From positions 4,340,001 to 4,404,000 of the forward strand of contig JAWMAR010000070.1 in NCBI GenBank assembly GCA_036785375.1: 64,000 nt of DNA. Direction: 5' to 3'. This document shows, in pieces, positions 1 through 64,000 of the stretch. The position numbers and the translations under genes are program-made. The notes beneath the pieces were generated by a model. It did not search any database, was not told the origin of the DNA, and saw only the letters and a program-made list of their open reading frames with translations. How positions within the stretch are numbered: the first letter of the stretch is position 1; the number at the start of each line of letters is the position of its first letter. Source of the DNA: Leucoraja ocellata (lineage: Eukaryota).

Positions 1-3000
1 TTATCTCTGTACTGAGAGTCTGTTAACACTGAACTGTGGTGGAAATATTGACAGACAAAAAAAATGCAGGAGCAACTCTGCGGGCCCGTCAGCACCTCTG
101 GAGAAAATGGATAGATGACGTTTCGGGTCGGGACCCTTCGTGTAAACAATGATACGTTGTATAAAATATGACATTTACAAGAGTAAAAATTAGGTTCCAC
201 TGCGCCGTTTTGTACTGTATTAACTTCTAATAAAATAAACAAAAAAAAAAAAAGAGTAAAAACGTCTAAGATGTGTACACTTCCGGATCATTCTCTCTTG
301 ATGATTTTGTAAGTGGACCGGCAGACCAAAAACATGGAACTTTTGTTTTGGAATATTGCTGAAGTGATACACTTAGTGAAGTTAAAGCAAGTTAGAATAT
401 ACATGGTGAATTGAATTGTTAACTTGTCTTCTTCACAAGTGCTAATAAATTATCAGAGTTGTGGTCATGTACATTCCATTGGTTGATTTTGTACATCTGC
501 TTGCAACGATTTCATTCTGTAGGCAACTAGTTGTATTATAATATGACTTAATATCTGCTGCGGGCTATCGTTCTGGGTGTGTTACTTTCAGGGGAACAGT
601 GCAGTTTATTCGGGTTGTGTCCGTCAGTGGCATTGTTGTGTATCACGTGGTATGGATGTAACACACTGATGTGTCCGCCACTGATGTTAGCTGAGCGCTG
701 GCAACCCTCAGTAAATTATCTTTTGTTCGGAGCTATTTCCTGTTTACTTGCCCAACTAAAAACACTGCAGAGAGGAACCGACGATGCAGTGAAACAATGT
801 AATCCTGTCTTCATTCGCCATTGACCCATGACTTCTGCAAACACTGCTCAGCAATCAGTGTTAGACCGAGCTGCTCGCAAGATGCGGTTCAGAGATACGA
901 ATCTACACACTCTTGTTTCAGCAGCGCGAGCAAAGTGTCAGCACTGCAGAACAATTCAGTGTAAAGGGAGAAATGACTGTTTGATCATATTAGATTCAAG
1001 TACATTGCAAATCAGCACCCACTGCTAAACACAACAGTGACATCGACCCGAAATGCCACCCGTTCTTTCCCTCGAGTGATGCCGCCCTTCCCGCGGAGTT
1101 GCTCCAGTATTTTGTGTATATCTGTGGCATCTCAGACCATTTATCTCTCATGATCTGAGAGGCACTTTGGGATGTCCTGCAGTGGGGAAATGATCCAACT
1201 CAAGATCATTCCTCCCATTAGACCATTAACAAGCTCAATTTGAACGGGCCAGGCAGCATCAATGTGACCACAGAATCTGCAAGTATCTCTGGCTATTCAG
1301 CACCCCTCGGATATCCCTGACCTGGGGGGTTGTGAGTTCAAAGCAGCCTCTGGTCTCATTTCCGCGTCTCCCCGCTTACTGTGTGGATAATATTTATCTT
1401 TGTCAGTGGGACATTTCAGCAATCTTTGAATCTTTCCGAACTTTATGGCGGTTACTCCGTTATTGCAGGTCACCATTTTGTATTCGCAAACAACCTCCTT
1501 CATAGTTCTTTCATGGGCGGGGCTACAGTCACGAGTCAGACTAAGGAAAGAAACACAATGTATTTGCAGTTTCACACCCCGCGCTTTGCAAGCTGCAACT
1601 CACCAATTTTGTTCTGCACAAGAATAGACTTTCCTCTAGTTTAGTTTAGTTTAGTTTAGTTTGAAGATACTGCGAGGAAACTGGCCCTTCCGCCCACCGA
1701 GTCCACACTGACCAGCAATCCCCGCACATCACACTACCCCACACACACTGGGGACGATTTACATTTATAGCAAGCCAATTAACCAACCGACATGTACGTC
1801 CTTGGAGATCTCGGAGAAAACACGATGTTATGGGGAGAACGTACAAACTCCGCACAGACAGCTCCCGCAGTCGGGATCGAACCCGGGTCTTCGGCGCTGC
1901 AAGCGTTGTAAGGCAGCATCTCTACCGTTGCACCACATTGGCCATTGTTTGTAGTCCTTTAACTCCTTTGCACGGTGGCAAAATGAACAACTCGTTGCAG
2001 CATTAAAATGTTTATCAATATTACGGTACTCAAAAGACGCGAACGTGGTGTGATATAGAACTCGTGTGAAAGGGTTGATTACTGGTTGACGTGGACTCGG
2101 TGGGCCAAATGGTCTGTATCCATGCTGTATCTTTCAATTACTTAATCCAAAAAAATTGTTAGAAACATAGAAACATAGAAAATAGGTGCAGGAGTAGGCC
2201 ATTCGGCCCATCGAGCTTGCACCACCATTCAATATGATCATGGCTGATCATCCAACTCAGTATCCTGTACCTGCCTTCTCTCCATACCCCCTGATCCCTT
2301 TAGCCATGTACAACATGCTGGAGTAACTCAGCGGGACAGGTAGCATATCTGGATGAAAGGAATGGGTGACGTTTCGGGTCGAGACCCTTCTTCAGGTTAA
2401 AGTCAGGGGAGAGGGTTAAGGAATAGTAAGGTGTGAAAACGGGACAAAGGGTTTGCAGATCAAAGGAAATGCAGAATAGGTCATTGTTAGCTGGGAGAAG
2501 GTAACAATAAAGTAATTAGAGTTAAAACGTAGTCGGAGACCGTCAGACTGATCGGATAACTGGGAAGGGGGGGGGGGGGGGGGGGTGTTGGATTGAGAGG
2601 GAATGCAAGGATTACTTGAAGTTAGATAAGTCACCGTTCACACCGCTGGGATGTAACCAACCCAAGCGAAAAATGAGGTGCAGTTCCTCCAATTTGTGCG
2701 GCAACTTACTCTGACAATGGAGGATGCCCAGGACAGGAATGTCAGTGTGGGAATGGGAGGGAGGAGGTACCGTGTTTAGCGACCGGGATATCAGGTAGGG
2801 GCGGACTCAACGGAGGTGTTCAGCAAAACGATCGCCGAGAAGCGAGAACAATCGCAGGCTCAGCAATCGTTTCGCTGAACACCGTCCCCCAGTCTGCCTA
2901 CCCCTACCTGATCTATCTACTGCTGCCGCCTGCCACGCTGAGTTACCCCAGCAATTTATGTCTATCTTCAGTTTAAACCAGCATCTGCAGTTCCTTCCTA

Positions 3001-4154
3001 CCTACAAATTAGTTGCATATCGGCAATGAAATCTGCACATGTTGGATGTGCTTAGCGCGTCAGTCAGCGTCTGTGCAGAGAAAAATAAGGCTAATAGTCA
3101 GAACAATGCCGTTGCATAATTTGGGTCTGATGGGATAGCATAGTCTGAAAGATTAATTGAATGCCTTCCCAAATCGCCTTTAATGTATGGCAACAAGAGG
3201 AATATCCAGCAGTCTAATCAAAACAAATTAGACAAACCGTTTATTGACAACAACCATTTATTAAGAAGCATTCTGTTGCATTATTATTCATTAATCTGTG
3301 AAAAAAAAATCCAGGAAATTGTATGCATATAATATAGTTTAACAGAGGATAAAACTCTGAAGCAGCAGAAACCACGCAAAGGTTAAAACAATAGTTCGAA
3401 GCTGACGAAAGAAACCTTGGAAGAGGTGGCAAAAAATTAAGATGGTGCAAGCTAGGAGTCTTCATTGTAATTCGTGGGTCGAGTGGCGAGGTTCTGTGTC
3501 ATCGCGTCTCTGCAAAAGACAATGTGAAGTCATCAGACAGACTGACAGTGGGAACCACGCTTTATTTGTCCCGGCCACTCCCAACACATTGTTGTCTGCA
3601 AGATGCTAACCCACGAATTAGTTAATCCCATGCCAACGATCCCACACCGGGCACAGAAATCCACCCTGCACGCGTACAACCTGACAGAACCTCGTGATAT
3701 CATCTACATAGAGATTTGGTTTAACTTCAGGATATGAAAACGTGCACGATTTCTGTTTCTATTTATGGACAGGATATATGAAAGCATCAATGGAAACCGT
3801 TTGGAAACACTCGGCGAAGAGAAGGGATTGCTTTGGGCGAATCCCTTCTGGTGAATCTATGGATTTCATTGCCACGGGAGGCTGTGGAGGCCAAGTTAAT
3901 TCACACCGGAGATGCTGCCTGTCCCGCTGAGCTACTCCAGCATTTTTGTATCTGTCCAAATTAATTGATATTTTTTAAGGCGGAGATTTTCATTTTCTTG
4001 ATAAATAAGGATATCAATGGTTACGGGGAGAAGGCAGGTGAATGGGATCGAGTGAAGGATAGATCAGCCGTGATTGGGGGCCGATTAGATATGATGGGCT
4101 GAATGGCCTAATTCTGCTCCTATAATTTATGAACATGATGACAATAAAACCTAC

Positions 4155-4245
4155 CTTAGAGCCTCTTGTGAGCACCGCGGTTGAGATACTCCAGATCACA
4201 AGCAGGAGAAAGAACATCCAGCGCCCCACTTCCCATGAGATGTAA
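4155..4245 (-). CDS. Gene C transmembrane exon with Arg (YISWEVGRWMFFLLLVIWSISTAVLTRGSK)
   Basis: tatttcttgccctttgcccag acceptor, TAAG|GTAGGT donor; hydrophobic segment; protein identical in gene B. Confidence 0.8.
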
Positions 4246-4313
4246 CTGGGCAAAGGGCAAGAAATACGGAGTCAATGGGAGGAAACGAGACGGTTAATCT
4301 TTGAAGCATTTAC

Positions 4314-4379
4314 CTGTTATTTGCTTCATAATCTTGGTGAAGAGGAGCGCGGCGAAGCGGCAGCGTCAGTGGAGACCAT
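4314..4379 (-). CDS. Gene C 66-nt stalk exon (WSPLTLPLRRAPLHQDYEANNS)
   Basis: Phase 2-2; the other two frames contain stops; 68-nt intron to the TM exon. Confidence 0.55.
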
Positions 4380-5871
4380 CTTTGTAAAAGAACGGGTGTT
4401 GGACTGGGGGGAGGCGGGGGGGGGGGGGGGGGGACAACATATGACAACCAATTGTTTACCTCATTGCTGGGGCATGGCTACAAGACTGGGAATGAGAGAC
4501 TACGCGGTTAAATGGATTCAGAGAATACAGATAAATAAGTCATGAGTTGGGACAGTGAATACAAAACAGATGGACACAAAATGTTGGAGAAACACAGCGG
4601 GAGAGGCAGCATCTCTCTGGAGAGAAGGAATGCGTGAAGTTCCGGGTCGAGACCCTTCTTCAGACCGAGAGTCACGGGAGAGGGAACTGTGGATGTGGAA
4701 GGATACAAAGAACCCTGGAAGAAAGAAAATGCAGCTGCAAGGAAGATTATAATAAAATCATTTTGGATAGACAGGAATAATAAAAACGGATCAATTCCAA
4801 TAATGGAAGGGAGATGAGGCAATAAAAATGGAAACAGATGAGGCCAATTAATAAAGTTAATTAAAAAATGATTTTACTTAATCTCACACCCTGGATACTT
4901 CGTGGATCAACGCGGTAGGTGTGTGGATGGAGGAATTGTGCTCGAAAAATCGGTTAAAGGTTCGCTCATAACGGAGTGGCTTTCATGAACATTTGCTAAC
5001 GCAAGTATAACACAAGAGTGTGATAGAAAGTCAGATCTATTTGAATTGTGAGAAGATAAACAACAAAACGTTCCCACTTTCATGACTATATTATGATTGA
5101 ATATTTAATGGTTTCAAGTATCAACGAGTAAGAGAGAGTCAGTTAACTCATTTTGCTGTATTCGGATGAGGTGAGTGATGTAGCAATCATGTTGAATACT
5201 GCAGGGAGCGCTCTCTGAAAAGCATCAAATGGAGGAACTTGTTCTTATCATCCAAGCATGTACACAACACAATGAGATGTAAACCAGTGCGATTCCCATT
5301 CTGATAAGTTAACTAATAACTGGTTTGTAAGGTATATTTATTGTATTAAATAATATTTAATAGATACGTTTATATTTGGTGTCAGGCTTGAAACTTGTAC
5401 AACAATTGGTTATGCTTCATGACATTTAGGTTCATTGGATCAAAGACCCATAGAGAAACACAGGCCGTTCCGTCAACTGCATTCACATGATTCCTGTGTC
5501 AATCCTATTTTTATTTCCCCCACTTGCTCATCAACTACCACCCCCACCCCCACCCCCACCCCACCAATTCTTCACAGATTCAGCCACTCTCCTGTACACA
5601 TGGGGCAATTTACAACTGGCTCGTCTTTGGGAGCTGGGAGGAAACTGGAGCACTTGAATGAAACCAACACAATTAAAGGCAAAACATGCAGACCACGCAC
5701 AGACAGCTCCTAATGAACCAATGTCGTGGCGTTGTGAGACTGTGGTTCAACACTCTCACGCATTTAATGCCAGTGAAGAGAAGGCACAACTTTCTCCCAA
5801 TTAAAGCATTCCCCAATCAAAACACCAGCAATTAGTACATTGTAACTTTCATTGGAAACAGAGCATTTTAC

Positions 5872-5920
5872 CTTGCAGAGTAATTGGATGGTATCGAATT
5901 TTCACAATAATATTCAAGAC
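5872..5920 (-). CDS. Gene C 49-nt Cys linker exon (GLEYYCENSIPSNYSAR)
   Basis: ttccttgttccaacag acceptor, CAAG|GTAAAA donor, phase 1 to 2. Confidence 0.78.
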
Positions 5921-6116
5921 CTGTTGGAACAAGGAAATAAAAGTCAGTTTCACTGCTTTTCACTTGCAGTTGAACAAGTAGCTATGATTTTCCGATGCAA
6001 GGAGTTGATAGGCTTAACAGACAGGGCAATGCTTCTTCTGTGTGATTTGCAGCAAATGGGAGATGTTATCATGACAAGCAAGCGTGCTGGTAACAACTCT
6101 GGCTCCAGGTGTAGAT

Positions 6117-6310
6117 GGCACGGTGGCGCAGCGGTAGAGTTGCTGCCTTACAGCCAGAGGCACGGGTTCGATCCTGACCACGGATGCTGTCTGCACGGAA
6201 TTTGTAACTCCTCCCTGTGACCGCGTGGGGTTTCTCCAAGTTCTCCGGTTTCCCCACAGTCTGAACTCTTGCAAGTGTGTTGGTTAATTGGCTTCTGTAA
6301 ATTGTAAATT
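6117..6310 (+). mobile_element. tRNA-derived SINE (HE1/V-SINE-like); related copies at ~1660-1940(-), 19020-19300(-), 23460-23720, 45820-46010, 48600-48870(-), 50866-51065
   Basis: GGCACGGTGGCGCAGCGGTAGAGTTGCTGCC A-box and GGTTCGATCC B-box; (AGTTT)n tails on several copies. Confidence 0.7.
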
Positions 6311-6462
6311 GGGGTTATGGGGAGAAGGCAGGAGAATGGGGTGAAGAGGGGAAGATACACCAGCCATGATTGAATGGTCTATATCTGCTTCTATCACATG
6401 TGATTTTATGAACCACCCCACCCCCACTTCCCCTTCTTCTCCCCATCCCCTTCACTACTTAC

Positions 6463-6783
6463 CAGTGCCGTTGATTTTCACCAGGAAACTGCAGGACACG
6501 TCATTGCTGGAGATGGACACGTTGACCATTTCACTGGATTTTGATCCACGTTGATTTGAGGCTGTGCAATAATATTGATGGTGCTGGTGTTTGAAGGATT
6601 GACAATGTAGATCCAGGGCATTGTTGTCTGAGATCTTTGAATCCCCAGATGGGGTCTTTTCATACCAGGTGTAGTTAATGGGAAGCGATCCCCAGACCGA
6701 CTCACAGGACACTGTCACTGAGCCCCCGAGACAATAGACATTGGCTGGTGACAGACACCCGAGCACAGGAACAGACACGGGTT
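6463..6783 (-). CDS. Gene C C2b exon
   Basis: 321 nt, ACTG|GTAAGT donor. Confidence 0.88.
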
Positions 6784-7689
6784 CTGTGGGAAAGGAGCAA
6801 ACAGTCAGATACTGAGTGAACATCTGAAAATCAAACACTCGCCAATATCCACCATCTCTGGATCTTCGCCAGAGCCACCAGGTTGGAATCTGACCCATCC
6901 ATCTGCACGGAGTCATAGAGGCATACAGTGTAGAAGCAGGCCAACATGTCCATCCACACTAGTTCCACCTGCCCTTGCTTAGCCCATAAGCTTCCAAACG
7001 GAAGAGACCGTGCATTTACTCGATCTATTCGTCGCGTGATTTTGTAGCTGCCATAAGATCATCCCTCATCCTCCTGCTCTCCCAGAAAGTCCTAGTCTGC
7101 TCAATCCCTCCCTGGAGTTCAGGCACTCAAGTCATGGCAGCATCCTTGTAAATCTTCTCTGCACCCAATCTTACTTGATAGCATCTTTCCTATAACATGG
7201 TGATGAATACTGACCACAGAGCGGACATATCATCAGACAATCTTCGATTCTCTTTTACATTTCAGGAATTGCCAGCAGGAAAAAGGGAGCATTGTTTATA
7301 TAACTGTCGGACCCATCCCATCTACATAGATTCGTAGAGTCATACAGTAGAAACCTCGGCCTAACTTGCCCGCGCTGACCAACACGCCCAATGTACACTA
7401 GTTCCACCTGTCCTTTCATGGCCCTCAACCCTCTAAACATATCCTATTCATGTAACTGTCCAATATTTTCTGAAATGTTACGATAGTACCTGCCATAACT
7501 ACTTCCGTCAGCATTTCGTTTCATGGACCTACCAACCTTTGTGTAAACACGTTACTCGCCAGGTTCCTGTTAAATCATTCCCGCCTGATATGAAAACTAT
7601 GTCCTCTGGTTCCCTATTCCCCTACTCTGGGCAAAAGACTGTGTATTTACTCGATCTATTCCTCGCGTGATTTTTGTGATTTAAAAAAA

Positions 7690-8380
7690 AAATTTAATAA
7701 ATATTTTTATTTGAATCAATGTACAGTAGTATAAACCGTGTTTTACATATTACATTTAGTGTAAAACTTCTTGTTTTTAATTTATTAATAGAAAAGTAAC
7801 AGAAGCAAAAATGAGAAGGAGAGAGAAAGTTAAGTAGTGATATTGATAGTTCGTGAAAGAATAGATAGAAAGAACCCGTAAAGATATAAAGTCGTAAAAA
7901 ATCCGTGACCCCCCCTCCCCCCGAAAATTAAATACATTAATTAGTAAATAGAAATAAAAAATAGAAAATAAAATAAAATAATAAGAAAACAAAACAGAAA
8001 AAGAATAAAAGGGAGAAGGGATATACCTGCTTCATGTCTTTCCACACCCCTCGCCTAGTTCTGAAACAGTTAATTTCCAGGGTTATGTTGCACCATGTAC
8101 TTGGAATAAGTCGATAAAAGGAGACCAAATCTTTAGGAATTGGTCTGCTTTACATGCTAGGACGAATCTTATATCTTCGAGGTGTAACATTTCAGACATG
8201 CTTGAAATCCACATTTTACGCGTGGGGGTGGGTTCGTTGTTCAAGAATTTGAGTATACGTTTTTTTGCTGTTATCAAGCCGTGGTTAAGGAGAGAATTTT
8301 GGAACGAAATCAGCTTAGAGCCGGCTTCCATTGTTCCAAAAATAATCAATTCAGTGTTGGGGTCCAATTTTATTTTAAAC
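7690..8380 (-). mobile_element. L1/Tx1-like LINE 3' fragment (copies at ~25780-26450 and ~53210-55610, the latter interrupted by CR1)
   Basis: LIIFG...LITAKKRILK...FLKIWSPFI C-terminal signature; AT-rich 3' tail. Confidence 0.65.
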
Positions 8381-9093
8381 TCGCGTGATTTTTTTACCTG
8401 CAATAAAATCACCCCTCATCCTCCTGCGCTCCAAGGAATAAAGCCCTAATCTGCGCAACCCCTCCCTGTATAGCAGGCCCTCAAGTCATCGCAACATTCT
8501 TGTAAGTCTTCCCTGCTCCTTCTCCTCACAATCAATTTACCAGATTTATACATCTCTGTGTCTCTCCATTCTCCCAGCCGCCAGAACTACCATGTCTGGC
8601 ACTGGACCAGTACACAGCAGCACCATCTCTCTTTGTTTTACAATTCCAGCATCTGCAGTTAATCTTCTTTTAATCTGAAACTCTGCTTTTAATCTGAACA
8701 TTCAAACACTTCATTAGTGCAACAGTATCAACAACTTTTTAATTTCCTTGCATAAAATTGTTGATAGTGATAATGTTGCACAAATGAGGTGTGTGAATGG
8801 CGGTATTGTAGAATTGTGTGTAGGGAGCGAATGGGGAAGTGGAATAATATAAAACTAGTGTGACCGGTGATCGCTAGTTGGTGAGGATTCGGTGGGCCGA
8901 AGGATCCGTTTCCATGTTACATTTGTAAACTATTACTAAATATCCGGGTGAACATGTTTCTGTAAACTCTACAAACCGTTCACATCTTTTGTTTTATAAA
9001 GCGGCGACCAGACCTGTGCACCAGACTCCCACCTAACAAATGTTTTGCCCGTTGCCTAAGTGGAGACATCAAGTCACTCACTGAGAAACCTAC

Positions 9094-9405
9094 CTTCAGA
9101 TACTTGGAGATATACTTTAAATGTTGGTTCGCCAGGTGTAGTAATTCCACATCTGTACCATCCTGTATCAGCAGAGTGAAGATCCTCCACGGTCACAGTA
9201 AATATTCCTCGTGCCGGGTTATCTGTGATTGACACTGTTCCGTTCAGTCCACGTTTCCCATTTGTTTCCACTACATGTGTACACTGGCGACTTGTCCCAC
9301 GGCACCAGTATTTTGTGTGTGAGCGGTACACTGCTGCATAGTGACAATCGATTGTGATCGCTCTTCCCACAACCCCTCTTACTTCGCTCTCTGCCCACAG
9401 TGCAC
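9094..9405 (-). CDS. Gene C Ig V exon 4
   Basis: 312 nt; KYWCRGTSRQC, DTGWYRC. Confidence 0.9.
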
Positions 9406-10480
9406 CTGAAACTGAAGGAAACATCTTTCATAAATTGAAGAGCAAAATTACCCTTTCACAAACATATACATTAGAGTATAATGTACAGGGGAGTCTGCCC
9501 ACTTATTTTCTGAACTCTGTTGAATTCCACCTAGATTGCGATGAGAGACAGATACTGTACACCGTCCCTCACCATCTGCACAGGTCGTTCCAAAGCGCTT
9601 CCCAGCCAATGTGGGTGTGAATGGTGAAGAATGATGCATTGAACACGGAGCCTCTTGCAATTGGAAGGCGCTGTCTAGGGAGTCTTGGTCAGTTGCTGCA
9701 GTGCATCGTGCAGATGGTGCAAACTTCTGCTGCTCTGCATCAGCGGGGGGGGTTGAGGATGGGGTGTCTATCATGCGCGATTCTGGGTCATGACAAACCA
9801 AACACAAGTGTTCGGCGAAATTGTAGCATAGGCCAGTGCTTCTTAAACTGATGAATGGTTCACCCAAGGGCGAATAAAATTATTTTGGCGTAAATTAGTT
9901 AATTTATGTTTTTTGCTCATGTGACAAAACCAATTATCTATAAAATTATGCACAAGGGAAAATGCGATGATAATAACCAAAAGAACATAAGAACATTTAG
10001 TGGAGGGTTAATTAAATCTTGTAATAAAGACTCAAGGGCGAATGACACTGTAATAGTTTAAGAAGAACTGGCCTTGTATAAAATTGGTCTCGCTGATGTA
10101 AAACATTCACACTCTCTTCTGGACTTCCAATATGAGCGTCTCCACACCTACAGGGAAGTTCTTTTCAAAATTATCTTTGACAAAAGTAAGGGTTATACTT
10201 GATGGAGTGACGGCCAAGTAGATTCCAATTTAATTTTGTGAGATTACTGGAGTTTTACACAAATTAACATAGTTAAAATCATGAACATGATCATGAAATT
10301 GTACATCATTGGTTATAACTGATGATGGATCCAAACAGAATGAATTTGGTTTCTTTCTCTGTCTCAAAGTGCGGCAGCCAGAAAATAATGTTGATGGAAT
10401 GAACTGAACCCGCAGGTATTTCTCTCATTTGCTGAGATTTCTCACCAGCTCCCAGGTGAAAGACACAGGCAATCATTTAC

Positions 10481-10543
10481 CAGTCCCCCAAACAAATTCT
10501 CGCATTTTACACCATGAGCTCCCGGTGGCTGCAATGATGCCGT
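10481..10543 (-). CDS. Gene C 63-nt Cys linker exon (DGIIAATGSSWCKMREFVWGT)
   Basis: tttgcag acceptor, ACTG|GTAAAT donor, phase 1-1. Confidence 0.65.
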
Positions 10544-10625
10544 CTGCAAATAACAAGAAATCCATGAACATCACCTCAAGGCGAATGAATAGCAGCAGGT
10601 TCAGGGACACGAGAAGAACACTCAC

Positions 10626-10946
10626 CTGCATTGTTGATTTCTGTCACATAACTGCACGTTCCTGCTCCTTTGAAGACTTTCACGTTGAATATTTCACTGG
10701 ATTTTATCCCACGATTATTTGAGGCTGTGCAGTAATATTGACGATGTTGGCCTTCGAGGATTTCACAACTCAGATCCAGTTGATTGCCAGACAAGATCGT
10801 TAAAGACCCATCCTCGTTCTTCTCAAACCATGTGTAATTGATGGGAAAGGATCCACGGACAGACTCACACGACACTGACACTGAGCCTCCGAGACGTGAG
10901 GCATTTGCTGGTGACAGATATCTGAGCACAGGAGCAGACATGGGTT
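10626..10946 (-). CDS. Gene C C2a exon
   Basis: 321 nt, GCAG|GTGAGT donor. Confidence 0.88.
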
Positions 10947-11399
10947 CTGTGGGAATGGAGCAAACATTCAGTCACCTGTATGAACAGTTAAAAACCAAAC
11001 ACGTGCTAAATCTCAGCAGCCCTTTATCTCAGCCCGAACCGTCCGGTTGACATCTCACCGGCTCATCAACATCTCTGTGAGTGTGCGAAGCCCAGAAACT
11101 GAAGAAGGTTAGAGTTATAGAGAACCGAAAGATGCCCATCACAACAGCTCATTCATGCCGACCAACATGTCTTTCTGGACCATTTCCATATGTCCACGTT
11201 TCTCCCTTATCACTCGCAATGATCCCAATCTACGCAAATATCAAAAAAATATTTTAAATGCTGCTATTCTAACTGCCTTAACACCTTCCCCCTGGCAGCA
11301 GGTTCCATATAAATATCACCCAATGTGTGGAAAATGTTGTCCCTCAGAACATATGTTGGGATGTTACGTCCCTTTAAGATAGACACAAAATGCAGGAGT

Positions 11400-12140
11400 A
11401 ACTCGGCGGATTAGGCAGCATCTTTCGAGAGAAGGAATGGGTGACGTTTCGAATCGTGACCCTTCTTCAGCCTGAGAACCATGAGAAAGGGAGACAGAAG
11501 AGAAATGGAAGGGTACGGTGTGAAAACAAGTGATCAAAGGTGAAAATGTTTTAAAAAATGTAGAATGGATCATTGTCAGCTGAAGGGAAGGCATAGAATC
11601 AGTAAAATATAATCTGGAGGGCAGTGAAAATAATTGGAGGCTTCGGATGGGGCGGGATGGAGACAGGAGTAAAGCAAGGGTTACTTGAAGTTAGATAAGT
11701 CAATATTCAAACCGCTGGGTTGTAAGCTGCCCAAGCGAAATATGAGGTACTGTTCCTCCAATTTGCTTTTGGCCTCACTCTGCAGGGGAGGAGGTCCGGG
11801 ACAGAAAGATCAGTTTGGGAATGGGAGGGTGAATAAAGGTGTTTTGCAATCGGGATGTAGCGTAGGCCGAGGAACACTGTGCGGAATTGTTCAGCGAAAC
11901 GATCGCCGAGCCTGCGTTGGGTCTCCCATCTACTGTATCCGCTTGTTCACACCTGGAACAGCGGAAATAGTAGAGGAGGTTAGAAGAGATGCAAATGAAC
12001 CTCTGACTCACCCGGAAATACTGTTGGAACCTTGGACGGAGTAGAAGCGGGATATATAGGGACTGGTGTTGCATCTCCTGCAGTTGTAGGGGAAGGTATC
12101 TGGGGACGGGGTGGGAAAGGACGAGTTGACCAGTGAGTTG
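11400..12140 (-). mobile_element. Penelope-like (GIY-YIG) element fragment (copy at ~58610-59370)
   Basis: FRVSQRFICISSNLLYYFRCSRC remnant; flanked by the gacccttcttcag/gagtaactc repeat found throughout the window. Confidence 0.55.
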
Positions 12141-12442
12141 CGGAGTCTGTCGGGTTATTAGTTTGAGTCGGAATGCAAACCTCTGACAGGGTGACATTTC
12201 ATACAGTTCAGAGGCAGGGAAATGTGTTGAGCATCCCACTTGAAGTGGGTGGCCGCTCAGTGGAACAGAGCCCGCACTGGGTGAGAGCAACATGAGTGGG
12301 GTTTCCCGACCCCCGCCCGTTCCCCGCAGGTCTCTGCACTGCTGCGGAGCCTCGGGATATCGGTGCTGCCCTGACCCTTCCCGGAGAGAACATGGATCAG
12401 GCATTTCAGTGGAGACGTCAAGTCAATCGCTGCGAAACGTAC

Positions 12443-12757
12443 CGTCAGATACTTGGAGATGTACGTTAAATATTGGACGGTCGCCAGGTGTAGTAATTCC
12501 ACATCTGTACCATCCTGTATCTCCAGAGTGAAGATCCTCCACAGTCACAGCAAATATTCTTAGTGCCGGTATATCTGTGATTGACACTCTTCCACTCCGT
12601 CCGTTTTGGCCATTTGTTTCCACTGAATCTGTACATGGGCGATTCCTCCCACGGCACCAGTATTTTGTGCGTGAGCGGTACTCTGCTGCATAGTGACAAT
12701 CGATTGTGATCGCACTTCCCACAACCCCTCTTACTTCCCTCTCTGCCCACACTGCAT
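12443..12757 (-). CDS. Gene C Ig V exon 3
   Basis: 315 nt; KYWCRGRNRPC. Confidence 0.9.
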
Positions 12758-12929
12758 CTGAAACTGAGGGGAGAAACTTTCAGATGGACCACAGATCAAA
12801 CAACACTTGTTCCTCACTGGGATTATTAGTTTGAGTCTGAATGCAAATTTCTGACGGGTGACATTTCATACAGTTCAGAGGAAGGGCAATGCGCTGAGTA
12901 TTCCACTTGAAGTGAAAAGTGAAGTTAAA

Positions 12930-13340
12930 TGCCACTTTTCAAGAAAGGAGCAAGAGAGAAAACGGGAAATTACAGACCAGTTAGCCTGACTTCGGTGCGG
13001 GAAAGGTGCCGGAGTCAATTATTAAAGAGGTAATAATGGGGTATTTGAATAGCAGTAAAATAATTAGTCCAAGTCAGCATGGATTTATGAAAGGAAAATC
13101 ATGCCTGACTAATCTTCGGGAATTTTTTGAGGATGTGGCAAATAAAATGGAGGAAGGTGAGCCAGTGAATGTAGTGTATCTAGACTTCAAGAAATCCTTT
13201 GATAAGGTTCCGCACGGCAGACTGGTGACTAAATTGAGAGCGCATGGAAGGGTGTTGACGTGGATAGGAAATTGGTTGGCAGACAGGAAGCAAAGAGTAG
13301 GAGTGAACGGGTCCTTTTCTGAATGGCGGGAAGTGGCGAG
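12930..13340 (+). mobile_element. CR1 RT fragment in the V2-V3 intron (copy at ~60550..60960)
   Basis: SQHGFMKGKSCLTNL...YLDFKKSFDKVPH. Confidence 0.8.
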
Positions 13341-13377
13341 TCAGTGGAGACGACAAGTCAATCGCTGCGAAACGTAC

Positions 13378-13692
13378 CGTCAGATACAAGGAGTTCTACG
13401 GTAAACATTGGGAGGCCGTTAGATGTTGTAATTCCACATCTGTACCACCCTGTATCGCCAGAGAGAAGATCCTCCACAGTCACAGTAAATATTCCTCGTG
13501 CCCGGTTATCTGTGATTGACACTCTTCCACTCCTTCCGCGTAGCCCAATTGTTTCCACCATATCTGTACATTGGCGATTCTGCACACGGCACCAGTATTT
13601 TGTGTGTAAGCGGTACTCTGCTGCATAGTGACAATCGATTGTAATCGCACTTCCCACAACCCCTCTTACATACGTCTCTCCCCACACTGCAC
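13378..13692 (-). CDS. Gene C Ig V exon 2
   Basis: 315 nt; KYWCRVQNRQC. Confidence 0.9.
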
Positions 13693-14301
13693 CTGAAAGT
13701 GAAGGGGAGAAACTTTCAGATGGAGAGCAAATGAACAGTTTAGTGGAAATAGATACATTTCGAAGATTCCATGAAAGAAAACTTAAATAGTTCCATGATG
13801 TGTCATATTGCTTCACGGCCAATGTCTCCTGTCTGAAGTGCAGGCAGTGCTGTTATTGAACCAGTTGTGTCAGTGTTCTATCCCCGGGTCAATGCAATTA
13901 GGGTTCACTTCCCACTCCAGATCCCTGAGCAGAAACGGGGCTGGGATCGCAGTGCGGTACTGAGGGAGCGCGGCAGTGTTGCAGGAGCTGCCTTTCAACA
14001 ATCCCAGGCGGTGCCCGGCCTCTCACCCCACGAAAGACCCCACTTTGCTATTTCATTGGCGGTGACAATTTCTTCACAGCAGTTATCAGGCATCTGAATC
14101 ATCCTACCACGCCCAGAGATCTGTCCTGAACTCCCATCTACCTCTTTGACGACCCTCGGACCACCCTTGATCGGACTTTGCTGCCTTTACCTTACACTAA
14201 ACGTTATTTAATTTTCATGTATCTATGCACTGTAGGAGTATCGATTGTAACCCTGCATTGTCTTTCTGCTGGAGACGTCAATCAATCGCTGCGAAACGTA
14301 C

Positions 14302-14616
14302 CGTCAGATACTTCGAGATGAACGTTAAATATTGGATGGTCGGCAGATGTTGTAATTCCACATCTGTACCATCCTGTATCTCCATCCTGAAGATCGTCAA
14401 CAGTCACAGTAAATATTCCTCGTGCCGGGTTATCTGTGATTGACACTCTTCCACTCCGTCCGTGTTGCTCATTTGTTTCCACCAAAACTGTACATTGGAG
14501 ACTCCTCCCACGGCACCAGTATTTTGTGTGTGAGTGGTACTCTGCTGCATAGTAACAATCGATTGTGGTCGCTGTTCCCACAACTCCTCTTACATCCCAC
14601 TTTGCCCACAGTGCAC
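14302..14616 (-). CDS. Gene C Ig V exon 1
   Basis: 315 nt, phase 1-1; KYWCRGRSLQC, DTGWYRC. Confidence 0.9.
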
Positions 14617-14692
14617 CTGAAACTGAGGGGAGAAACTTTCAGATGGAGAGCAATGAACTGTTTAATGGAAATAGATACATTTTGAAGATTAC

Positions 14693-15276
14693 TTCTTCAT
14701 ATAAACGACTTCATCGCCTTCAATGCATTCAGAACTCTGCAGCCCGGATCATCACCCGCACCAGATCATCGGACCACATCACACCTATCCTCACTCAGCT
14801 CCACTGGCTCCCTGTGCACCACCGGATTAACTATAAGAATTTACTGCTGACCTTCAAAGCCCTACCGCACCTTGCTCCCCAATACCTCTCTGACTTGCTG
14901 CCACCATACACTCCTTCCCGGTCACTTCGTTCCTCCTCAGCTGCAATTTTAACGGTCCCCACATTTAGACTCAGCAGAATGGTTGCCAGAGCCTTTGGCT
15001 GCTCTGCCCCACGTCTCTGGAACACTCTCCCACCTCCCTTCCGTCACCTGGACACTATCGATCAATTCAAATCACAACTCAAAACACACCTGTTTAGATT
15101 AGCATACCCGACATAACTTCCACCATGTTCACCCTGATTTTAATGATTTAAATATTTTGTGTATTTTTTTGTTTTTTGTTTTTTGGCAACTTAATTTTAA
15201 TATTGATAATTGTATTGTGATTTTATGTCCTGTAAGGTGTCCTTGGGTGTCCAGAGAGGCGCCAGCAAATAAAATG

Positions 15277-15359
<83 letters not shown>
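14693..15359 (+). mobile_element. L2-clade LINE 3' fragment with AATAAA and (TTA)n tail
   Basis: LQCIQNSAARIITRT...LHWLPV...FKSQLKTHLF; attac repeated at both ends; empty sites near 30575 and 34450. Confidence 0.82.
15279..15359. repeat. (TTA)n microsatellite (L2 tail); counterpart at ~63244..63328
   Basis: Pure trinucleotide run visible in the sequence. Confidence 0.95.
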
Positions 15360-15360
<1 letters not shown>

Positions 15361-16887
15361 ATGAAAGAAAACTTAAATCGTTCCATGATGTGTCATATTG
15401 CTTCACGGCCAATGTCTCCGGTCTGAAGTGCAGGCAGTGCTGTTATTGTATCAGTTGTGTCAGTGTTCTGTCCCCGGTTCAGTACAATTTGGGTTCACTT
15501 CCCACTCCAGATCCCTGAGCAGAAACTGGGCTGGGATCGCAGTGCGGTACTGAGGGAGCGCGGCAGTGTTGCAGGAGCTGCCTTTCAACAATCCCAGGCG
15601 GTGCCCGGCCTCGCACCCCACAGAAAGACCCCACTTTGCTATTTCATTGGCGGTGCCGCCGGCTACGCTGCCAACATTCATCTCTCAACCGACACTGGGC
15701 AGGACCCGTGTTTTTTTTAAATTATCAAATAATTTATTCAATTATTAAAAATAATATTTACACTACAATAAAACAAGAACCCAGCACCATAATACAAGAC
15801 AAACAAATATACTAAATACACTACTATACAACTATGTTACAATGCTTGTCAAGGATGTATTCAACCGCAGGCGGTGCCCAGATGTCCCGGAAATCCCCCA
15901 GGTGCCCGTGGACAGCGCCTGGTCCTTGTCGAGTCCCACCCGGACGCGGAAAGCCGACCCGTGTTTACACATTCACCGCCGCCAATGCTTTCCAACACCC
16001 TGACTGAGGACAGAGGCCGGACGAGTTACGGGTCCATTAACGGAGAGCGGGTCCATTAACGGAGAGCGTTAGTAGCGTGACAACGCACACCGCCAGATTC
16101 GGGGAATGTTTCTTCCCAGCTGTTATCAGACATCCGAATCATCTTCCCATAACCAGAGAGCAGTGCTGAACTATCTACCTCTTTGGTGACCCTCGGACTA
16201 CCCTTGATCGGACTTTGCTGGCCTTACCTTACAATAAACTTTATTTCCCATTCATGTATGTAAGATGATCGATTGTAATCATGTATCTGGCAGGTTAGCA
16301 TGCAACATAAAGCTTTTCGCTGTACCTCGGTACACGTGACAATAAACTGAACTTGGATTTCAGCACGACTGGGCCGCGGATCCGAGAGCGGATGGAGAGA
16401 GAGTTGGGAGTGGGTGGATAGAGCGAGGACAGTGGTTCAGTCTCAGACTCCGGGGAATTGTTGGGTTTGCGACAGAGTTGAGATGGACAAATGCAGGGAA
16501 TATTTGAACTGACACAATGAGACCACAATCCTGACTTCCACCTCTGTTGTAAACACATTTTGTTAGTGTAGAATTAACTTCCTGGTGATGCTGGAACCTC
16601 TGTCCTTCGGTCCAGGTGTCTTGGAGTATCTGCTCCAAATACATTCGCTATTTAATGCCTATATATGCCTATCATCAGGATGCAATTAGACCAAGTGTTA
16701 GCGGTGGTTAAACTACGAACATTTTCTAGATATTCAAACGTGATTTCAGATCCATCACCACAATGCACTGAGTTCAATCTCGCCCATTACTTGTCTACAC
16801 ACACTTAACCATCTGTGCTGTAGAAAGGGTGCACGGGACCCCAACTAACATTGATCATTGGAATATCAGGATCTGACTTTCACTCAC

Positions 16888-16924
16888 CCGGCAGCGAGGC
16901 GATGAGAAGAATGGGAATCCACAT
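16888..16924 (-). CDS. Gene C signal peptide exon (MWIPILLIASLP; alternative in-frame ATG at 16936)
   Basis: Hydrophobic leader, CCGG|GTGAGT donor; the 16924 ATG is the one conserved in gene B. Confidence 0.85.
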
Positions 16925-17039
16925 TGTTTTATCCATAGTGACAAGGCCAGCACTTGTCTGTCTGTCGCTCAGCCCTGAGCTTTCAGAGACAACCGCGTCT
17001 CTCAAATAGCAATGACTTAGAAGGGAACAGGACGTCAGA

Positions 17040-17110
17040 TCGTGAACCACAGCGAGCCAGCAGCAGCTCGACACTTTACAGTGTGAAAGGCTCAGGGTTA
17101 TATTTAGCAA
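17040..17110 (-). promoter_or_regulatory. Putative core promoter of gene C: TATA-like TAAATATAA plus RUNX-type TGTGGTT
   Basis: ~170 nt upstream of the ATG; both motifs conserved upstream of gene B (~36100-36165). Confidence 0.35.
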
Positions 17111-20100
17111 ATGGTTGGGTCAGATGATCACAGAGTCATACGTCACGGAAACAGGCCCTTCTCCCCAACTCGTTAGACCAATATGCTCATCTAAGTTAGT
17201 CAAATTTGCCCACGCTCGACCCATATCTCCCCAAACCTTCCCTATCCATGGACCTGGCCAAATGCCCGTTCCATGTTATTATTGCAGCTGCTTCAGCCAC
17301 TTCGTCAAGTGTGATGTATCAGTAAGGATGGAGCGGCGGTTATCTCTGTACTCAGAGTCTGTTAACACTGAACTGTGGTGGAAATATTGACAGACAAAAA
17401 AAAAATGCAGGGGCAACTCTGGAGAAGTCAGCGGGCCCGTCAGCACCTCTGGAGAAAATGGATAGATGACGTTTCGGGTCGGGAACCTTCGTGTAAACAA
17501 TGATACGTTGTATAAAATATGACATTTAGAAGAGTAAAAATTAGGTTCCACTGTACTGTTTTCTACTGTATTAACTTCTAATAAAATAAACAAAAAACAA
17601 AACAAAAAAAGAAGAGTAAAAACGTCTAAGATGTGTACACTTCGGGATCATTCCCATTTGATGATTTTGTAAGTGGACCGTCAGACCAAACACATGGAAC
17701 TTTTGTTTTGGAATATTGCTGAAGTGATACACTTAGTGAAGTTAAAGCAAGGTAGAATATGCACGGTGAATTGAATTGTTAACTTGTCTTCTTCACAAGT
17801 GCTAATAAATTATCAGAGTTGTGGTCCTGTACATTCCATTGGTTGATTCTGGACATCTGCTTGCAACGATTTCATTCTGTAGGCAACTAGTTGTATTATA
17901 ATATGACGTAATATCTGCTGCGGGCTATCGTTCTGGATGTGTTACTTTCAGGGGAACAGTACAGTTTATTCGGGTTGTGTCCGTCAATGGCATTATTGTG
18001 TATCACGTGGTATCGGTGTAACACACTGATGTGTCCGCCACTGATGTTAGCTGAGCGTTGGCGACCCTCAGTAAAGTATATTTTGTTCGGAGCTATTTCC
18101 TGTTTACTTGCCCAATTAAAAACACTGCAGAGAGGAACCGACGATGCAGCAAAACAATTTAATCCTGTCTTCATTCGCCATTGACCCATGACTTCTGCAA
18201 ACACTGCTCAGCAATCAGTGTTACACCGAGCTGCTCGCAAGATGCGGTTCAGAGATACGAATCAACACACTCTTGTTTCAGCAGCGCGTGCAAAGTGTCA
18301 GCACTGCAGAACAATTCAGTATAAATGGAGAAGTGACTGTTTGATCATATTAGATTCAAGTACATTGCAAGTCAGCACCCACCGCTAAACACAACAGTGG
18401 TATCGATCCGAAATGTCACCCGTTCTTTCCCTCCAGTGACGCCGCCCTTCCCGCGGAGTTGCTCCAGTATTTTGTGTATATCTGTGGCATCTCAGACCAT
18501 TTATCTCTCATTATCTGAGAGGCACTTTGGGATGTCCTGCAGTGGGGAAATGATCCAACTCAAGATCATCCCTCCCATTAGACCATTAACAAGCTCAATT
18601 TGAACGGGCCAGGCAGCATCAATGTGACCACAGAATCTGCAAGTATCTCTGGCTATTCAGCACCCCTCTGGTATCCCTGACCTGGGGGTTTGTGAGTTCA
18701 AAGCCGCCTCTGGTCTCATGTCCGCATCTCCCCGCTTACTGTATGGAGAATATTTATCTTTGTCAGTGGGACATTTTAGCAATCTTTGAATCTTTCCGAA
18801 CTTTATGGCGGTTACTGTGTTATTGCAGGTCACCATTTTGTATTCGCAAACAACATCCTTCATAGTTCTTTCATGGGCGGGGCTACAGTCACGAGTCAGA
18901 CTAAGGAAAGAAACACAATGTATTTGCAGTTTCACACCCCGCGCTTTGCAAGCTGTAACTCATCAATTGTGTTCTGCACAAGAATAGACTTTCCTCTAGT
19001 TTAGTTTAGTTTAGTTTAGTTTGGAGATACAGCGAGGAAACAGGCCCTTCGGCCCACCGAGTCCACACTGACCAGTAATCCCCGCACATTACACGATCCC
19101 ACACACACTGGGGATGATTTACATTTACAGCATGCCAATTAACCAATCGACATGTACGTCCTTGGAGATCTCGAAGAAAACACGGTGTTTTGGGGAGAAC
19201 GTACAAACTCCGCACAGACAGCTCCCGCAGTCGGGATCGAACCCGGGTCTTCGGCGCTGCAAGCGTTGTAAGGCAGCATCTCTCCCGTTGCACCACATTG
19301 GCCATTGTTTGTAGTCCTTTAACTCCTTTGCACGGTGGCAAAATGAACAACTCGTTGCAGCATTAAAATGTTTATCAATATTACGGTACTCAAAAGACGC
19401 GAACGTGGTGTGATATAGAACTCGTGTGAAAGGGTTGATTACTGGTTGACGTGGACTCGGTGGGCCAAATGGTCTGTATCCATGCTGTATCTTTCAATTA
19501 CTTAATCCAAAAAAATTGTTAGAAACATAGAAACATAGAAAATAGGTACAGGAGTAGGCCATTCGGCCCATCGAGCCTGCACCGCCATTCAATATGATCA
19601 TGGCTGATCATCCATCTCAGTATCCTGTACCTGCCTTCTATCCATACCCCCTGATCCCTTTAGCCATGTACAACATGCTGGAGTAACTCAGCGGGACAGG
19701 TAGCATATCTGGATGAAAGGTATGGGTGACGTTTCGGGTCGAGACCCTTCTTCAGATTAAAGTCACAGGAGAGGGTTAAGGAATAGTAAGGTGTGAAAAC
19801 GGGTCAAGGGGTTTGCAGATCAAAGGAAATGTAGAATAGTTCATTGTTAGCTGGGAGAAGGTAACAATAAAGTAATTAGAGATAAAACGTAGTCGGAGAC
19901 CGTCAGACTGATCGTATAACTGGGAAGGGGGGGGGGGGGGGGGCGGGGGTGGATTGAGAGGGAATGCACGGGTTACTTGAAGTTAGATAAGTCACCGTTC
20001 ACACCGCTAGGATGTAACCAACCCAAGCGAAACATGAGGTGCAGTTCCTCCAATTTGTGCGGCAACTTACTCTGACAATGGAGCATGCCCAGGACAGGAA

Positions 20101-21511
20101 TGTCAGTGTGGGAATGGGAGGGAGGAGTTACCGTGTTTAGCGACCGGGATATCAGGTAGGGGCGGACTCAACGGAGGTGTTCAGCAAAACGATCGCCGAG
20201 AAGCGAGAACAATCGCAGGCTCAGCAATCGTTTCGCTGAACACCGCCCCCCAGTCTGCCTACCCCTACCTGATCTATCTACTGATACCGCCTGCCACGCT
20301 AAGTTACCCCAGCAATTTATGTCTATCTTCAGTTTAAACCAGCATCTACAGTTCCTTCCTACCTAAAAATTAGTTGCATATCGGCAATGAAATCTGTACA
20401 TGTTGGATGTGCTTAGCGCGTCAGTCAGTGTCTGTGCAGAGAAAAATAAGGTTAATAGTCAGAACAATGCTGTTGCATAATTTTGGTCTGATGGGATAGC
20501 ACAGTCTGAAAGATTAATTGAATGCCTTCCCTAATCGCCTTTAATGTTTGGCAACAAGAGGAATATCCAGCAGTCTAATCAAAACAAATTAGACAAACCG
20601 TTTATTGACAACAACCATTTATTAAGAAGCATTCTGTTGCATTATTATTCATTAATCTGTGAAAAAAAATCCAGGAAATTGTATGCATATAATATAGTTT
20701 AACGGAGGATAAAACTCTGAAGCAGCAGAAACCACGCAAAGGTTAAAACAATAGTTCGAAGCTGACGAAAGAAACCTTGGAAGAGGTGGCAAAAATTAAG
20801 ATGGTGCAAGCTAGGAGTCTTCATTGTAATTCGTGGGTCGAGTGGCGAGGTTCTGAGTCATCGCGTCTCTGCAAAAGACAATGTGAAGTCATCAGACAGA
20901 CTGACAGTGGGAACCACGCTTTATTTGTCCCGGCCACTCCCAACACATTGCTGTCTGCAAAATGCTAATCCACGAATTAGTTAATCCAATGCCAACGAAC
21001 CCACACCGGGCACAGAAATCCACCCTGCACGCGTACAACCTGACAGAACCTCGTGATATCATCTACATAGAGATTTGGTTTAACCTCAGGATATGAAAAC
21101 GTGCACGATTTTTGTTTCTATCGATGGACAGGATATATGAAAGCATTAATGGAAACCGTTTGGAAACACTCGGCAAAGAGAAGGGATTGCTTTGGGCGAA
21201 TCCCTTCTGGTGAATCTATGGATTTCATTGCCACAGGAGGCTGTGGGTGCCAAGTTAATTCACACCGGAGATGCTGCCTGTCCCGCTGAGCTACTCCAGC
21301 ATTTTGGTATCTGTCCAAATTAATTGATGCTTTAAGGCGGAGATTTTCATTTTCTTGATAAATAAGGATGTCAATGGTTACGGGGAGAAGGCAGGTGAAT
21401 GGGATCGAGTGAAGGATAGATCAGCCGTGATTGGGGGCCGATTAGATATGATGGGCTGAATGGCCTAATTCTGCTCCTATAATTTATGAACATGATGACA
21501 ATAAAACCTAC

Positions 21512-21602
21512 CTTAGAGCCTCTTGTGAGCACCGCGGTTGAGATACTCCAGATCACAAGCAGGAGAAAGAACATCCAGCGCCCCACTTCCCATGAGATGT
21601 AA
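21512..21602 (-). CDS. Gene B transmembrane exon with Arg (YISWEVGRWMFFLLLVIWSISTAVLTRGSK)
   Basis: tttgcccag acceptor, TAAG|GTAGGT donor, phase 2 to 0. Confidence 0.8.
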
Positions 21603-21670
21603 CTGGGCAAACGGCAAGAAATACGGAGTCAATGGGAGGAAACGAGACGGTTAATCTTTGAAGCATTTAC

Positions 21671-21736
21671 CTGTTATTTGCTTCATAATCTTGGTGAAGT
21701 GGAGCGGGGCGAAGCGGCAGCGTCAGTGGAGACCAT
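21671..21736 (-). CDS. Gene B 66-nt stalk exon
   Basis: ttcttttacaaag acceptor, ACAG|GTAAAT donor, phase 2-2; open only in the frame required by its neighbours. Confidence 0.55.
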
Positions 21737-23216
21737 CTTTGTAAAAGAACGGGTGTTGGACTGGGGGGAGGCGGGGGGGACAATATATGATAACCAATTG
21801 TTGACGTCATTGTTGGGGCATGGCTACAAGACTCGGAATGAGAGACTACGCGGTTAAATGGATTCAGAGAAGACAGATAAATAAGTCATGAGCTGGGACA
21901 GTGAATACAAAACAGATGGACACAAAATGTTGGAGAAACACAGCGGGAGAGGCAGCATCTCTCTGGAGAGAAGGAATGCGTGAAGTTCCGGGTCGAGACC
22001 CTTCTTCAGACCGAGAGTCACGGGAGAGGGAAACTGTGGATGTGGAAGGATACAAAGAACAGTGTGATACCCTGGAAGAAAGAAAATGCAGCTGCAAGGA
22101 AGTTTATAATAAAATCCATTTGGATAGACAGGAATAATAAAAACGGAACAATTCCAATAATGGAAGGGAGATGGGCAATAAAAATGGAAACAGATGAGGC
22201 CAATTAATAAAATTAATTAAAAAATGATTATACTTAATCTCACACCCTGGATACTTCGTGGATCAACGCGGTAGGTGTGTGGATGGAGGAATTGTGCTCG
22301 AAAAATCGGTTAAAGGTTCGCTCATAACGGCGTGGCTTTCATGAACATTTGCTAACGCAAGTATAACACAAGAGTGTGATAGAAAGTCAGATCTATTTCA
22401 ATTGTGATAAGATAAACAACAAAATGTTCCCACTTTCATGACTATATTATGATTGAATATTTAATGGTTTCAAGTATCAACGAGTAAGAGAGAGTCAGTT
22501 AACTCATTTTGCTGTATTCGGATGAGGTGAGTGACGGAGCAGTCATGTTGAATACTGCAGGGAGCGCTCTCTGAAAAGCATCAAATGGAGGAACTTGTTC
22601 TTATCATCCAAGCATGTACACAACACAATGAGATGTAAACCAGTGCGATTCCCCCTCTGATGAGTTAACTAAAAACTGGTTTGTAAGTTATATTTATTGT
22701 ATTAAATAATATTTAATAGATACGTTTATATTTGGTGTCAGGCTTGAAACTTGTACAACAATTGGTTATGCTTCGTGACATTTAGGTTCATTGGATCAAA
22801 GACCCATAGAGAAACACAGTATAGAAACAGGCCGTTTCCGTCAACTGCATTCACATGATTCCTGTGACAATCCTATTTTTATTTCCCCCACTTGCTCATC
22901 AACTACCACCCCCACCCCCACCCCACCAATTCTTCACAGATTCAGCCACTCTCCTGTACACACGGGACAATTTACAACTGGCTCATCTTTGGGAGCTGGG
23001 AGGAAACTGGAGCACTTGAATGAAACCAACACAATTAAAGGCAAAACATGCAGACCACGCACAGACAGCTCCTAATGAACCAATGTCGTGGCGTTGTGAG
23101 ACTGTGGCTCAACACTCTCACGCATTTAATGCCAGTTTCTCCCAATTAAAGCATTCCCCAATCAAAACACCAGCAAATAGTACATTGTAACTTTCATTGG
23201 AAACAGAGCATTTTAC

Positions 23217-23265
23217 CTTGCAGAGTAATTGGATGGTATCGAATTTTCACAATAACATTCAAGAC
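23217..23265 (-). CDS. Gene B 49-nt Cys linker exon (GLECYCENSIPSNYSAR)
   Basis: ccaacag acceptor, CAAG|GTAAAA donor, phase 1 to 2. Confidence 0.75.
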
Positions 23266-24547
23266 CTGTTGGAACAAGGAAATACAAGTCAGTTTCACTG
23301 CTTTTCACTTGCAGTTTAACAAGTAGCTATGATTTTCCGATGCACGGAGTTGATAGGCTTAACAGACAGGGCAATGCTTCTTCTGTGTGATTTGCAGCAA
23401 ATGGGAGATGTTATCATGACAAGCAGCAGTGCTGGTAACAACTCTGGCTCCAGGTGTAGATGGCACGATGGCGCAGCGGTAGAGTTGCTGCCTTACCGCC
23501 AGAGGCACGGGTTCGATCCTGACCACGGATGCTGTCTCCACGGAATTTGTAACTCCTCCCTGTGACCGCGTGGGGTTTCTACAAGTGCTCCAGTTTCCCC
23601 ACAGTCTGAACTCTTGCAAGTGTGTTGGTTAATTGGCTTCTGTAAATTGTCCCCGTGGAACTAGTATACTGGTGATTACTGGACGTTGTGTACTCAGTGG
23701 CACGAAGAACCGGCTTCCACGATGTATCCACAAATTAATCAAAAGGGTCCAATTTCATTTGAGAGGAGTATTGCTTGGGATGAAACATTACAGTTATGGG
23801 GAGGGGTTGGATAGGGGTTTTATAAAGTTCCATGCAGAACAGGTGAGGAAGGGGGGATCTATTACAGGTGTGCAAAACTATGAGCAGCAGGGTATTTTTT
23901 GAACATTTTACATGACAGATATGTGTAAAAGTGGAGAACATATGGGTAAGTTAAGGAGCAGGATGTTTGAAGGGTATAAATAAATATTTTTAAACCGAGA
24001 AGATAGAGGTACCTGAATTGCCTCAATGGACGAGGTGCTGGTAAGTGGGATGAGTATTGATTGTACTGAATGGTCAACATTAACACAGTGGACCAAATCT
24101 GATACCGTCGTCTAGGAGTTAATTGTGGCCACATTTACTGATAATTTCTGATCCCTTCACATATTTGAGTGTCGGTCATGTGGAGATGATGGAAAGTGAA
24201 AATGCTTGGACTGATGTCACTGCAAACCTAGTTTAAAGCTGTGTAAACATAAGAGGCAGTTCTTGCCGGGAAGCTGGCCTACACCAGCACTGGTAAATCT
24301 ATTTCTGGAGCCCAGCAACCAAGTATTGACAAATAATTCCATAATTTTAATCTTGATAACGTAATTAAATAACGTGCATGGATTTCAGGGTGTCTGGGGT
24401 TATGGGGAAAAGGCAGGAGAATGGGGTGAGGAGGGGAAGATACATCAGCCATGATTGAATGGTCTATTTCTGCTTCTACCACATGTGATTTTATGAACCA
24501 CCCCACCCCCACTTCCCCTTCTTCTCCTCATTCCCTCCACTACTTAC

Positions 24548-24868
24548 CAGTGCCGTTGATTTTCACCAGGAAACTGCAGGGCACGTCACTGCTGGAGATG
24601 GACACGTTGACCATTTCACTGGATTTTGATCCATGTTGATTTGAAGCTGTGCAGAAATATTGATGGTGCTGGTGTTTGAAGGATTGACAATGTAGATCCA
24701 GGGCATTGTTGTCTGAGATCTTTGAATCCCCAGATGGGGTCTTTTTATACCAGCTGTAGTTAATGGGAAGGGATCCCTGGACCGACTCACAGGACACTGT
24801 CACTGAGCCCCCGAGACAAGAGACATTGGCTGGTGACAGACACCCAAGCACAGGAACAGACACGGGTT
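24548..24868 (-). CDS. Gene B C2b exon
   Basis: 321 nt, canonical splice sites. Confidence 0.85.
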
Positions 24869-27174
24869 CTGTGGGAAAGGAGCAAACAGTCAGACACTCA
24901 GTGAACATCTGAAAATCAAACACTCGCCAATATCCACCATCTCTGTATCTTCGCCAGAGCCGCCAGGTTGGAATCTGACCCATCCATCTACATAGAGGCA
25001 TATAGTGTAGAAGCAGGCCAACATGTCCATCCACACTAGTTCCACCTGCCCTTGCTTAGCCCATAAGCTTTCAAACGGAAGAGACCGTGCATTTACTCGA
25101 TCTATTCGTCGCGTGATTTTGTAGCTGCCATAAGATCATCCCTCATCCTCCTGCTCTCCCAGAAATAAAGTCCTAGTCCGCTCAATCCCTCCCTGGAGTT
25201 CAGGCACTCAAGTCATGACAGCATCATTGTAAATCTTCTCTGCACCCAATCTTACTTGATAGCATCTTTCCTATAACATGGTGATGAATACTGACCACAG
25301 GGCGGACAAATCATCAGACAATCTTCGATTCTCTTTTACATTTCAGGAATTGCCAGCAGGAAAAAGGGAGCATTGTTTATATAACTGTCGGACCCATCCC
25401 ATCTACATAGATTCGTAGAGTCATACAGTAGAAACCTCGGCCTAACTTGCCCGCGCTGACCAACACGCCCAATCTACACTAGTTCCACCTGTCCTTTCTT
25501 GGCCCTTAACCCTCTAAACATATCCTATTCATGTAACTGTCCAATATTTTCTGAAATGTTACGTTAGTACCGGCCATAACTACTTCCGTCAGCATTTCGT
25601 TTCATGGACCTACCAACCTTTGTGTAAACACGTTACTCGCCAGGTTCCTGTTAAATCATTCCCGCCTGATATGAAAACTATGTCCTCTGGTTCCCTATTC
25701 CCCTACTCTGGGCAAAAGACTGTGTATTTACTCGATCTATTCCTCGCGTGATTTTTGTGATTTAAAATATATATATATATATATTTTTATTAGAATCAAT
25801 GTACAGTAGTATAAACCGTGTTTTACATATTACATTTAGTGTAAAACTTCTTGTTTTTAATTTATTAATAGAAAAGTAACAGAAACAAAAAGAGAAGGAG
25901 AGAGAAAGTTAAGTAGTGATATTGATAGTTCGTGAAAGAATAGATAGAAAGAACCCGTAAAGATATAAAGCCGCAAAAAAAACGTGAACCCCCCCCCGAA
26001 AAATAAATACATAAATTAGTAAATAGAAATAAAAAATAGAAAATAAAATAAAATAATAAGGAAACGAAACAGAAAAAGAATAAAAGGGAGAAGGGATATA
26101 CCTGCTTCATGTCTTTCCACACCCCTCACCCAGTTCTGAAACAGTTAATTTCCAGGGTTATGTTGCACCATGTACTTGGAATAAGTCGATAAAAGGAGAC
26201 CAAATCTTTAGGAATTGGTCTGCTTTACCTGCAAGGCCGAATCTCATATCTTCGAGGTGTAACATTTCAGACATGCTTGAAATCCACATTTTACGCGTGG
26301 GGGTGGGTTCGTTGTTCAAGAATTTGAGTATACGTTTTTTTGCTGTTATCAAGCCATGGTTAAGGAGAGAATTTTGGAACGAAATCACCTTAGAGCCGGC
26401 TTCCATTGTTCCAAAAATAATCAATTCAGTGTTGGGGTCCAATTTTATTTTAAACTCGCGTGATTTTTTTACCTGCAATAAAATCACCCCTCATCCTCCT
26501 GCGCTCCAAGGAATAAAGCCCTAATCTGCTCAACCCCTCCCTGTATACCAGGCCCTCAAGTCATCGCAACATTCTTGTAAATCTTCCCTGCTCCTTCTCC
26601 TCACAATCAATTTACCAGATTTATACATCTCTGTGTCTCCCCATCCTCCCAGCCGCCAGAACTACCATGTCTGCCACTGGACCTGTACACAGCAGCACCA
26701 TCTCTCTTTGTTTTACAATTCCAGCATCTGCAGTTAAAATTCTTTTAATCTGAGCCTCTGCTTTTAATCTGAACATTCAAACACATCATTAGTGCAACAG
26801 TATCACTATCAACAACTTTTTAATTTCCTTGCACAGAATAGTTGATAGTGATAATGTTGCACTAATGAGGTGTGTGAATGGCGGTATCGTAGAATTGTGT
26901 GTAGGGAGCGAATGGGGAAGTTGAATAATATAAAACTAGTGTGACCGGTGATCGCTAGTTGGTGAGGACTCGGTGGGCCGAAGGATCCGTTTCCATGTTA
27001 CATTTGTAAACTATTACTAAATATCCGGGTGAACATTTTTCTGTAAACTCTACAAACCTTCCACATCTTTTGTTTTATAAATCGGCGACCAGACCTGTGC
27101 ACCAGACTCCCACCTAACAAATGTTTTGTCCGTTGCCAAAGTGGAGACATAAAGTCACTCATTGAGAAACCTAC

Positions 27175-27478
27175 CATCAGATACTTGGAGATGTACTTTA
27201 AACGCCAGGTGTAGTAATTCCACAGCTGTACCATCCTGTATCTCCAGAGTTAAGATCCTCCACAGTCACAGTAAATATTCCTCGTGCCGGGTTATCTGAC
27301 ATTGACACTCTTCCACTCTGCCCACGTTCCCTATTTGTTTCCACTGCATGTGTACACTGGCGACTTGTCCCGTTGCACCAGTATTTTGTGAGTGAGCGGT
27401 ACACTGCTGGATAGTGACACTCGATTGTGATCGCTCGTCCCACAACCCCGTGTACTTCGCTCTCTGCCCGCTGTGCAC
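27175..27478 (-). pseudogene. Gene B V4-type exon with 8-bp deletion and premature stop
   Basis: 304 nt versus 312 in paralogs; plus-strand tgttggtt is missing near 27202; reads ...GITTPGV*. Confidence 0.85.
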
Positions 27479-28591
27479 CTGAAACTGAAGGAAACATCTT
27501 TCATAAATTGAAGAGAAAAATTAGCCTTTCACAAACATATACATTATAGTATACATCAATGTGTACAGGGGAGTCCGCCCAATCGTTTTCTTAACTCTGT
27601 TGAATTCCACCTAAATTGCGATGAGAGACAGATACTGTACACCGCCCCTCACCATCTGCACAGATCGTTCCAAAGCGCTTCCCAGCCAATGTGGGTGTGA
27701 ATGGTGAAGAATGATGCATTGAACGCTGAGCCTGTTGCAATTGGAAGGCGCTGTCTCGGGAGTCTTGGTGAGTTGCTGCAGTGCATCGTGCAGATGGTGC
27801 AAACTGCTGCTGCTCTGCATCAGCGGTTGAGGATGGGGTGTCTATCAAGTGCGATTCTGGATCATGACAGACCAAGCACAAGTGTTCAGCGGAATTGTAG
27901 CCGAGGCCACTGCTTCTTAAACTAGTGAATGGTTCACCCAAGGGTGAATGAAATTATTTTGGGGTGAATTAGTTAATTTATGTTTTTTGCTCATGTGACA
28001 TAATTAATTATATATGAAATTATGCACAAAGGAAAATAAGATGATAATAACCAAAAAAACATAAGAACATTTAGTTGAGAGGGAATTACATCTTGTAATA
28101 AAGACTCAAGGGTGAATGACACTGAAATATTTTAAGAAGAACTGCCATTCTATAAACTTGGTCACTCTGATTTACACTCTATTCTGGACTTCCAATCTGA
28201 ACGTCTCCACGCCTACTGGGAAGATCTTTTCAAAATTCTCTTTAACAAAATTAAGGGTTATACTTGATGGAGTGACGGCCAAGTAGATTCCACTTTAATT
28301 TTGTGAGATTACTGGAGTTTGACTCAAATTACCAGTTAAAATCATAAACATAATCATGAAATTGTACACCCTTCATTGGAAATGATGGCGGATCCAAACA
28401 GAAAGAATTTGGTGCGTTCTCCGACTCAAAGTGAGTGTGAGACCTTAAGTGGCAGCCAGAAATAATATTTTTAAGTTGGAAGGCCGAAATTTGATGGAAT
28501 GTACTAAACACGTTGTGATAAGTGCAGGCTTGTCCCTCCTTTGCTGAAATTGCTCAACACATCCCAGATGGAAGCAACAGCCAATTATTTG

Positions 28592-28644
28592 CTAGTCCCC
28601 CAAACAAACTCTCGCATTTACACCACGAGCTGCAATGATGCCGT
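28592..28644 (-). pseudogene. Gene B decayed Cys linker exon
   Basis: Homolog of 10481..10543 with 10+1 nt deleted; frameshifts to TAG and the donor GT is lost. Confidence 0.65.
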
Positions 28645-28722
28645 CTGCAAATAACAAGAAATCCATGAACATCACCACAAGGCGAATAGCAGCAGGTTCA
28701 GGGACACGAGAAGAACACTCAC

Positions 28723-29043
28723 CTGCATTGTTGATTTCTGTCACATAACTGCACGTTCCTGCTCCTTTCAAGACTTTCACGTTGAGACTTTCACTGGATT
28801 TTGTCCCATGATTATTTGAGGCTGTGCAGTAATATTGACGGTGTTGCCCTCCGAGGATTTCACAACTCAGATCCAGTTGATTGCCATACACGGTAGTTGA
28901 AACCCAATGCTCGTTCATCTCAAACCATGTGTAACGGATGGGAAGGGATCCACGGACAGACTCACACGACACTGACACTGAGCCTCCGAGACGTGAGGCA
29001 TTTGCTGGTGACAGATATCTGAGCACAGGAGCAGACACGGGTT
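28723..29043 (-). CDS. Gene B C2a-type exon
   Basis: 321 nt, GCAG|GTGAGT donor. Confidence 0.85.
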
Positions 29044-30189
29044 CTGTGGGAATGGAGCAAACATTCAGTCACCTGTATGAAAAGTTAAAAACCTTGCTAA
29101 ATCTCAGCAGCCCTTTATCTCAGCCCGAACCGTCCGGTTGATATCTCACCGGCTCATCTACATCTCTGTGAGTGTGCGAAGCCCAGAAACCGAAGAAGGT
29201 TAGAGTTATAGAGAACCGAAAGATGCCCATCACAACATCTCATTCATGCCGACCAACATGTCTTTCTGGGCCATTTCCATATGTCCACGTTTTTCCCTTA
29301 TCACTCGCAATGATCCCAATCTACGCAAATATCAAAGAAATATTTTAAATGCTGTTCTTCTAACTGCCTCAACAACTTCCTCTGGCAGCAGGTTCCATAT
29401 AAATATCACCCAATGTGTGGACAATGTTGTCCATCAGAACAGAAGTTGGGATGTTATGTTTCAGTTGTACATATGTTGTTGATGTCGAACTTGGGCGAAT
29501 TGTGTTCAGCTTCGGCCACTCACCTGTACAAAACATGCCATTACAGTAAGTGACAGCTTACTACCCCCCCCCCCCCCCCCCTCCACTCTTTAAATAGTTC
29601 CCATTGCGTCCGTCCTCCACTTTTTGATTCCACACATCGTGGGAAAATGAACATGCTTCTCGTGATTGATACATTTCTATAAGTTCCTCGCTCAATCATT
29701 TCCACACCAAGGAATGAAGTCTGAGTTTGTCCAATCGCTCCCTGCGTCAATCACGTCCTGTCCAGGCAGCGTCGGACCAGGGGGCTGACCTGCCCCGGGT
29801 GGACTGAACGCAGTCTGTGGAACTCTGGGGACTGATTCCCTGTTTATTATTCTCCGTGTATTCAGACCGCGAGCAACACTTGTTTCTCACTGATCTGTCG
29901 GATATTAGTTTGAGTCGGAATGCAAACTTCTGACAGGGTGACATTTCATACAGTTCAGACGCAGGGAAATGTGTTGAGCATCCCACTTGACGTGGGTGGC
30001 CGCTCAGTGGGACAGAGCCCGCACTGGGTGAGAGCAACACGAGTGGGGTTTCCCGACCCCCGCCCGTTCCCCGCAGGTCTCTGCACTGCTGCGGAGCCTC
30101 GGGATATCGGTGCTGCCCTGACCCTTCCCGGAGAAAACATGGATCAGGCATTTCAGTGGAGACGTCAAGTCCATCGCTACGAAACGTAC

Positions 30190-30504
30190 CGTCAGATACT
30201 TGGAGATGTACGGAAAATATTGGATGGGCGGCAGATGTTCTAATTCCACAGATGTATCTTCCTGTATCTCCAGAGTGAAGATCCTCCACAGTCACAGTAA
30301 ATATGCTTAGTGCCGGTATATCTGTGATGGACACTCTTCCATTCCGTCCGTGTTGCCCATTTGTTTCCACCATATCTGTACATTGGCGACTCCACCCACG
30401 GCACCAGTATTTTGTGTGTGAGCGGTACTCTGTTGCATAGTGACAATCGATTGTGATCGCTCTTCCCACATCTCCTGTTACATTCTTCTTCCCCCAAACT
30501 GCAA
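30190..30504 (-). CDS. Gene B Ig V exon (V3-like)
   Basis: 315 nt, atttcag|TTGCA acceptor, GACG|GTACGT donor; KYWCRGWSRQC, DTGRYIC. Confidence 0.85.
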
Positions 30505-31600
30505 CTGAAATGGAGGGGAAAAACTTTTAGATGGAGAGCAAATGAACTGTTTAATGGAAATAGATACATTTCGAAGATTACATGAAAGAAAACATAAACG
30601 TTCCAGATGTGTCATATTGCTTCACGGCCAATGTCTCCGGTCTGAAGTGCAGACAGTGCTGTTATTGTACCAGTTGTGTCAGTGTTCTATCCCCGGATCA
30701 GTACAATTAGGGTTCACTTCCCACTCCAGATCCCTGAGCAGAAACTGGGCTGGAATCGCAATTCGGTACTGAGGGAGCGCGGCAGTGTTGCAGGAGCTGC
30801 CTTTCAACAATCCCAGGCGGTGCCCGGCCTCTCACCCCACATAAAGACCCCACTTTGCTATTTAATTGGCGGTGCCGCCGGCTGCGCTGCCAACATTCTT
30901 CTCTCAACCGACACTGGGCCGGACCCGTGTTTAGATATTCACCGCCTTTACAACGCCCTGACTGAGGACAGTGGACGGACGGGTTACAATAAAGGGGATC
31001 AAAAGATAAGGAGCAGGATATTTGAAGGGTATAAATAAATATTTTTAAACCGAGAAGATAGAGGTACCTGAATTGCCTCAATGGACGAGGTGCTGGTAAG
31101 TGGGATGAGTATTGATAGTACTGAATGGTCAACATTAACACAGTGGCCCAAATGCGATACCATCGTCTAGGAGTTAACTGTGGCCACATTTACTGATAAT
31201 TTCTGATCCCTTCACATATTTGAGTGTCGGTCATGTGGAGATGATGGAAAGTGAAAATGCTTGGACTGATGTCACTGCAAACCTAGTTTAAAGCTGTGTA
31301 AACATAAGAGGCAGTTCTAGCCGGGAAGCTGGTCTACACCAGCACTGGGAAATCTATTTATGGAGCCCAGCAACCAAGTATTGACAAATGGGCCATAATT
31401 CCATCATTTTAATCTTGATAACGTAATTAAATAACGTGCATGGATTTCAGGGTGTAGGGGGTTATGGGGTGAAGGCAGGAGAATGGGGTGAAGAGGGGAA
31501 GATACACCAGCCATGATTGAATGGCCTATTTCTGCCGCTATCCTATGAACCACCCCGCCCCCCACTTCCCCTTCTTCTCCCCATTCCCTTCACTACTTAC

Positions 31601-31921
31601 CAGTGCCGTTGATTTTCACCAGGACACTGCAGGGCACGTCACTGCTGAAGATGGACATGTTGACCATTTCACTGGATTTTGATCCATGTTGATTTGAGGC
31701 TGTGCAATAATATTGATGGTGCTGGTGTTTGAAGGATTGACAATGTAGATCCAGGGCATTGTTGTCTGAGATCTTTGAATCCCCAGATGGGGTATTTTCA
31801 TACCAGCTGTAGTTAATGGGAAGGGATCCCCAGACCGACTCACAGGACACTGTCACTGAGCCCCCGAGACAAGAGACATTGGCTGGTGACAGAAACCCAA
31901 GCACAGGAACAGACACGGGTT
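31601..31921 (-). CDS. Gene B extra C2b-type exon (inserted module)
   Basis: 321-nt open exon with canonical sites, near-identical to 24548..24868. Confidence 0.82.
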
Positions 31922-34064
31922 CTGTGGGAAAGGAGCAAACAGTCAGACACTCAGTGAACATCTGAAAATCAAACACTCGCCAATATCCACCATCTCTGTA
32001 TCTTCGCCGCAGCTGCCTGGTTGGAATCTGACCCATCCATCTACTTAGAGTCATAGAGGCATATAGTGTAGAAGCAGGCCAACATGTCCATCCACACTAG
32101 TTCCACCTGCCCTTGCTTAGCCCATAAGCTTCCAAACGGAAGAGACTGTGCATTTACTCTCATTTAATATCTATTCGTCGCGTGATTTTGTAGCTGCCGT
32201 AAGATCATCCCTCATCCTCCTGCTCTCCCAGAAATAATGTCCTAGTCTGCTCAATCCCTCCCTGGAGTTCAGGCACTCAAGTCATGCTTCAGGCTCTCAA
32301 CCGACACTGGGCCGGACCCGTGTTTAGACATTCACCGCCTTTACAACGCCCTGACTGAGGACAGAGGACGGACGGGTTACAATAAAGCGGATCAAAAGAT
32401 AAGAGACCATAGGTGCAGGAGTAGGCCATTCGGGCCTTCGAACCAGCACCGACATTCACTATGATCATGGCTGATCATCCACAATCAGTACCCCGTTTCT
32501 ACCTTACCATATATCCCCTAGCGCCGCTATCATTTGGAGTTCCATCTAACTCTCCCTCCCTGACGTTTAGTGTCGAGACCCATGCTCAGACCCGAAACTT
32601 CACCAATTCCTTCTCTCCAGAGATGCTGCCTGTCCCGCTGAGTTACTCCAGCATTTTTTTGTCTATCTTTAATTGACTTTTATTTCCTTTTCTCAACAGA
32701 ATCTGAATCTGTTCGCGAGTCGTTAACAACTGTAGCGTTCAGTTCAAATACAAAAGTAACACCCGAAAACAGTCATCAGGAAACCACTGCGCCCAGTTTC
32801 TCTCGCGGGTGTAATGTTCTGTTGCTCAAGTTTTGATTGGCCTTACTTTTCCATATGAGAGTTGGAGACACATGGAACTGTAGATACATACATAGATACA
32901 TAGATACATAGATGCATAGACAATAGGTGCAGGAGTATCCCATTCAGCACTTCGGGCCAGCACCGCCATTCTTTGTGATCATGGCTGATCATCCACAATC
33001 AGTACCCCGTTCCTGCCTTTCCCCATATCCCTTGATTCCGCCAGCCCAAATAGCTCTATCTAACTCAAAAGAATGCACCCAGTGAATCGGCTTCCACTGC
33101 CGTCTGAGGTAGAAAATTCCACAGATTCACAACTCTCTGGTTGAAAAGGTTTTTCCTCATCTCCGTTCTAAATGGCCTATCCATTATTCTTAAACTGTGG
33201 CCCCCTGGTTCTGGACTCGCCAATATCGGAAACATGTTAGGTACACAAAAATGCTGGGGCAACTCAACGGGTGCAGCAGCATCTATGCAGCGAAGGAAAT
33301 AGGCGACATTTCGGGCCGAAACCCTTCTTCAGACTGTTTCCTGCCTCTAGCGTGTCAAATCCTTTAATAATCTTATATGTTTATATCCCTCAATAGCAAG
33401 AAGGTCCTTCCTCAAATATGGAGTTCAAAACTGAACCAATATTCCAGGTGTGGTCTCACTAGGGCCACGTACAACAGCAGAAGGACTATTTTGCTCCTGT
33501 GCTCAAATCATCGTGTTATTAAGGTCAACATGCCACTAGCTTTCTTCACTGCCTGCTGCACCTGCATGCTTTATTTCAGTGAGTGATGAACAAGGACCAC
33601 CCAGATCTAGTTGTACTTCTCCTTTCCCCAACCTGACACCATCCAGAAAATAATCTGCCTTCCTGCTTTTGCTACTAAAGTGGATAACCTCACATTTATC
33701 CACATTAAACTTAATCTGCCACGCATCTGCCCACTAACACAACCACTCGCCCACTCACCACTCGCTCACTCACCACCCACCTCCAGGTCCCTTATCGGAG
33801 AGCGTTACGAGCGTGAAATCGCACACCGCCAGATTCGGGAGCAATTTCTTCACATCTGAATCATCCTACCACATCCAGAGATCTGTCCTGAACTCCCATC
33901 TACCTCTTTGACGACCCTCGGACTACCCTTGATCGGACTTTGCTGGCTTTACCTTACACTAAACGTTATTTCCTTTTCATGTATCTATGTCCTGTAAGAG
34001 GATAGATTGTAATCCTGTATTGTCTTTCTGCTGGAGACGTCAAGTCAATCGCTGCGAAACCTAC

Positions 34065-34379
34065 CGTCAGATACTTCGAAATAAACGTTAAATATTGGAT
34101 GGTCGGCAGATGTTGTAATTCCACATCTGTACCATCCTGTATCTCCATCCTGAAGATCGTCCACAGTCACAGTAAATATTCCTCGTGCCGGGTTTTCTGT
34201 GATTGACGCTATTCCACTCCGTCCGTGTTGTCCATTTGTTTCCACCAAAACTGTACATTGGAGACTCCTCCCACGGCACCAGTATTTTGTGTGTGAGCGG
34301 TACTCTGCTGCATAGTGACAATCGATTGTGATCGCTCTTCCCACAACTCCTCTTACATCCCTCTTTGCCCACACTGCTC
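34065..34379 (-). CDS. Gene B Ig V exon (V1-type)
   Basis: 315 nt, phase 1-1; KYWCRGRSLQC, DTGWYRC. Confidence 0.88.
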
Positions 34380-35952
34380 CTGAAACTGAGCGAAGAAACT
34401 TTCAGATGGAGAGAAAATTAACTGTTTAATTGAAATAGACACACATTGAAGATTATATGAAAGAAAACTTAAATCGTTCCATGATGTATCATATTGCTTC
34501 ACGGCCAATGTCTCCGGTCTGAAGTGCAGGCAGTGATGTTATTGTACCAGTTGTGTCAGTGTTCTGTCCCCGGGTCAGTAGAATTAGGGTTCACTTCCCA
34601 CTCCAGATCCCTGAACAGAAACAGGGCTGGGATCGCAGTGCGGTACTGAGGGAGCGCGACAGTGTTGCAGGAGCTGCCTTTCAACAATCCCAGGCGGTGC
34701 CCGGCCTCTCAACCCCACAGAAAGACCCCACTTTGCTATTTCATTGGCGCTGCCGTCGGCTACGCTGCCAACATTCATCTCTCAACCGACACTAGGCCGG
34801 ACCCGTGTTTTTTTTAATTATCAAATTATTTATTCAATTATTAAAAGTAATATTTACACTACAATAAAACAAGAACCCAGCACCATAATACAAGACAAAC
34901 AAATATTCTAAATAAACGACTATACTTGTCAAGGATGAATTCAACCACTGGCGGTGCCCAGATGTCCCGGGAATCCCCCAGGTGCCCGTGGACAGCGCCT
35001 AGTCATTCTCTAGCACCACCCGGACGCGGAAAGCCGACCCGTGTTTAGACATTCACCGCCGCCAATGCCTTTACAACGCCCTGACTGAGGACGAGTTACA
35101 AAAAAGCGGGTCCATTACCGGAGAGCGTTATTGGCGTGACAACGCAAACAGCCAGATTCGGGGAAAGTTTCTTCCCAGCTGTTATCAGACATCGGAATCA
35201 TCCTCCCATAACCAGAGAGCAGTGCTGAACTATCTACCTCTTTGGTGACCCTCGGACTACCCTTGATCGGACTTTGCTGGCCTTACCTTATACTAAACGT
35301 TATTTCCCATTCATGTATCTATGCGCTGTAAGGGGATCGATTGTAATCATGTATCTGGCAGGTTAGCATGCAGCATAAAGCTTTTCTCTGTAACTCTGTA
35401 CACGTGACAATAAACTGAACTTGGATTTCAGCACGACCGGGCCGCGGATCCGAGAGCGGATGGAGAGAGAGTTGGGGGTGGGTGGATAGAGCGAGGACAG
35501 TGGTTCGGTCTCAGACTCCGGGGAATTGTTGGGTTTGCGACAGAGTTGAGATGGACAAATGCAGGGAATATTTGAACTGACACAATGAGACCTCAATCGT
35601 GACTTCCACCTCTGTTGTAAACACATTTTGTTAGTGTAGAATTAACTTCCTGGTGATGTTGGAACCTCTATCCTTCGGTCCAGGTGTCTTGGAGTATCTG
35701 CTCCAAATACATGCGCTATTTTATGCCGATAAACTACCATCAGGATGCAATTAGACCACGTGTTAGCGGTGGTTAAACTACGAACATTGTCTAGATATTC
35801 AAATGTGATTTCAGATCCATCACCACAATGCACTGAGTTCCAGCTCCGCCATTACATGTCTACACACACTTAACCATCTCTGCTGTAGAAAGGGTGCACG
35901 GGACCCCAACTAACATTGATCATTGGAATATCAGGATCTGGCTTTCACTCAC

Positions 35953-35989
35953 CCGGCAGCGAGGAGATGAGAAGAATGGGAATCCACAT
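35953..35989 (-). CDS. Gene B signal peptide exon (MWIPILLISSLP)
   Basis: ATG at 35989, hydrophobic core, CCGG|GTGAGT phase-1 donor. Confidence 0.85.
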
Positions 35990-36099
35990 TGTTTTATCCA
36001 CAGTGACAAAACCAGCACTTGTCTGTCTGTCGCTCAGCTCTGAGCTCTCAGATACAATCTCAAATAGCAATTACAAGAAGGGAACAGGACGTGAGATCC

Positions 36100-36165
36100 T
36101 GAACCACAGCGAGCCAGCAGCAGCTCGACACTTTACAGTGTGAAAGGCTCTGGGTTATATTTAAC
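36100..36165 (-). promoter_or_regulatory. Putative core promoter of gene B (TAAATATAA, TGTGGTT)
   Basis: Homologous to 17040..17110. Confidence 0.35.
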
Positions 36166-38629
36166 AAATGGTTGGGTCAGATGATCACGGAAACAGGCCC
36201 TTCTCCCCAACGAGTGAGACCAACAGGCCCTTCTCCCCAACGAGTGAGACCATCTAAGTTAATCAAATTTGTCCACGCTCGACCCATATCTCCCCAAACC
36301 TTCCCCATCCATGGACCTGTCCAAGTGCCCGTTACATGTAGTTATTGCAGCTGGTTCAACCACTTCGTCAAGTGTGATGTATCCATAAGGATGGAGCGGC
36401 GGCCATCTCTGTACTCGGAGTTTGTTAGCACTGAACAATGGGGGAAATAATGATAGACAAAAAATGCAGGAGCAACTCTGCGGGCCAGGCAGCACCTCTG
36501 GAGAAAGTGGATAGGTGACGTTTCGGGTCGGGACCTCTTGTGTAAACAATTAAACTATGGTTAAAGTATGACATTTAGAAGAGTAGAAACGTCTAAGATG
36601 TGTACACTTCCGGATCATTCCCTCTTGATGATTCTTTATGTGGACCGGCAGATCAAAAATATAATCATTGGAACTTTTTTTCGCATATTGCTGTTGACAA
36701 GGGGCAAAACAGGAAGTTGGCATTAGGATGTAGGGGATTTTCACCTGAAATCAGCTGAAGTTAATTGGAGTTTGACCCTCTCCTCTCCGCTTCAACTCTT
36801 CAATTCAAACTTTGAAACACTATTGTTATGATATTCATGTTTTGAAAATGACAATTAATGGTGTAGTGGACTGTGAAGAAGTTTGTCTAGAATTACCACA
36901 GGATGGAGATCAGCTGGGAAAGCGGGATGTGGAATGTAACTGACATGTGTAATGTAACTCAAACAAGGGCGAAGTGATACACTTAGTGAAGTTAAAGCAA
37001 GGATGATAATGCACGGTGAATTGAATTGTTAACTTGTGTACGTTGCAATTCAGAGCTACTAAATTATCAGAGTTGCGATCATGTACATTTCATTGGCTAA
37101 CATTGTACATCTGCTTGCAACGATTTCATTCTGTAGGCAACTAGTTGTTTTATAATATAACCTAATATCTGCTGCGGGCTATCGTTCTGGGTGTGTCACT
37201 TTCAGGGGAACAGTGCAGTTTATTCGGGTTGTGTACATCTGTGGCAATGTTGTGCATCACGTGGTATCGGTGTAACACACTGATGTGTCTGCCACTGATG
37301 TTAGTTGAGCGTTGACGGCCCTTAGTAAAGGATCTTGTGTGAAAAGCTATTTCCTGTTTACTTGCCCAACTAAAACACTACAGAGAGGAACCGACGATGC
37401 AGCAAAACGATTTAATTCTGTCTTCATTCGCCATTGACCCATGACTTCTGCAAACACTGCTCAGCAAACAGTGTTACACCGAGCTGCTCGCAAGATGCGG
37501 TTCAGAGATACGAATCTACACGAATATTCGAACCTTGTTTCAGCAGCGCGAGCAAAGTGTCAGCACTGCAGAACAATTCAGTGTAAAGAAAGAAATGACT
37601 GTTTGACCATATTAGATTAAATTACATTCCAAGTCAGCACCTGCCATTAAAAACAACAATGGCATCGAACCGAAATGTCACCCATTCTTTCCTTCCAGTG
37701 ATGCTGCCTTTCCCGCTGAATTGCTCCAGTATTTTGTGTCTATCTGTGGCATCTCAGGCCGTTTATCTCTCGCTATTTTTTAGGCAATTTAGGATGTCCT
37801 GTAGTGGGGAAACGCTGAACGAAACAGGCAGCAAATATCTCTGGCTATTCAGCACCCCTCGGATATCGCTGACCTGGGGGTTTCTGATTTCAAAGCAACC
37901 CCTGGTCTCATTTCCTCGTCTCCCCGCTTACTGCTCTTTCAAGCTGCAACCCAACCAGTTTGTTCTGCACAAGAATGGACTTTCCACTAGTTTAGTTTAG
38001 GATACAACGCGGAAACAGGCCCTTCGGCCCACCGAGTCCACACGATCCCGTTGCGCCAACATTGTGTAAACTAGTTTAGTTTAGTGGGCCGAAGTGCCTA
38101 TTTCCACGCTGCAACCATAAACTAATCTGAAGGGAGCAATTTCACTTGAGAGGAGTATTGCTTGGGATGAAACGTCAGGTATGGGGAGGGGTTGAATAGG
38201 GATTTTATAAAATTCCATGCAGAACAGGCGAGGAAAAGGGAACCCATTACAGGTGTGCAGAACTTTGAGCAGCAAAGATAGGGTATTTTTGGAACGTTTT
38301 CCACGGCAGATGTGTGTAAAAGTGGAGACCATTTGGTTAAGTTGATGGAGCAGGATGTTTCAAGGGGAACAAGAAATATGTTTAAACCTAGAAGATGGAG
38401 GTAACTGAATTGCTACAATGGACGAGGTGCTGGTAAATGAGATTAGTGTCGATGGTACTGAATGGTCAACATTAACACAGTGGAACAAATCTGATACCGA
38501 CGTCCAGGAGTTAACGGTGGCCACATTTACTGCTAACATTCATTCCCATATCGTATCTGAGTGCGCATCCTGCGGAGATGATGGTGGGAAAGTAAAAGTG
38601 CTTGGACTGATAATACTGCAGGAGGAGAG

Positions 38630-38990
38630 TACAGCATTCCGCCCTTCGAGCCTGCACCGCCATTCAATATGATCATGGCTGATCATCAAACTCGGTATCC
38701 TGTACCTGCCTTCTCTCCATACCCCCTGATCCCTTTAGCCACAAGGGCCACATTTAACTCCCTCTTAAATATAGTCAATGGACTGGCCTCAACTACCCTC
38801 CGTGGCAGAGAATTCCAGAGATTCACAACACTCTGTGTGAAAAATGTTTTTCTCATCTCGGTCCTAAAAGACTTTCCCCTTATCCTTAAACTGTGACTCC
38901 TTGTTCTGGACTTCCCCAAAATCGGGGACAATCTTCCTGCATCTAGCCTGTCCAACGCCTTAAGAAGGTTGTTAGTTTCTATAAGATACG
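38630..38990 (-). mobile_element. CR1 LINE 3' end fragment
   Basis: DRLDAGRL...TRSHSLRIRGKSFRTEMRK. Confidence 0.75.
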
Positions 38991-39312
38991 AGTGGGTTTA
39001 AACTAAATCGCGTGCTTTCAAGAGAGAGTTAGATAGAACTCTTAAAGATAGCGGAGTCAGTGGATATGGGGAAAAGACAAGAACGGGGTAATGAATGTGA
39101 ATGAGCAGCCATGATCACGGTGAATGGCGGTGCGGGCTCGAAGGGCCGAATGGCCTACTCCTGCCCTGTTGTCTATTGTCTATTGTCTATTTTCTTCCAC
39201 ATCTTTTGTTTTATAAAGCTGCGACCAGAACTGTGCACCAGACTCCCATATGTTACCTAACACATGTTTTGTGTGGGTGCCAAGATATCAAGCCACTGAT
39301 TGAGAAACCTAC

Positions 39313-39624
39313 CTTCAGATACTTGGAGATGTTCTTGAAATGTTGGTTCGCCAGGTGTAGTAAGTCCACAGCTGTATCGTCCTGTATCTCCAGAGTGAAG
39401 ATCCTCCACAGTCACAGTAAATATTCCTCGTGCCGGGTTATCTGTGATTGACACTCTTCCGCTCTGTCCATGTTTCCCATTTGTTTCCACTACATGTGTA
39501 CACTGGCGACTTGTCCCAGGGCACCAGTATTTTGTGTGTGAGCGGTACACTGCTGCATAGTGACAATCGATTGTGATCGCTCTTCCCACAACCCCTCTTA
39601 CATCACTCTCAGCCCACAGTGCAC
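39313..39624 (-). pseudogene. Orphan intact Ig V exon (V4-type), relic gene fragment
   Basis: 312-nt open exon with intact splice sites and all four Cys; flanks (~39190-40290) match the V4 introns; no leader, C2 or TM exon found nearby. Confidence 0.7.
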
Positions 39625-42600
39625 CTGAAACTGAAGGAAACATGTTTCATAAATTGAAGAGCAAAATTAACCTTTCACAAACATATACATAGTATATTAT
39701 AGTATACACCAATGTGTATAGGGGAGTCCGCCCAATCATTTTCGTAACCTGTGTTGAATTCCACCTAGATTGCGATGAGAGACAGATACTGTACACCGTC
39801 CCTCACCACCTGTACAGGTCGTTCCAAAGCGCTTCCCAGCCAATGTGGGTGTGAATGGTGAAGAATGATGCATTGAAAATGGAGCCTGTTGCAATTGGAC
39901 GGCGCTGTCTAGGGAGTCTTGGTGAGTTGCTCCAGTGCATCGTGCAGATGGTGCAAACTGCTGCTGCTCTGCATCAGCGGGGGAGGTTGACGACGGGGTG
40001 TCTACCAAGCGCGATTCTGGGTCATGACAGACGAGCACAAGTGTTCAGCGAAACTGTGGCCTAGGCTTTGCTTGGCCTCGCTGATGTAAACCATTCACAC
40101 TCGCTTCTGGACTTCCCCTCTGAGCGTCTCCACACCTACTGGGAGCTACATTTCAAAACTCACTTTGACAAAAGTAACGGGTTTACTTTATGGAGTGACG
40201 GGGAGGAAGATTCACTTTAATTTTGAGAGATTATTGAGGTTCCTCCAGAGATTCACACAAATTAATACGTTTTTAATCCTGCCATGATCATGAAACCCAT
40301 GCGTACACAAGCAGACCGTACAAACTCCATACAGACAGCACCCAAGGTCAGGATCGAACCCGGGATTCGGATGCTGTGAGGCAGCGGCTCTACCTGTTGT
40401 GCCAATGTGTGATTGTCTCAGATATCTTTCAACTTTCCTTGCAGGCAAGAACAAGGATTGAACCCTGGTTAGCAGCATGGGGGCTGCATGCTTGCAAACC
40501 GGCAAGCTAAGTGCAGAGTTAAGTCTATGGTACTTCCTCCCCGATGGTTTTGCAAGCAGACTGTGAACACCCTTCCTTGTGTGTTGGTGATAAGGGCTCC
40601 CCGGTCAGATACTTTTTGCGTTGCGTTTTGTTGCACAACCACAGAGCTCCACAAGGCAGCTGTGCTCTGGACAAAACTGTTATCCATCTACTTCTGCAGT
40701 GTACAATTGGCAAAAAAACGTTATAGATACAACATGGAAACAGGCTCTTCGGCTCACCGGATCTGCGCCAACCAGTGTTCACCCCGGATACAATTTACTG
40801 TGCAATTTAACCTACAAACCTGTCTGTCTTTGGTGTGTGGGAGGAAACCGGAACACCGCGAGAAAATCCATGCGGACACAATGAGAACGTACAGACTCCA
40901 TATAGACAGCAGCCGAGATCAGCATTGAACCTGGGTCTCAGGCGCTGTTAGACAGCAACACTACTGCTATACCACTTTGTTCAACCTACTGACTTGCCAG
41001 AACAATGTGTTCCCCCTGAGCTAACATTCTTATATCTTCGATTTTCCAGCACCTGCAGTTCCTTCTTAAACATTCTTATACCCTGCATGTTCTTGCTGAA
41101 TTCTTGAGAACCAGAGGACATAGTTTGAGAACCAGAGGCATAGGTTTAAGGTGAGGGGAAAAGATTTAATAGGAACCTGAGGGAAGCTGAACAGGATAGG
41201 TTTACAGAGATATGAGCCAAATGTCTTTAGTCAGAGAGTGGTGAGTTTGTGGAATTTATTTCAACAAGCAACTGTGGAAGCCTATTCGATGGATATTGTT
41301 TAGGCAGAGATTGACAGATTCCTGATTAGTGTGGGAGTCAGGGGTTATGGGGAGAAGGCAGGTGAATGGAGGTGAATGTAGATCAGCCACGATTGAATGG
41401 CGGAGTAGAGTTGATGCGCCGAAAGGCCAAATTCTGCACTTAGAACTTATGAACCTATGAACATTGTGTTTAAGAAGGAACTGCAGATGCTGGGAAATCG
41501 GAGGTACTCAAAAATGCTGGAGAAACTCAACGGGTGCGGCAGCATCTATGGAGCGAAGGAAATAGGCAACGTTTCGGGCCTAACCCCTTCTTCAGGAAGT
41601 ACCATAGACGGGATTTTTTTGTGAGGTTATGAACATTGTTGGTTTGTGGGTTTCTGCTGCAGTCATATTCTGAGAAAAGTAACACCAGCCCGAAGTAAGT
41701 TCCTGACCTGAAATGTCGCTTGCCCATCTCGTTTCAGAGATGATGTTTGACCCACTATGGTGGGGGTTTTTTTTGTTTTGCTCAACTGCTCATATTAACA
41801 GGAAGCACGTTGACCACAGCAAGATGCTGCTCATACATTTGACTCAGACCACAATATTTATTTCCATCACACGTTGGCCTTTGATGTGTTTGTACATTGA
41901 CTGGAAATGTGTTCAAAACAAATAAATGTGTATTGTAGGGTGCACAAATTAATGTACAAATATGTCAGGCCCCATTCAGTCCTTCATAACTACACTATGC
42001 ATTAAACTCATAGCTTATCCTTCATATCAATATCCAGTACTATTTATATTTCCATAAATCCCGTAATATCTAAGAAACAATTGTTCACAGGCTAGATTGC
42101 ATTGGGGTCATACAATGTAGAAACAGGCCCTTCGGCCCTACTTAACCCTTCACACTGCGTTTGGACAATTGAGACAACGAAAACCTCATTCCTTGAACTG
42201 CACTCTCCTGTTCAGTAAGAACTTTGCATATTTTTAACCGCTATAGTTGAGTACCGCTATAGTTGAGAAGAGGTCCTGTAGCAATGCTGCTAAGACCAGA
42301 ATTTCCAAATCGAACTTTCTTCTGCTACAGAAAATGTGATTTTTGGAAGTGTTTCTGTGGTCATGACAGTTGAATCTTCTTGGTTTAGGATCTCACCCAG
42401 AAATTTGCAGTTCAGGCAGTGATGTACTCTACCAGTTGGCACTGTGGTGCTCGTAGGTCATGTGCTCATTTACTGGGGAGGGACGGTGTAGACGGGAAAT
42501 TTTCACGTGGACTCCGGGCTTGTTTTCAGAAAAAAATGTTTTATTACGAATTGACCAACTTTGGTTACACATGTCCTGGGGCTGATGCCCTCAGATACAA

Positions 42601-43059
42601 GGCATTCAGTGCCTTTTACACAACCACATCTACATTACCTTCCTCTCCTAACTTTACCTTGCATTCTCAGTGAGTAGAAAAGATAAAGGAATGCATGTAT
42701 ATTACTCTGTTGTACTGCTGCAAGTTGTATGACAATACTGCATGACAATAAAACACACTTGACTCACTTTTTGCCTTCTAATATGCTATAAAATCTGTGA
42801 ATATTTCTGCAGTTCCACGCTACATTACTCCCCTCCATCTCCACTTGGCTGTGCAGTATCTAGGGATGGGCTCACTTAGGGTCATTTTATTTGCAACTGG
42901 TCACTGAGGCAGGTAAAATCCAGTCTAGGCCAATTTTCAGTGAGACCACCTTACCCAGGTTTGAGGATCATCTTACATCTTGGGCTTATCTGCCTTAGCC
43001 CATTATCCACTTGAACCCATGTTCTTGCTTGATCCATTGCCCCTTTACGGACTTGAACC

Positions 43060-43843
43060 CACAATATTTTGGCCCAGAGACAATGGGGTGTGGTGTGCTT
43101 AGACAGCCACTTGCAATTGATTATAATGGGATTGTTTAATTATTATCTTAATTTACACAGACCCAACGCTTCTTCGTCTGAATGTTCAATTAACCTATCC
43201 TTTGTCTATTATAACGATGTTTATGTTACTTTGTCTCTGACTCTTGTGGATCTCGGCAGGGAACCAGATAATCCTCAGTCGAGGGACCGGGGTATCCTGT
43301 GAACTCGTTCGGGAGTTCAGACTTAATGGATCCGATAGTGCACTTTTCACTCCCCTCGAGGTACCGGTCAGACATCAGCCGCTTACTCAGTCGAAGGAGA
43401 TGGTCCCAGTGAGATCCTGCCGACTACGGCAATGTTAAATTTATATCCGCGCTATCGAACAACAAACCCCATTGGTCACTTTAAGAATGTAACAAGTCCT
43501 CTTTATTACGCATGCGGGAGTGGGAGAGCGTCCACCAGTCTGGTTACACAATCGTTGCCCCTCGCGGTCCCACTCGCACAGGCAGCATATTTATACATGA
43601 ATAGTCACGGGTCTAGTTAATCACACAATCAGCACATTCGTGCACCGGTTCTGATTGTTTAGAACAAATGTGTTTTTCTCTGCAGCACAACTTGGTATCA
43701 GGACTGTTCCCTTTTTAGTCACAATACCTTTTGCAGTTCTGCAAAACCATTCATTAGTTAGCAATTCTAACTAAGTAAAGCAGACTTGCCACGCGCAACA
43801 AGCAATCTGTATGTACACATGAACTCTTAACCCCCCAGCCACA
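43060..43843 (-). mobile_element. Possible solo LTR
   Basis: Non-coding block found once in the window; starts TGTGG on the minus strand with an internal AATAAA (~43502); left boundary and TSD not resolved. Confidence 0.25.
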
Positions 43844-45416
43844 GTTTAAGAACCAGAGGACATAGGTTTAAGGTGAGGGGGGCAGATTTAATAGGAACCC
43901 GAGGGAACCTGGACAGGATAGGTTTCCTTCATCAGAGGGTGGTGAATCTGTGGAATTTATTTTAACAGACGGTTGTGGAAGCCAATCCAATGGATATATC
44001 TGAGACAGAGATTGACAATTCCTGATCAGTGTGGGTGTCAGGGGTTAGAAGGAGAAGGCAGGAGAATGGGGATGGGAGGGAAAGATAGATCAGTCATGAT
44101 TGAATCGTGGAGTAGACTTGAATGGCCAAAAGGTCTAATTCTGCACTAAAAACTTACTAACCTATGCACATTGTATGTTTGTGGGTTTCTGCGGCAGTCA
44201 TATTCGGAGAAAAGTAACACCAGTCTGAAGTAGGGTCCTGACCTGAAATGTCATCTGCCCATTTCCATTCAGAGATGCTGCTAGACCCACTGAAGTTTTT
44301 TTGTGTTTTGCTCAACTGCTCATATTGACAGGAAGCACGTTGACCACAGCAAGATGCAGCTCGCACATTTGACGCAGAACAGAATATTTATTTCCATCGC
44401 ATGATGGCCTTTGATGTGTTTGTACTTTGACTGGAAATGTGTTAAAAAAATGTGTACTGTAGGGTGAACAAATTTATGAACAGATATGTCAGGCCCCACT
44501 AGGTCCTTCATAACTATACTATGCATTAAAACCATACCTTATCCTTAATCATGTCAATATCCAGTACTAGTTCTATTTCCATGGATCCTTTAATATCTAA
44601 GAAACAATTGTTCCCAGGCTAGGTTGTATTCGAGTCATAGATTCATACAACGAAGAAACAGGCCCTTCGGCCATACTTACCACTCCTCACTACGTGCCAT
44701 GGAAAACCTAACCCCTTCACCTGCACTCTCCTGCTCTGTAAGAACTGTGTGATGTGTTTAGGCTGACCCTTGCAAGGAATGATGATGGGAGGGTTGGGGA
44801 ATTTGTGGGTGGAGGGAATGAGGGTGGGTATGACACGAATGGGAACCAATGCCATTTTATCATTTGTATGCATGATCTAGGCTCATTCATTATACTGGCG
44901 GATGAAAGAGATCGTATAAGTGAGTGTAATTCGTAAGGTCATTTGTGATAGGAGCAGACAATTTGACCCATCAAGGCTACTCCACCATTCAATCATCGCT
45001 GATTTACCTCTCCCTCCTAACACCACTCCCCTGCCTTCTCCCCATCACCCCTTACTCATGATGAATTGAACGAAACCGCTCAGAAGGTGTTTGACAAAGT
45101 AAAGCTATAAAAAGATGCCGGTTTATCCAAAGACGAACCCAAAATGCTGGAGTAACTCAGATGGTTAAGAAATATCTCTGGTGAAAATTGATGGGTAACA
45201 TTTTGGGTCAGGACCTTTCTACAGACCATCTGAACATGGGCCCCAACTTCAAACAGCACCTGTCTATTTTCTCCATAGATGCTGCCTGACCTGTTGAGTT
45301 ACTCCAGCATTTTGTGTTCATCTTTGAAAACGTATAGGGCAGATTAAAGCAGTGTAATCTGAACAGAGTGGTAAAGCAAGTGTTGCCAAAAACTCACACC
45401 GAATTAAAAATCTCTC

Positions 45417-45683
45417 CTAAGAAACGACAGAGGCATAGGTTGACTCAGTGTTCTCTGGAGTCACAGTAGAGTGGGGTTTCCGAATGCCCTTTGGGCAGTT
45501 GCGGTGAAAATTGACATCTGCGTACACGACAGCGTTTTCAGCCGCATGCTGCCTTGATCTTGACTTCCTTTGACAATTCACCACTGCATACGTGATTCCA
45601 CCTTCATTGTTGGCCAAATGGTCACCTGCCCTGTTGTTTTCCAGATTTGAATCAATGTGGTTCCCTTCCAACACTGCCATTTC
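45417..45683 (-). CDS. Gene A terminal cytoplasmic exon with 3 ITIMs (ITYAVV, VVYADV, STYASV)
   Basis: atttcag|GAAATG acceptor, phase 0; ORF 45417..45680 ends in a stop; three (I/V/S)xYxxV motifs. Confidence 0.88.
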   Translation of the reverse strand, partial: EMAVLEGNHIDSNLENNRAGDHLANNEGGITYAVVNCQRKSRSRQHAAENAVVYADVNFHRNCPKGIRKPHSTVTPENTESTYASVVS

Positions 45684-46105
45684 CTGAAATATAACAAAAT
45701 CCCATTTTACATCCTAATAGATTTGAAAGGTCCTCAACAGATGTCTATTACAAAGTAGGCCTCAAACTGTTCAGTGTACAGAACAAGCCATGGCTGCTGT
45801 TTACAACACAAAGATAGCGCAGCACGGTGGAGCAGCGGTAGAGTTGCTGCCTGACAGCGCCTACAACAGGTTTGTATTTTAGGTCAATTGGTTTGGTTTA
45901 ATTGCAAATTTCCCCTAGTGTGTGTAGGATAGTGTTCGTGTGCGGGGTCACCAGTCGGCGTGGGCTCGGTGGGCCAAAGGGCATGTTTCTGCGCTGGATC
46001 TCTCAACTGGAGTGGACTGGTGTTGCTAAACGGCCGGTGTAAACACAGATAATTCAATATTATATATTCTTCAACACTCAGAAAATGTATATTTCACATT
46101 GTTAC

Positions 46106-46152
46106 CTGGGTTTCATCGTTGTCTTCACCGTGTGATGTATTGTACTTGGATT
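46106..46152 (-). CDS. Gene A cytoplasmic exon 1 (ESKYNTSHGEDNDETQ)
   Basis: ttttccag acceptor, CCAG|GTAACA donor, phase 1 to 0, matching both neighbouring exons. Confidence 0.75.
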
Positions 46153-46869
46153 CTGGAAAATATGTTGTCGATAGGGCCATATCAGGAACAGGTTTAAACA
46201 TCATTCATTTATATATTTCATTCCGTGTTCCATGTACCTTCTATATCTCGTGTTCCCCTTTCCCCTGACTCTCAATCTGAAGAAGGGTCTCGACTCGAAA
46301 CGTCACCTGTTCCTTTTCAAGAGTCAAGGGAGTTTTATTGTCATATGTCCCAGATAGAACAATGACAATCTTACTTGCTGCAGCACAATAGAATATGTAA
46401 ACATAGTACATAACGGGAGAGAAAAAAAAGTTCAGTGTGTATATATACACATACACACATACTCAATCTGTTTATTTTATCCAGCTAAGCTGAGAACTAC
46501 TATATTTGATGATTTTCTGTTGCGCTGCTGGCAAAATGTCGCTTCTGACCCGCTAATTGCTAGAGCATTTAATGTTTATCTTCAGTATTAGCCACCATGT
46601 GCAGTTCCTTCCAACACACAAACATCTACATGTTTTGTGCAAGACTTTATATTTAGGAGAACCCCAAAAGTACTTCAGTATATTTGCACGTACAGAGTAA
46701 GTGTATGCCCTCTTGTTCTGGTTACTCTACGTAATGTTCAGAATGGATCATATTCCCTGTGCTCTACCCATTCCACCCTAAAGCTACCTAAACCTACCTG
46801 GTCTCCCTGTTGCTCAACACTTTAACTCCACCTCCCATTCCCACACTAACTATTCTGTCCTGGGCCTCA

Positions 46870-47520
46870 TCCGGATGTTAGACTAACTGGTCTGTAATTC
46901 CCCGTTTTCTCTCTCGCTCTCTTTTTAAAAAGTGGGGTTACATTAGCTACCCTCCAATCCTCAGTAACTACTCCAGAATCTAAAGAGTTTTGAAAAATTA
47001 TCACTAATGCATCCACAATTTCTTGGGCTACTTGTTTAAGTACTCTGGGATGCAGCCTCCTATCTTGCCCAGGGAATTTATCGGCCTTTAATCCATTCAA
47101 TTTACCAAACACCACTTCCCGGCTAATCTGGATTTCACTCAGTTCCTCCATCTCATTTGACCCCTGGTCCCCTGCTATTTCCGGCAGATTATTTATGTCT
47201 TCCTTAGTGAAGACAGAACCAAAGTAGTTATTCAATTGGTCTGCCATGTCCTTGTCCCCCATGATCAATTCATCTGTTTCTGACTGCAAGGGACCTACAT
47301 TTGTTTTAACTAATTTTTTTCTCTTCACATATCTATAAACACTTTTGCGGTCAGTTTTTATGTTCCCTGACAGTTTTCTTTCATAATCTATTTTCCCTTT
47401 CCTAATTAAGCCCTTTGTCCTCCTCTGTGGACTCTGAATTTCTCCCTCTCCTCATGTATGCTGCTTTTTCTGGCTAATTGGTATGCTTATTCTTTTGTTT
47501 TGATACTATCCCTGATTTCA
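46870..47520 (-). mobile_element. CR1-clade LINE fragment
   Basis: ORF 46867..47328 homologous to the N-terminal part of the 54176..55459 ORF. Confidence 0.8.
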
Positions 47521-48126
47521 GCTCTGTGAACCTTCAAGTTTTCATCGGCAGCGGAGATAGTTGGCAGCTTCAAGTTCATGGGCGTTCACATCTTGGATTA
47601 CCTGCCCAGGCTAGACTTGCCCTGCCTCAACTACCTCCTCTGGCAGCTCCTGCCATATACCCACCGCCCTCTGTGTGATGCAGGTATGTCGTACGTTTTC
47701 TATGTCCCTGTGAGGCTGCAGGAGTAATCTTCATTGTAACTGTACTTCAACGTGCTTGTGCATTTGACAATAAACACGACTTAACCTGATTCGAAATACA
47801 ATAGCAAAACACAAAAGCATATTCTAACAGCTGAGAGGATGATAGTATCTATGTAAATCTTACTTCTACCTAACCTCTTAGTTCTCATGCATCTCTGCTA
47901 TTTCACACTCAGTTTCTGTACAATTATGTTAAAATAACATTTTATGTCACCGAGTCACCATGATAGCATCAAACATGATAGCATTATTGATCATTCATGC
48001 TTCCTCCTACTCTTTATTACTTTAATGCAGGGCATTTGTTGATTAGAACAGGATAAAATCTCTTGACTTTCTGCAAGGAACTCAGACATGTATTTTGAAA
48101 TTATTTAAGATAAATCAGAAACTCAC

Positions 48127-48215
48127 CCTTGGTTTTACGCTTTCGGTACCAAAAGAAGGCAATGATGAGAATCAGGAAAAGCACAGTGACACCAGACGCA
48201 ACTATGTAAATGATC
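48127..48215 (-). CDS. Gene A transmembrane exon, uncharged (IIYIVASGVTVLFLILIIAFFWYRKRKTK)
   Basis: Polypyrimidine tract plus caacag acceptor, AAGG|GTGAGT donor, phase 2 to 1; hydrophobic run followed by basic stop-transfer RKRK. Confidence 0.88.
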
Positions 48216-50643
48216 CTGTTGGACAGAGAATAGGGAAGGGTGAGACATGGCTCATCATTGATTCTTGGCCTTCAGTAAAGAACAAAAGTCAAACATTTAT
48301 ATGGCACCTTTCATGATTTTTATGAAGTGTGCAGCAAAGGAAATGAGGTGTAGAGTCTGTTTCAGTGGGCAATGCAGCAGCTAATCTGCTCACAGTAAGG
48401 TGACATTGACCAACGATCGTGCAACTGGTTGAAGAGCAATTGGGTTCAACCATTAAGGAACCCTCCCTTCTCCTTCACTAAAAAATGCATGGGAAATGTT
48501 ACACTTTTATAGCAATGATTAGTTGAGTTGAGTTCAGCTGAGTTTGGTTTAGTTTAGTTTAGTTTAAGTTAGTTTAATTTATTTTATTTTAAAGATACAA
48601 CATGGAAACAGGACTTTCCGACCACCAAATCTGCGTCGACCAGCAATCACCATATATTATATCTACCCGAAACATTAGAGACAATTTACAGAAGCCAATT
48701 AACCTACAAACCTGCACGTCTTTGGAATGCGGGAAAAAACGGGAACATCTGGAGAACACCCACGTGGACACTGAGAGAACGAACAAACTCTGTACAAGCA
48801 GCAACCGTAGTCAGGATCGATCACAATCTCTGGGGCAGTAAGGCAGCAACTACATCGCTGTCCCACCATGCCACAGTTATTGGAGTTTTCATATCTGACA
48901 GTTAGCACGCTACCCTCCCTCAGTACTGCAAAGGTGTGGTACCCGATTTACCCTAATATTTGCAGCTATCCTTGAAACCACCACTTTGTGAACACGGTTC
49001 TACAACCCTGTTCCAACCTCGGCGGAGAGAACACTATGCCAAAGAGAAAACAATGCACTCCTTTCAACAAATCTCACCCCAATGCCATTTACATCTCCAT
49101 CTCCACCAACATTGGTTTGGACAGTGACTGTTCGTTTAGGGTTGTCTGAAATATGGAACATCTACAACATATCCAGAAGGCGGCTCACCTTGACCATCTC
49201 AAGGTCAGCAGTGTGACCTAACGTGCCTACCACACAGGGTCACGTTCTAGGTGGAGACACTTCCTGCTGTTGGAGTGACTCACATTGAGACTTTGACAAA
49301 CTCCGCAAGTTGGTGTTTTAGCCCATAATTCACTATGCATTTTCCTACCAGTACCACACCAGAGCAGGTCACAGCAAGGCAACGCAGCAATAGTTGTGTT
49401 TGGCAACTATACTCATCTCACACCATGGGATGAGGTTAGTGATGGAGACCTCATGGTGAAACCACAGGGAACGCCCTATAGAAACATGGAAACATGGAAA
49501 ATAGGTGCAGGAGGATGCCATTCGGCCCTTTGAGTCAGCTCCGCCATACATTGTGATAATGGCTGATCGTCCCCAATCAATAACCCCTGCCTGCCTTCTC
49601 CCCATATCCCTTGACTCCACCAGCCCCTAGAGCTCTATCTAACAAGAGAGGGTTAGATACTTGACACTGTACGTCACGCTCGAAATGCCCGCGGACTTCG
49701 CTCGAACTTCACGTCGCTCACTCGACCTCCGCGCAGCCCCCGCGTCCAGTTAGGTCGCGCTTGCCGCTTGTAGGTCGCATGCTGGTGGGACCGCCCCTCC
49801 ACATCAGCAAGACAAAATGGTGACTGGACGATCGTTTCACTGAACACATACGCTCAGTCCGCCTGGGATTATATGATCTCCCAGTTGCTAAACTATTTAA
49901 CTCCCCCTCCCATTCCCACACTGACTGTTCTATTCTGGGCTTTCTCCATTGCCAGAATGAGGCCGAATGGAACTTGGAGGAACAGCGCCACACATTTCGC
50001 TTGGGCATCTTACAGCCAAGCAGCATGAATATTGATTTCTATAACTTCAAATAACCCTTGCATCCCCTCTCTCTCCGTCCCTCCCCACCCTAGTCATTGT
50101 ACGAATTTCACTGTTGTCTTGTAGTGTTTCATTGTCTGTACAACTCTTTTTCTCCTAGCCCACAGCTAACTATGGATCGTTTCATTCATCATCGTTACTT
50201 TTGTTGCATATCTTTCATTCAATGTTTTATATCTTTCTATATCACCGTCGATATCGCTTTCGTTTCCCTTTCCCCTGACTCTCACTCTGAAGAGGGGTCT
50301 CAACATAAAACGTCACCTATACCTTTTCTCCAAAGATGCTGTCTGACCCGACGAGTTACTCCAGTTGTTTGTATCTATATTCAGTTTAAACCAGCATCTG
50401 CAGTTCCTTCCAACACAATGAAAGTCGAAATTTGCAGAACACACATAGATGGCACCTAAGTTCAGAGTCTTGGCGTTGTGAGGCTGTGGTTCCACTGGCT
50501 GTGTCTGTGCATTCAGATCAATAATCTCTCGGGCCTTTAATGCCAGTGAACGGAAGACACAACTTTCTCCCAATTGAAGTCATCCCAATCAAAACACCAG
50601 CAATTAGTACATGGCATCTTTCATTGGAATCAGAGTAGTTTAC

Positions 50644-50692
50644 CTTGATAAAGCATTGGATCCTTTCGAAGTTTCACAAGAATATTCAAGTC
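50644..50692 (-). CDS. Gene A 49-nt Cys linker exon (GLEYSCETSKGSNALSR)
   Basis: ttccttgttcacacag acceptor, CAAG|GTAAAC donor, phase 1 to 2, bridging C2b (phase 1) to the TM exon (phase 2); homologs in B and C. Confidence 0.8.
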
Positions 50693-51952
50693 CTGTGTGA
50701 ACAAGGAAATATAAATCAGTTTCACTGATTTTCACCTGCAGTTGAACAAGAGAGCATGCTTGTCCGATGTAAGGAGTTTATAGATTTAATAGACAGGGCA
50801 ATGTTTCTCCAGTGTAATTTGCAGCAAATGGGAGATGCTTGCACAACTCAGGTCACCAACATTAGGGCGGCATAGCGGTAGAGTTGCTGCCTTACAGCGC
50901 CAGAGACCCGGGTTCAATCCTGACTACGGGTACAATCTGCACGGAGTTCGTATGTTCTCCCCGTGACCGCGTGGGTTTCATTCAAATGCTCCGGTTTTCT
51001 CCCACATTCTAAAGTAGTGCAGGTTTTTAAGGTTAATTGCCTTCTGTAAATTGTCCCTAGTGAGTAGGATGGAATTTGTGCACCGGTGAAAAGCAGCTAC
51101 TTCCACCTGGAATTCTAAACAAAACTAAAGGAGGTGATTTCATGCGAGGGATAGTGCCTGGGATGAAACATTACAGTTCGAAGGAGAAGGCTGGATAGAT
51201 GGGGATTTTAATCCATACAGGAAAAGAAGCGGGAGCCTATTACAGCTGTGCAAAGCTATGAGGAACATAGATAGGGTACTTTGTGGGAAATCAGCACAGC
51301 AGATGTGCGTAGAAATGGAGAACATAAGGTTGGGTTAAGGAGTAGAATATTTGGAGGGTATATGAGCAAGACGTATTTTTAAACTTAGATAGTGGAGGCA
51401 CTTGAATTGTCAAGTCTGAGAAGACTGTGGATGAGGGGCTGGTAAATGGATTAGTATCGATGGTTCTAAATGGTCAACATTAACACTGTGGACCAAAGCT
51501 GAGGAGTCCAGAGTCCTCGAGGAGTTATCTGCGGCCACATTTACGGATAATTTATGTTCCCTTCCCATATTTGAGCGTCGGTCATGTGGAGATGATGGAA
51601 AGTGAAAGTGCTTGGACTGATGTCACTGCAAACCTAGTTTAAAGGTGTGTAAACATAAGAGGAAGTTGTAGCCGGGAAGCTGGCCTACACCAGCACTGGG
51701 AAATCTATGTCTGGAGTCCAGCATTGACAAATGGACCATAATTACATCATTTTAATCTTGATAAGTTAATTAAATAACGTGCATGGATTTCAGGGTGTCG
51801 GGGGCTACGGGGAGAGGACAGGATAATGGGGCGAAGAGGGGAAGATACATAAGCCATGATTGAATGGTCTATTTCTGCTTCTATCACTTGTGATCCTACG
51901 AACCACCCCACCTGCACTTCCCCTTCCTCTCCCCATTCCCTCTACTACTTAC

Positions 51953-52273
51953 CAGTGCCGTTGAATTTCACCAGGAAACTGCAGGGCACGTCACTGCTGG
52001 TGATGGACACGTTGACCATTTCACTGGATTTTGATCCTTTATTATTTGAGGCTGTGCAATAATATTGATGGTGCTGGTGTTTGAAGGATTGACAATGTAG
52101 ATCCAGGGCATTGTTGTCTGAGATCTTTGAATCCCCAGATGGGGTCTTTTCATACCAAGTGTAGTTAATGGGAAGCGATCCCCGGACCGACTCACAAGAC
52201 ACTGTCACTGAGCCCCCGAAACAGGAGACATCGGCTGGTGACAGACACCCAAGCACAGGAACAGACACGTGTT
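51953..52273 (-). CDS. Gene A Ig C2-type exon (C2b)
   Basis: 321 nt, cccacag acceptor, ACTG|GTAAGT donor; VSCESVRGSLPINYTWY...YYCTASN. Confidence 0.88.
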
Positions 52274-53791
52274 CTGTGGGAAAGGAGCAAACAGTCAGAC
52301 ACTGAGTGAACATCTGAAAATCAAACACTCGCCAATAACCACCATCTCTGTATCTAAGCCAGAGCCGCCAGGTTGGAATCTGACCCATCCATCTACTTAG
52401 GGTCATAGAGGCATATAGTGTAGAAGCAGGCCCTTCGGTCTAATTTGCCCCCGCTGACCAACATGTCCATCCAGACTAGTTCCACCTGCCCTTGCTTAGC
52501 CCATAAGCTTCCAAACGCAAGAGACTGTGCATTTACTCGATCTATTCGTCGCGTGATTTTGTAGCTGCCATAAGATCATCCCTCATCCTCCTGCTCTCCC
52601 AGAAATAAAGTCCTAGTCTGCTCAATCCCTCCCTGGAGTTCAGGCACTCAAGTCATGGCAGCAGCCTTGTAAATCTTCTCTGCACCCAATCTTACTTGAT
52701 AGCATCTTTCCTATAACATGGTGATGAATACTGACCACAGAGCAGACATATCATCAGACAATCTTCGATTCTCGTTTACATTTCAGGAATTGTCAGCAGG
52801 AAAAAGGGAGCATTGTTTATTTAACTGTCGGACCCATCCCATCTACATAGATTCGTAGAGTCATACAGTAGAAACAGGCCCTTCGGCCTAACTTGCCCGC
52901 GCTGACCAACACGCCCAATCTACACTAGTTTCACCTGTCCTTTCTTGGCCCTTAACCCTCTAAACATATCCTATTCATGTAACTGTCCAATATTTTCTGA
53001 AATGTTACGATAGTACCTGCCATAACTACTTCCGTCAGCATTTCGTTTCATGGACCTACCAACCTTTGTGTAAACACGTTACTCGCCAGGTTCCTGTTAA
53101 ATCATTCCCCCCTGATATCAAAACTATGTCCTCTGGTTCCCGATTGCCCTACTCTGGGCAAAAGACTGTGTATTTACTCGATCTATTCCTCGCGTGATTT
53201 TTGTGATTTAAAAAAAAATTAATAAATATTTTTATTAGAATCAATGCACAGTAGTATAAACGGTGTTTTACATATTACATTTAGTGTAAAACTTCTTGTT
53301 TTAAATGTATTAATAGAAAAGTAACAGAAGCAAAAAAGAGAAGGAGAGAGAAAGTTAAGTAAAGTAGTGATATTGATAGTTCGTGAAAGAATAGATAGAA
53401 AGAACCCGTAAAGACATAAAGCCGTAAAAAAAACGTGACCCCCCCACCGAAAACTAAATACATTAATTAGTAAATAGAAATAAAAAATAGAGAATAAAAT
53501 AAAATAATAAGAAAACAAAACAGAAAAAGAATAAAAGGGAGAAGGGATATGCCTGCTTCATGTCTTTCCACACCCCTCACCCAGTTCTGAAACAGTTAAT
53601 TTCCAGGGTTATGTTGCACCATATACCTGGAATAAGTCGATAAAACGAGACCAAATCTTTAGCAATTGGTCTGCTTTACATGCTAGGACGAATCTCATAT
53701 CTTGGAGGTGTAACATTTCAGACATGCTTGAAATCCACATTTTAAGCGTGGGGGTGGGTTCGTTGTTCCAGAATTTGAGTATACGTTTTTT

Positions 53792-55504
53792 TAGAAACAT
53801 AGAAACATAGAAACATAGAAATTAGGTGCAGGAGTAGGCCATTCGGCCCTTCGAGCCTGCACCGCCATTCAATATGATCATGGCTGATCATCCAACTCAG
53901 TATCCCGTACCTGCCTTCTCTCCATACCCCCTGATCCCCTTAGCCACAAGGGCCACATCTAACTCCCTCTTAAATATAGCCAATGAACTGGCCTCAACTA
54001 CCCTCTGTGGCAGAGAGTTCCAGAGATTCACCACTCTCTGTGTGAAAAAAGTTCTCCTCATCTCGGTTTTAAAGGATTTCCCCCTTATCCTTAAGCTGTG
54101 ACCCCTTGTCCTAGACTTCCCCAACATCGGGAACAATCTTCCTGCATCTAGCCTGTCCAACCCCTTAAGAATTTTTTAAGTTTCTATAAGATCCCCTCTC
54201 AATCTCCTAAATTCTAGAGAGTATAAACCAAGTCTATCCAGTCTTTCTTCATAAGACAGTCCTGACATCACAGGAATCAGTCTGGTGAACCTTCTCTGCA
54301 CTCCCTCTATGGCAATAATGTCCTTCCTCAGATTTGGAGACCAAAACTGCACGCAATACTCCAGGTGTGGTCTCACCAAGACCCTGTACAACTGCAGTAG
54401 AACCTCTCTGCTCCTATACTCAAATCCTCTTGCTATGAAAGCCAACATACCATTCGCTTTCTTTACTGCCTGCTGCACCTGCATGCCTACCTTCAATGAC
54501 TGGTGTACCATGACACCCAGGCCTCGCTGCATCTCCCCCTTTGCCAATCGGCCACCGTTTAGATAATAATCTGCTTTCCCGTTTTTGCCACCAAAATGGA
54601 TAACCTCACATTTATCCACATTAAACTGCATCTGCCAAACATTTGCCCACTCACCCAGCCTATCCAAGTCACCTTGCAGTCTCCTAGCATCCTCCTCACA
54701 CCTAACACTGCCCCCCAGCTTAGTGTAATCCGCAAACTTGGAGATATTGCCTTCAATTCCCTCATCCAGATCATTAATATATATTGTAAATAGCTGGGGT
54801 CTCAGTACTGAGCCTTGCGGTACCCCACTAGTCACTGCCTGCCATTGTGAAAAGGACCCGTTTACTCCTACTCTTTGCTTCCTGTTTGCCAGCCAGTTCT
54901 CTATCCACATCAATACTGAACCCCCAATGCCATGTGCTTTAAGTTTGTATACCAATCTCTTATGTGGGACCTTGTCGAAAGCCTTCTGGAAGTCCAGATA
55001 CACCACATCCACTGGTTCTCCCCTATCCACGCTACTAGTTACATCCTCGAAAAATTCTATAAGATTTGTCAGACATGATTTACCTTTCGTAAATCCATGC
55101 TGACTTTGTCCAATGATTTCACCACTTTCCAAATGTGCTGCTATCCCATCTTTAATAACTGACTCTAGCAGTTTCCCCACTACCGATGTTAGGCTAACTG
55201 GTCTGTAATTCCCTGTTTTCTCTCTCCCTCCCTTCTTAAAAAGTGGGGTTACGTTTGCTACCCGCCAATCCTCTGGAACTACTCCAGAATCTAAAGAGTT
55301 TTGAAAGATTATTACTAATGCATCCACTATTTCTGGAGCTACTTCCTTAAGTACTCTGGGATGCAGCCTATCTGGCCCTGGGGATTTATCGGCCTTTAAT
55401 CCATTCAATTTACCTAACACCACTTCCCGGCTAACCTGGATTTCACTCAATTCCTCCACCTCCTTTGACCCGCGGGCCCCTGCTATATCGGGCCCCTGCT
55501 ATAT
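53792..55504 (-). mobile_element. 5'-truncated CR1-clade LINE (RT domain), recent insertion in a gene A intron
   Basis: ORF 54176..55459 (KSPGPD, YRPVSLTS, LDFQKAFDKV, GVPQGSVL, FADYT) continues in frame past one TAA into 53897..54160; (TTTCTATG)n 3' tail; site is empty in B and C. Confidence 0.92.
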
Positions 55505-56328
55505 GTTATCAAGCCATGGTTAAGGAGAGAATTTTGGAACGAAATCAGCTTAGAGCCGGCTTCCATTGTTCCAAAAATAATCAATTCAGTGTTGGGGTAC
55601 AATTTTATTTTAAACTCGCAGGATTTTTTTACCTGCAATAAAATCACCCCTCATCCTCCTGCGCTCCAAGGTATAAAGGCCTAATCTGCTCAACCCCTCC
55701 CTGTATACCAGGCCCTCAAGTCATCGCAACATCCTTGTAAATCATCTCTGCTCCTTCTCCTCACAATCCATTTACCAGATTTAGACATCTCTGTGTCTCT
55801 CCATCCTCCCAGTTGCCAGAACTACCATGTCTGGCACTGGACCAGTACACAGCAGCACCATCTCTCTTTGTTTTACAATTCCAGCATCTGCAGTTAATCT
55901 TCTTTTAATCTGAAACTCTGCTTTTAATCTGAACATTCAAATGCCTCATTAGTACAACAGTATCAACAACTTTTTAATTTCCTTGCATAAAATTGTTGAT
56001 GGCGATACTGTTGCAATATTAAGGTGTGTGAATGGCGGTATTGTAGAATAGTGTGTAGGGAGCGAATGGGAAAGTGGAATAACATAGAACTAGTGTGACC
56101 GGTGATCGCTAGGTGGTGTGGACTCGGTGGGCCGAAGGATCCGTTTCCATGTTACATTTGTAAACTATTACTAAATATCCGGGCGAACATTTTTCTGTAA
56201 ACTCTACAAACCGTTCACATATTTTGTTTTATAAAGCGGGGACCAGACCTGTGCACCAGACTCCCACCTAACAAATGTTTTGCCCGTTGCCAAAGTGGAG
56301 ACATCAAGTCACTCATTGAGAAACCTAC

Positions 56329-56640
56329 CTTCAGATACTTGGAGATATACTTTAAATGTTGGTTCGCCAGGTGTAGTAATTCCACATCTGTACCATCCTG
56401 TATCTCCAGAGTGAAGATCCTCCACGGTCACAGTAAATATTCCTCGTGCCGGGTTATCTGTGATTGACACTCTTCCGCTCTGTCCATGTTTCCCATTTGT
56501 TTCACCTACATGTGTACACTGGCGACTTGTCCCAGGGCACCAGTATTTTGTGTGTGAGCGGTACACTGCTGCATAGTGACAATCGATTGTGATCGCTCTT
56601 CCCACAACCCCTCTTACTTCGCTCTCCGCCCACAGTGCAC
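56329..56640 (-). CDS. Gene A Ig V exon 4
   Basis: 312 nt, phase 1-1, GAAG|GTAGGT donor; KYWCPGTSRQC, DTGWYRC. Confidence 0.9.
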
Positions 56641-57716
56641 CTGAAACTGAAGGGAACATCTTTCATAAATTGAAGAGCAAAATTAGCCTTTCACAAACAT
56701 ATACATTAGAGTATAATGTACAGGGGAGTCCGCCCACTCAATTTCTTAACTCTGTTGAATTCCACCTAGATTGCGATGAGAGACAGATACTATACACCGT
56801 CCCTCACCATCTGCACAGGTCGTTCCAAAGCGCTTCCCAGCCAATGTGGGTGTGAATGGTGAAGAATGATGTATTGAACACGGAGCCTCTTGCAATTGGA
56901 AGGCGCTGTCTAGGGAGTCTTGGTCAGTTGCTGCAGTGCATCGTGCAGATGGTGCAAACTGCTGCTGCTCTGCATCAGCGGGCGAGGTTGAGGATGGGGT
57001 GTCTATCATGCGCGATTCTGGGTCATGACAAACCAAACACAAGTGTTCGGCGAAATTGTAGCCTAGGCCAGTGCTTCTTAAACTGATGAATGGTTCACCC
57101 AAGGGCGAAAAAAAATTATTTTGGGGTAAATTACTTAATTTACGTTTTTTGCTCATGTGACAAAATCAATTATCAATAAAATTATGCACAAAGGAAAATA
57201 CGATGATAATAACCAAAAGAACATAAGAACATTTAGTGGAGGGTGAATTAAATTTTGTAATAAAGACTCAAGGGCGAATTACACTGTAATAGTTTATTAA
57301 GAACTGGCCTTGTATAAAATTGGTCTCGCTGATGTAAACCATTCACACCCTCTTCTGGACTTCCAATCTGAGCGTCTCCACATCTACAGGGAAGTTCTTT
57401 TCAAAATTATCTTTGACAAAAGTAAGGGTTATACTTGATGGAGTGACGGCCAAGTAGATTCCAATTTAATTTTGTGAGATTACTGGAGTTTAACACAAAT
57501 TAACAGAGTTAAAATCATGAACATGATCATGAAATTGTACATCCTTGGTTATAACTGATGATGGATCCAAACAGAATGAATTTGGTTTCTTTCTCTGTCT
57601 GAAAGTGCGGCAGCCAGAAAATAATTTTGATGGAATGCACTGAACCCGCAGGTATTTCTCTCATTTGCTGAAATTTCTCACCACCGCCCAGGTGAAAGCA
57701 ACAGGCAATCATTTAC

Positions 57717-57779
57717 CAGTCCCCCAAACAAATTCTCTCATTTTACACCATGAGCTCCCGGTGGCTGCAATGATGCCGT
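57717..57779 (-). CDS. Gene A 63-nt Cys linker exon (DGIIAATGSSWCKMREFVWGT)
   Basis: ttatttgcag acceptor, ACTG|GTAAAT donor, phase 1-1; conserved in gene C. Confidence 0.65.
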
Positions 57780-57857
57780 CTGCAAATAACAAGAAATCCA
57801 TGAACATCATCACAAGGCGAATAGCAGCAGGTTCAGGGACACGAGAAGAACACACAC

Positions 57858-58178
57858 CTGCATTGTTGATTTCTGTCACATAACTGCACGTTCCTGCTCC
57901 TTTGAAGACTTTCACGTTGAGTATTTCACTGGATTTTGTCCCACGATTATTTGAGGCTGTGCAGTAATATTGACGGTGTTGACCTTCGAGGATTTCACAA
58001 CTCAGATCCAGTTGATTGCCAGACACGGTAGTTGAAACCCAATGCTCGTTCTTTTCAAACCATGTGTAATGGATGGGAAGGGATCCACGGACTGACTCAC
58101 ACGACACTGACACTGAGCCTCCGAGATGTGAGGCATTTGCTGGTGACAGATATCTGAGCACAGGAACAGACATGGGTT
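57858..58178 (-). CDS. Gene A Ig C2-type exon (C2a, FcR/FCRL-like)
   Basis: cccacag|AACCC acceptor, GCAG|GTGTGT donor, 321 nt; VSCESVRGSLPIHYTWF...YYCTASN. Confidence 0.88.
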
Positions 58179-59674
58179 CTGTGGGAATGGAGCAAACATT
58201 CAGTCACCTGTACGAACAGTTAAAAACCAAACACATGCTAAATCTCAGCAGCCCTTTATCTCAGCCCGAACCGTCCGGTTGATATCTCACCGGCTCATCT
58301 ACATCTCTGTGAGTGTGCGAAGCCCAGAAACTGAAGAAGGTTAGAGTTATAGAGAACCGAAAGATGCCCATCACAACAGCTCATTCATGCCGACCAACAT
58401 GTCTTTCTAGGCCATTTCCATATGTCCACGTTTCTCCCTTATCACTCGCAATGATCCCAATCTACGCAAATATCAAAAAAATATTTTAAATGCTGCTATT
58501 CTAACGGCCTTAACACCTTCCCCTGGCAGCAGGTTCCATATAAATATCACCCAATGTGTGGAAAATGTTGTCCCGCAGAACATATGTTGGGATGTTACGT
58601 CCCTTTAAGATAGACACAAAATGCAGGGGTAACTCGGCGGATTAGGCAGCATCTTTCGAGAGAAGGAATGGGTGACGTTTCGAATCGTGACCCTTCTTCA
58701 GCCTGAGAATCATGAGAAAGGGAGACAGAAGAGAAATGGAAGGGTACGGTGTGAAAACAAGTGATCAAAGGTGAAAATGTTTTAAAAAAATGTAGAATGG
58801 ATCATTGTCAGCTGAAGGGAAGGCATAGAATCAGTAAAATATAAGCTGGAGGGCAGTGAAAATAATTGGAGGCTTCGGATGGGGCGGGATGGAGACAGGA
58901 GTAAAGCAAGGGTTACTTGAAGTTAGAGAAGTCAATATTCAAACCGCTGGGGTGTAAGCTGCCCAAGCGAAATATGAGGCACTGTTCCTCCAATTTGCTT
59001 TTGGCCTCACTCTGCAGGGGAGGAGGTCCGGGACAGAAAGATCAGTTTGGGAATGGGAGGGGGAATAAAGGTGTTTTGCAATCGGGATGTAGCGTAGGCC
59101 GAGGAACACTGTGCGGAATTGTTCAGCGAAACGATCGCCGAGCCTGCGTTGGGTCTCCCATCTACTGTATCCGCTTGTTCACACCTGGAACAGCGGATAT
59201 AGTAGAGGAGGTTAGAAGAGATGCAAGTGAACCTCTGACTCACCCGGAAATACTGTTGGAGCCTTGGACGGAGTAGAAGCGGGATATATAGGGACTGGTG
59301 TTGCATCTCCTGCAGTTGTAGGGGAAGGTATCTGGGGACGGTGTGGGAAAGGACGAGTTGACCAGGGAGTTGCGGATTCTGTCGGGTTATTAGTTTGAGT
59401 CGGAATGCAAACCTCTGACAGGGTGACATTTCATACAGTTCAGAGGCAGGGAAATGTGCTGAGCATCCCACTTGAAGTGGGTGGCCGCTCAGTGGGACAG
59501 AGCCCGCACTGGGTGAGAGCAACATGAGTGGGGGTTTCCAACCCCCGCCCGCTCCCCGCAGGTCTCTGCACTGCTGCGGAGCCTCGGGATATCGGTGCTG
59601 CCCTGACCCTTCCCGGAGAGAACATAGATTATGCATTTCAGTGGAGACGTCAAGTCAATCGCTGCGAAACGTAC

Positions 59675-59989
59675 CGTCAGATACTTGGAGATGTACGTTA
59701 AATATTGGACGGTCGCCAGGTGTAGTAATTCCACAGCTGTACCATCCCGTATCTCCAGAGTGAAGATCCTCCACAGTCACAGCAAATATTCTTAGTGCCG
59801 GTATATCTGTGATTGACACTCTTCCACTCCGTCCGTGTTGCCTATTTGCTTCCACTAAAACTGTACACGGGTGATTCCTCCCACGGCACCAGTATTTTGT
59901 GTGTGAGCGGTACGCTGCTGCATAGTGACAATCGATTGTGATCGCTCTTCCCACAACTCCTGTTACATTCTTCTCTGCCCACACTGCAT
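59675..59989 (-). CDS. Gene A Ig V exon 3
   Basis: 315 nt, tttcag|ATGCA acceptor, GACG|GTACGT donor; KYWCRGRNHPC, DTGWYSC. Confidence 0.9.
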
Positions 59990-60997
59990 CTGAAACTGAG
60001 GGGAGAAACTTTCAGATGGACCAGTTGACCAGGGAGTGACGGAGGGAACGGTGTCTTCGGAAAGCGGTGGAGATGGAAAGGTGTGGCTAGTTATCTGGTT
60101 ATGGGATCCCGTTGGAGGTGGCGAAAACGTTGGACGATTATATGTTGCGTGCGACGGCTGATGGGGTGAAAGATGAGTTTATTCTGCTTACCACCGGGGA
60201 AATGTCCGGGTGGAGAGGCTGCCGGGCGGTGGGTGGACAGTGGCTGTTGGGGGTGGGGGCCCATTGACGGGGCAGAGGGAGAGAGAGAGCGAGAGCGCGG
60301 GATGGGGAGGGAATGACTGATCGCTGAGGTGGGAGCGGGAAGCGGTATGAACTGCACCGGGAGGACTGATGAGCTCTGGGGACTGATATTTTTTTTTAAC
60401 TCTCCGGGTATTCAGACCGCGAGCAACACTTGTTTCTCACTGTGGGATTATTAGTTTGAGTCTGAATGCAAACTTCTGACGGGTGACATTTCATACAGTT
60501 CCGAGGAAGGGAAATGCGCTGAGTGAAAAGTGAAGTGAAAGTGAAGTTAAATCCCACTTTTCAAGAAAGGAGCGAGAGAAAACAGGAAATTACAGAGCAG
60601 TTAGCCTGACTTCGGTGCGGGAAAGATGCCGGAGTCAATTATTAAAGAGGTAATAATGGGGCATTTGGATAGCAGTAAAATAATTAGTCCAAGTCAGCAT
60701 GGATTTATGAAAGGAAAATCATGCCTGACTAATCTTCTGGAATTTTTTGAGGATGTGGCAAATAAAATGAACGAAGGTGAGCCAGTGAATGTAGTGTGTC
60801 TAGACTTCAAGAAATCCTTTGATAAGGTTCCGCACGGCAGACTGGTGACTAAATTGAGAGCGCATGGAAGGGTGTTGACGTGGATAGGAAATTGGTTGGC
60901 AGACAGGAAGCAAAGAGTAGGAGTGAACGGGTCCTTTTCAGAATGGCGGGAAGTGGCGAGTCAGTGGAGACGACAAGTCAATCGTTGCGAAACGTAC

Positions 60998-61312
60998 CGT
61001 CAGATACAAGGAGTTCTACGGTAAACATTGGGCGGCCGTTAGATGTTGCAATTCCACATCTGTACCATCCTGTATCGCCAGAGAGAAGATCCTCCACAGT
61101 CACAGTAAATTTTCCTCGTGCCGGGTTATCTGTGATTGACACTCTTCCACTCCTTCCGGGTAGCCCAATTGTTTCCACCATATCTGTACATTGGCGATTC
61201 TGCACACGGCACCAGTATTTTGTGTGTGAGCGGTACTCTGCTGCATAGTGACAATCGATTGTAATCACACTTCCCACAACTCCTCTTACATACATCTCTC
61301 CCCACACTGCAC
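60998..61312 (-). CDS. Gene A Ig V exon 2
   Basis: 315 nt, phase 1-1, canonical splice sites; KYWCRVQNRQC, DTGWYRC. Confidence 0.9.
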
Positions 61313-61430
61313 CTGAAACTGAAGGGGAGAAACTTTCAGATGGAGAGCAAATGAACAGTTTAGTGGAAATAGATACATTTTCAAGATTCCATGAAAGAAA
61401 ACTTAAATAGTTCCATGATGTGTCATATTG

Positions 61431-61768
61431 TACAGGAGGTACAAGGAGCATTAGCTGCAAAACCAGCAGGATGCTCCTCAGCTTCTTCCCACAGGCTATA
61501 AGACTGTTAAATGAACTTTCCCCCCTGCCAAGTATCGCGCACAAACCCCCCACACTGCAGCAGAGCCACTGTTGTGCCGCTGCCGGTCGGAACGGCTGTT
61601 GAATGTTTATTAGAGGGTTAAATTTGTTCATGACATGTATTTTTTAATTTTAATTCCTATTTATTTTGTAATGGAAACTGAATGGACACTGGTTGAGCAA
61701 CGTTTTTTTGTTTCCTCTGGGTATGCGAATACTCAGGAAATGACAATAAAGATTTACAATATATTACA
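61431..61768 (+). mobile_element. Rex/Babar-like LINE 3' fragment specific to gene A
   Basis: RSISCKTSRMLLSFFPQAIRLLN; atattg target-site duplication (61425-30 and 61769-74); empty site at ~13805. Confidence 0.7.
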
Positions 61769-62265
61769 ATATTGCTTCACGGCCAATGTCTCTGGTCTGA
61801 AGTGCAGGCAGTGCTGTTATTGTACCAGTTGTGTCAGTGTTCTGTCCCCGGGTCAGTACAATTAGGGTTCACTTCCTACTCCAGATCCCTGAGCAGAAAC
61901 TGGGCTGGGATCGCAGTGCGGTACTGAGGGAGCGCGGCAGTGTTGCAGGAGCTGCCTTTCAACGATCCCAGGCGGTGCCTGGCCTCTCACCCCACGAAAG
62001 ACCCCACTTTGCTATTTCATTGGCGGTGACAATTTCTTCACAGCAGTTATCAGGCATCTGAATCATCCTACCACGCCCAGAGATCTGTCCTGAACTCCCA
62101 TCTACCTCTTTGACGACCCTCGGACCACCCTTGATCGTACTTTGCTGCCTTTACCTTACACTAAACGTTATTTAATTTTCAATTATATATGCACTGTAGG
62201 AGAATCGATTGTAATCCTGTATTGTCTTTCTGCTGGAGACGTCAATCAATCGCTGCGAAACGTAC

Positions 62266-62580
62266 CGTCAGATACTTCGAGATGAACGTTAAATATTGGA
62301 TGGTCGGCAGATGTCTTAATTCCACATCTGTACCATCCTGTATCTCCATCCTGAAGATCGTCCACAGTCACAGTAAATATTCCTCGTGCCGGGTTATCTG
62401 TGATTGACAATCTTCCACTCCGTTCGTGTTGCTCATTTGTTTCCACCAAAACTGTACATTGGAGACTCATCCCACGGCACCAGTATTTTGTGTGTGAGCG
62501 GTACTCTGCTGCATAGTAACAATCGATTATGGTCGCTGTTCCCACAACTCCTCTTACATCCCGCTTTGCCCACACTGCAC
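62266..62580 (-). CDS. Gene A Ig V exon 1 (CD300/pIgR-type)
   Basis: tttcag|GTGCA acceptor, GACG|GTACGT donor, 315 nt, phase 1-1; IDC...KYWCRGMSLQC...DTGWYRC. Confidence 0.9.
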
Positions 62581-62656
62581 CTGAAACTGAGCGGAGAAAC
62601 TTTCAGATGGAGAGCAATGAACTGTTTAATGGAAATAGATACATTTTGAAGATTAC

Positions 62657-63262
62657 TTCTTCATATAAACTTCTTCATCGCCTCCAATGCATTCAGAACT
62701 CAGCAGCCCGGATCATCACCCGTACCAGATCATCGGACCACATCACACCCATCCTCGCTCAGCTCCACTGGCTCCCTGTGCACCACCGGATTAACTACAA
62801 GATTTTACTGCTGACCTTAAAAGACCTACCGCACCTTGCTCCCCAATACCTCTCTGACTTGCTGCTACCATACACTCCTTCCCGGTCACTTCGTTCCTCC
62901 TCAGCTGTAACTTTAACTGTCCCCACATTTAGACTCAGCACAATGGTTGCCAGAGCCTTTGGCTGCTCTACCCCACGTCTCTGGAACACTCTCCCACCTC
63001 CCTTCCGTCACCTAGGCACTATCGATCAATTCAAATCACAAATCAAAACACACCTGTTTAGATTAGCATACCCGACATAACTTCCACAATGTTCACCCTG
63101 ATTTTAATGACTTAAAATATTTTGTGTATTTTTTTGTTTTTTGTTTTTTGGCAACTTAATTTTAATATTGATAATTGTATTGTGATTTTATGTCCTGTAA
63201 GGTGTCCTTGCGTGTCCAGAGAGGCGCTAGCAAATAAAATGCATTATTATTATTAATATTAA

Positions 63263-63329
<67 letters not shown>

Positions 63330-63330
63330 T
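62657..63330 (+). mobile_element. L2-clade LINE 3' fragment with (TTA)n tail, at the same site as in gene C
   Basis: ORF 62529..63080 is nearly identical to 14565..15116. Confidence 0.82.
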
Positions 63331-64000
63331 GAAAGAAAACTTAAATCGTTCCATGATGTGTCATATTGCTTCACGGCCAATGTCTCCGGCCTGAAGTGCA
63401 GGCAGTGCTGTTATTGTACCAGTTGTGTCAGTGTTCTGTCCCCGGTTCAGTACAATTTGGGTTCACTTCCCACTCCAGATCCCAGAGCAGAAACTGGGCT
63501 GGGATCGCAGTGCGGTACTGAGGGAGCGCGGCAGTGTTGCAGGAGCTGCCTTTCAACAATCCCAGGCGGTGCCCGGCCTCTCACCCCACAGAAAGACCCC
63601 ACTTTGCTATTTAATTGGCGGTGCCGCCGGCTACGCTGCCAACATTCATCTCTCAACCGACACTGGGCAGGACGCGTGTTTTTTTAAATTATCAAATAAT
63701 TTATTCAATTATTAAAAATAATATTTACACTACAATAAAACAAGAACCCAACACCATAATACAAGACAAACAAATATACTAAATAAACTACTATACAACT
63801 ATGTTACAATACTTGTCAAGGGTGTATTCAACCACAGGCGGTGCCCAGATGTCCCGGAAATCCCCCAGATGCCCGTGGACAGCGCCTGGTCCTTCTCGAG
63901 ACCCACCCGGACGCGGAAAGCCGACCCGTGTTTAGACATTCACCGCCGCCAATGCTTTCCAACGCCCTGACTGAGGACAGAGGACGGACGAGATACATTA

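What the first reader, a model, noticed from the sequence alone, without database searches (positions are those of the whole stretch)
4155..64000. Paired inhibitory/activating receptor system: one six-Ig ectodomain wired to opposite signalling modules
Seen: genes A and C share the same V-V-V-C2-linker-V-C2-linker ectodomain, nearly identical even in introns. Homology breaks just 3' of the 49-nt linker exon (~50460 vs ~5720). A continues into an uncharged TM and a tail with three ITIMs. C and B continue into a stalk and an unrelated TM with an Arg near its outer end. Established: ITIM versus charged-TM pairs with shared ectodomains define paired receptor families (LILR/PIR, CD300, KIR, SIRP), and an outer-TM Arg recruits FcR-gamma in LILRA, OSCAR and GPVI. 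Inference: this is a chondrichthyan paired-receptor locus whose activating copies act as counterparts or decoys of the inhibitory gene.
Basis: partly seen in the sequence, partly recalled or inferred. Interest (0 to 1): 0.9.

Follow-up and report, generated by a model that had tools for sequence, protein, structure and literature searches.

The report
Skate MDIR inhibitory/activating-type receptor gene cluster
Three neighbouring skate immune-receptor genes share almost the same six-domain outer part but end either in an inhibitory tail or in a short membrane anchor with a conserved arginine, and they belong to the MDIR family already cloned from another skate in 2006.

Summary
The described sequence features are present. 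Three minus-strand genes carry pIgR/CD300-type V exons and FCRL-like C2 exons.

- **Shared ectodomain:** genes A and C share V-V-V-C2-V-C2, at 95.2% identity in exons and 93.8% in introns.
- **Homology break:** colinear homology ends about 200 nt 3' of the 49-nt exon.
- **Gene A:** it continues in frame into an uncharged TM and a tail whose three tyrosines all sit in ITIMs.
- **Genes C and B:** they continue into a TM beginning VGRW and a 15-residue tail.

This is not a new kind. Gene A matches skate MDIR3 and genes C/B match MDIR5. Those two cDNAs already share an ectodomain at 81% identity.

Across 135 relatives, Arg-Trp TMs and ITIM tails exclude each other except in fused models. The Arg is invariant in 48 of 48 TM segments.

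- The "linker" after C2a and the "stalk" have no homolog support.
- Gene B carries disabling deletions.
- Four RNA runs gave no reads on the C/B exons.
- Adaptor coupling is untested.

The parts
62266..62580 (-). Gene A V1 exon (pIgR/CD300-type V). Gene A's leader lies beyond the window end.
60998..61312 (-). Gene A V2 exon
59675..59989 (-). Gene A V3 exon
57858..58178 (-). Gene A C2a exon (FCRL-like C2)
57717..57779 (-). Gene A 63-nt exon-like piece after C2a. It has splice sites and phase 1-1, but no homolog contains it, so its use is doubtful.
56329..56640 (-). Gene A V4 exon
51953..52273 (-). Gene A C2b exon (membrane-proximal C2)
50644..50692 (-). Gene A 49-nt exon (LEYSCETSKGSNALS), phase 1->2. 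It is 93% identical to Amblyraja ITIM-type models.
48127..48215 (-). Gene A TM exon, uncharged, followed by the RKRKTK stop-transfer; phase 2->1
46106..46152 (-). Gene A 47-nt cytoplasmic exon (SKYNTSHGEDNDETQ), phase 1->0
45417..45683 (-). Gene A last coding exon with the stop codon. ITIMs lie at 45579-45596 (ITYAVV), 45513-45530 (VVYADV) and 45426-45443 (STYASV).
39313..39624 (-). Orphan V4-like exon between genes A and B. It has an intact frame and splice sites and is 94% identical to gene C V4. It lies upstream of gene B's leader, so it belongs to no gene model.
35953..36001 (-). Gene B leader exon. The first ATG is GTG here; the second in-frame ATG is intact.
34065..34379 (-). Gene B V1-like exon
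31601..31921 (-). Gene B extra C2b-type exon, sitting between V1 and the V3-like exon
30190..30504 (-). Gene B V3-like exon
28723..29043 (-). Gene B C2a exon
27177..27478 (-). Gene B V4 exon with a 10-nt deletion that brings an in-frame stop (…GITTPGV*)
24548..24868 (-). Gene B C2b exon
23217..23265 (-). Gene B 49-nt exon (LECYCENSIPSNYSA)
21512..21602 (-). Gene B TM exon, 100% identical to gene C's. The Arg codon is at 21578-21580.
20821..20868 (-). Gene B terminal coding exon RRDDSEPRHSTHELQ*
16888..16936 (-). Gene C leader exon (MDKTMWIPILLIASLP), phase 0->1
14302..14616 (-). Gene C V1 exon. A second acceptor 6 nt upstream would give the VSG junction seen in the MDIR cDNAs.
13378..13692 (-). 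Gene C V2 exon
12443..12757 (-). Gene C V3 exon
10626..10946 (-). Gene C C2a exon
10481..10543 (-). Gene C 63-nt exon-like piece (GIIAATGSSWCKMREFVWGT), unsupported by homologs
9094..9405 (-). Gene C V4 exon
6463..6783 (-). Gene C C2b exon
5872..5920 (-). Gene C 49-nt exon (LEYYCENSIPSNYSA), 71% identical to MDIR5
4314..4403 (-). 90-nt 'stalk' candidate, phase 2->2. It has no counterpart in 250 homologs and zero RNA depth, so it is probably not an exon.
4155..4245 (-). Gene C TM exon YISWEVGRWMFFLLLVIWSISTAVLTRGSK, with the Arg codon at 4221-4223. It is 87% identical to the MDIR5 TM.
3462..3509 (-). Gene C terminal coding exon RRDDTEPRHSTHELQ*

Best explanation
The window holds part of a tandem array of MDIR (modular domain immune-type receptor) genes of a rajid skate.

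**Gene A** is an MDIR3-type inhibitory receptor. It has six Ig domains (three pIgR/CD300-type V, one FCRL-like C2, one V, one C2), a short Cys-bearing 49-nt exon, an uncharged TM and a tail with three ITIMs spaced 22 and 29 residues apart. By inference, the phosphorylated ITIMs recruit SHP-type phosphatases.

**Gene C**, and the damaged gene B, are MDIR5-type. They carry the same ectodomain joined through their own version of the 49-nt exon directly to a TM that starts W-x-V-G-R-W-x-x-F, followed by a 20-residue Tyr-free tail.

The ectodomain has been copied or converted between the two gene types. The two 3' modules are old and unrelated. By inference, the invariant Arg at the outer end of the TM pairs with an acidic TM residue of a dimeric ITAM adaptor of the zeta/gamma type. 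That would make C the activating counterpart of A.

Shown: gene structure, family membership, module exclusivity, and mixing of ectodomains across tail types. Inferred: signalling polarity, adaptor, ligand sharing, expression.
For: **Exon chains**
- The chains close in frame in both gene types.
- MDIR3 (P0166, 701 aa) matches gene A exon by exon: V4 88%, C2b 81%, TM 82%, tail 77%.
- Leucoraja P0153 matches gene A more closely: TM 97% by blastp-short, tail 81%.
- MDIR5 (P0186) matches the gene C/B module: 49-nt exon 71%, TM 87%, terminal exon 79%.

**Pairing in the public record**
- MDIR3 and MDIR5 are 81% identical (377/463) through the ectodomain. Similarity stops at the TM.

**Family-wide pattern among 135 relatives**
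- 35 have the Arg-Trp TM, a tail shorter than 60 residues and no ITIM.
- 41 have at least 2 ITIM-like motifs and no Arg-Trp TM.
- 7 have both. Five of these are fused models with 557-816 residues after the TM. Two have a single motif in a 35-48-residue tail.
- 52 are unclassified.

**TM conservation**
- In 48 TM segments, R8, W9 and F12 are invariant at 48/48 and W4 at 47/47, while neighbouring positions vary.

**Ectodomain mixing**
- On the C2b tree of 26 rows, tail type needs 8 changes, against a shuffled mean of 7.5.
- Mixed-tail clades occur in Rhinoraja (94/94), Rostroraja (83/74) and Pristis (100/98).

**Both ectodomains are kept open**
- A versus C shows 0 frameshifting indels in 1899 exon nt.
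- The introns show 13 in 6239 nt, which predicts 3.96 for the exons (P=0.019).

**Separate genes**
- Each tail module exon occurs only in its own gene(s) in the window.
Against: - **No RNA support.** Four RNA runs (X7, X10, X13, X14, tissues unknown, labelled organism B while the DNA holders are organism A) gave zero depth on the C/B terminal exon, on the bin holding the 5' part of the TM exon and the 90-nt candidate, and on the 49-nt exon. Depth on C2b was at most 0.8. Only repeats were covered.
- **Position of the Arg.** It sits at the very first positions of the hydrophobic stretch, preceded by G/V and a variable polar residue. It could therefore be interfacial rather than buried.
- **Original description.** As I recall the abstract of Cannon et al. 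2006 (paper not held), MDIR5 was described as lacking characteristic activating or inhibitory motifs, and MDIR1 as the form with a charged TM residue.
- **Adaptor availability.** PMC4016189 (passages read) reports that the FcR gamma chain was not found in cartilaginous fish in 2014.
- **Selection.** dN/dS between A and C is 0.93 (64 nonsynonymous, 21 synonymous changes). This also fits relaxed constraint.
- **Gene B.** It has an 11-nt deletion and a lost GT in the 63-nt piece, a 10-nt deletion with a stop in V4, and ATG->GTG at the first start codon.
Confidence: 0.6

Rival explanations
1. The Arg-Trp TM genes (C, B, MDIR5-type) are non-signalling membrane forms, acting as decoys or sinks. The Arg is an interfacial snorkelling residue and no adaptor is bound. 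They would compete with the inhibitory form for ligand without activating the cell.
For: - The Arg lies at the extreme outer edge of the hydrophobic stretch.
- The tail has no Tyr and no known motif.
- By my recollection of the 2006 abstract, MDIR5 was classed as lacking signalling motifs (paper not held).
- FcR gamma was reported absent from cartilaginous fish (PMC4016189, passages).
Against: - R8 and W9 (48/48), W4 (47/47) and F12 (48/48) are invariant across sharks, rays and skates, while flanking positions vary. W4, R8 and F12 fall on one helix face at i, i+4, i+8. Such conservation is more than an anchor needs.
- The module strictly excludes ITIM tails in unfused models.
Confidence: 0.22
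2. Genes C and B are decaying duplicates (pseudogenes or unexpressed copies) of a functional MDIR5-type gene elsewhere in the array. Only gene A and other copies matter.
For: - Gene B has three lesions.
- There were no RNA reads on the C/B 3' exons in four runs.
- dN/dS between A and C is 0.93, and nonsynonymous divergence equals the intron-level divergence of about 4-5%.
Against: - Gene C keeps every exon open with intact AG/GT borders and consistent phases.
- A versus C shows 0 frameshifting indels in 1899 exon nt where 3.96 are expected from the introns (P=0.019).
- Gene B's damaged exons are phase 1-1, so they could be skipped without breaking the frame.
- The tissues of the RNA runs are unknown, and only 5-32% of each run was read.
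Confidence: 0.15
3. One gene makes both forms by alternative 3' splicing, rather than separate paired genes.
For: Nothing specific. This was considered only because the ectodomains are so alike.
Against: - The ITIM tail, the 47-nt exon and the uncharged TM exon occur once each in the window, all 3' of gene A.
- The Arg TM exon occurs only 3' of genes B and C.
- Each ectodomain copy has its own module within 2-7 kb. The next gene's leader follows at 16936 (after B) and 36001 (after A's intergenic stretch).
Confidence: 0.02

Closest known systems
MDIR3 and MDIR5 of the clearnose skate (Rostroraja/Raja eglanteria), found here as UniRef entries P0166 and P0186
   Same: - They use the same domain types in the same order (V…C2a-V4-C2b), the same 49-nt-exon peptide, and the same two C-terminal modules.
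- MDIR3 matches gene A at 77-88% per exon.
- MDIR5 matches the gene C/B TM at 87% and the terminal exon at 79%.
- MDIR3 and MDIR5 share an ectodomain at 81% identity and diverge at the TM.
   Different: - The species differs.
- Genes A and C have three N-terminal V domains, against two in MDIR3 and one in MDIR5.
- This window adds the genomic picture: tandem genes, intron-level identity, and the break point 3' of the 49-nt exon.
- Whether the 2006 paper read MDIR5 as activating could not be checked, because the paper is not held. I recall that it did not.
Mammalian CD300A/CD300C, and other paired receptors: LILRB/LILRA, PIR-B/PIR-A, KIR, SIRP
   Same: - They are neighbouring genes with near-identical ectodomains, one ITIM-tailed and one with a charged TM residue and a short tail.
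- The CD300-type V fold matches: CLM-1/CD300 chains score E 2e-17 against V1.
- CD300A/C are called a paired system in the abstract of PMC12447643 (search listing).
   Different: - CD300 proteins have a single V domain. Here there are six domains, mixing V with FCRL-like C2.
- The TM motif W-x-V-G-R-W-x-x-F is the family's own.
- Adaptor use, ligands and opposite signalling are shown for the mammalian pairs (established knowledge) but not here.
Polymeric Ig receptor (pIgR)
   Same: It is the best solved-structure match of the V exons: 7jg2_E scores E 1.2e-50 over several domains, with the CxY…YWC…DTGxYxC pattern. NCBI names most relatives 'pIgR-like'.
   Different: - pIgR has only V-type domains and a long tail without ITIMs (established knowledge).
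- Here C2 domains are interleaved, and the tails are either ITIM-bearing or short.
FCRL5 / Fc receptor-like proteins
   Same: The C2b exon's best solved-structure match is FCRL5 (9loc_A, E 4.6e-37). FCRLs also come with ITIM or ITAM-like tails (established knowledge).
   Different: FCRLs lack pIgR/CD300-type V domains.

Membership tests
MDIR (modular domain immune-type receptors of skate) | Close sequence kinship to the named MDIR cDNAs over ectodomain and C-terminal modules | tested here: met
   - P0166 (MDIR3) matches gene A exons at 77-88%.
- P0186 (MDIR5) matches the gene C/B TM at 87%, the terminal exon at 79% and the 49-nt exon at 71%.
- The names come from UniRef.
MDIR (modular domain immune-type receptors of skate) | Ectodomain built from a variable number of Ig modules resembling CD300/pIgR/TREM and FcR homologs | tested here: met
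   - Pfam finds V-set x4 and Ig_2/Ig_3 x2 in gene C.
- PDB matches are pIgR, CD300, NKp44 and TREM2 for V, and FCRL5 for C2.
- Domain number varies: six in A and C, a different set in B, and 4-5 in MDIR5 and MDIR3.
- The feature list is taken from passages of PMC3031540 and from my recollection of the 2006 abstract.
MDIR (modular domain immune-type receptors of skate) | Multigene family with ITIM-bearing members and members without ITIM | tested here: met
   The window holds three genes plus an orphan exon. Gene A has 3 ITIMs; C and B have none. Among 135 relatives, 41 are ITIM-type and 35 Arg-Trp-TM-type.
Paired activating/inhibitory receptors (functional class) | Neighbouring genes with near-identical ectodomains | tested here: met
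   A versus C exons are 95.2% identical and introns 93.8%. Per exon, 87-93% of residues are identical.
Paired activating/inhibitory receptors (functional class) | Inhibitory partner carries ITIMs that bind SHP phosphatases | not testable with these tools
   The motifs are present: ITYAVV, VVYADV, STYASV. They are conserved in MDIR3 and in skate models. Binding was not tested.
Paired activating/inhibitory receptors (functional class) | Activating partner has a basic TM residue that binds an ITAM adaptor | tested here: inconclusive
   An Arg is present and invariant in 48 of 48 segments, but it sits at the outer edge of the hydrophobic stretch. No adaptor could be searched for or tested. PMC4016189 reports FcR gamma absent in cartilaginous fish.
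Paired activating/inhibitory receptors (functional class) | Both partners expressed, on the same or related cells | tested here: inconclusive
   Four RNA runs gave zero depth on the C/B 3' exons.
Paired activating/inhibitory receptors (functional class) | Shared ligand | not testable with these tools
   No ligand data exist. A and C differ at 59 of 627 aligned residues of the six Ig exons.
CD300 family | Single V-type Ig domain ectodomain | tested here: not met
   There are six Ig domains including two C2. Only the V fold type is shared.
pIgR | All-V ectodomain (4-5 domains) and a transcytosis tail without ITIMs | tested here: not met
   C2 exons are interleaved, and the tails are ITIM-bearing or 20 residues long. 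The defining features are recalled from established knowledge.

The most novel reading that the evidence does not exclude
The W-x-V-G-R-W-x-x-F transmembrane module may be a pan-elasmobranch adaptor-coupling device. It occurs in skates, rays, sawfish, and carcharhiniform, orectolobiform, lamniform and pristiophoriform sharks.

If so, MDIR5-type receptors, which as I recall were originally described as lacking signalling motifs, are the activating halves of true paired receptors. Their ectodomains would be repeatedly exchanged with ITIM-bearing neighbours in each lineage.

That would place the full paired-receptor logic, including concerted evolution of ectodomains, at or before the elasmobranch radiation. 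It would also require a zeta/gamma-type adaptor partner in cartilaginous fish, against the 2014 report that FcR gamma is missing there.
Probability: 0.45. Interest if true: 0.55.

Novelty: new member of a known kind. Interest (0 to 1): 0.3.

Why it matters
The window gives a gene-level view of how a cartilaginous-fish immune receptor family keeps one ligand-binding part on two opposite or different membrane modules.

- The break point is mapped to within about 100 nt.
- The ectodomains evolve at roughly the neutral rate yet stay open.
- The same mixing of tail types recurs in other skates and in a sawfish.

It also yields a concrete, testable hypothesis for an invariant TM arginine in a lineage where the usual adaptor has been reported missing. 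The V and C2 domains match pIgR (E 1.2e-50) and FCRL5 (E 4.6e-37) clearly. This contradicts the published statement that nothing resembling pIgR or FcRL exists in cartilaginous fish. For a specialist the family itself is not a surprise, since it was cloned in 2006.

Tried and rejected
- **RNA evidence.** Reads fell only on repeats (2043-2404, 2948-3128, 3853-4214, 4577-4757, 6025-6386), on both strands, and 65-95% ran on into unlike sequence. This gives no exon support.
- **The 63-nt 'linker' and 90-nt 'stalk' as real exons.** Both are rejected as unsupported. The best matches among 250 proteins had E 0.8-1.9 and were chance hits.
- **Alternative splicing of one gene.** Rejected.
- **Arg-TM module in other families or taxa.** I searched with residues 215-264 of P0019. 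Only 5 candidates and 3 hits came back, all Rhinoraja, so the search says nothing either way.
- **MDIR1.** It did not appear, so its charged TM could not be compared.
- **Literature.**
  - Searches found only PMC3031540 mentioning MDIRs.
  - Cannon et al. 2006 (PMC3701310) and the 2010 review (PMC2823954) are not held.
  -, on adaptors in sharks, gave nothing relevant.
  - Any statement that the pairing has not been discussed in print therefore rests only on these searches of the held library.
  - Supplements were not opened. Those of PMC4016189 may list which cartilaginous-fish genomes were screened.
- **Earlier scan notes on ITAM adaptors in this genome.** They gave no adaptor gene.
- **C2b tree.** I used only five species lists. 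From 37 candidate proteins I kept the C2 domains that are followed by an Arg-Trp TM or an ITIM tail: 22 database rows plus 4 window rows. Left out were internal C2 domains and proteins that failed my length or label filter, among them P0152, P0003, P0206, P0050, P0230, P0242, P0174, P0154, P0004 and P0168. The tree has 106 columns, 12 of its 22 inner branches are open, and the bootstrap had not settled.

Full report
**What is in the window**

The 64-kb window has no N. It contains large internal duplications at 90-96% identity: 1-6305 with 17340-23650, 8269-12791 with 55504-60023, and 13805-16029 with 61769-63996, among others.

All long Ig-like ORFs lie on the minus strand. Pfam scores them as V-set (E 1.7e-13 to 2.7e-10) or Ig_2/Ig_3.

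Against solved structures, V1 of gene C is closest to pIgR (7jg2_E, E 1.2e-50 summed; domain 1 scores 55 bits). Next come CD300/CLM chains (2e-17), NKp44, FcmuR and TREM2. The C2b exon is closest to FCRL5 (E 4.6e-37).

**Gene models**

These were read from the sequence, exon by exon.

Gene C consists of:
- leader 16888-16936
- V1 14302-14616, V2 13378-13692, V3 12443-12757
- C2a 10626-10946, V4 9094-9405, C2b 6463-6783
- a 49-nt exon at 5872-5920
- TM exon 4155-4245
- terminal exon 3462-3509 (RRDDTEPRHSTHELQ*)

Gene A has the same Ig exons at 62266-62580, 60998-61312, 59675-59989, 57858-58178, 56329-56640 and 51953-52273. Its leader is beyond the window. It continues with:
- a 49-nt exon at 50644-50692
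- TM exon 48127-48215
- a 47-nt exon at 46106-46152
- tail exon 45417-45683

All borders are AG/GT. The phases close: Ig exons 1-1, 49-nt exon 1->2, A's TM 2->1, A's 47-nt exon 1->0, and C's TM 2->0.

The gene A tail has three Tyr, at residues 32, 54 and 83. All three lie in (S/I/V)xYxxV motifs. The gene C/B TM reads YISWEVGRWMFFLLLVIWSISTAVLTRGSK, and the tail has no Tyr.

A and C exons are 95.2% identical (97 mismatches in 2010 positions). Introns are 93.8% identical (412 in 6686); most introns are 94-98% identical, apart from large insertions such as a LINE with a 427-aa RVT_1 ORF at 54176-55459.

Identity is lower 3' of C2b: the intron there is 72.5% and the 49-nt exon 75%. Colinear homology stops at C 5664 / A 50410. 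Beyond that, only dispersed repeats match.

There are therefore two boundaries:
- a recent one near the end of C2b;
- an old one about 200 nt 3' of the 49-nt exon.

Each 49-nt exon resembles its own tail type in other skates. A's is 93% identical to Amblyraja ITIM-type models, and C's is 71% identical to MDIR5.

A 63-nt piece after C2a (10481-10543 in C, 57717-57779 in A) and a 90-nt piece before the TM (4314-4403) have good splice sites and compatible phases. Neither peptide matches any of 250 related proteins; the best E-values are 0.8-1.9.

The MDIR3 and MDIR5 sequences pass from C2a straight into V4. The 'VSG' junction there shows use of an acceptor 6 nt upstream of the V exon starts given here. 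They also pass from the 49-nt exon straight into the TM.

Gene B is not an equal copy. Its layout is leader, V1, an extra C2b, a V3-like exon, C2a, V4, C2b. Its lesions are:
- The 63-nt piece has an 11-nt deletion and GT->GC at the donor.
- V4 has a 10-nt deletion that creates a stop.
- The first ATG is GTG.

Because the Ig exons are phase 1-1, skipping the damaged exons would keep the frame. This is inference.

**Family**

A profile-free scan of 1.84 billion representatives with the gene A C2b exon found 1009 proteins at E<=0.001. The closest, at 56-78% identity, are from cartilaginous fishes.

Searches with two of them (P0002, P0019) returned 87 and 39 proteins. They come from skates, rays, sawfish, sharks and one chimaera, and most are named 'pIgR-like' or 'Fc receptor-like' by NCBI. 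Among them are UniRef's Modular domain immune-type receptor 2, 3 and 5 of Rostroraja eglanteria.

- MDIR3 matches gene A throughout, including the TM (82%) and the ITIM tail (77%).
- Leucoraja P0153 is about 90% identical to gene A.
- MDIR5 carries the gene C/B module.
- MDIR3 and MDIR5 are 81% identical over 463 ectodomain residues and unrelated after the 49-nt exon.

The pair 'one ectodomain, two C-terminal modules' is thus already in the public sequence record.

[quoted passage not shown] The original paper is not held. I recall from its abstract that MDIR1 has a charged TM residue, MDIR2 and MDIR3 have ITIMs, and MDIR4 and MDIR5 lack characteristic motifs.

**How it probably works**

The 135 relatives divide as follows:
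- 35 have the Arg-Trp TM with a short ITIM-free tail.
- 41 have at least 2 ITIM-like motifs and no such TM.
- 7 have both. Five of these are evident fusions of neighbouring genes, and two have one chance-level motif.
- 52 are fragments or unclassified.

In 48 TM segments, R8, W9 and F12 (48/48) and W4 (47/47) never vary, while positions 5, 7, 10, 13 and 16 do. The hits were found by similarity to the query, so this is partly circular. W4, R8 and F12 are spaced i, i+4, i+8, which puts them on one helix face.

By analogy with basic TM residues that dock onto the paired Asp of zeta/gamma/DAP12 dimers (established knowledge), I infer adaptor coupling. The outer-leaflet position favours a zeta/gamma-type partner. 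CD3-zeta should exist wherever TCRs do (established knowledge). FcR gamma itself was reported as not found in cartilaginous fish in 2014 (PMC4016189, passages).

Gene A's ITIM spacing of 22 and 29 residues fits tandem-SH2 phosphatases. This too is inference.

**Evolution**

On a tree of 26 membrane-proximal C2 domains, tail type is not clustered at all. It needs 8 changes against a shuffled mean of 7.5, and 404-409 of 500 shuffles are as low. Arg-TM and ITIM forms pair within Rhinoraja, Rostroraja and Pristis.

This fits repeated exchange of ectodomains between the two gene types, or repeated swapping of tails. The tree is short and weakly resolved.

Within the window, dN/dS between A and C is 0.93 (V exons 1.11, C2 exons 0.84; 64 nonsynonymous and 21 synonymous changes). 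Yet no frameshifting indel occurs in 1899 exon nt, where the intron rate predicts 3.96 (P=0.019). Both ectodomains seem to be kept open while their residues change freely, as in other paired receptors. Relaxed constraint is not excluded.

**Against**

The only expression test was negative or uninformative. Adaptor, phosphatase and ligand binding are all untested. The Arg could be merely interfacial.

**Verdict**

The system is a new member of a known family (MDIR), not a new kind.

Noticed in passing
window 39313-39624 (-), within 39198-40066: A solitary V4-type exon with an intact frame and AG/GT borders, 94% identical to gene C V4. It sits in the A-B intergenic stretch, upstream of gene B's leader, and looks like the relic of a lost gene copy.
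   Followed up: partly
window 361-1190, 17721-18550, 36971-37812: An ~840-bp block (87-88% identical) lies about 0.8-1 kb upstream of the leaders of genes C and B, and occurs again at the window start. This suggests a shared promoter-proximal region and a further gene just beyond coordinate 1.
   Followed up: no
window 27177-27478, 28593-28644, 35999-36001: Gene B lesions: a 10-nt deletion with a stop in V4; an 11-nt deletion plus a GT->GC donor in the 63-nt piece; and the first start codon ATG->GTG.
   Followed up: yes
window 6463-6510 plus 5872-5920 (and 51953-52000 plus 50644-50692): The end of the C2b exon and the 49-nt exon together read …VSCSFLVKINGTG-LEYYCENS…, with two Cys 16 residues apart. 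This may be a small disulfide-closed membrane-proximal loop. C2a ends with the same single Cys (GTCSYVTEINNA), whose only nearby partner Cys would lie in the unsupported 63-nt piece.
   Followed up: no
window 14617-14622, 12758-12763, 9406-9411: There are tandem acceptors 6 nt apart (…cag tttcag|) at V1, V3 and V4. The MDIR cDNAs show the upstream one in use ('VSG' junction). V2 of gene C has 'cac' at the upstream site and can use only the downstream one.
   Followed up: partly
window 2043-2404, 2948-3128, 3853-4214, 4577-4757, 6025-6386: Dispersed repeats are covered by RNA reads at depths of tens to thousands on both strands in all four runs, with most reads running on into unlike sequence. 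These are expressed repeat copies from elsewhere, not transcription of this locus.
   Followed up: partly
window 54176-55459 (-), 46867-47328 (-), 13006-13404 (+), 60626-61024 (+): There are LINE reverse-transcriptase ORFs or fragments in the introns and between the exons of genes A and C. The 427-aa ORF scores RVT_1 at E 1.9e-30, and it accounts for the ~1.7-kb size difference of the V4-C2b intron between A and C.
   Followed up: partly
literature versus window (V exons, C2 exons): PMC4016189 states that nothing clearly similar to pIgR or FcRL was found in cartilaginous fish. Here, V exons match pIgR D1 and C2 exons match FCRL5 strongly.
   Followed up: partly

What the first reader, a model, noticed from the sequence alone, without database searches (positions are those of the whole stretch)
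6463..16924. Hybrid architecture: CD300/pIgR-type V domains interleaved with FcR-like C2 domains
Seen: four V domains carrying the extra C-C' disulfide signature (WC-x6-C) alternate with two C2 domains (CESxxGSxPIxYxW...YYCTASN) in a V3-C2-V-C2 order. Established: mammalian CD300/pIgR use only V domains and FcR/FCRL use only C2 domains; skate MDIRs were described as mixing domain types. Inference: this is a candidate Ig-binding (IgM/IgW/IgNAR) or lipid-binding receptor, relevant to the origin of pIgR and Fc receptors. Whether this six-domain form has been described is unknown without a search.
Basis: partly seen in the sequence, partly recalled or inferred. Interest (0 to 1): 0.72.

Follow-up and report, generated by a model that had tools for sequence, protein, structure and literature searches.

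The report
Skate paired immune receptor, known family
This is an intact skate gene for a six-domain cell-surface receptor of the already described MDIR family, one of dozens of near-identical tandem copies; it likely acts as the 'on' partner of neighbouring 'off' receptors, and whether it binds antibodies is untested.

Summary

It is a modular domain immune-type receptor (MDIR): 391 of 501 residues match clearnose-skate MDIR5 (V-C2-V-C2), membrane anchor and tail included. The V/C2 mixture is therefore already on record: MDIR3 is V-V-C2-V-C2, and 82 of 87 database relatives mix the two types. The exact V3-C2-V-C2 order occurs in 0 of 87, yet it is the commonest form in this genome's roughly 40-gene cluster: 8 intact copies with an Arg anchor, 2 with ITIM tails.

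Ectodomain exons do not sort by tail type, which fits a paired activating/inhibitory system. The Arg likely recruits FcR-gamma, whose membrane exon is in the genome; binding is untested.

The V domains score closer to CD300 than to pIgR D1 and lack its longer CDR1 loop. The cluster lies between G-alpha and AHCYL/GST-mu/AMPD genes, 3.3 Mb from an IL10-family exon. An Fc-receptor role is possible but unsupported. The scan reported MDIR paired clusters before in other genomes.

The parts
16888..16936 (-). Gene 1 leader exon (ATG at 16936; conserved ATG at 16924)
   Evidence: same N-terminus as MDIR3 and MDIR5
14302..14622 (-). Gene 1 V1 exon, CD300/pIgR-type V with C-C' cysteines (second in-frame acceptor at 14616)
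13378..13692 (-). Gene 1 V2 exon; upstream acceptor AG lost, in-frame downstream AG kept
   Evidence: 1 of 21 V2-type exons lacks the upstream AG
12443..12763 (-). Gene 1 V3 exon
10626..10946 (-). Gene 1 C2a exon, FCRL5-like C2 with a C-terminal extension holding an extra Cys
9094..9411 (-). Gene 1 V4 exon; groups with MDIR3 D4 and MDIR5 D3
   Evidence: tree support 100/99
6463..6783 (-). Gene 1 C2b exon
5872..5920 (-).
4155..4245 (-). Gene 1 transmembrane exon, W-x3-R-W with Arg680 at the outer edge of the helix
3462..3509 (-). Gene 1 last coding exon: short tail, no tyrosine, stop
20818..36001 (-). Gene 2: leader-V-C2-V-C2-V-C2-stalk-Arg TM-short tail; fifth Ig exon (27175-27478) is 8 nt short and shifts the frame
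39313..39624 (-). Orphan V4-type exon with open frame and splice sites, no leader or TM found nearby
45417..62580 (-). Gene 3, inhibitory twin: V3-C2-V-C2, stalk 50644-50692, uncharged TM 48127-48215, tail exons 46106-46152 and 45417-45683 with three ITIM/ITSM-like motifs; leader just beyond the window end
   Evidence: 77% identical to MDIR3 over 696 aa; ectodomain 90% identical to gene 1

Best explanation
This is an intact MDIR5-type skate receptor gene (V-V-V-C2-V-C2, arginine-bearing anchor, short tyrosine-free tail) in a tandem cluster that also holds ITIM-tailed twins with about 90% identical ectodomains, and it likely works as the activating half of a paired receptor system by recruiting the FcR-gamma adaptor. 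Shown: gene structure, MDIR identity, the two tail types, mixing of ectodomain exons between tail types, and an FcR-gamma-like membrane exon in the genome. Inferred: surface expression on leukocytes; pairing of Arg680 with the adaptor's Asp; and a ligand shared with the inhibitory twins, most likely a membrane lipid or microbial surface as for CD300/TREM-type V domains, not antibody Fc. The V3 head arose by exon duplication and shuffling of single-exon, phase 1-1 modules.
For: Identity: 391 of 501 residues match MDIR5 with 2 gaps, and 49 of the last 62; gene 3 is 77% identical to MDIR3 over 696 aa. Tails: W-x3-R-W is present in 24 of 27 short-tailed proteins and 1 of 40 long-tailed ones, and 38 of those 40 carry ITIM-like motifs (sets include genes 1 and 3). 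All 29 Arg-type TM exons in 864 kb keep the Arg; 9 genes have an uncharged TM plus ITIM exon. Pairing: for 30 of 44 Ig exons of ITIM genes the nearest exon belongs to an Arg-TM gene, and AU tests reject one ITIM-gene clade for V2 (p 0.032), V4 (5e-5) and C2b (0.032). Adaptor: exon L001 hits TCR_zetazeta at 56 bits and matches FcR-gamma (48.5 bits) better than CD3-zeta (40.2 or less). A charged TM residue with a short tail is the textbook activating layout (PMC4788293, passage). With a family profile, single V domains score CD300f 88.5, CD300a 76.8, pIgR D1 55.8-61.6, NKp44 54, TREM2 38 and Fc-mu-R 35.8 bits.
Against: No binding, signalling or expression data for this gene. The original MDIR paper, as I recall its abstract (not held), classed MDIR5 as lacking signalling motifs. 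Gene 1 has Glu677 three residues before Arg680 where MDIR5 has Lys (16 of 29 TM exons have Glu), which could neutralise the Arg. Arg680 lies at the edge of the most hydrophobic 21-residue window (678-698), so it may merely sit at the membrane surface. Arg-TM genes outnumber ITIM genes, so 30 of 44 is about what no sorting predicts; it is not an excess. Pooled dN/dS is 0.60-1.23, which fits relaxed constraint after recent duplication as well as ligand-driven change. The lipid or microbial ligand rests on family analogy only.
Confidence: 0.65

Rival explanations
1. It is an immunoglobulin receptor (IgM, IgW or IgNAR) that stands in for the Fc receptors and pIgR said to be missing in cartilaginous fish, signalling through FcR-gamma.
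For: V domains match pIgR domains and C2 domains match FCRL5 repeats best (E 2.7e-40 over several repeats). An FcR-gamma-like exon exists. The same 9-Mb contig carries an IL10-family exon and a PFKFB gene, neighbours of PIGR in human by recall. Reviews state that FcR, FCRL and PIGR are absent from cartilaginous fish and call the gap an open question (PMC4016189, PMC13337447; passages).
Against: B-strand Cys-to-Trp spacing is 12 in 186 of 215 family V domains (13 in 2, 27 unmatched) against 14 in pIgR D1, whose longer CDR1 binds Ig (alignment; role recalled). CD300f outscores pIgR D1 and Fc-mu-R per domain. The flanks are CCD48/G-alpha and AHCYL/GST-mu/AMPD, and the IL10-family exon is 3.3 Mb away. 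About 40 rapidly turning-over copies suit a variable ligand better than a conserved Fc. The short tail has no tyrosine, so no Tyr-based sorting signal for transcytosis.
Confidence: 0.1
2. It is a non-signalling adhesion or decoy receptor: the W-x3-R-W motif only anchors the helix at the membrane surface, and the protein competes with its ITIM twins for ligand.
For: Arg680 lies at the outer edge of the hydrophobic stretch, and Glu677 may pair with it. MDIR5 was, by my recall of the abstract, described as lacking signalling motifs. The tail has no tyrosine.
Against: The Arg is kept in 29 of 29 TM exons here and in short-tailed relatives from skates, rays and a carpet shark, while nearly all long-tailed relatives lack it. 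FcR-gamma-coupled receptors carry their Arg near the outer end of the helix (recalled).
Confidence: 0.17
3. The six-domain product is not made: the head V exons are skipped or the copy is silent, so the working form is the MDIR5-like V-C2-V-C2.
For: No read-level splicing evidence was obtained. Phase 1-1 exons can be skipped in frame. V2 has lost its usual upstream acceptor. Several cluster members are broken. None of 87 database proteins has this order.
Against: Eight Arg-TM and two ITIM genes keep the full order with open frames. MDIR3 shows V-V-C2 joined in one deposited protein, and a ray gene model has V-V-V-C2 (P0058).
Confidence: 0.08

Closest known systems
MDIR5 of clearnose skate (ABC86800.1, UniRef100_A0S0F2; P0026)
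   Same: Leader, V-C2-V-C2 core, Cys stalk, W-x3-R-W anchor and short tail; 391 of 501 residues identical.
   Different: Gene 1 has two more N-terminal V domains, and Glu instead of Lys three residues before the Arg.
MDIR3 of clearnose skate (ABC86797.1; P0025)
   Same: V-V-C2-V-C2 ectodomain, 74% identical to gene 1 over 577 aa; its ITIM tail matches gene 3.
   Different: Inhibitory tail and one V fewer. Its two head V domains group with each other and with MDIR5 D1, so they duplicated separately from V1-V3 here.
Mammalian CD300 family (CD300f, CD300a, CD300c)
   Same: Best single-domain match for the V exons; C-C' cysteines, 12-residue CDR1 spacing, paired activating/inhibitory design.
   Different: CD300s have one V domain and no C2, and activating members use a mid-helix charge with DAP12 (recalled). 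Tweety and EBP50_C hits, markers of the CD300 region by recall, lie on other contigs, which is weak evidence in a fragmented assembly.
pIgR / Fc-alpha-mu-R / Fc-mu-R
   Same: Related V domains; multi-domain ectodomain.
   Different: No D1-type long CDR1; C2 domains interleaved; multigene cluster; not at the IL10-PFKFB or SARG-PFKFB position.
FCRL5 and other FcR-like proteins
   Same: C2a matches FCRL5 repeats best among solved structures, at most 27.8 bits per domain.
   Different: Weak per-domain score, with CD22 domains also matched. MDIR C2 exons carry extra cysteines and a C-terminal extension. FCRLs have no V domains (PMC4016189, passage).

Membership tests
MDIR (V/C2 type, MDIR3/MDIR5) | High, collinear identity to a named MDIR over ectodomain, TM and tail | tested here: met
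   391 of 501 aa to MDIR5; 49 of the last 62
MDIR (V/C2 type, MDIR3/MDIR5) | Modular mix of CD300-like V and C2 domains in varying number | tested here: met
   One exon per domain, phase 1-1; many orders in the cluster and among 87 relatives
MDIR (V/C2 type, MDIR3/MDIR5) | Large multigene family with activating-type and ITIM members | tested here: met
   29 Arg-TM exons and 9 uncharged-TM/ITIM genes in 864 kb
MDIR (V/C2 type, MDIR3/MDIR5) | Whether the V3-C2-V-C2 form is among those in the original description | tested here: inconclusive
   Paper not held; 0 of 87 database proteins have this order; a range of one to six domains is recalled from the abstract
FcR-gamma-coupled activating receptors | Arg near the outer end of the TM helix, short tail without ITIM or ITAM | tested here: met
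   Arg680; no Tyr after the TM
FcR-gamma-coupled activating receptors | Physical association with FcR-gamma | not tested
   Adaptor exon is present; association not examined
pIgR / Fc-alpha-mu-R | D1-type long CDR1 loop for polymeric Ig binding | tested here: not met
   Spacing 12 against 14 in pIgR D1
pIgR / Fc-alpha-mu-R | Position between the IL10 family and C1orf116/PFKFB2 | tested here: not met
   Cluster is 3.3 Mb from the IL10-family exon; no V or C2 exon in C70:8.235-8.335 Mb or in all 186 kb of C1929
pIgR / Fc-alpha-mu-R | Binding of polymeric Ig | not testable with these tools
   Needs a binding assay
CD300 | V domain with C-C' disulfide cysteines and CD300-length CDR1 | tested here: met
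CD300 | Single V ectodomain without C2 | tested here: not met
   Four V and two C2 domains
CD300 | Synteny with the human 17q25 block | tested here: not met
   Immediate flanks are CCD48, G-alpha, AHCYL, GST-mu and AMPD, a human 1p13.3-type set by recall
CD300 | Calcium-dependent binding of phosphatidylserine or other lipids | not tested
   No residue-level alignment to CD300 binding sites was obtained
FCRL / classical FcR | Ectodomain made of C2 domains only | tested here: not met
   4 of 6 domains are V-set

The most novel reading that the evidence does not exclude
V/C2 MDIRs are the missing antibody receptors of sharks and skates: pIgR/CD300-type V domains joined to FCRL-type C2 domains, signalling through an FcR-gamma chain that reviews say is absent from cartilaginous fish, and clustered on the ancestral chromosome that also carries the TREM and PIGR neighbourhoods.
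Probability: 0.1. Interest if true: 0.8.

Novelty: new member of a known kind. Interest (0 to 1): 0.3.

Why it matters
As a gene it adds one domain count to a family named in 2006. The useful additions are contextual. First, a genome-level view: about 40 tandem genes whose ectodomain exons do not sort by activating or inhibitory tail. Second, a reading of the MDIR5 anchor as FcR-gamma-coupling, with an FcR-gamma-like exon in a skate, although PMC4016189 reports none in cartilaginous fish. Third, the cluster's place on a contig that also carries NFYA (TREM neighbour) and IL10/PFKFB (PIGR neighbours). How cartilaginous fish manage without Fc receptors and pIgR is stated as open in PMC13337447, and these receptors give named candidates for a direct binding test, though the sequence evidence leans against Ig binding.

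Tried and rejected
- Original MDIR paper (PMID 16738934 / PMC3701310) and PMC2823954: not held. Of 10 paper searches, those naming MDIR returned only PMC3031540 as relevant. I cannot show that the six-domain form is absent from print; the original paper's figures and supplements may contain it.
- AlphaFold models of MDIR5 (pLDDT 58, pTM 0.33) and C2b (pLDDT 64, pTM 0.57) were too weak, and their fold searches are not used.
- Complex prediction with FcR-gamma was not available, so association is open.
- Sequencing runs: no RNA holder listed. No read-level evidence on splicing or expression was obtained, so both are open.
- DAP10 family search found nothing among 23 candidates; this does not show absence. 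DAP12 was not searched.
- FOXP-CC hits were on other contigs, so the cluster is not shown to sit at the TREM position either; NFYA is 1.0 Mb away.
- The TRIM part of a fused Rhinoraja model (P0029) had no match in the loci then held.
- Flank genes come from Pfam scans of 255 of about 1025 candidate ORFs, ranked by composition, so other flank genes may be missed.
- Rejected: assembly artefact (same-contig copies differ by 6-10% in protein and vary in architecture); Ig or TCR locus (best matches are CD300/pIgR, and the V exons have intact splice donors); positive selection as a claim (pooled pairwise dN/dS is non-independent and near 1).
Full report
Observation. Pfam calls four of them V-set and two Ig_2. 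A splice model with leader, six Ig exons, stalk, TM and tail has GT-AG at all 9 introns and one open frame. MDIR3 and MDIR5 read V-S-G-A at their V junctions, which points to the upstream of two in-frame acceptors. With it the product is 717 aa from the ATG at 16936, or 713 from the conserved ATG at 16924. V2 has lost that upstream AG (1 of 21 V2-type exons) and can use the downstream one in frame.

Identity. A search with C2a among longer proteins gave 53 hits, 52 of them from elasmobranchs, including clearnose-skate MDIR3 and MDIR5. A search with V1 gave 73 hits and brought the total to 87 proteins. Gene 1 matches MDIR5 at 391 of 501 residues, through TM and tail. MDIR5 is V-C2-V-C2 and MDIR3 is V-V-C2-V-C2. 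Of the 87 proteins, 82 mix V and C2; the commonest orders are VCVC (18), VC (17), VCVCVC (11) and VVCVC (6); VVVCVC occurs in 0 of 87. Most of these are automatic gene models. So the hybrid is known, and the exact count was not found in these searches. In a V-domain tree V4 groups with MDIR3 D4 and MDIR5 D3 (100/99), while the two head domains of MDIR3 group with each other and with MDIR5 D1 (100/99), so head duplications happened more than once.

Surroundings. The window holds two more genes. Gene 2 is VCVCVC with an Arg anchor and a frameshifted fifth Ig exon. Gene 3 is VVVCVC with an uncharged TM and three ITIM/ITSM-like motifs; its ectodomain is 90% identical to gene 1 and it is 77% identical to MDIR3. 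The window lies at G000:C70:4.340-4.404 Mb, and 78 of 83 genome-wide C2a matches are on that contig. A census of 3.850-4.714 Mb gave 45 segments, 29 Arg-TM exons and 9 uncharged-TM/ITIM genes. With exon borders extrapolated from genes 1 and 3, 12 Arg-type and 8 ITIM-type genes have open frames; VVVCVC accounts for 8 and 2 of them. These counts are approximate for diverged members. The other 7 intact Arg-type VVVCVC copies are 90-94% identical to gene 1 in the ectodomain.

Pairing. Among Ig exons of the same length and at least 90% identical to the window's copy, distances between Arg-type and ITIM-type genes are about those within a type for the V exons and C2b, and somewhat larger for C2a (0.064 against 0.044). 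For 30 of 44 ITIM-gene exons the nearest exon is in an Arg-type gene, twice at zero distance. Arg-type genes are the majority, so this shows no sorting rather than an excess. AU tests on quick trees reject a single ITIM-gene clade for V2, V4 and C2b (p 0.032, 5e-5, 0.032; V1, V3 and C2a were not tested). Ectodomain exons therefore move between tail types, by gene conversion or unequal crossing-over (inference). Pooled dN/dS is 0.91, 1.23, 1.04, 0.70, 1.17 and 0.60 for V1, V2, V3, V4, C2a and C2b: little constraint, and no proof of positive selection.

Signalling. W-x3-R-W marks 24 of 27 short-tailed and 1 of 40 long-tailed proteins; 38 of the 40 have ITIM-like motifs (proteins without a detectable TM were left out). 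A charged TM residue with a short tail is the standard activating layout with DAP12 or the common gamma chain (PMC4788293, passage). An Arg near the outer end of the helix points to FcR-gamma rather than DAP12 (recalled from Fc-alpha-RI, GPVI, LILRA and NKp46). The genome has two TCR_zetazeta matches among 72 candidates. L001 matches FcR-gamma best and keeps the TM Asp; only this one exon was examined. PMC4016189 (passages) reports no gamma chain in cartilaginous fish, so this is at odds with that paper; I recall later reports of shark FcR-gamma but did not find them. Against coupling: Arg680 sits at the edge of the hydrophobic window, and Glu677 could pair with it. Association was not tested.

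Ligand. With a family profile, single domains rank CD300f, CD300a and CD300c (88.5, 76.8, 73.3 bits) above pIgR D1 (55.8-61.6), NKp44 (54), TREM2 (38) and Fc-mu-R (35.8); with V1 alone the gap is smaller (66.6 against 60.1). The CDR1 segment is two residues shorter than in pIgR D1. C2a matches FCRL5 repeats best, but at no more than 27.8 bits per domain. I therefore put Ig binding at about 0.1 and a lipid or microbial ligand shared with the inhibitory twins as most likely; this step is analogy.

Synteny. Order on C70: NFYA 2.83 Mb; CCD48 3.79-3.80 and G-alpha 3.84; the V/C2 cluster 3.87-4.69; V-only CD300-like exons 4.71-4.94; AHCY-like 4.95-4.98, best match AHCYL1 entry 3mtg (weakly separated from AHCYL2); GST-mu 5.01; AMP deaminase 5.04-5.05; an IL10-family exon 8.28; PFKFB 8.33. 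By recall, G-alpha/AHCYL1/GSTM/AMPD2 is a human 1p13.3 set, NFYA flanks the TREM cluster, and IL10 and PFKFB2 flank PIGR. Chicken chromosome 26 carries both TREM (PMC4788293) and PIGR (PMC4016189) (passages). No V or C2 exon was found in 100 kb around IL10-PFKFB, or on the 186-kb contig C1929 that holds SARG and another PFKFB. The cluster is thus not at the PIGR, TREM or CD300 position, but shares an ancestral chromosome with the first two. This is suggestive for common origin and does not show orthology. bioRxiv 10.1101/2022.04.21.489081 (passages) notes that Cx6-7C motifs are shared by CD300, TREM and PIGR and do not settle homology.

Literature. PMC3031540 (passages and section 6) describes MDIRs as multigene activating/inhibitory receptors resembling CD300, TREM and pIgR, and cites Cannon et al. 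2006. That paper is not held; what I say of its abstract is recalled. PMC13337447 (passages) states the lack of Fc receptors and PIGR in cartilaginous fish as an open question. Four earlier notes of this scan on other genomes reached the same MDIR paired-receptor reading; I reached mine before seeing them, and they are not independent support.

Verdict. A real, intact gene and a new member of a known family. The hybrid architecture is not new; the V3 head is a copy-number variant that is common in this genome. Interest 0.3, carried by the testable FcR-gamma coupling and the small chance that these are the missing Ig receptors.

Noticed in passing
L001:1465-1608 (G000:C201:592449-592535): FcR-gamma-like transmembrane exon in a skate genome, although PMC4016189 reports no gamma chain in cartilaginous fish; only this exon was checked.
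   Followed up: partly
L002:1501-1634 (G000:C175, near 2976731-2976793): CD3-zeta-like TM exon whose two halves lie in different frames; may be an assembly indel.
   Followed up: no
G000:C70:4.714-4.935 Mb (L096, L097, L100, L102, L110, L122): A second group of CD300-like V-only exons next to the cluster; some keep the C-C' cysteines, and the tandem ones in L102 and L122 have lost them. Some may relate to human TMIGD3 (recalled to lie at 1p13; not tested).
   Followed up: partly
G000:C70:3880008, 4224087, 4299970: Three segments with leader, TM and tail (two with stalk) but no Ig exon found; two of them have open frames of about 76 aa.
   Followed up: no
G000:C70:3.865-3.90 Mb and 4.206-4.245 Mb; 3.96-4.15 Mb: The same run of genes appears twice, and a block of about ten genes is on the opposite strand: a segmental duplication and an inversion inside the cluster.
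   Followed up: no
G000:C70:4578223-4618794: Two ITIM genes with 8 and 10 alternating V-C2 domains and open frames of about 1010 and 1220 aa.
   Followed up: partly
window 10626-10946 and 6463-6783, minus: Each C2 exon carries an extra Cys in the domain and another in a roughly 15-residue C-terminal extension, conserved across elasmobranch relatives; possibly an extra disulfide not seen in FCRL domains. Models were too weak to tell.
   Followed up: partly
window 12985-13340, plus: ORF in the V2-V3 intron that looks like a LINE reverse-transcriptase fragment (recalled resemblance, not tested).
   Followed up: no
window about 43400-43620, minus: A poly(A) signal followed by a primer-binding-site-like 18-mer, as at the end of an LTR (motif recalled, not tested).
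   Followed up: no
L103:3262-4923 (G000:C70, about 8.298-8.300 Mb): A 554-codon open frame, with a 403-codon frame on the other strand, between the IL10-family exon and PFKFB; no Pfam match.
   Followed up: no

What the first reader, a model, noticed from the sequence alone, without database searches (positions are those of the whole stretch)
30901..32403. Recent exon shuffling: a C2b module inserted into gene B between 110-bp direct repeats
Seen: 31011..~32286 is a copy of the C2b exon plus flanks (homologous to ~23955-25217). It sits between two V exons and is bracketed by a 110-bp direct repeat (30901..31010 and 32294..32403). The left junction shares the microhomology taag. The right junction has a near-repeat, ttcaggcactcaa / ttcaggctctcaa. 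The phase 1-1 exon keeps the frame and gives a new V-C2b-V-C2a order, without the Cys linker that normally follows C2b. Inference: a replication template switch or repair-mediated insertion created a new domain architecture.
Basis: partly seen in the sequence, partly recalled or inferred. Interest (0 to 1): 0.7.

Follow-up and report, generated by a model that had tools for sequence, protein, structure and literature searches.

The report
Copied exon in skate immune receptor
An extra immunoglobulin exon with its flanking intron DNA sits between two near-identical 110-base stretches in three copies of a skate immune-receptor gene, likely pasted in long ago by one DNA-replication or repair slip; it is a clear but ordinary case of domain shuffling in a known, highly variable gene family, and the copy in this window has a frameshift.

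Summary
In detail: 1,276 bp carrying a phase 1-1 C2 exon (31601-31921, intact AG/GT) lie between 110-bp direct repeats (107/110 identical), with TAAG microhomology at one junction and a 7-nt templated-looking filler at the other. The locus is a skate MDIR (pIgR/CD300-like) cluster with 39 leader-headed units in 860 kb. It is not an artefact and not very recent: both junctions occur exactly three times in the genome, always together, in three diverged gene copies. A little-skate protein model has the same inserted exon. Insert-donor and repeat-repeat divergence are both about 3%. Paralogs show the empty site; the repeat is 97 bp of intron plus 13 bp of an adjoining repeat block. The anatomy matches a single-template 'cycle of templated insertion' (about 0.65; duplication plus deletion about 0.2). 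Corrections: the window copy is frameshifted in a later V exon, one other copy has a stop, and only one copy is intact (711 aa). The donor cannot be named. Exon inclusion in mRNA is untested. The V-C-V-C-V-C order and linker-less internal C2 domains already exist in this family. An earlier scan note called a skate cluster in another genome MDIR; none described this insertion.

The parts
30901..31010 (.). Left copy of the 110-bp target duplication: 97 bp of leader-V-type intron (30901-30997) plus the first 13 bp of the adjoining repeat block (30998-31010)
31007..31010 (.). Left-junction microhomology TAAG (7/8 when extended to 31003)
31011..32286 (-). Inserted 1,276-bp copy of a C2b exon with about 590 bp of downstream and 365 bp of upstream intron, same orientation as the gene
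31601..31921 (-). Inserted C2b exon, 321 nt, phase 1-1, open frame, AG/GT intact, five Cys
32268..32300 (.). Right junction: 13-nt near-repeat (32268-32280 / 32288-32300) with 7-nt filler 32287-32293
32294..32403 (.). Right copy of the 110-bp duplication
32391..33785 (.). 1.4-kb patchwork block of high-copy repeats inserted without target duplication into the V4-Vk intron; absent from empty-site paralogs. Resemblance of its ends to CR1-type LINE tails is recalled, not tested
35953..35989 (-). Gene B1 leader exon (from ATG)
34065..34385 (-). Gene B1 first V exon (V4 type)
30190..30504 (-). Gene B1 second V exon (Vk type, found only in the three B genes)
28723..29043 (-). Gene B1 C2a exon
27175..27484 (-). 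Gene B1 V1 exon, 310 nt: 8-nt deletion, frameshift and stop after 533 aa
24548..24868 (-). Gene B1 terminal C2b exon (one of eight close donor-type loci)
23217..23265 (-). Cys-bearing linker exon after the terminal C2b
21512..21602 (-). Transmembrane exon with an Arg near its N-terminal end (MDIR5-like, short-tail type)
   Evidence: P0038
20821..20868 (-). Short cytoplasmic tail exon to the stop codon

Best explanation
A 1.28-kb piece of genomic DNA holding a C2b exon sits between two copies of a 110-bp target in three MDIR gene copies, likely placed there by one replication or repair template switch in their common ancestor. Inferred steps: a fork or break end stood 13 bp inside a repeat block in the intron between the first two V exons; it jumped by 4-8 nt of microhomology to the intron beside a C2b exon (its own gene's or a neighbour's), copied 1,276 bp, and returned 110 bp behind its exit point with a short templated stutter, so 110 bp were copied twice. 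Shown: the exon is symmetric (phase 1-1) with intact splice sites, so splicing it in would give V-C2b-V-C2a-V-C2b without a frame change. The gene was then duplicated to three copies: B1 (window) has a frameshift in V1, B3 has a stop in its second V, and B2 keeps a 711-aa open frame with a short-tail transmembrane exon, predicted to be an activating-type receptor with a longer ectodomain and probably one unpaired Cys in the inserted domain.
For: Both junction 20-mers occur exactly 3 times in 3.44 Gb, at the same three loci; no copy has one junction alone in 860 kb, one mismatch allowed. Seven paralogs carry the first 91-100 bp of the repeat once; 5 of the 6 read continue straight into the sequence at 33787. 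B2 aligns to a D-type gene contiguously across the site. Repeat-repeat divergence (3-4 of 110, 2.7-3.6%) matches insert-donor divergence (2.6-4.7% over 8 close donors), as expected if both arose together. Junction microhomology is unlikely by chance (1.7% exact, 0.26% for 7/8). Introns are kept in the insert, so the template was DNA or unspliced RNA. The structure fits the definition of a 'cycle' of templated insertion, which re-replicates a host segment (PMC7025897, passages read). A second junction in the cluster, a V1-C2b duplication, also has a near-repeat filler. Little-skate model XP_055510906.1 has the same order and the insert's diagnostic M/F/V residues, 626/649 identical to B2.
Against: Sequence alone cannot show that the two junctions formed at once; later loss of an intermediate would look the same. 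The donor is unresolved: an open fork in the tree, and all 8 close donors have Cys at exon codon 10 where the inserts have Phe. There is no sign of purifying selection on the inserted exon: its 4 variable sites among the three copies are all nonsynonymous, and exon vs intron variation is 4/321 vs 25/946, P=0.20. Two of three copies are broken. The little-skate model is automated, runs on into a second gene and ends without a transmembrane region, so it is weak evidence for splicing.
Confidence: 0.65

Rival explanations
1. Two separate events: an internal tandem duplication from the V4-Vk intron through C2b, then a deletion that removed Vk-C2a-V1 from the first copy; the 110-bp repeat is just the offset between two breakpoints in the same intron.
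For: Both kinds of event exist separately in this cluster: a V1-C2b tandem duplication (gene at C70:4117325) and a V2-to-C2b deletion (gene at C70:4425250), each with non-homologous junctions. This intron has several older breakpoints within about 200 bp (homology ends at 30798, 30874, 30932). The equal divergence times also fit.
Against: It needs two rare events with breakpoints within 110 bp in a 2.17-kb intron (about 10% by my arithmetic if uniform). No intermediate with one junction is found in the genome.
Confidence: 0.2
2. RNA-templated insertion: a LINE reverse transcriptase primed at the site, copied 13 nt of its own tail, jumped to unspliced MDIR pre-mRNA at the TAAG microhomology and copied the exon with its introns.
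For: The left junction lies only 13 bp into the end of the repeat block, and the insert has the orientation expected for cDNA of the host transcript. No paralog has the block's left end without the insert. The LINE-tail identity of that end is recalled, not tested.
Against: The tail is present twice (13 bp on the left, the whole block on the right), which needs a second priming at the same base. A 110-bp duplication is far longer than usual target duplications (recalled). The insert has no poly(A) or tail at either end. The block's other end is shared with a paralog lacking the insert, so at least that part is older.
Confidence: 0.07
3. End-joining capture: a double-strand break with nicks about 110 nt apart was filled in and a free 1.28-kb fragment was joined in by polymerase-theta-type end joining.
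For: The short templated filler and imperfect microhomology at the junctions fit this route as well (that these are theta-type scars is recalled).
Against: It needs a free fragment of a neighbouring gene in the right orientation and a very long stagger. It cannot be told from the best explanation by sequence.
Confidence: 0.07
4. Assembly artefact.
For: The region is a tandem cluster of 90-97% identical genes. No listed contig piece from the four other runs bridged a junction by the tool's 31-base rule.
Against: The two repeats differ, the insert differs by 2.7% or more from every donor, the same junctions stand at three loci 1.1-2.0% apart in two orientations, and another assembly's protein model has the same exon.
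Confidence: 0.01

Closest known systems
MDIR, modular domain immune-type receptors of the clearnose skate (MDIR3 ABC86797.1, MDIR5 ABC86800.1; names)
   Same: The inserted C2b is 83-85% identical to MDIR3/MDIR5 C2 domains. Same leader, V and C2 modules, linker, and short-tail transmembrane region as MDIR5. Described as multigenic activating/inhibitory receptors related to CD300, TREM and pIgR (PMC3031540, passages read).
   Different: MDIR3 is V-V-C2a-V-C2b and MDIR5 is V-C2a-V-C2b; gene B has a terminal-type C2b in second position. The original MDIR paper (PMC3701310) was not held, so I could not check which orders it reports.
Cycle of templated insertion / template switching (Li et al. 2020, PMC7025897; passages read)
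   Same: A copied template is strung into a host locus and the path returns behind its exit, re-replicating a host segment; the paper notes insertion of exons from other genes by this route.
   Different: Described there as somatic events in human cancers; here it is a fixed germline event with one local template, later amplified by gene duplication.
Primate KIR cluster fusion genes (PMC7516082; passages read)
   Same: A tandem paired-receptor cluster in which recombination, with breakpoints in intragenic transposable elements, shuffles domains and leaves pseudogenes.
   Different: Those are described as unequal crossing-over between similar sequences; this event joins non-homologous sequence and adds one exon with a target duplication.
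Leucoraja erinacea XP_055510906.1 ('Fc receptor-like protein 5') and Amblyraja radiata XP_032898773.1
   Same: The first has V-C2b-Vk-C2a-V1-C2b with the insert's diagnostic residues. The second has the orthologous Vk (97-98/104 identical to the B copies).
   Different: The A. radiata model has a V directly before Vk and no inserted C2b, but its first V is of another type, so it is only a hint of the empty state.

Membership tests
MDIR | V domains of the pIgR/CD300 type | tested here: met
   V-set hits for 3 of 3 V exons scanned; MDIR5's best solved relatives are pIgR, FCRL5 and CD300; window V exons align to MDIR-like proteins
MDIR | Modular ectodomain of V plus C2 domains close to named MDIRs | tested here: met
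   C2b 85% to MDIR5, 83% to MDIR3, 66% to MDIR2
MDIR | Multigene family with short-tail and long Tyr-motif-tail forms | tested here: met
   39 leader-headed units in 860 kb with both tail types; activating or inhibitory function is inferred from motifs
MDIR | Expressed type I membrane receptor | tested here: inconclusive
   B2 has an open 711-aa frame with a transmembrane exon; B1 and B3 are broken; RNA coverage too low
Cycle of templated insertion | Inserted segment is a copy; donor-type locus retained | tested here: met
   8 close terminal C2b loci at 2.6-4.7% divergence
Cycle of templated insertion | Return to the host behind the exit point, re-replicating a host segment | tested here: met
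   110-bp duplication; single copy at empty sites
Cycle of templated insertion | Both junctions formed in one event | tested here: inconclusive
   Always together in 3 of 3 copies and of similar age, but the order of events cannot be observed
Symmetric (phase 1-1) exon shuffling | Whole symmetric exon moved with breakpoints in introns and intact splice sites | tested here: met
   321 nt, AG/GT in 3 of 3 copies
Symmetric (phase 1-1) exon shuffling | Exon is spliced into the host mRNA | tested here: inconclusive
   No joint listed in 3 RNA runs read at 1-5% depth; only an automated little-skate model includes it
Retrotransposon transduction or processed retrocopy | Intron loss, poly(A) or element tail at the insert end, short target duplication | tested here: not met
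   Intron flanks kept on both sides, no tail at the insert ends, 110-bp duplication

The most novel reading that the evidence does not exclude
A LINE reverse transcriptase jumped from its own RNA tail onto the unspliced transcript of the host receptor gene and wrote one exon with its introns back into that gene, creating an expressed six-domain activating receptor (copy B2) whose free cysteine makes it a covalent dimer: RNA-templated exon shuffling with a 110-bp target duplication.
Probability: 0.06. Interest if true: 0.62.

Novelty: new member of a known kind. Interest (0 to 1): 0.3.

Why it matters
Exon shuffling is usually inferred from domain orders long after the breakpoints have decayed. 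Here the two junctions, the target duplication, the empty site and the donor-type loci can all still be read, so it is a base-resolved example of a non-homologous event adding an Ig module in the germline of a cartilaginous fish. It shows that the 'modular' MDIR family varies by microhomology-type events as well as by unequal crossover. It does not add a new mechanism or a new overall receptor layout, and two of the three copies are broken, so the biological effect may be small. The intact copy offers a simple test of whether a terminal-type C2 domain is tolerated inside the chain.

Tried and rejected
Sequencing runs: no RNA holder listed; best DNA shares 0.38-0.43. Contigs of 4 of the 24 listed runs: high-copy repeats swamped the tables and no listed piece bridged a junction by 31 bases on both sides. 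Two runs (X1, X3; two organism codes) have pieces over 32638-32877 with 3 differences in about 240 bases, a stretch of the B-gene block; a hint only. RNA reads of 3 runs (1-5% of each run read, 86-129 reads laid, mostly repeats): no joint listed; two reads join C2a to a V1-type exon; no verdict on inclusion. Donor search: tree of 14 full-length rows out of 72 hits, built on the 760-kb set with 97 kb not yet fetched; the genome-wide list (40 of 5,241 candidates scored) shows no closer donor; the donor stays open. Dating by the epaulette shark pedigree rate (7e-10 per site per generation, CI 1.4-14.1e-10; PMC10587355, passages read): 1.5% per lineage gives about 1e7 generations even at the upper bound, which is too long to take literally; used only to say 'millions of years'. 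Selection test on the exon: too few changes. The MDIR papers (PMC3701310, PMC2823954) were not held. Literature searches for MDIR gave one relevant paper and nothing on this insertion among the listings; the library lacks most subscription papers, so this is not proof it is unpublished. No structure was predicted, because the tool gives no coordinates to read disulfides from. No supplements were read.

Full report
1. The observation. The two 110-bp stretches at 30901-31010 and 32294-32403 differ at 3 positions. Between them, 31011-32286 is homologous to the flanks and exon of terminal C2b exons, including 23948-25217 in this window. The exon is 31601-31921, 321 nt, with AG and GT intact and phase 1 on both sides; it scores as an Ig domain. 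At the left junction target and donor share TAAG, and 7 of 8 bases when extended; random junctions between the same two sequences reach this in 1.7% and 0.26% of 200,000 draws. At the right junction donor homology ends at 32286, seven bases follow that are in neither flank as such, and they form a 12/13 near-repeat of donor sequence 20 bp upstream. The filler can be read as a copy of nearby donor DNA, or as target DNA with four donor bases put in; each reading leaves one base unexplained.

2. What the locus is. The inserted domain's relatives are all from sharks, rays and skates among the 120 listed of 129 hits; the closest are skate proteins, including the named MDIR5 (85%) and MDIR3 (83%). 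MDIRs are described as multigenic activating/inhibitory receptors related to CD300, TREM and pIgR (PMC3031540, passages); MDIR5's solved relatives are pIgR, FCRL5 and CD300. In 860 kb around the window (1,200 bases masked) I count 39 leader-headed units in blocks of both orientations. Their orders range from no Ig exon, through V-C, V-C-V-C and VVV-C-V-C, to five V-C pairs. Gene B in the window is leader-V4-C2b-Vk-C2a-V1-C2b-linker-TM-short tail.

3. Three copies, so neither artefact nor fresh. The whole 1.7-kb structure is found three times on the contig: the window (B1), C70:4510966-4512657 (B2) and C70:3964474-3966164 (B3, inverted), at 98%. Each junction 20-mer occurs exactly three times in 3.44 Gb, at those loci, and never alone in the cluster with one mismatch allowed. 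The inserts differ from each other by 1.1-2.0% and the genes by about 0.4-4.6% per kb. Left and right repeats differ by 3, 4 and 4 of 110; one difference (30972) is shared by all three copies. Inserts differ from the eight closest donor-type loci by 2.6-4.7% and share 9 substitutions and one deletion found in none of the 11 other loci. The Leucoraja erinacea model XP_055510906.1 has the same order, carries the insert's M, F and V residues near the domain end, and is 626/649 identical to B2, yet matches none of the three copies exactly. So the event is old enough to be shared with another assembly and probably another species. With the very low shark mutation rate (PMC10587355, passages) 3% means millions of years; that rate cannot be applied literally.

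4. The empty site. Seven paralogs carry the first 91-100 bp of the repeat once. Five of the six I read continue directly into the sequence found at 33787 in the window; one breaks off in a deletion. The last 13 bp of the repeat are instead the start of a 1.4-kb block of high-copy repeats (32391-33785) whose left end occurs only in the B genes. The simplest order is: repeat block first, then the insertion, which duplicated 97 bp of intron and 13 bp of the block. The block's right end is shared with a paralog that lost its Ig exons. A paralog with the whole block but no insert was not found. The Amblyraja radiata model XP_032898773.1 has the orthologous Vk directly after a V, with no C2b, but that V is of another type.

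5. Mechanism. Shown: a copied template, retained donors, return behind the exit point, microhomology and filler. This is the anatomy of a one-template 'cycle of templated insertion' (PMC7025897, passages). Inferred: one template-switch event (0.65). The main rival is a tandem duplication plus a deletion (0.2): both event types exist separately here, one with its own near-repeat filler, but two breakpoints within 110 bp in a 2.17-kb intron have about 10% chance by my arithmetic, and no intermediate survives. An RNA-templated jump (0.07) fits the orientation and the nearness to a repeat end but must copy that end twice. End-joining capture (0.07) cannot be told apart. The donor is not identifiable: the three inserts form a supported clade on an open fork, B1's terminal C2b groups apart from those of B2 and B3, and all eight close donors have Cys at exon codon 10 where the inserts have Phe. 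The window's own terminal copy is not the closest (3.75% vs 2.69%).

6. Does it make a new protein? B1, the copy in the window, has an 8-nt deletion in V1 and stops at 533 aa before the membrane anchor, unless V1 is skipped (607 aa). B3 has a stop in Vk at 259 aa. B2 is open for 711 aa. All four variable sites among the inserted exons change a residue, and the exon is not significantly more conserved than its flanks (P=0.20), so there is no sign of constraint, on few data. Splicing was not shown. The transmembrane exon has an Arg near its start and the tail lacks Tyr motifs, as in MDIR5, which suggests an activating receptor (inference from paired-receptor families, recalled).

7. How new is the layout? 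A V-C-V-C-V-C gene also arose by C2a-V1 duplication (C70:4624945), and a linker-less internal C2b arose by V1-C2b duplication (C70:4117325). Among 120 fetched homologues, 72 have an internal C2 domain (some are chained gene models) and 26 of these keep the first Cys in at least one internal C2. This suggests Cys18 pairs with the linker Cys and is left free in the inserted domain. It is inferred, not modelled.

8. Verdict. Real, well-preserved, mechanistically readable exon insertion in a known variable receptor family; known mechanism, known overall layout, window copy broken. New member of a known kind; interest 0.3. An earlier scan note (e1-9563184, another genome) also filed a skate cluster as MDIR; I had reached that reading before seeing it. 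Look-ups by place and by sequence found nothing.

Noticed in passing
window 27175-27484: V1 exon of gene B has an 8-nt deletion causing a frameshift; skipping this symmetric exon would restore a 607-aa frame.
   Followed up: yes
window 39314-39622; also G000:C70:3886949, 4078625, 4407091: Orphan V1 exons (whole or partial) sit after the cytoplasmic exon of long-tail genes, with no leader of their own.
   Followed up: no
window 35109-40000 vs G000:C70:3882522-3887618: B1's leader and upstream DNA match another lineage (92-95%) rather than B2, so B1 is likely a chimera with a crossover in the leader-V intron.
   Followed up: partly
G000:C70:3883365, 4227462, 4308024: Units with leader, (linker,) transmembrane and tail exons but no detectable Ig exon: all ligand-binding domains deleted.
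   Followed up: partly
G000:C70:4128215-4128285 (L025): Independent V1-C2b tandem duplication whose junction also has a near-repeat filler and 4-nt microhomology.
   Followed up: partly
G000:C70:4578229-4644388: Three long-tail genes with 2, 3 and 4 tandem C2a-V1 modules.
   Followed up: no
G000:C70:3.96-4.15 Mb vs 4.21-4.52 Mb: Gene blocks of opposite orientation, each headed by a B-type gene; likely a large inverted duplication. B2 and B3 are only 0.4-0.6% apart at window-equivalent 23-25 kb, suggesting gene conversion.
   Followed up: partly
window 32561-33238: Part of the repeat block matches (83%) stretches at G000:C70:4669593-4670245 and on contig C1141, which also holds C2b-like sequence; a second MDIR-like locus or haplotype piece.
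   Followed up: no
window 45420-62578: Gene A (V4-V3-V2-C2a-V1-C2b) has the long tail with Tyr motifs, while genes B and C have the short tail: a paired-receptor layout within the window.
   Followed up: partly
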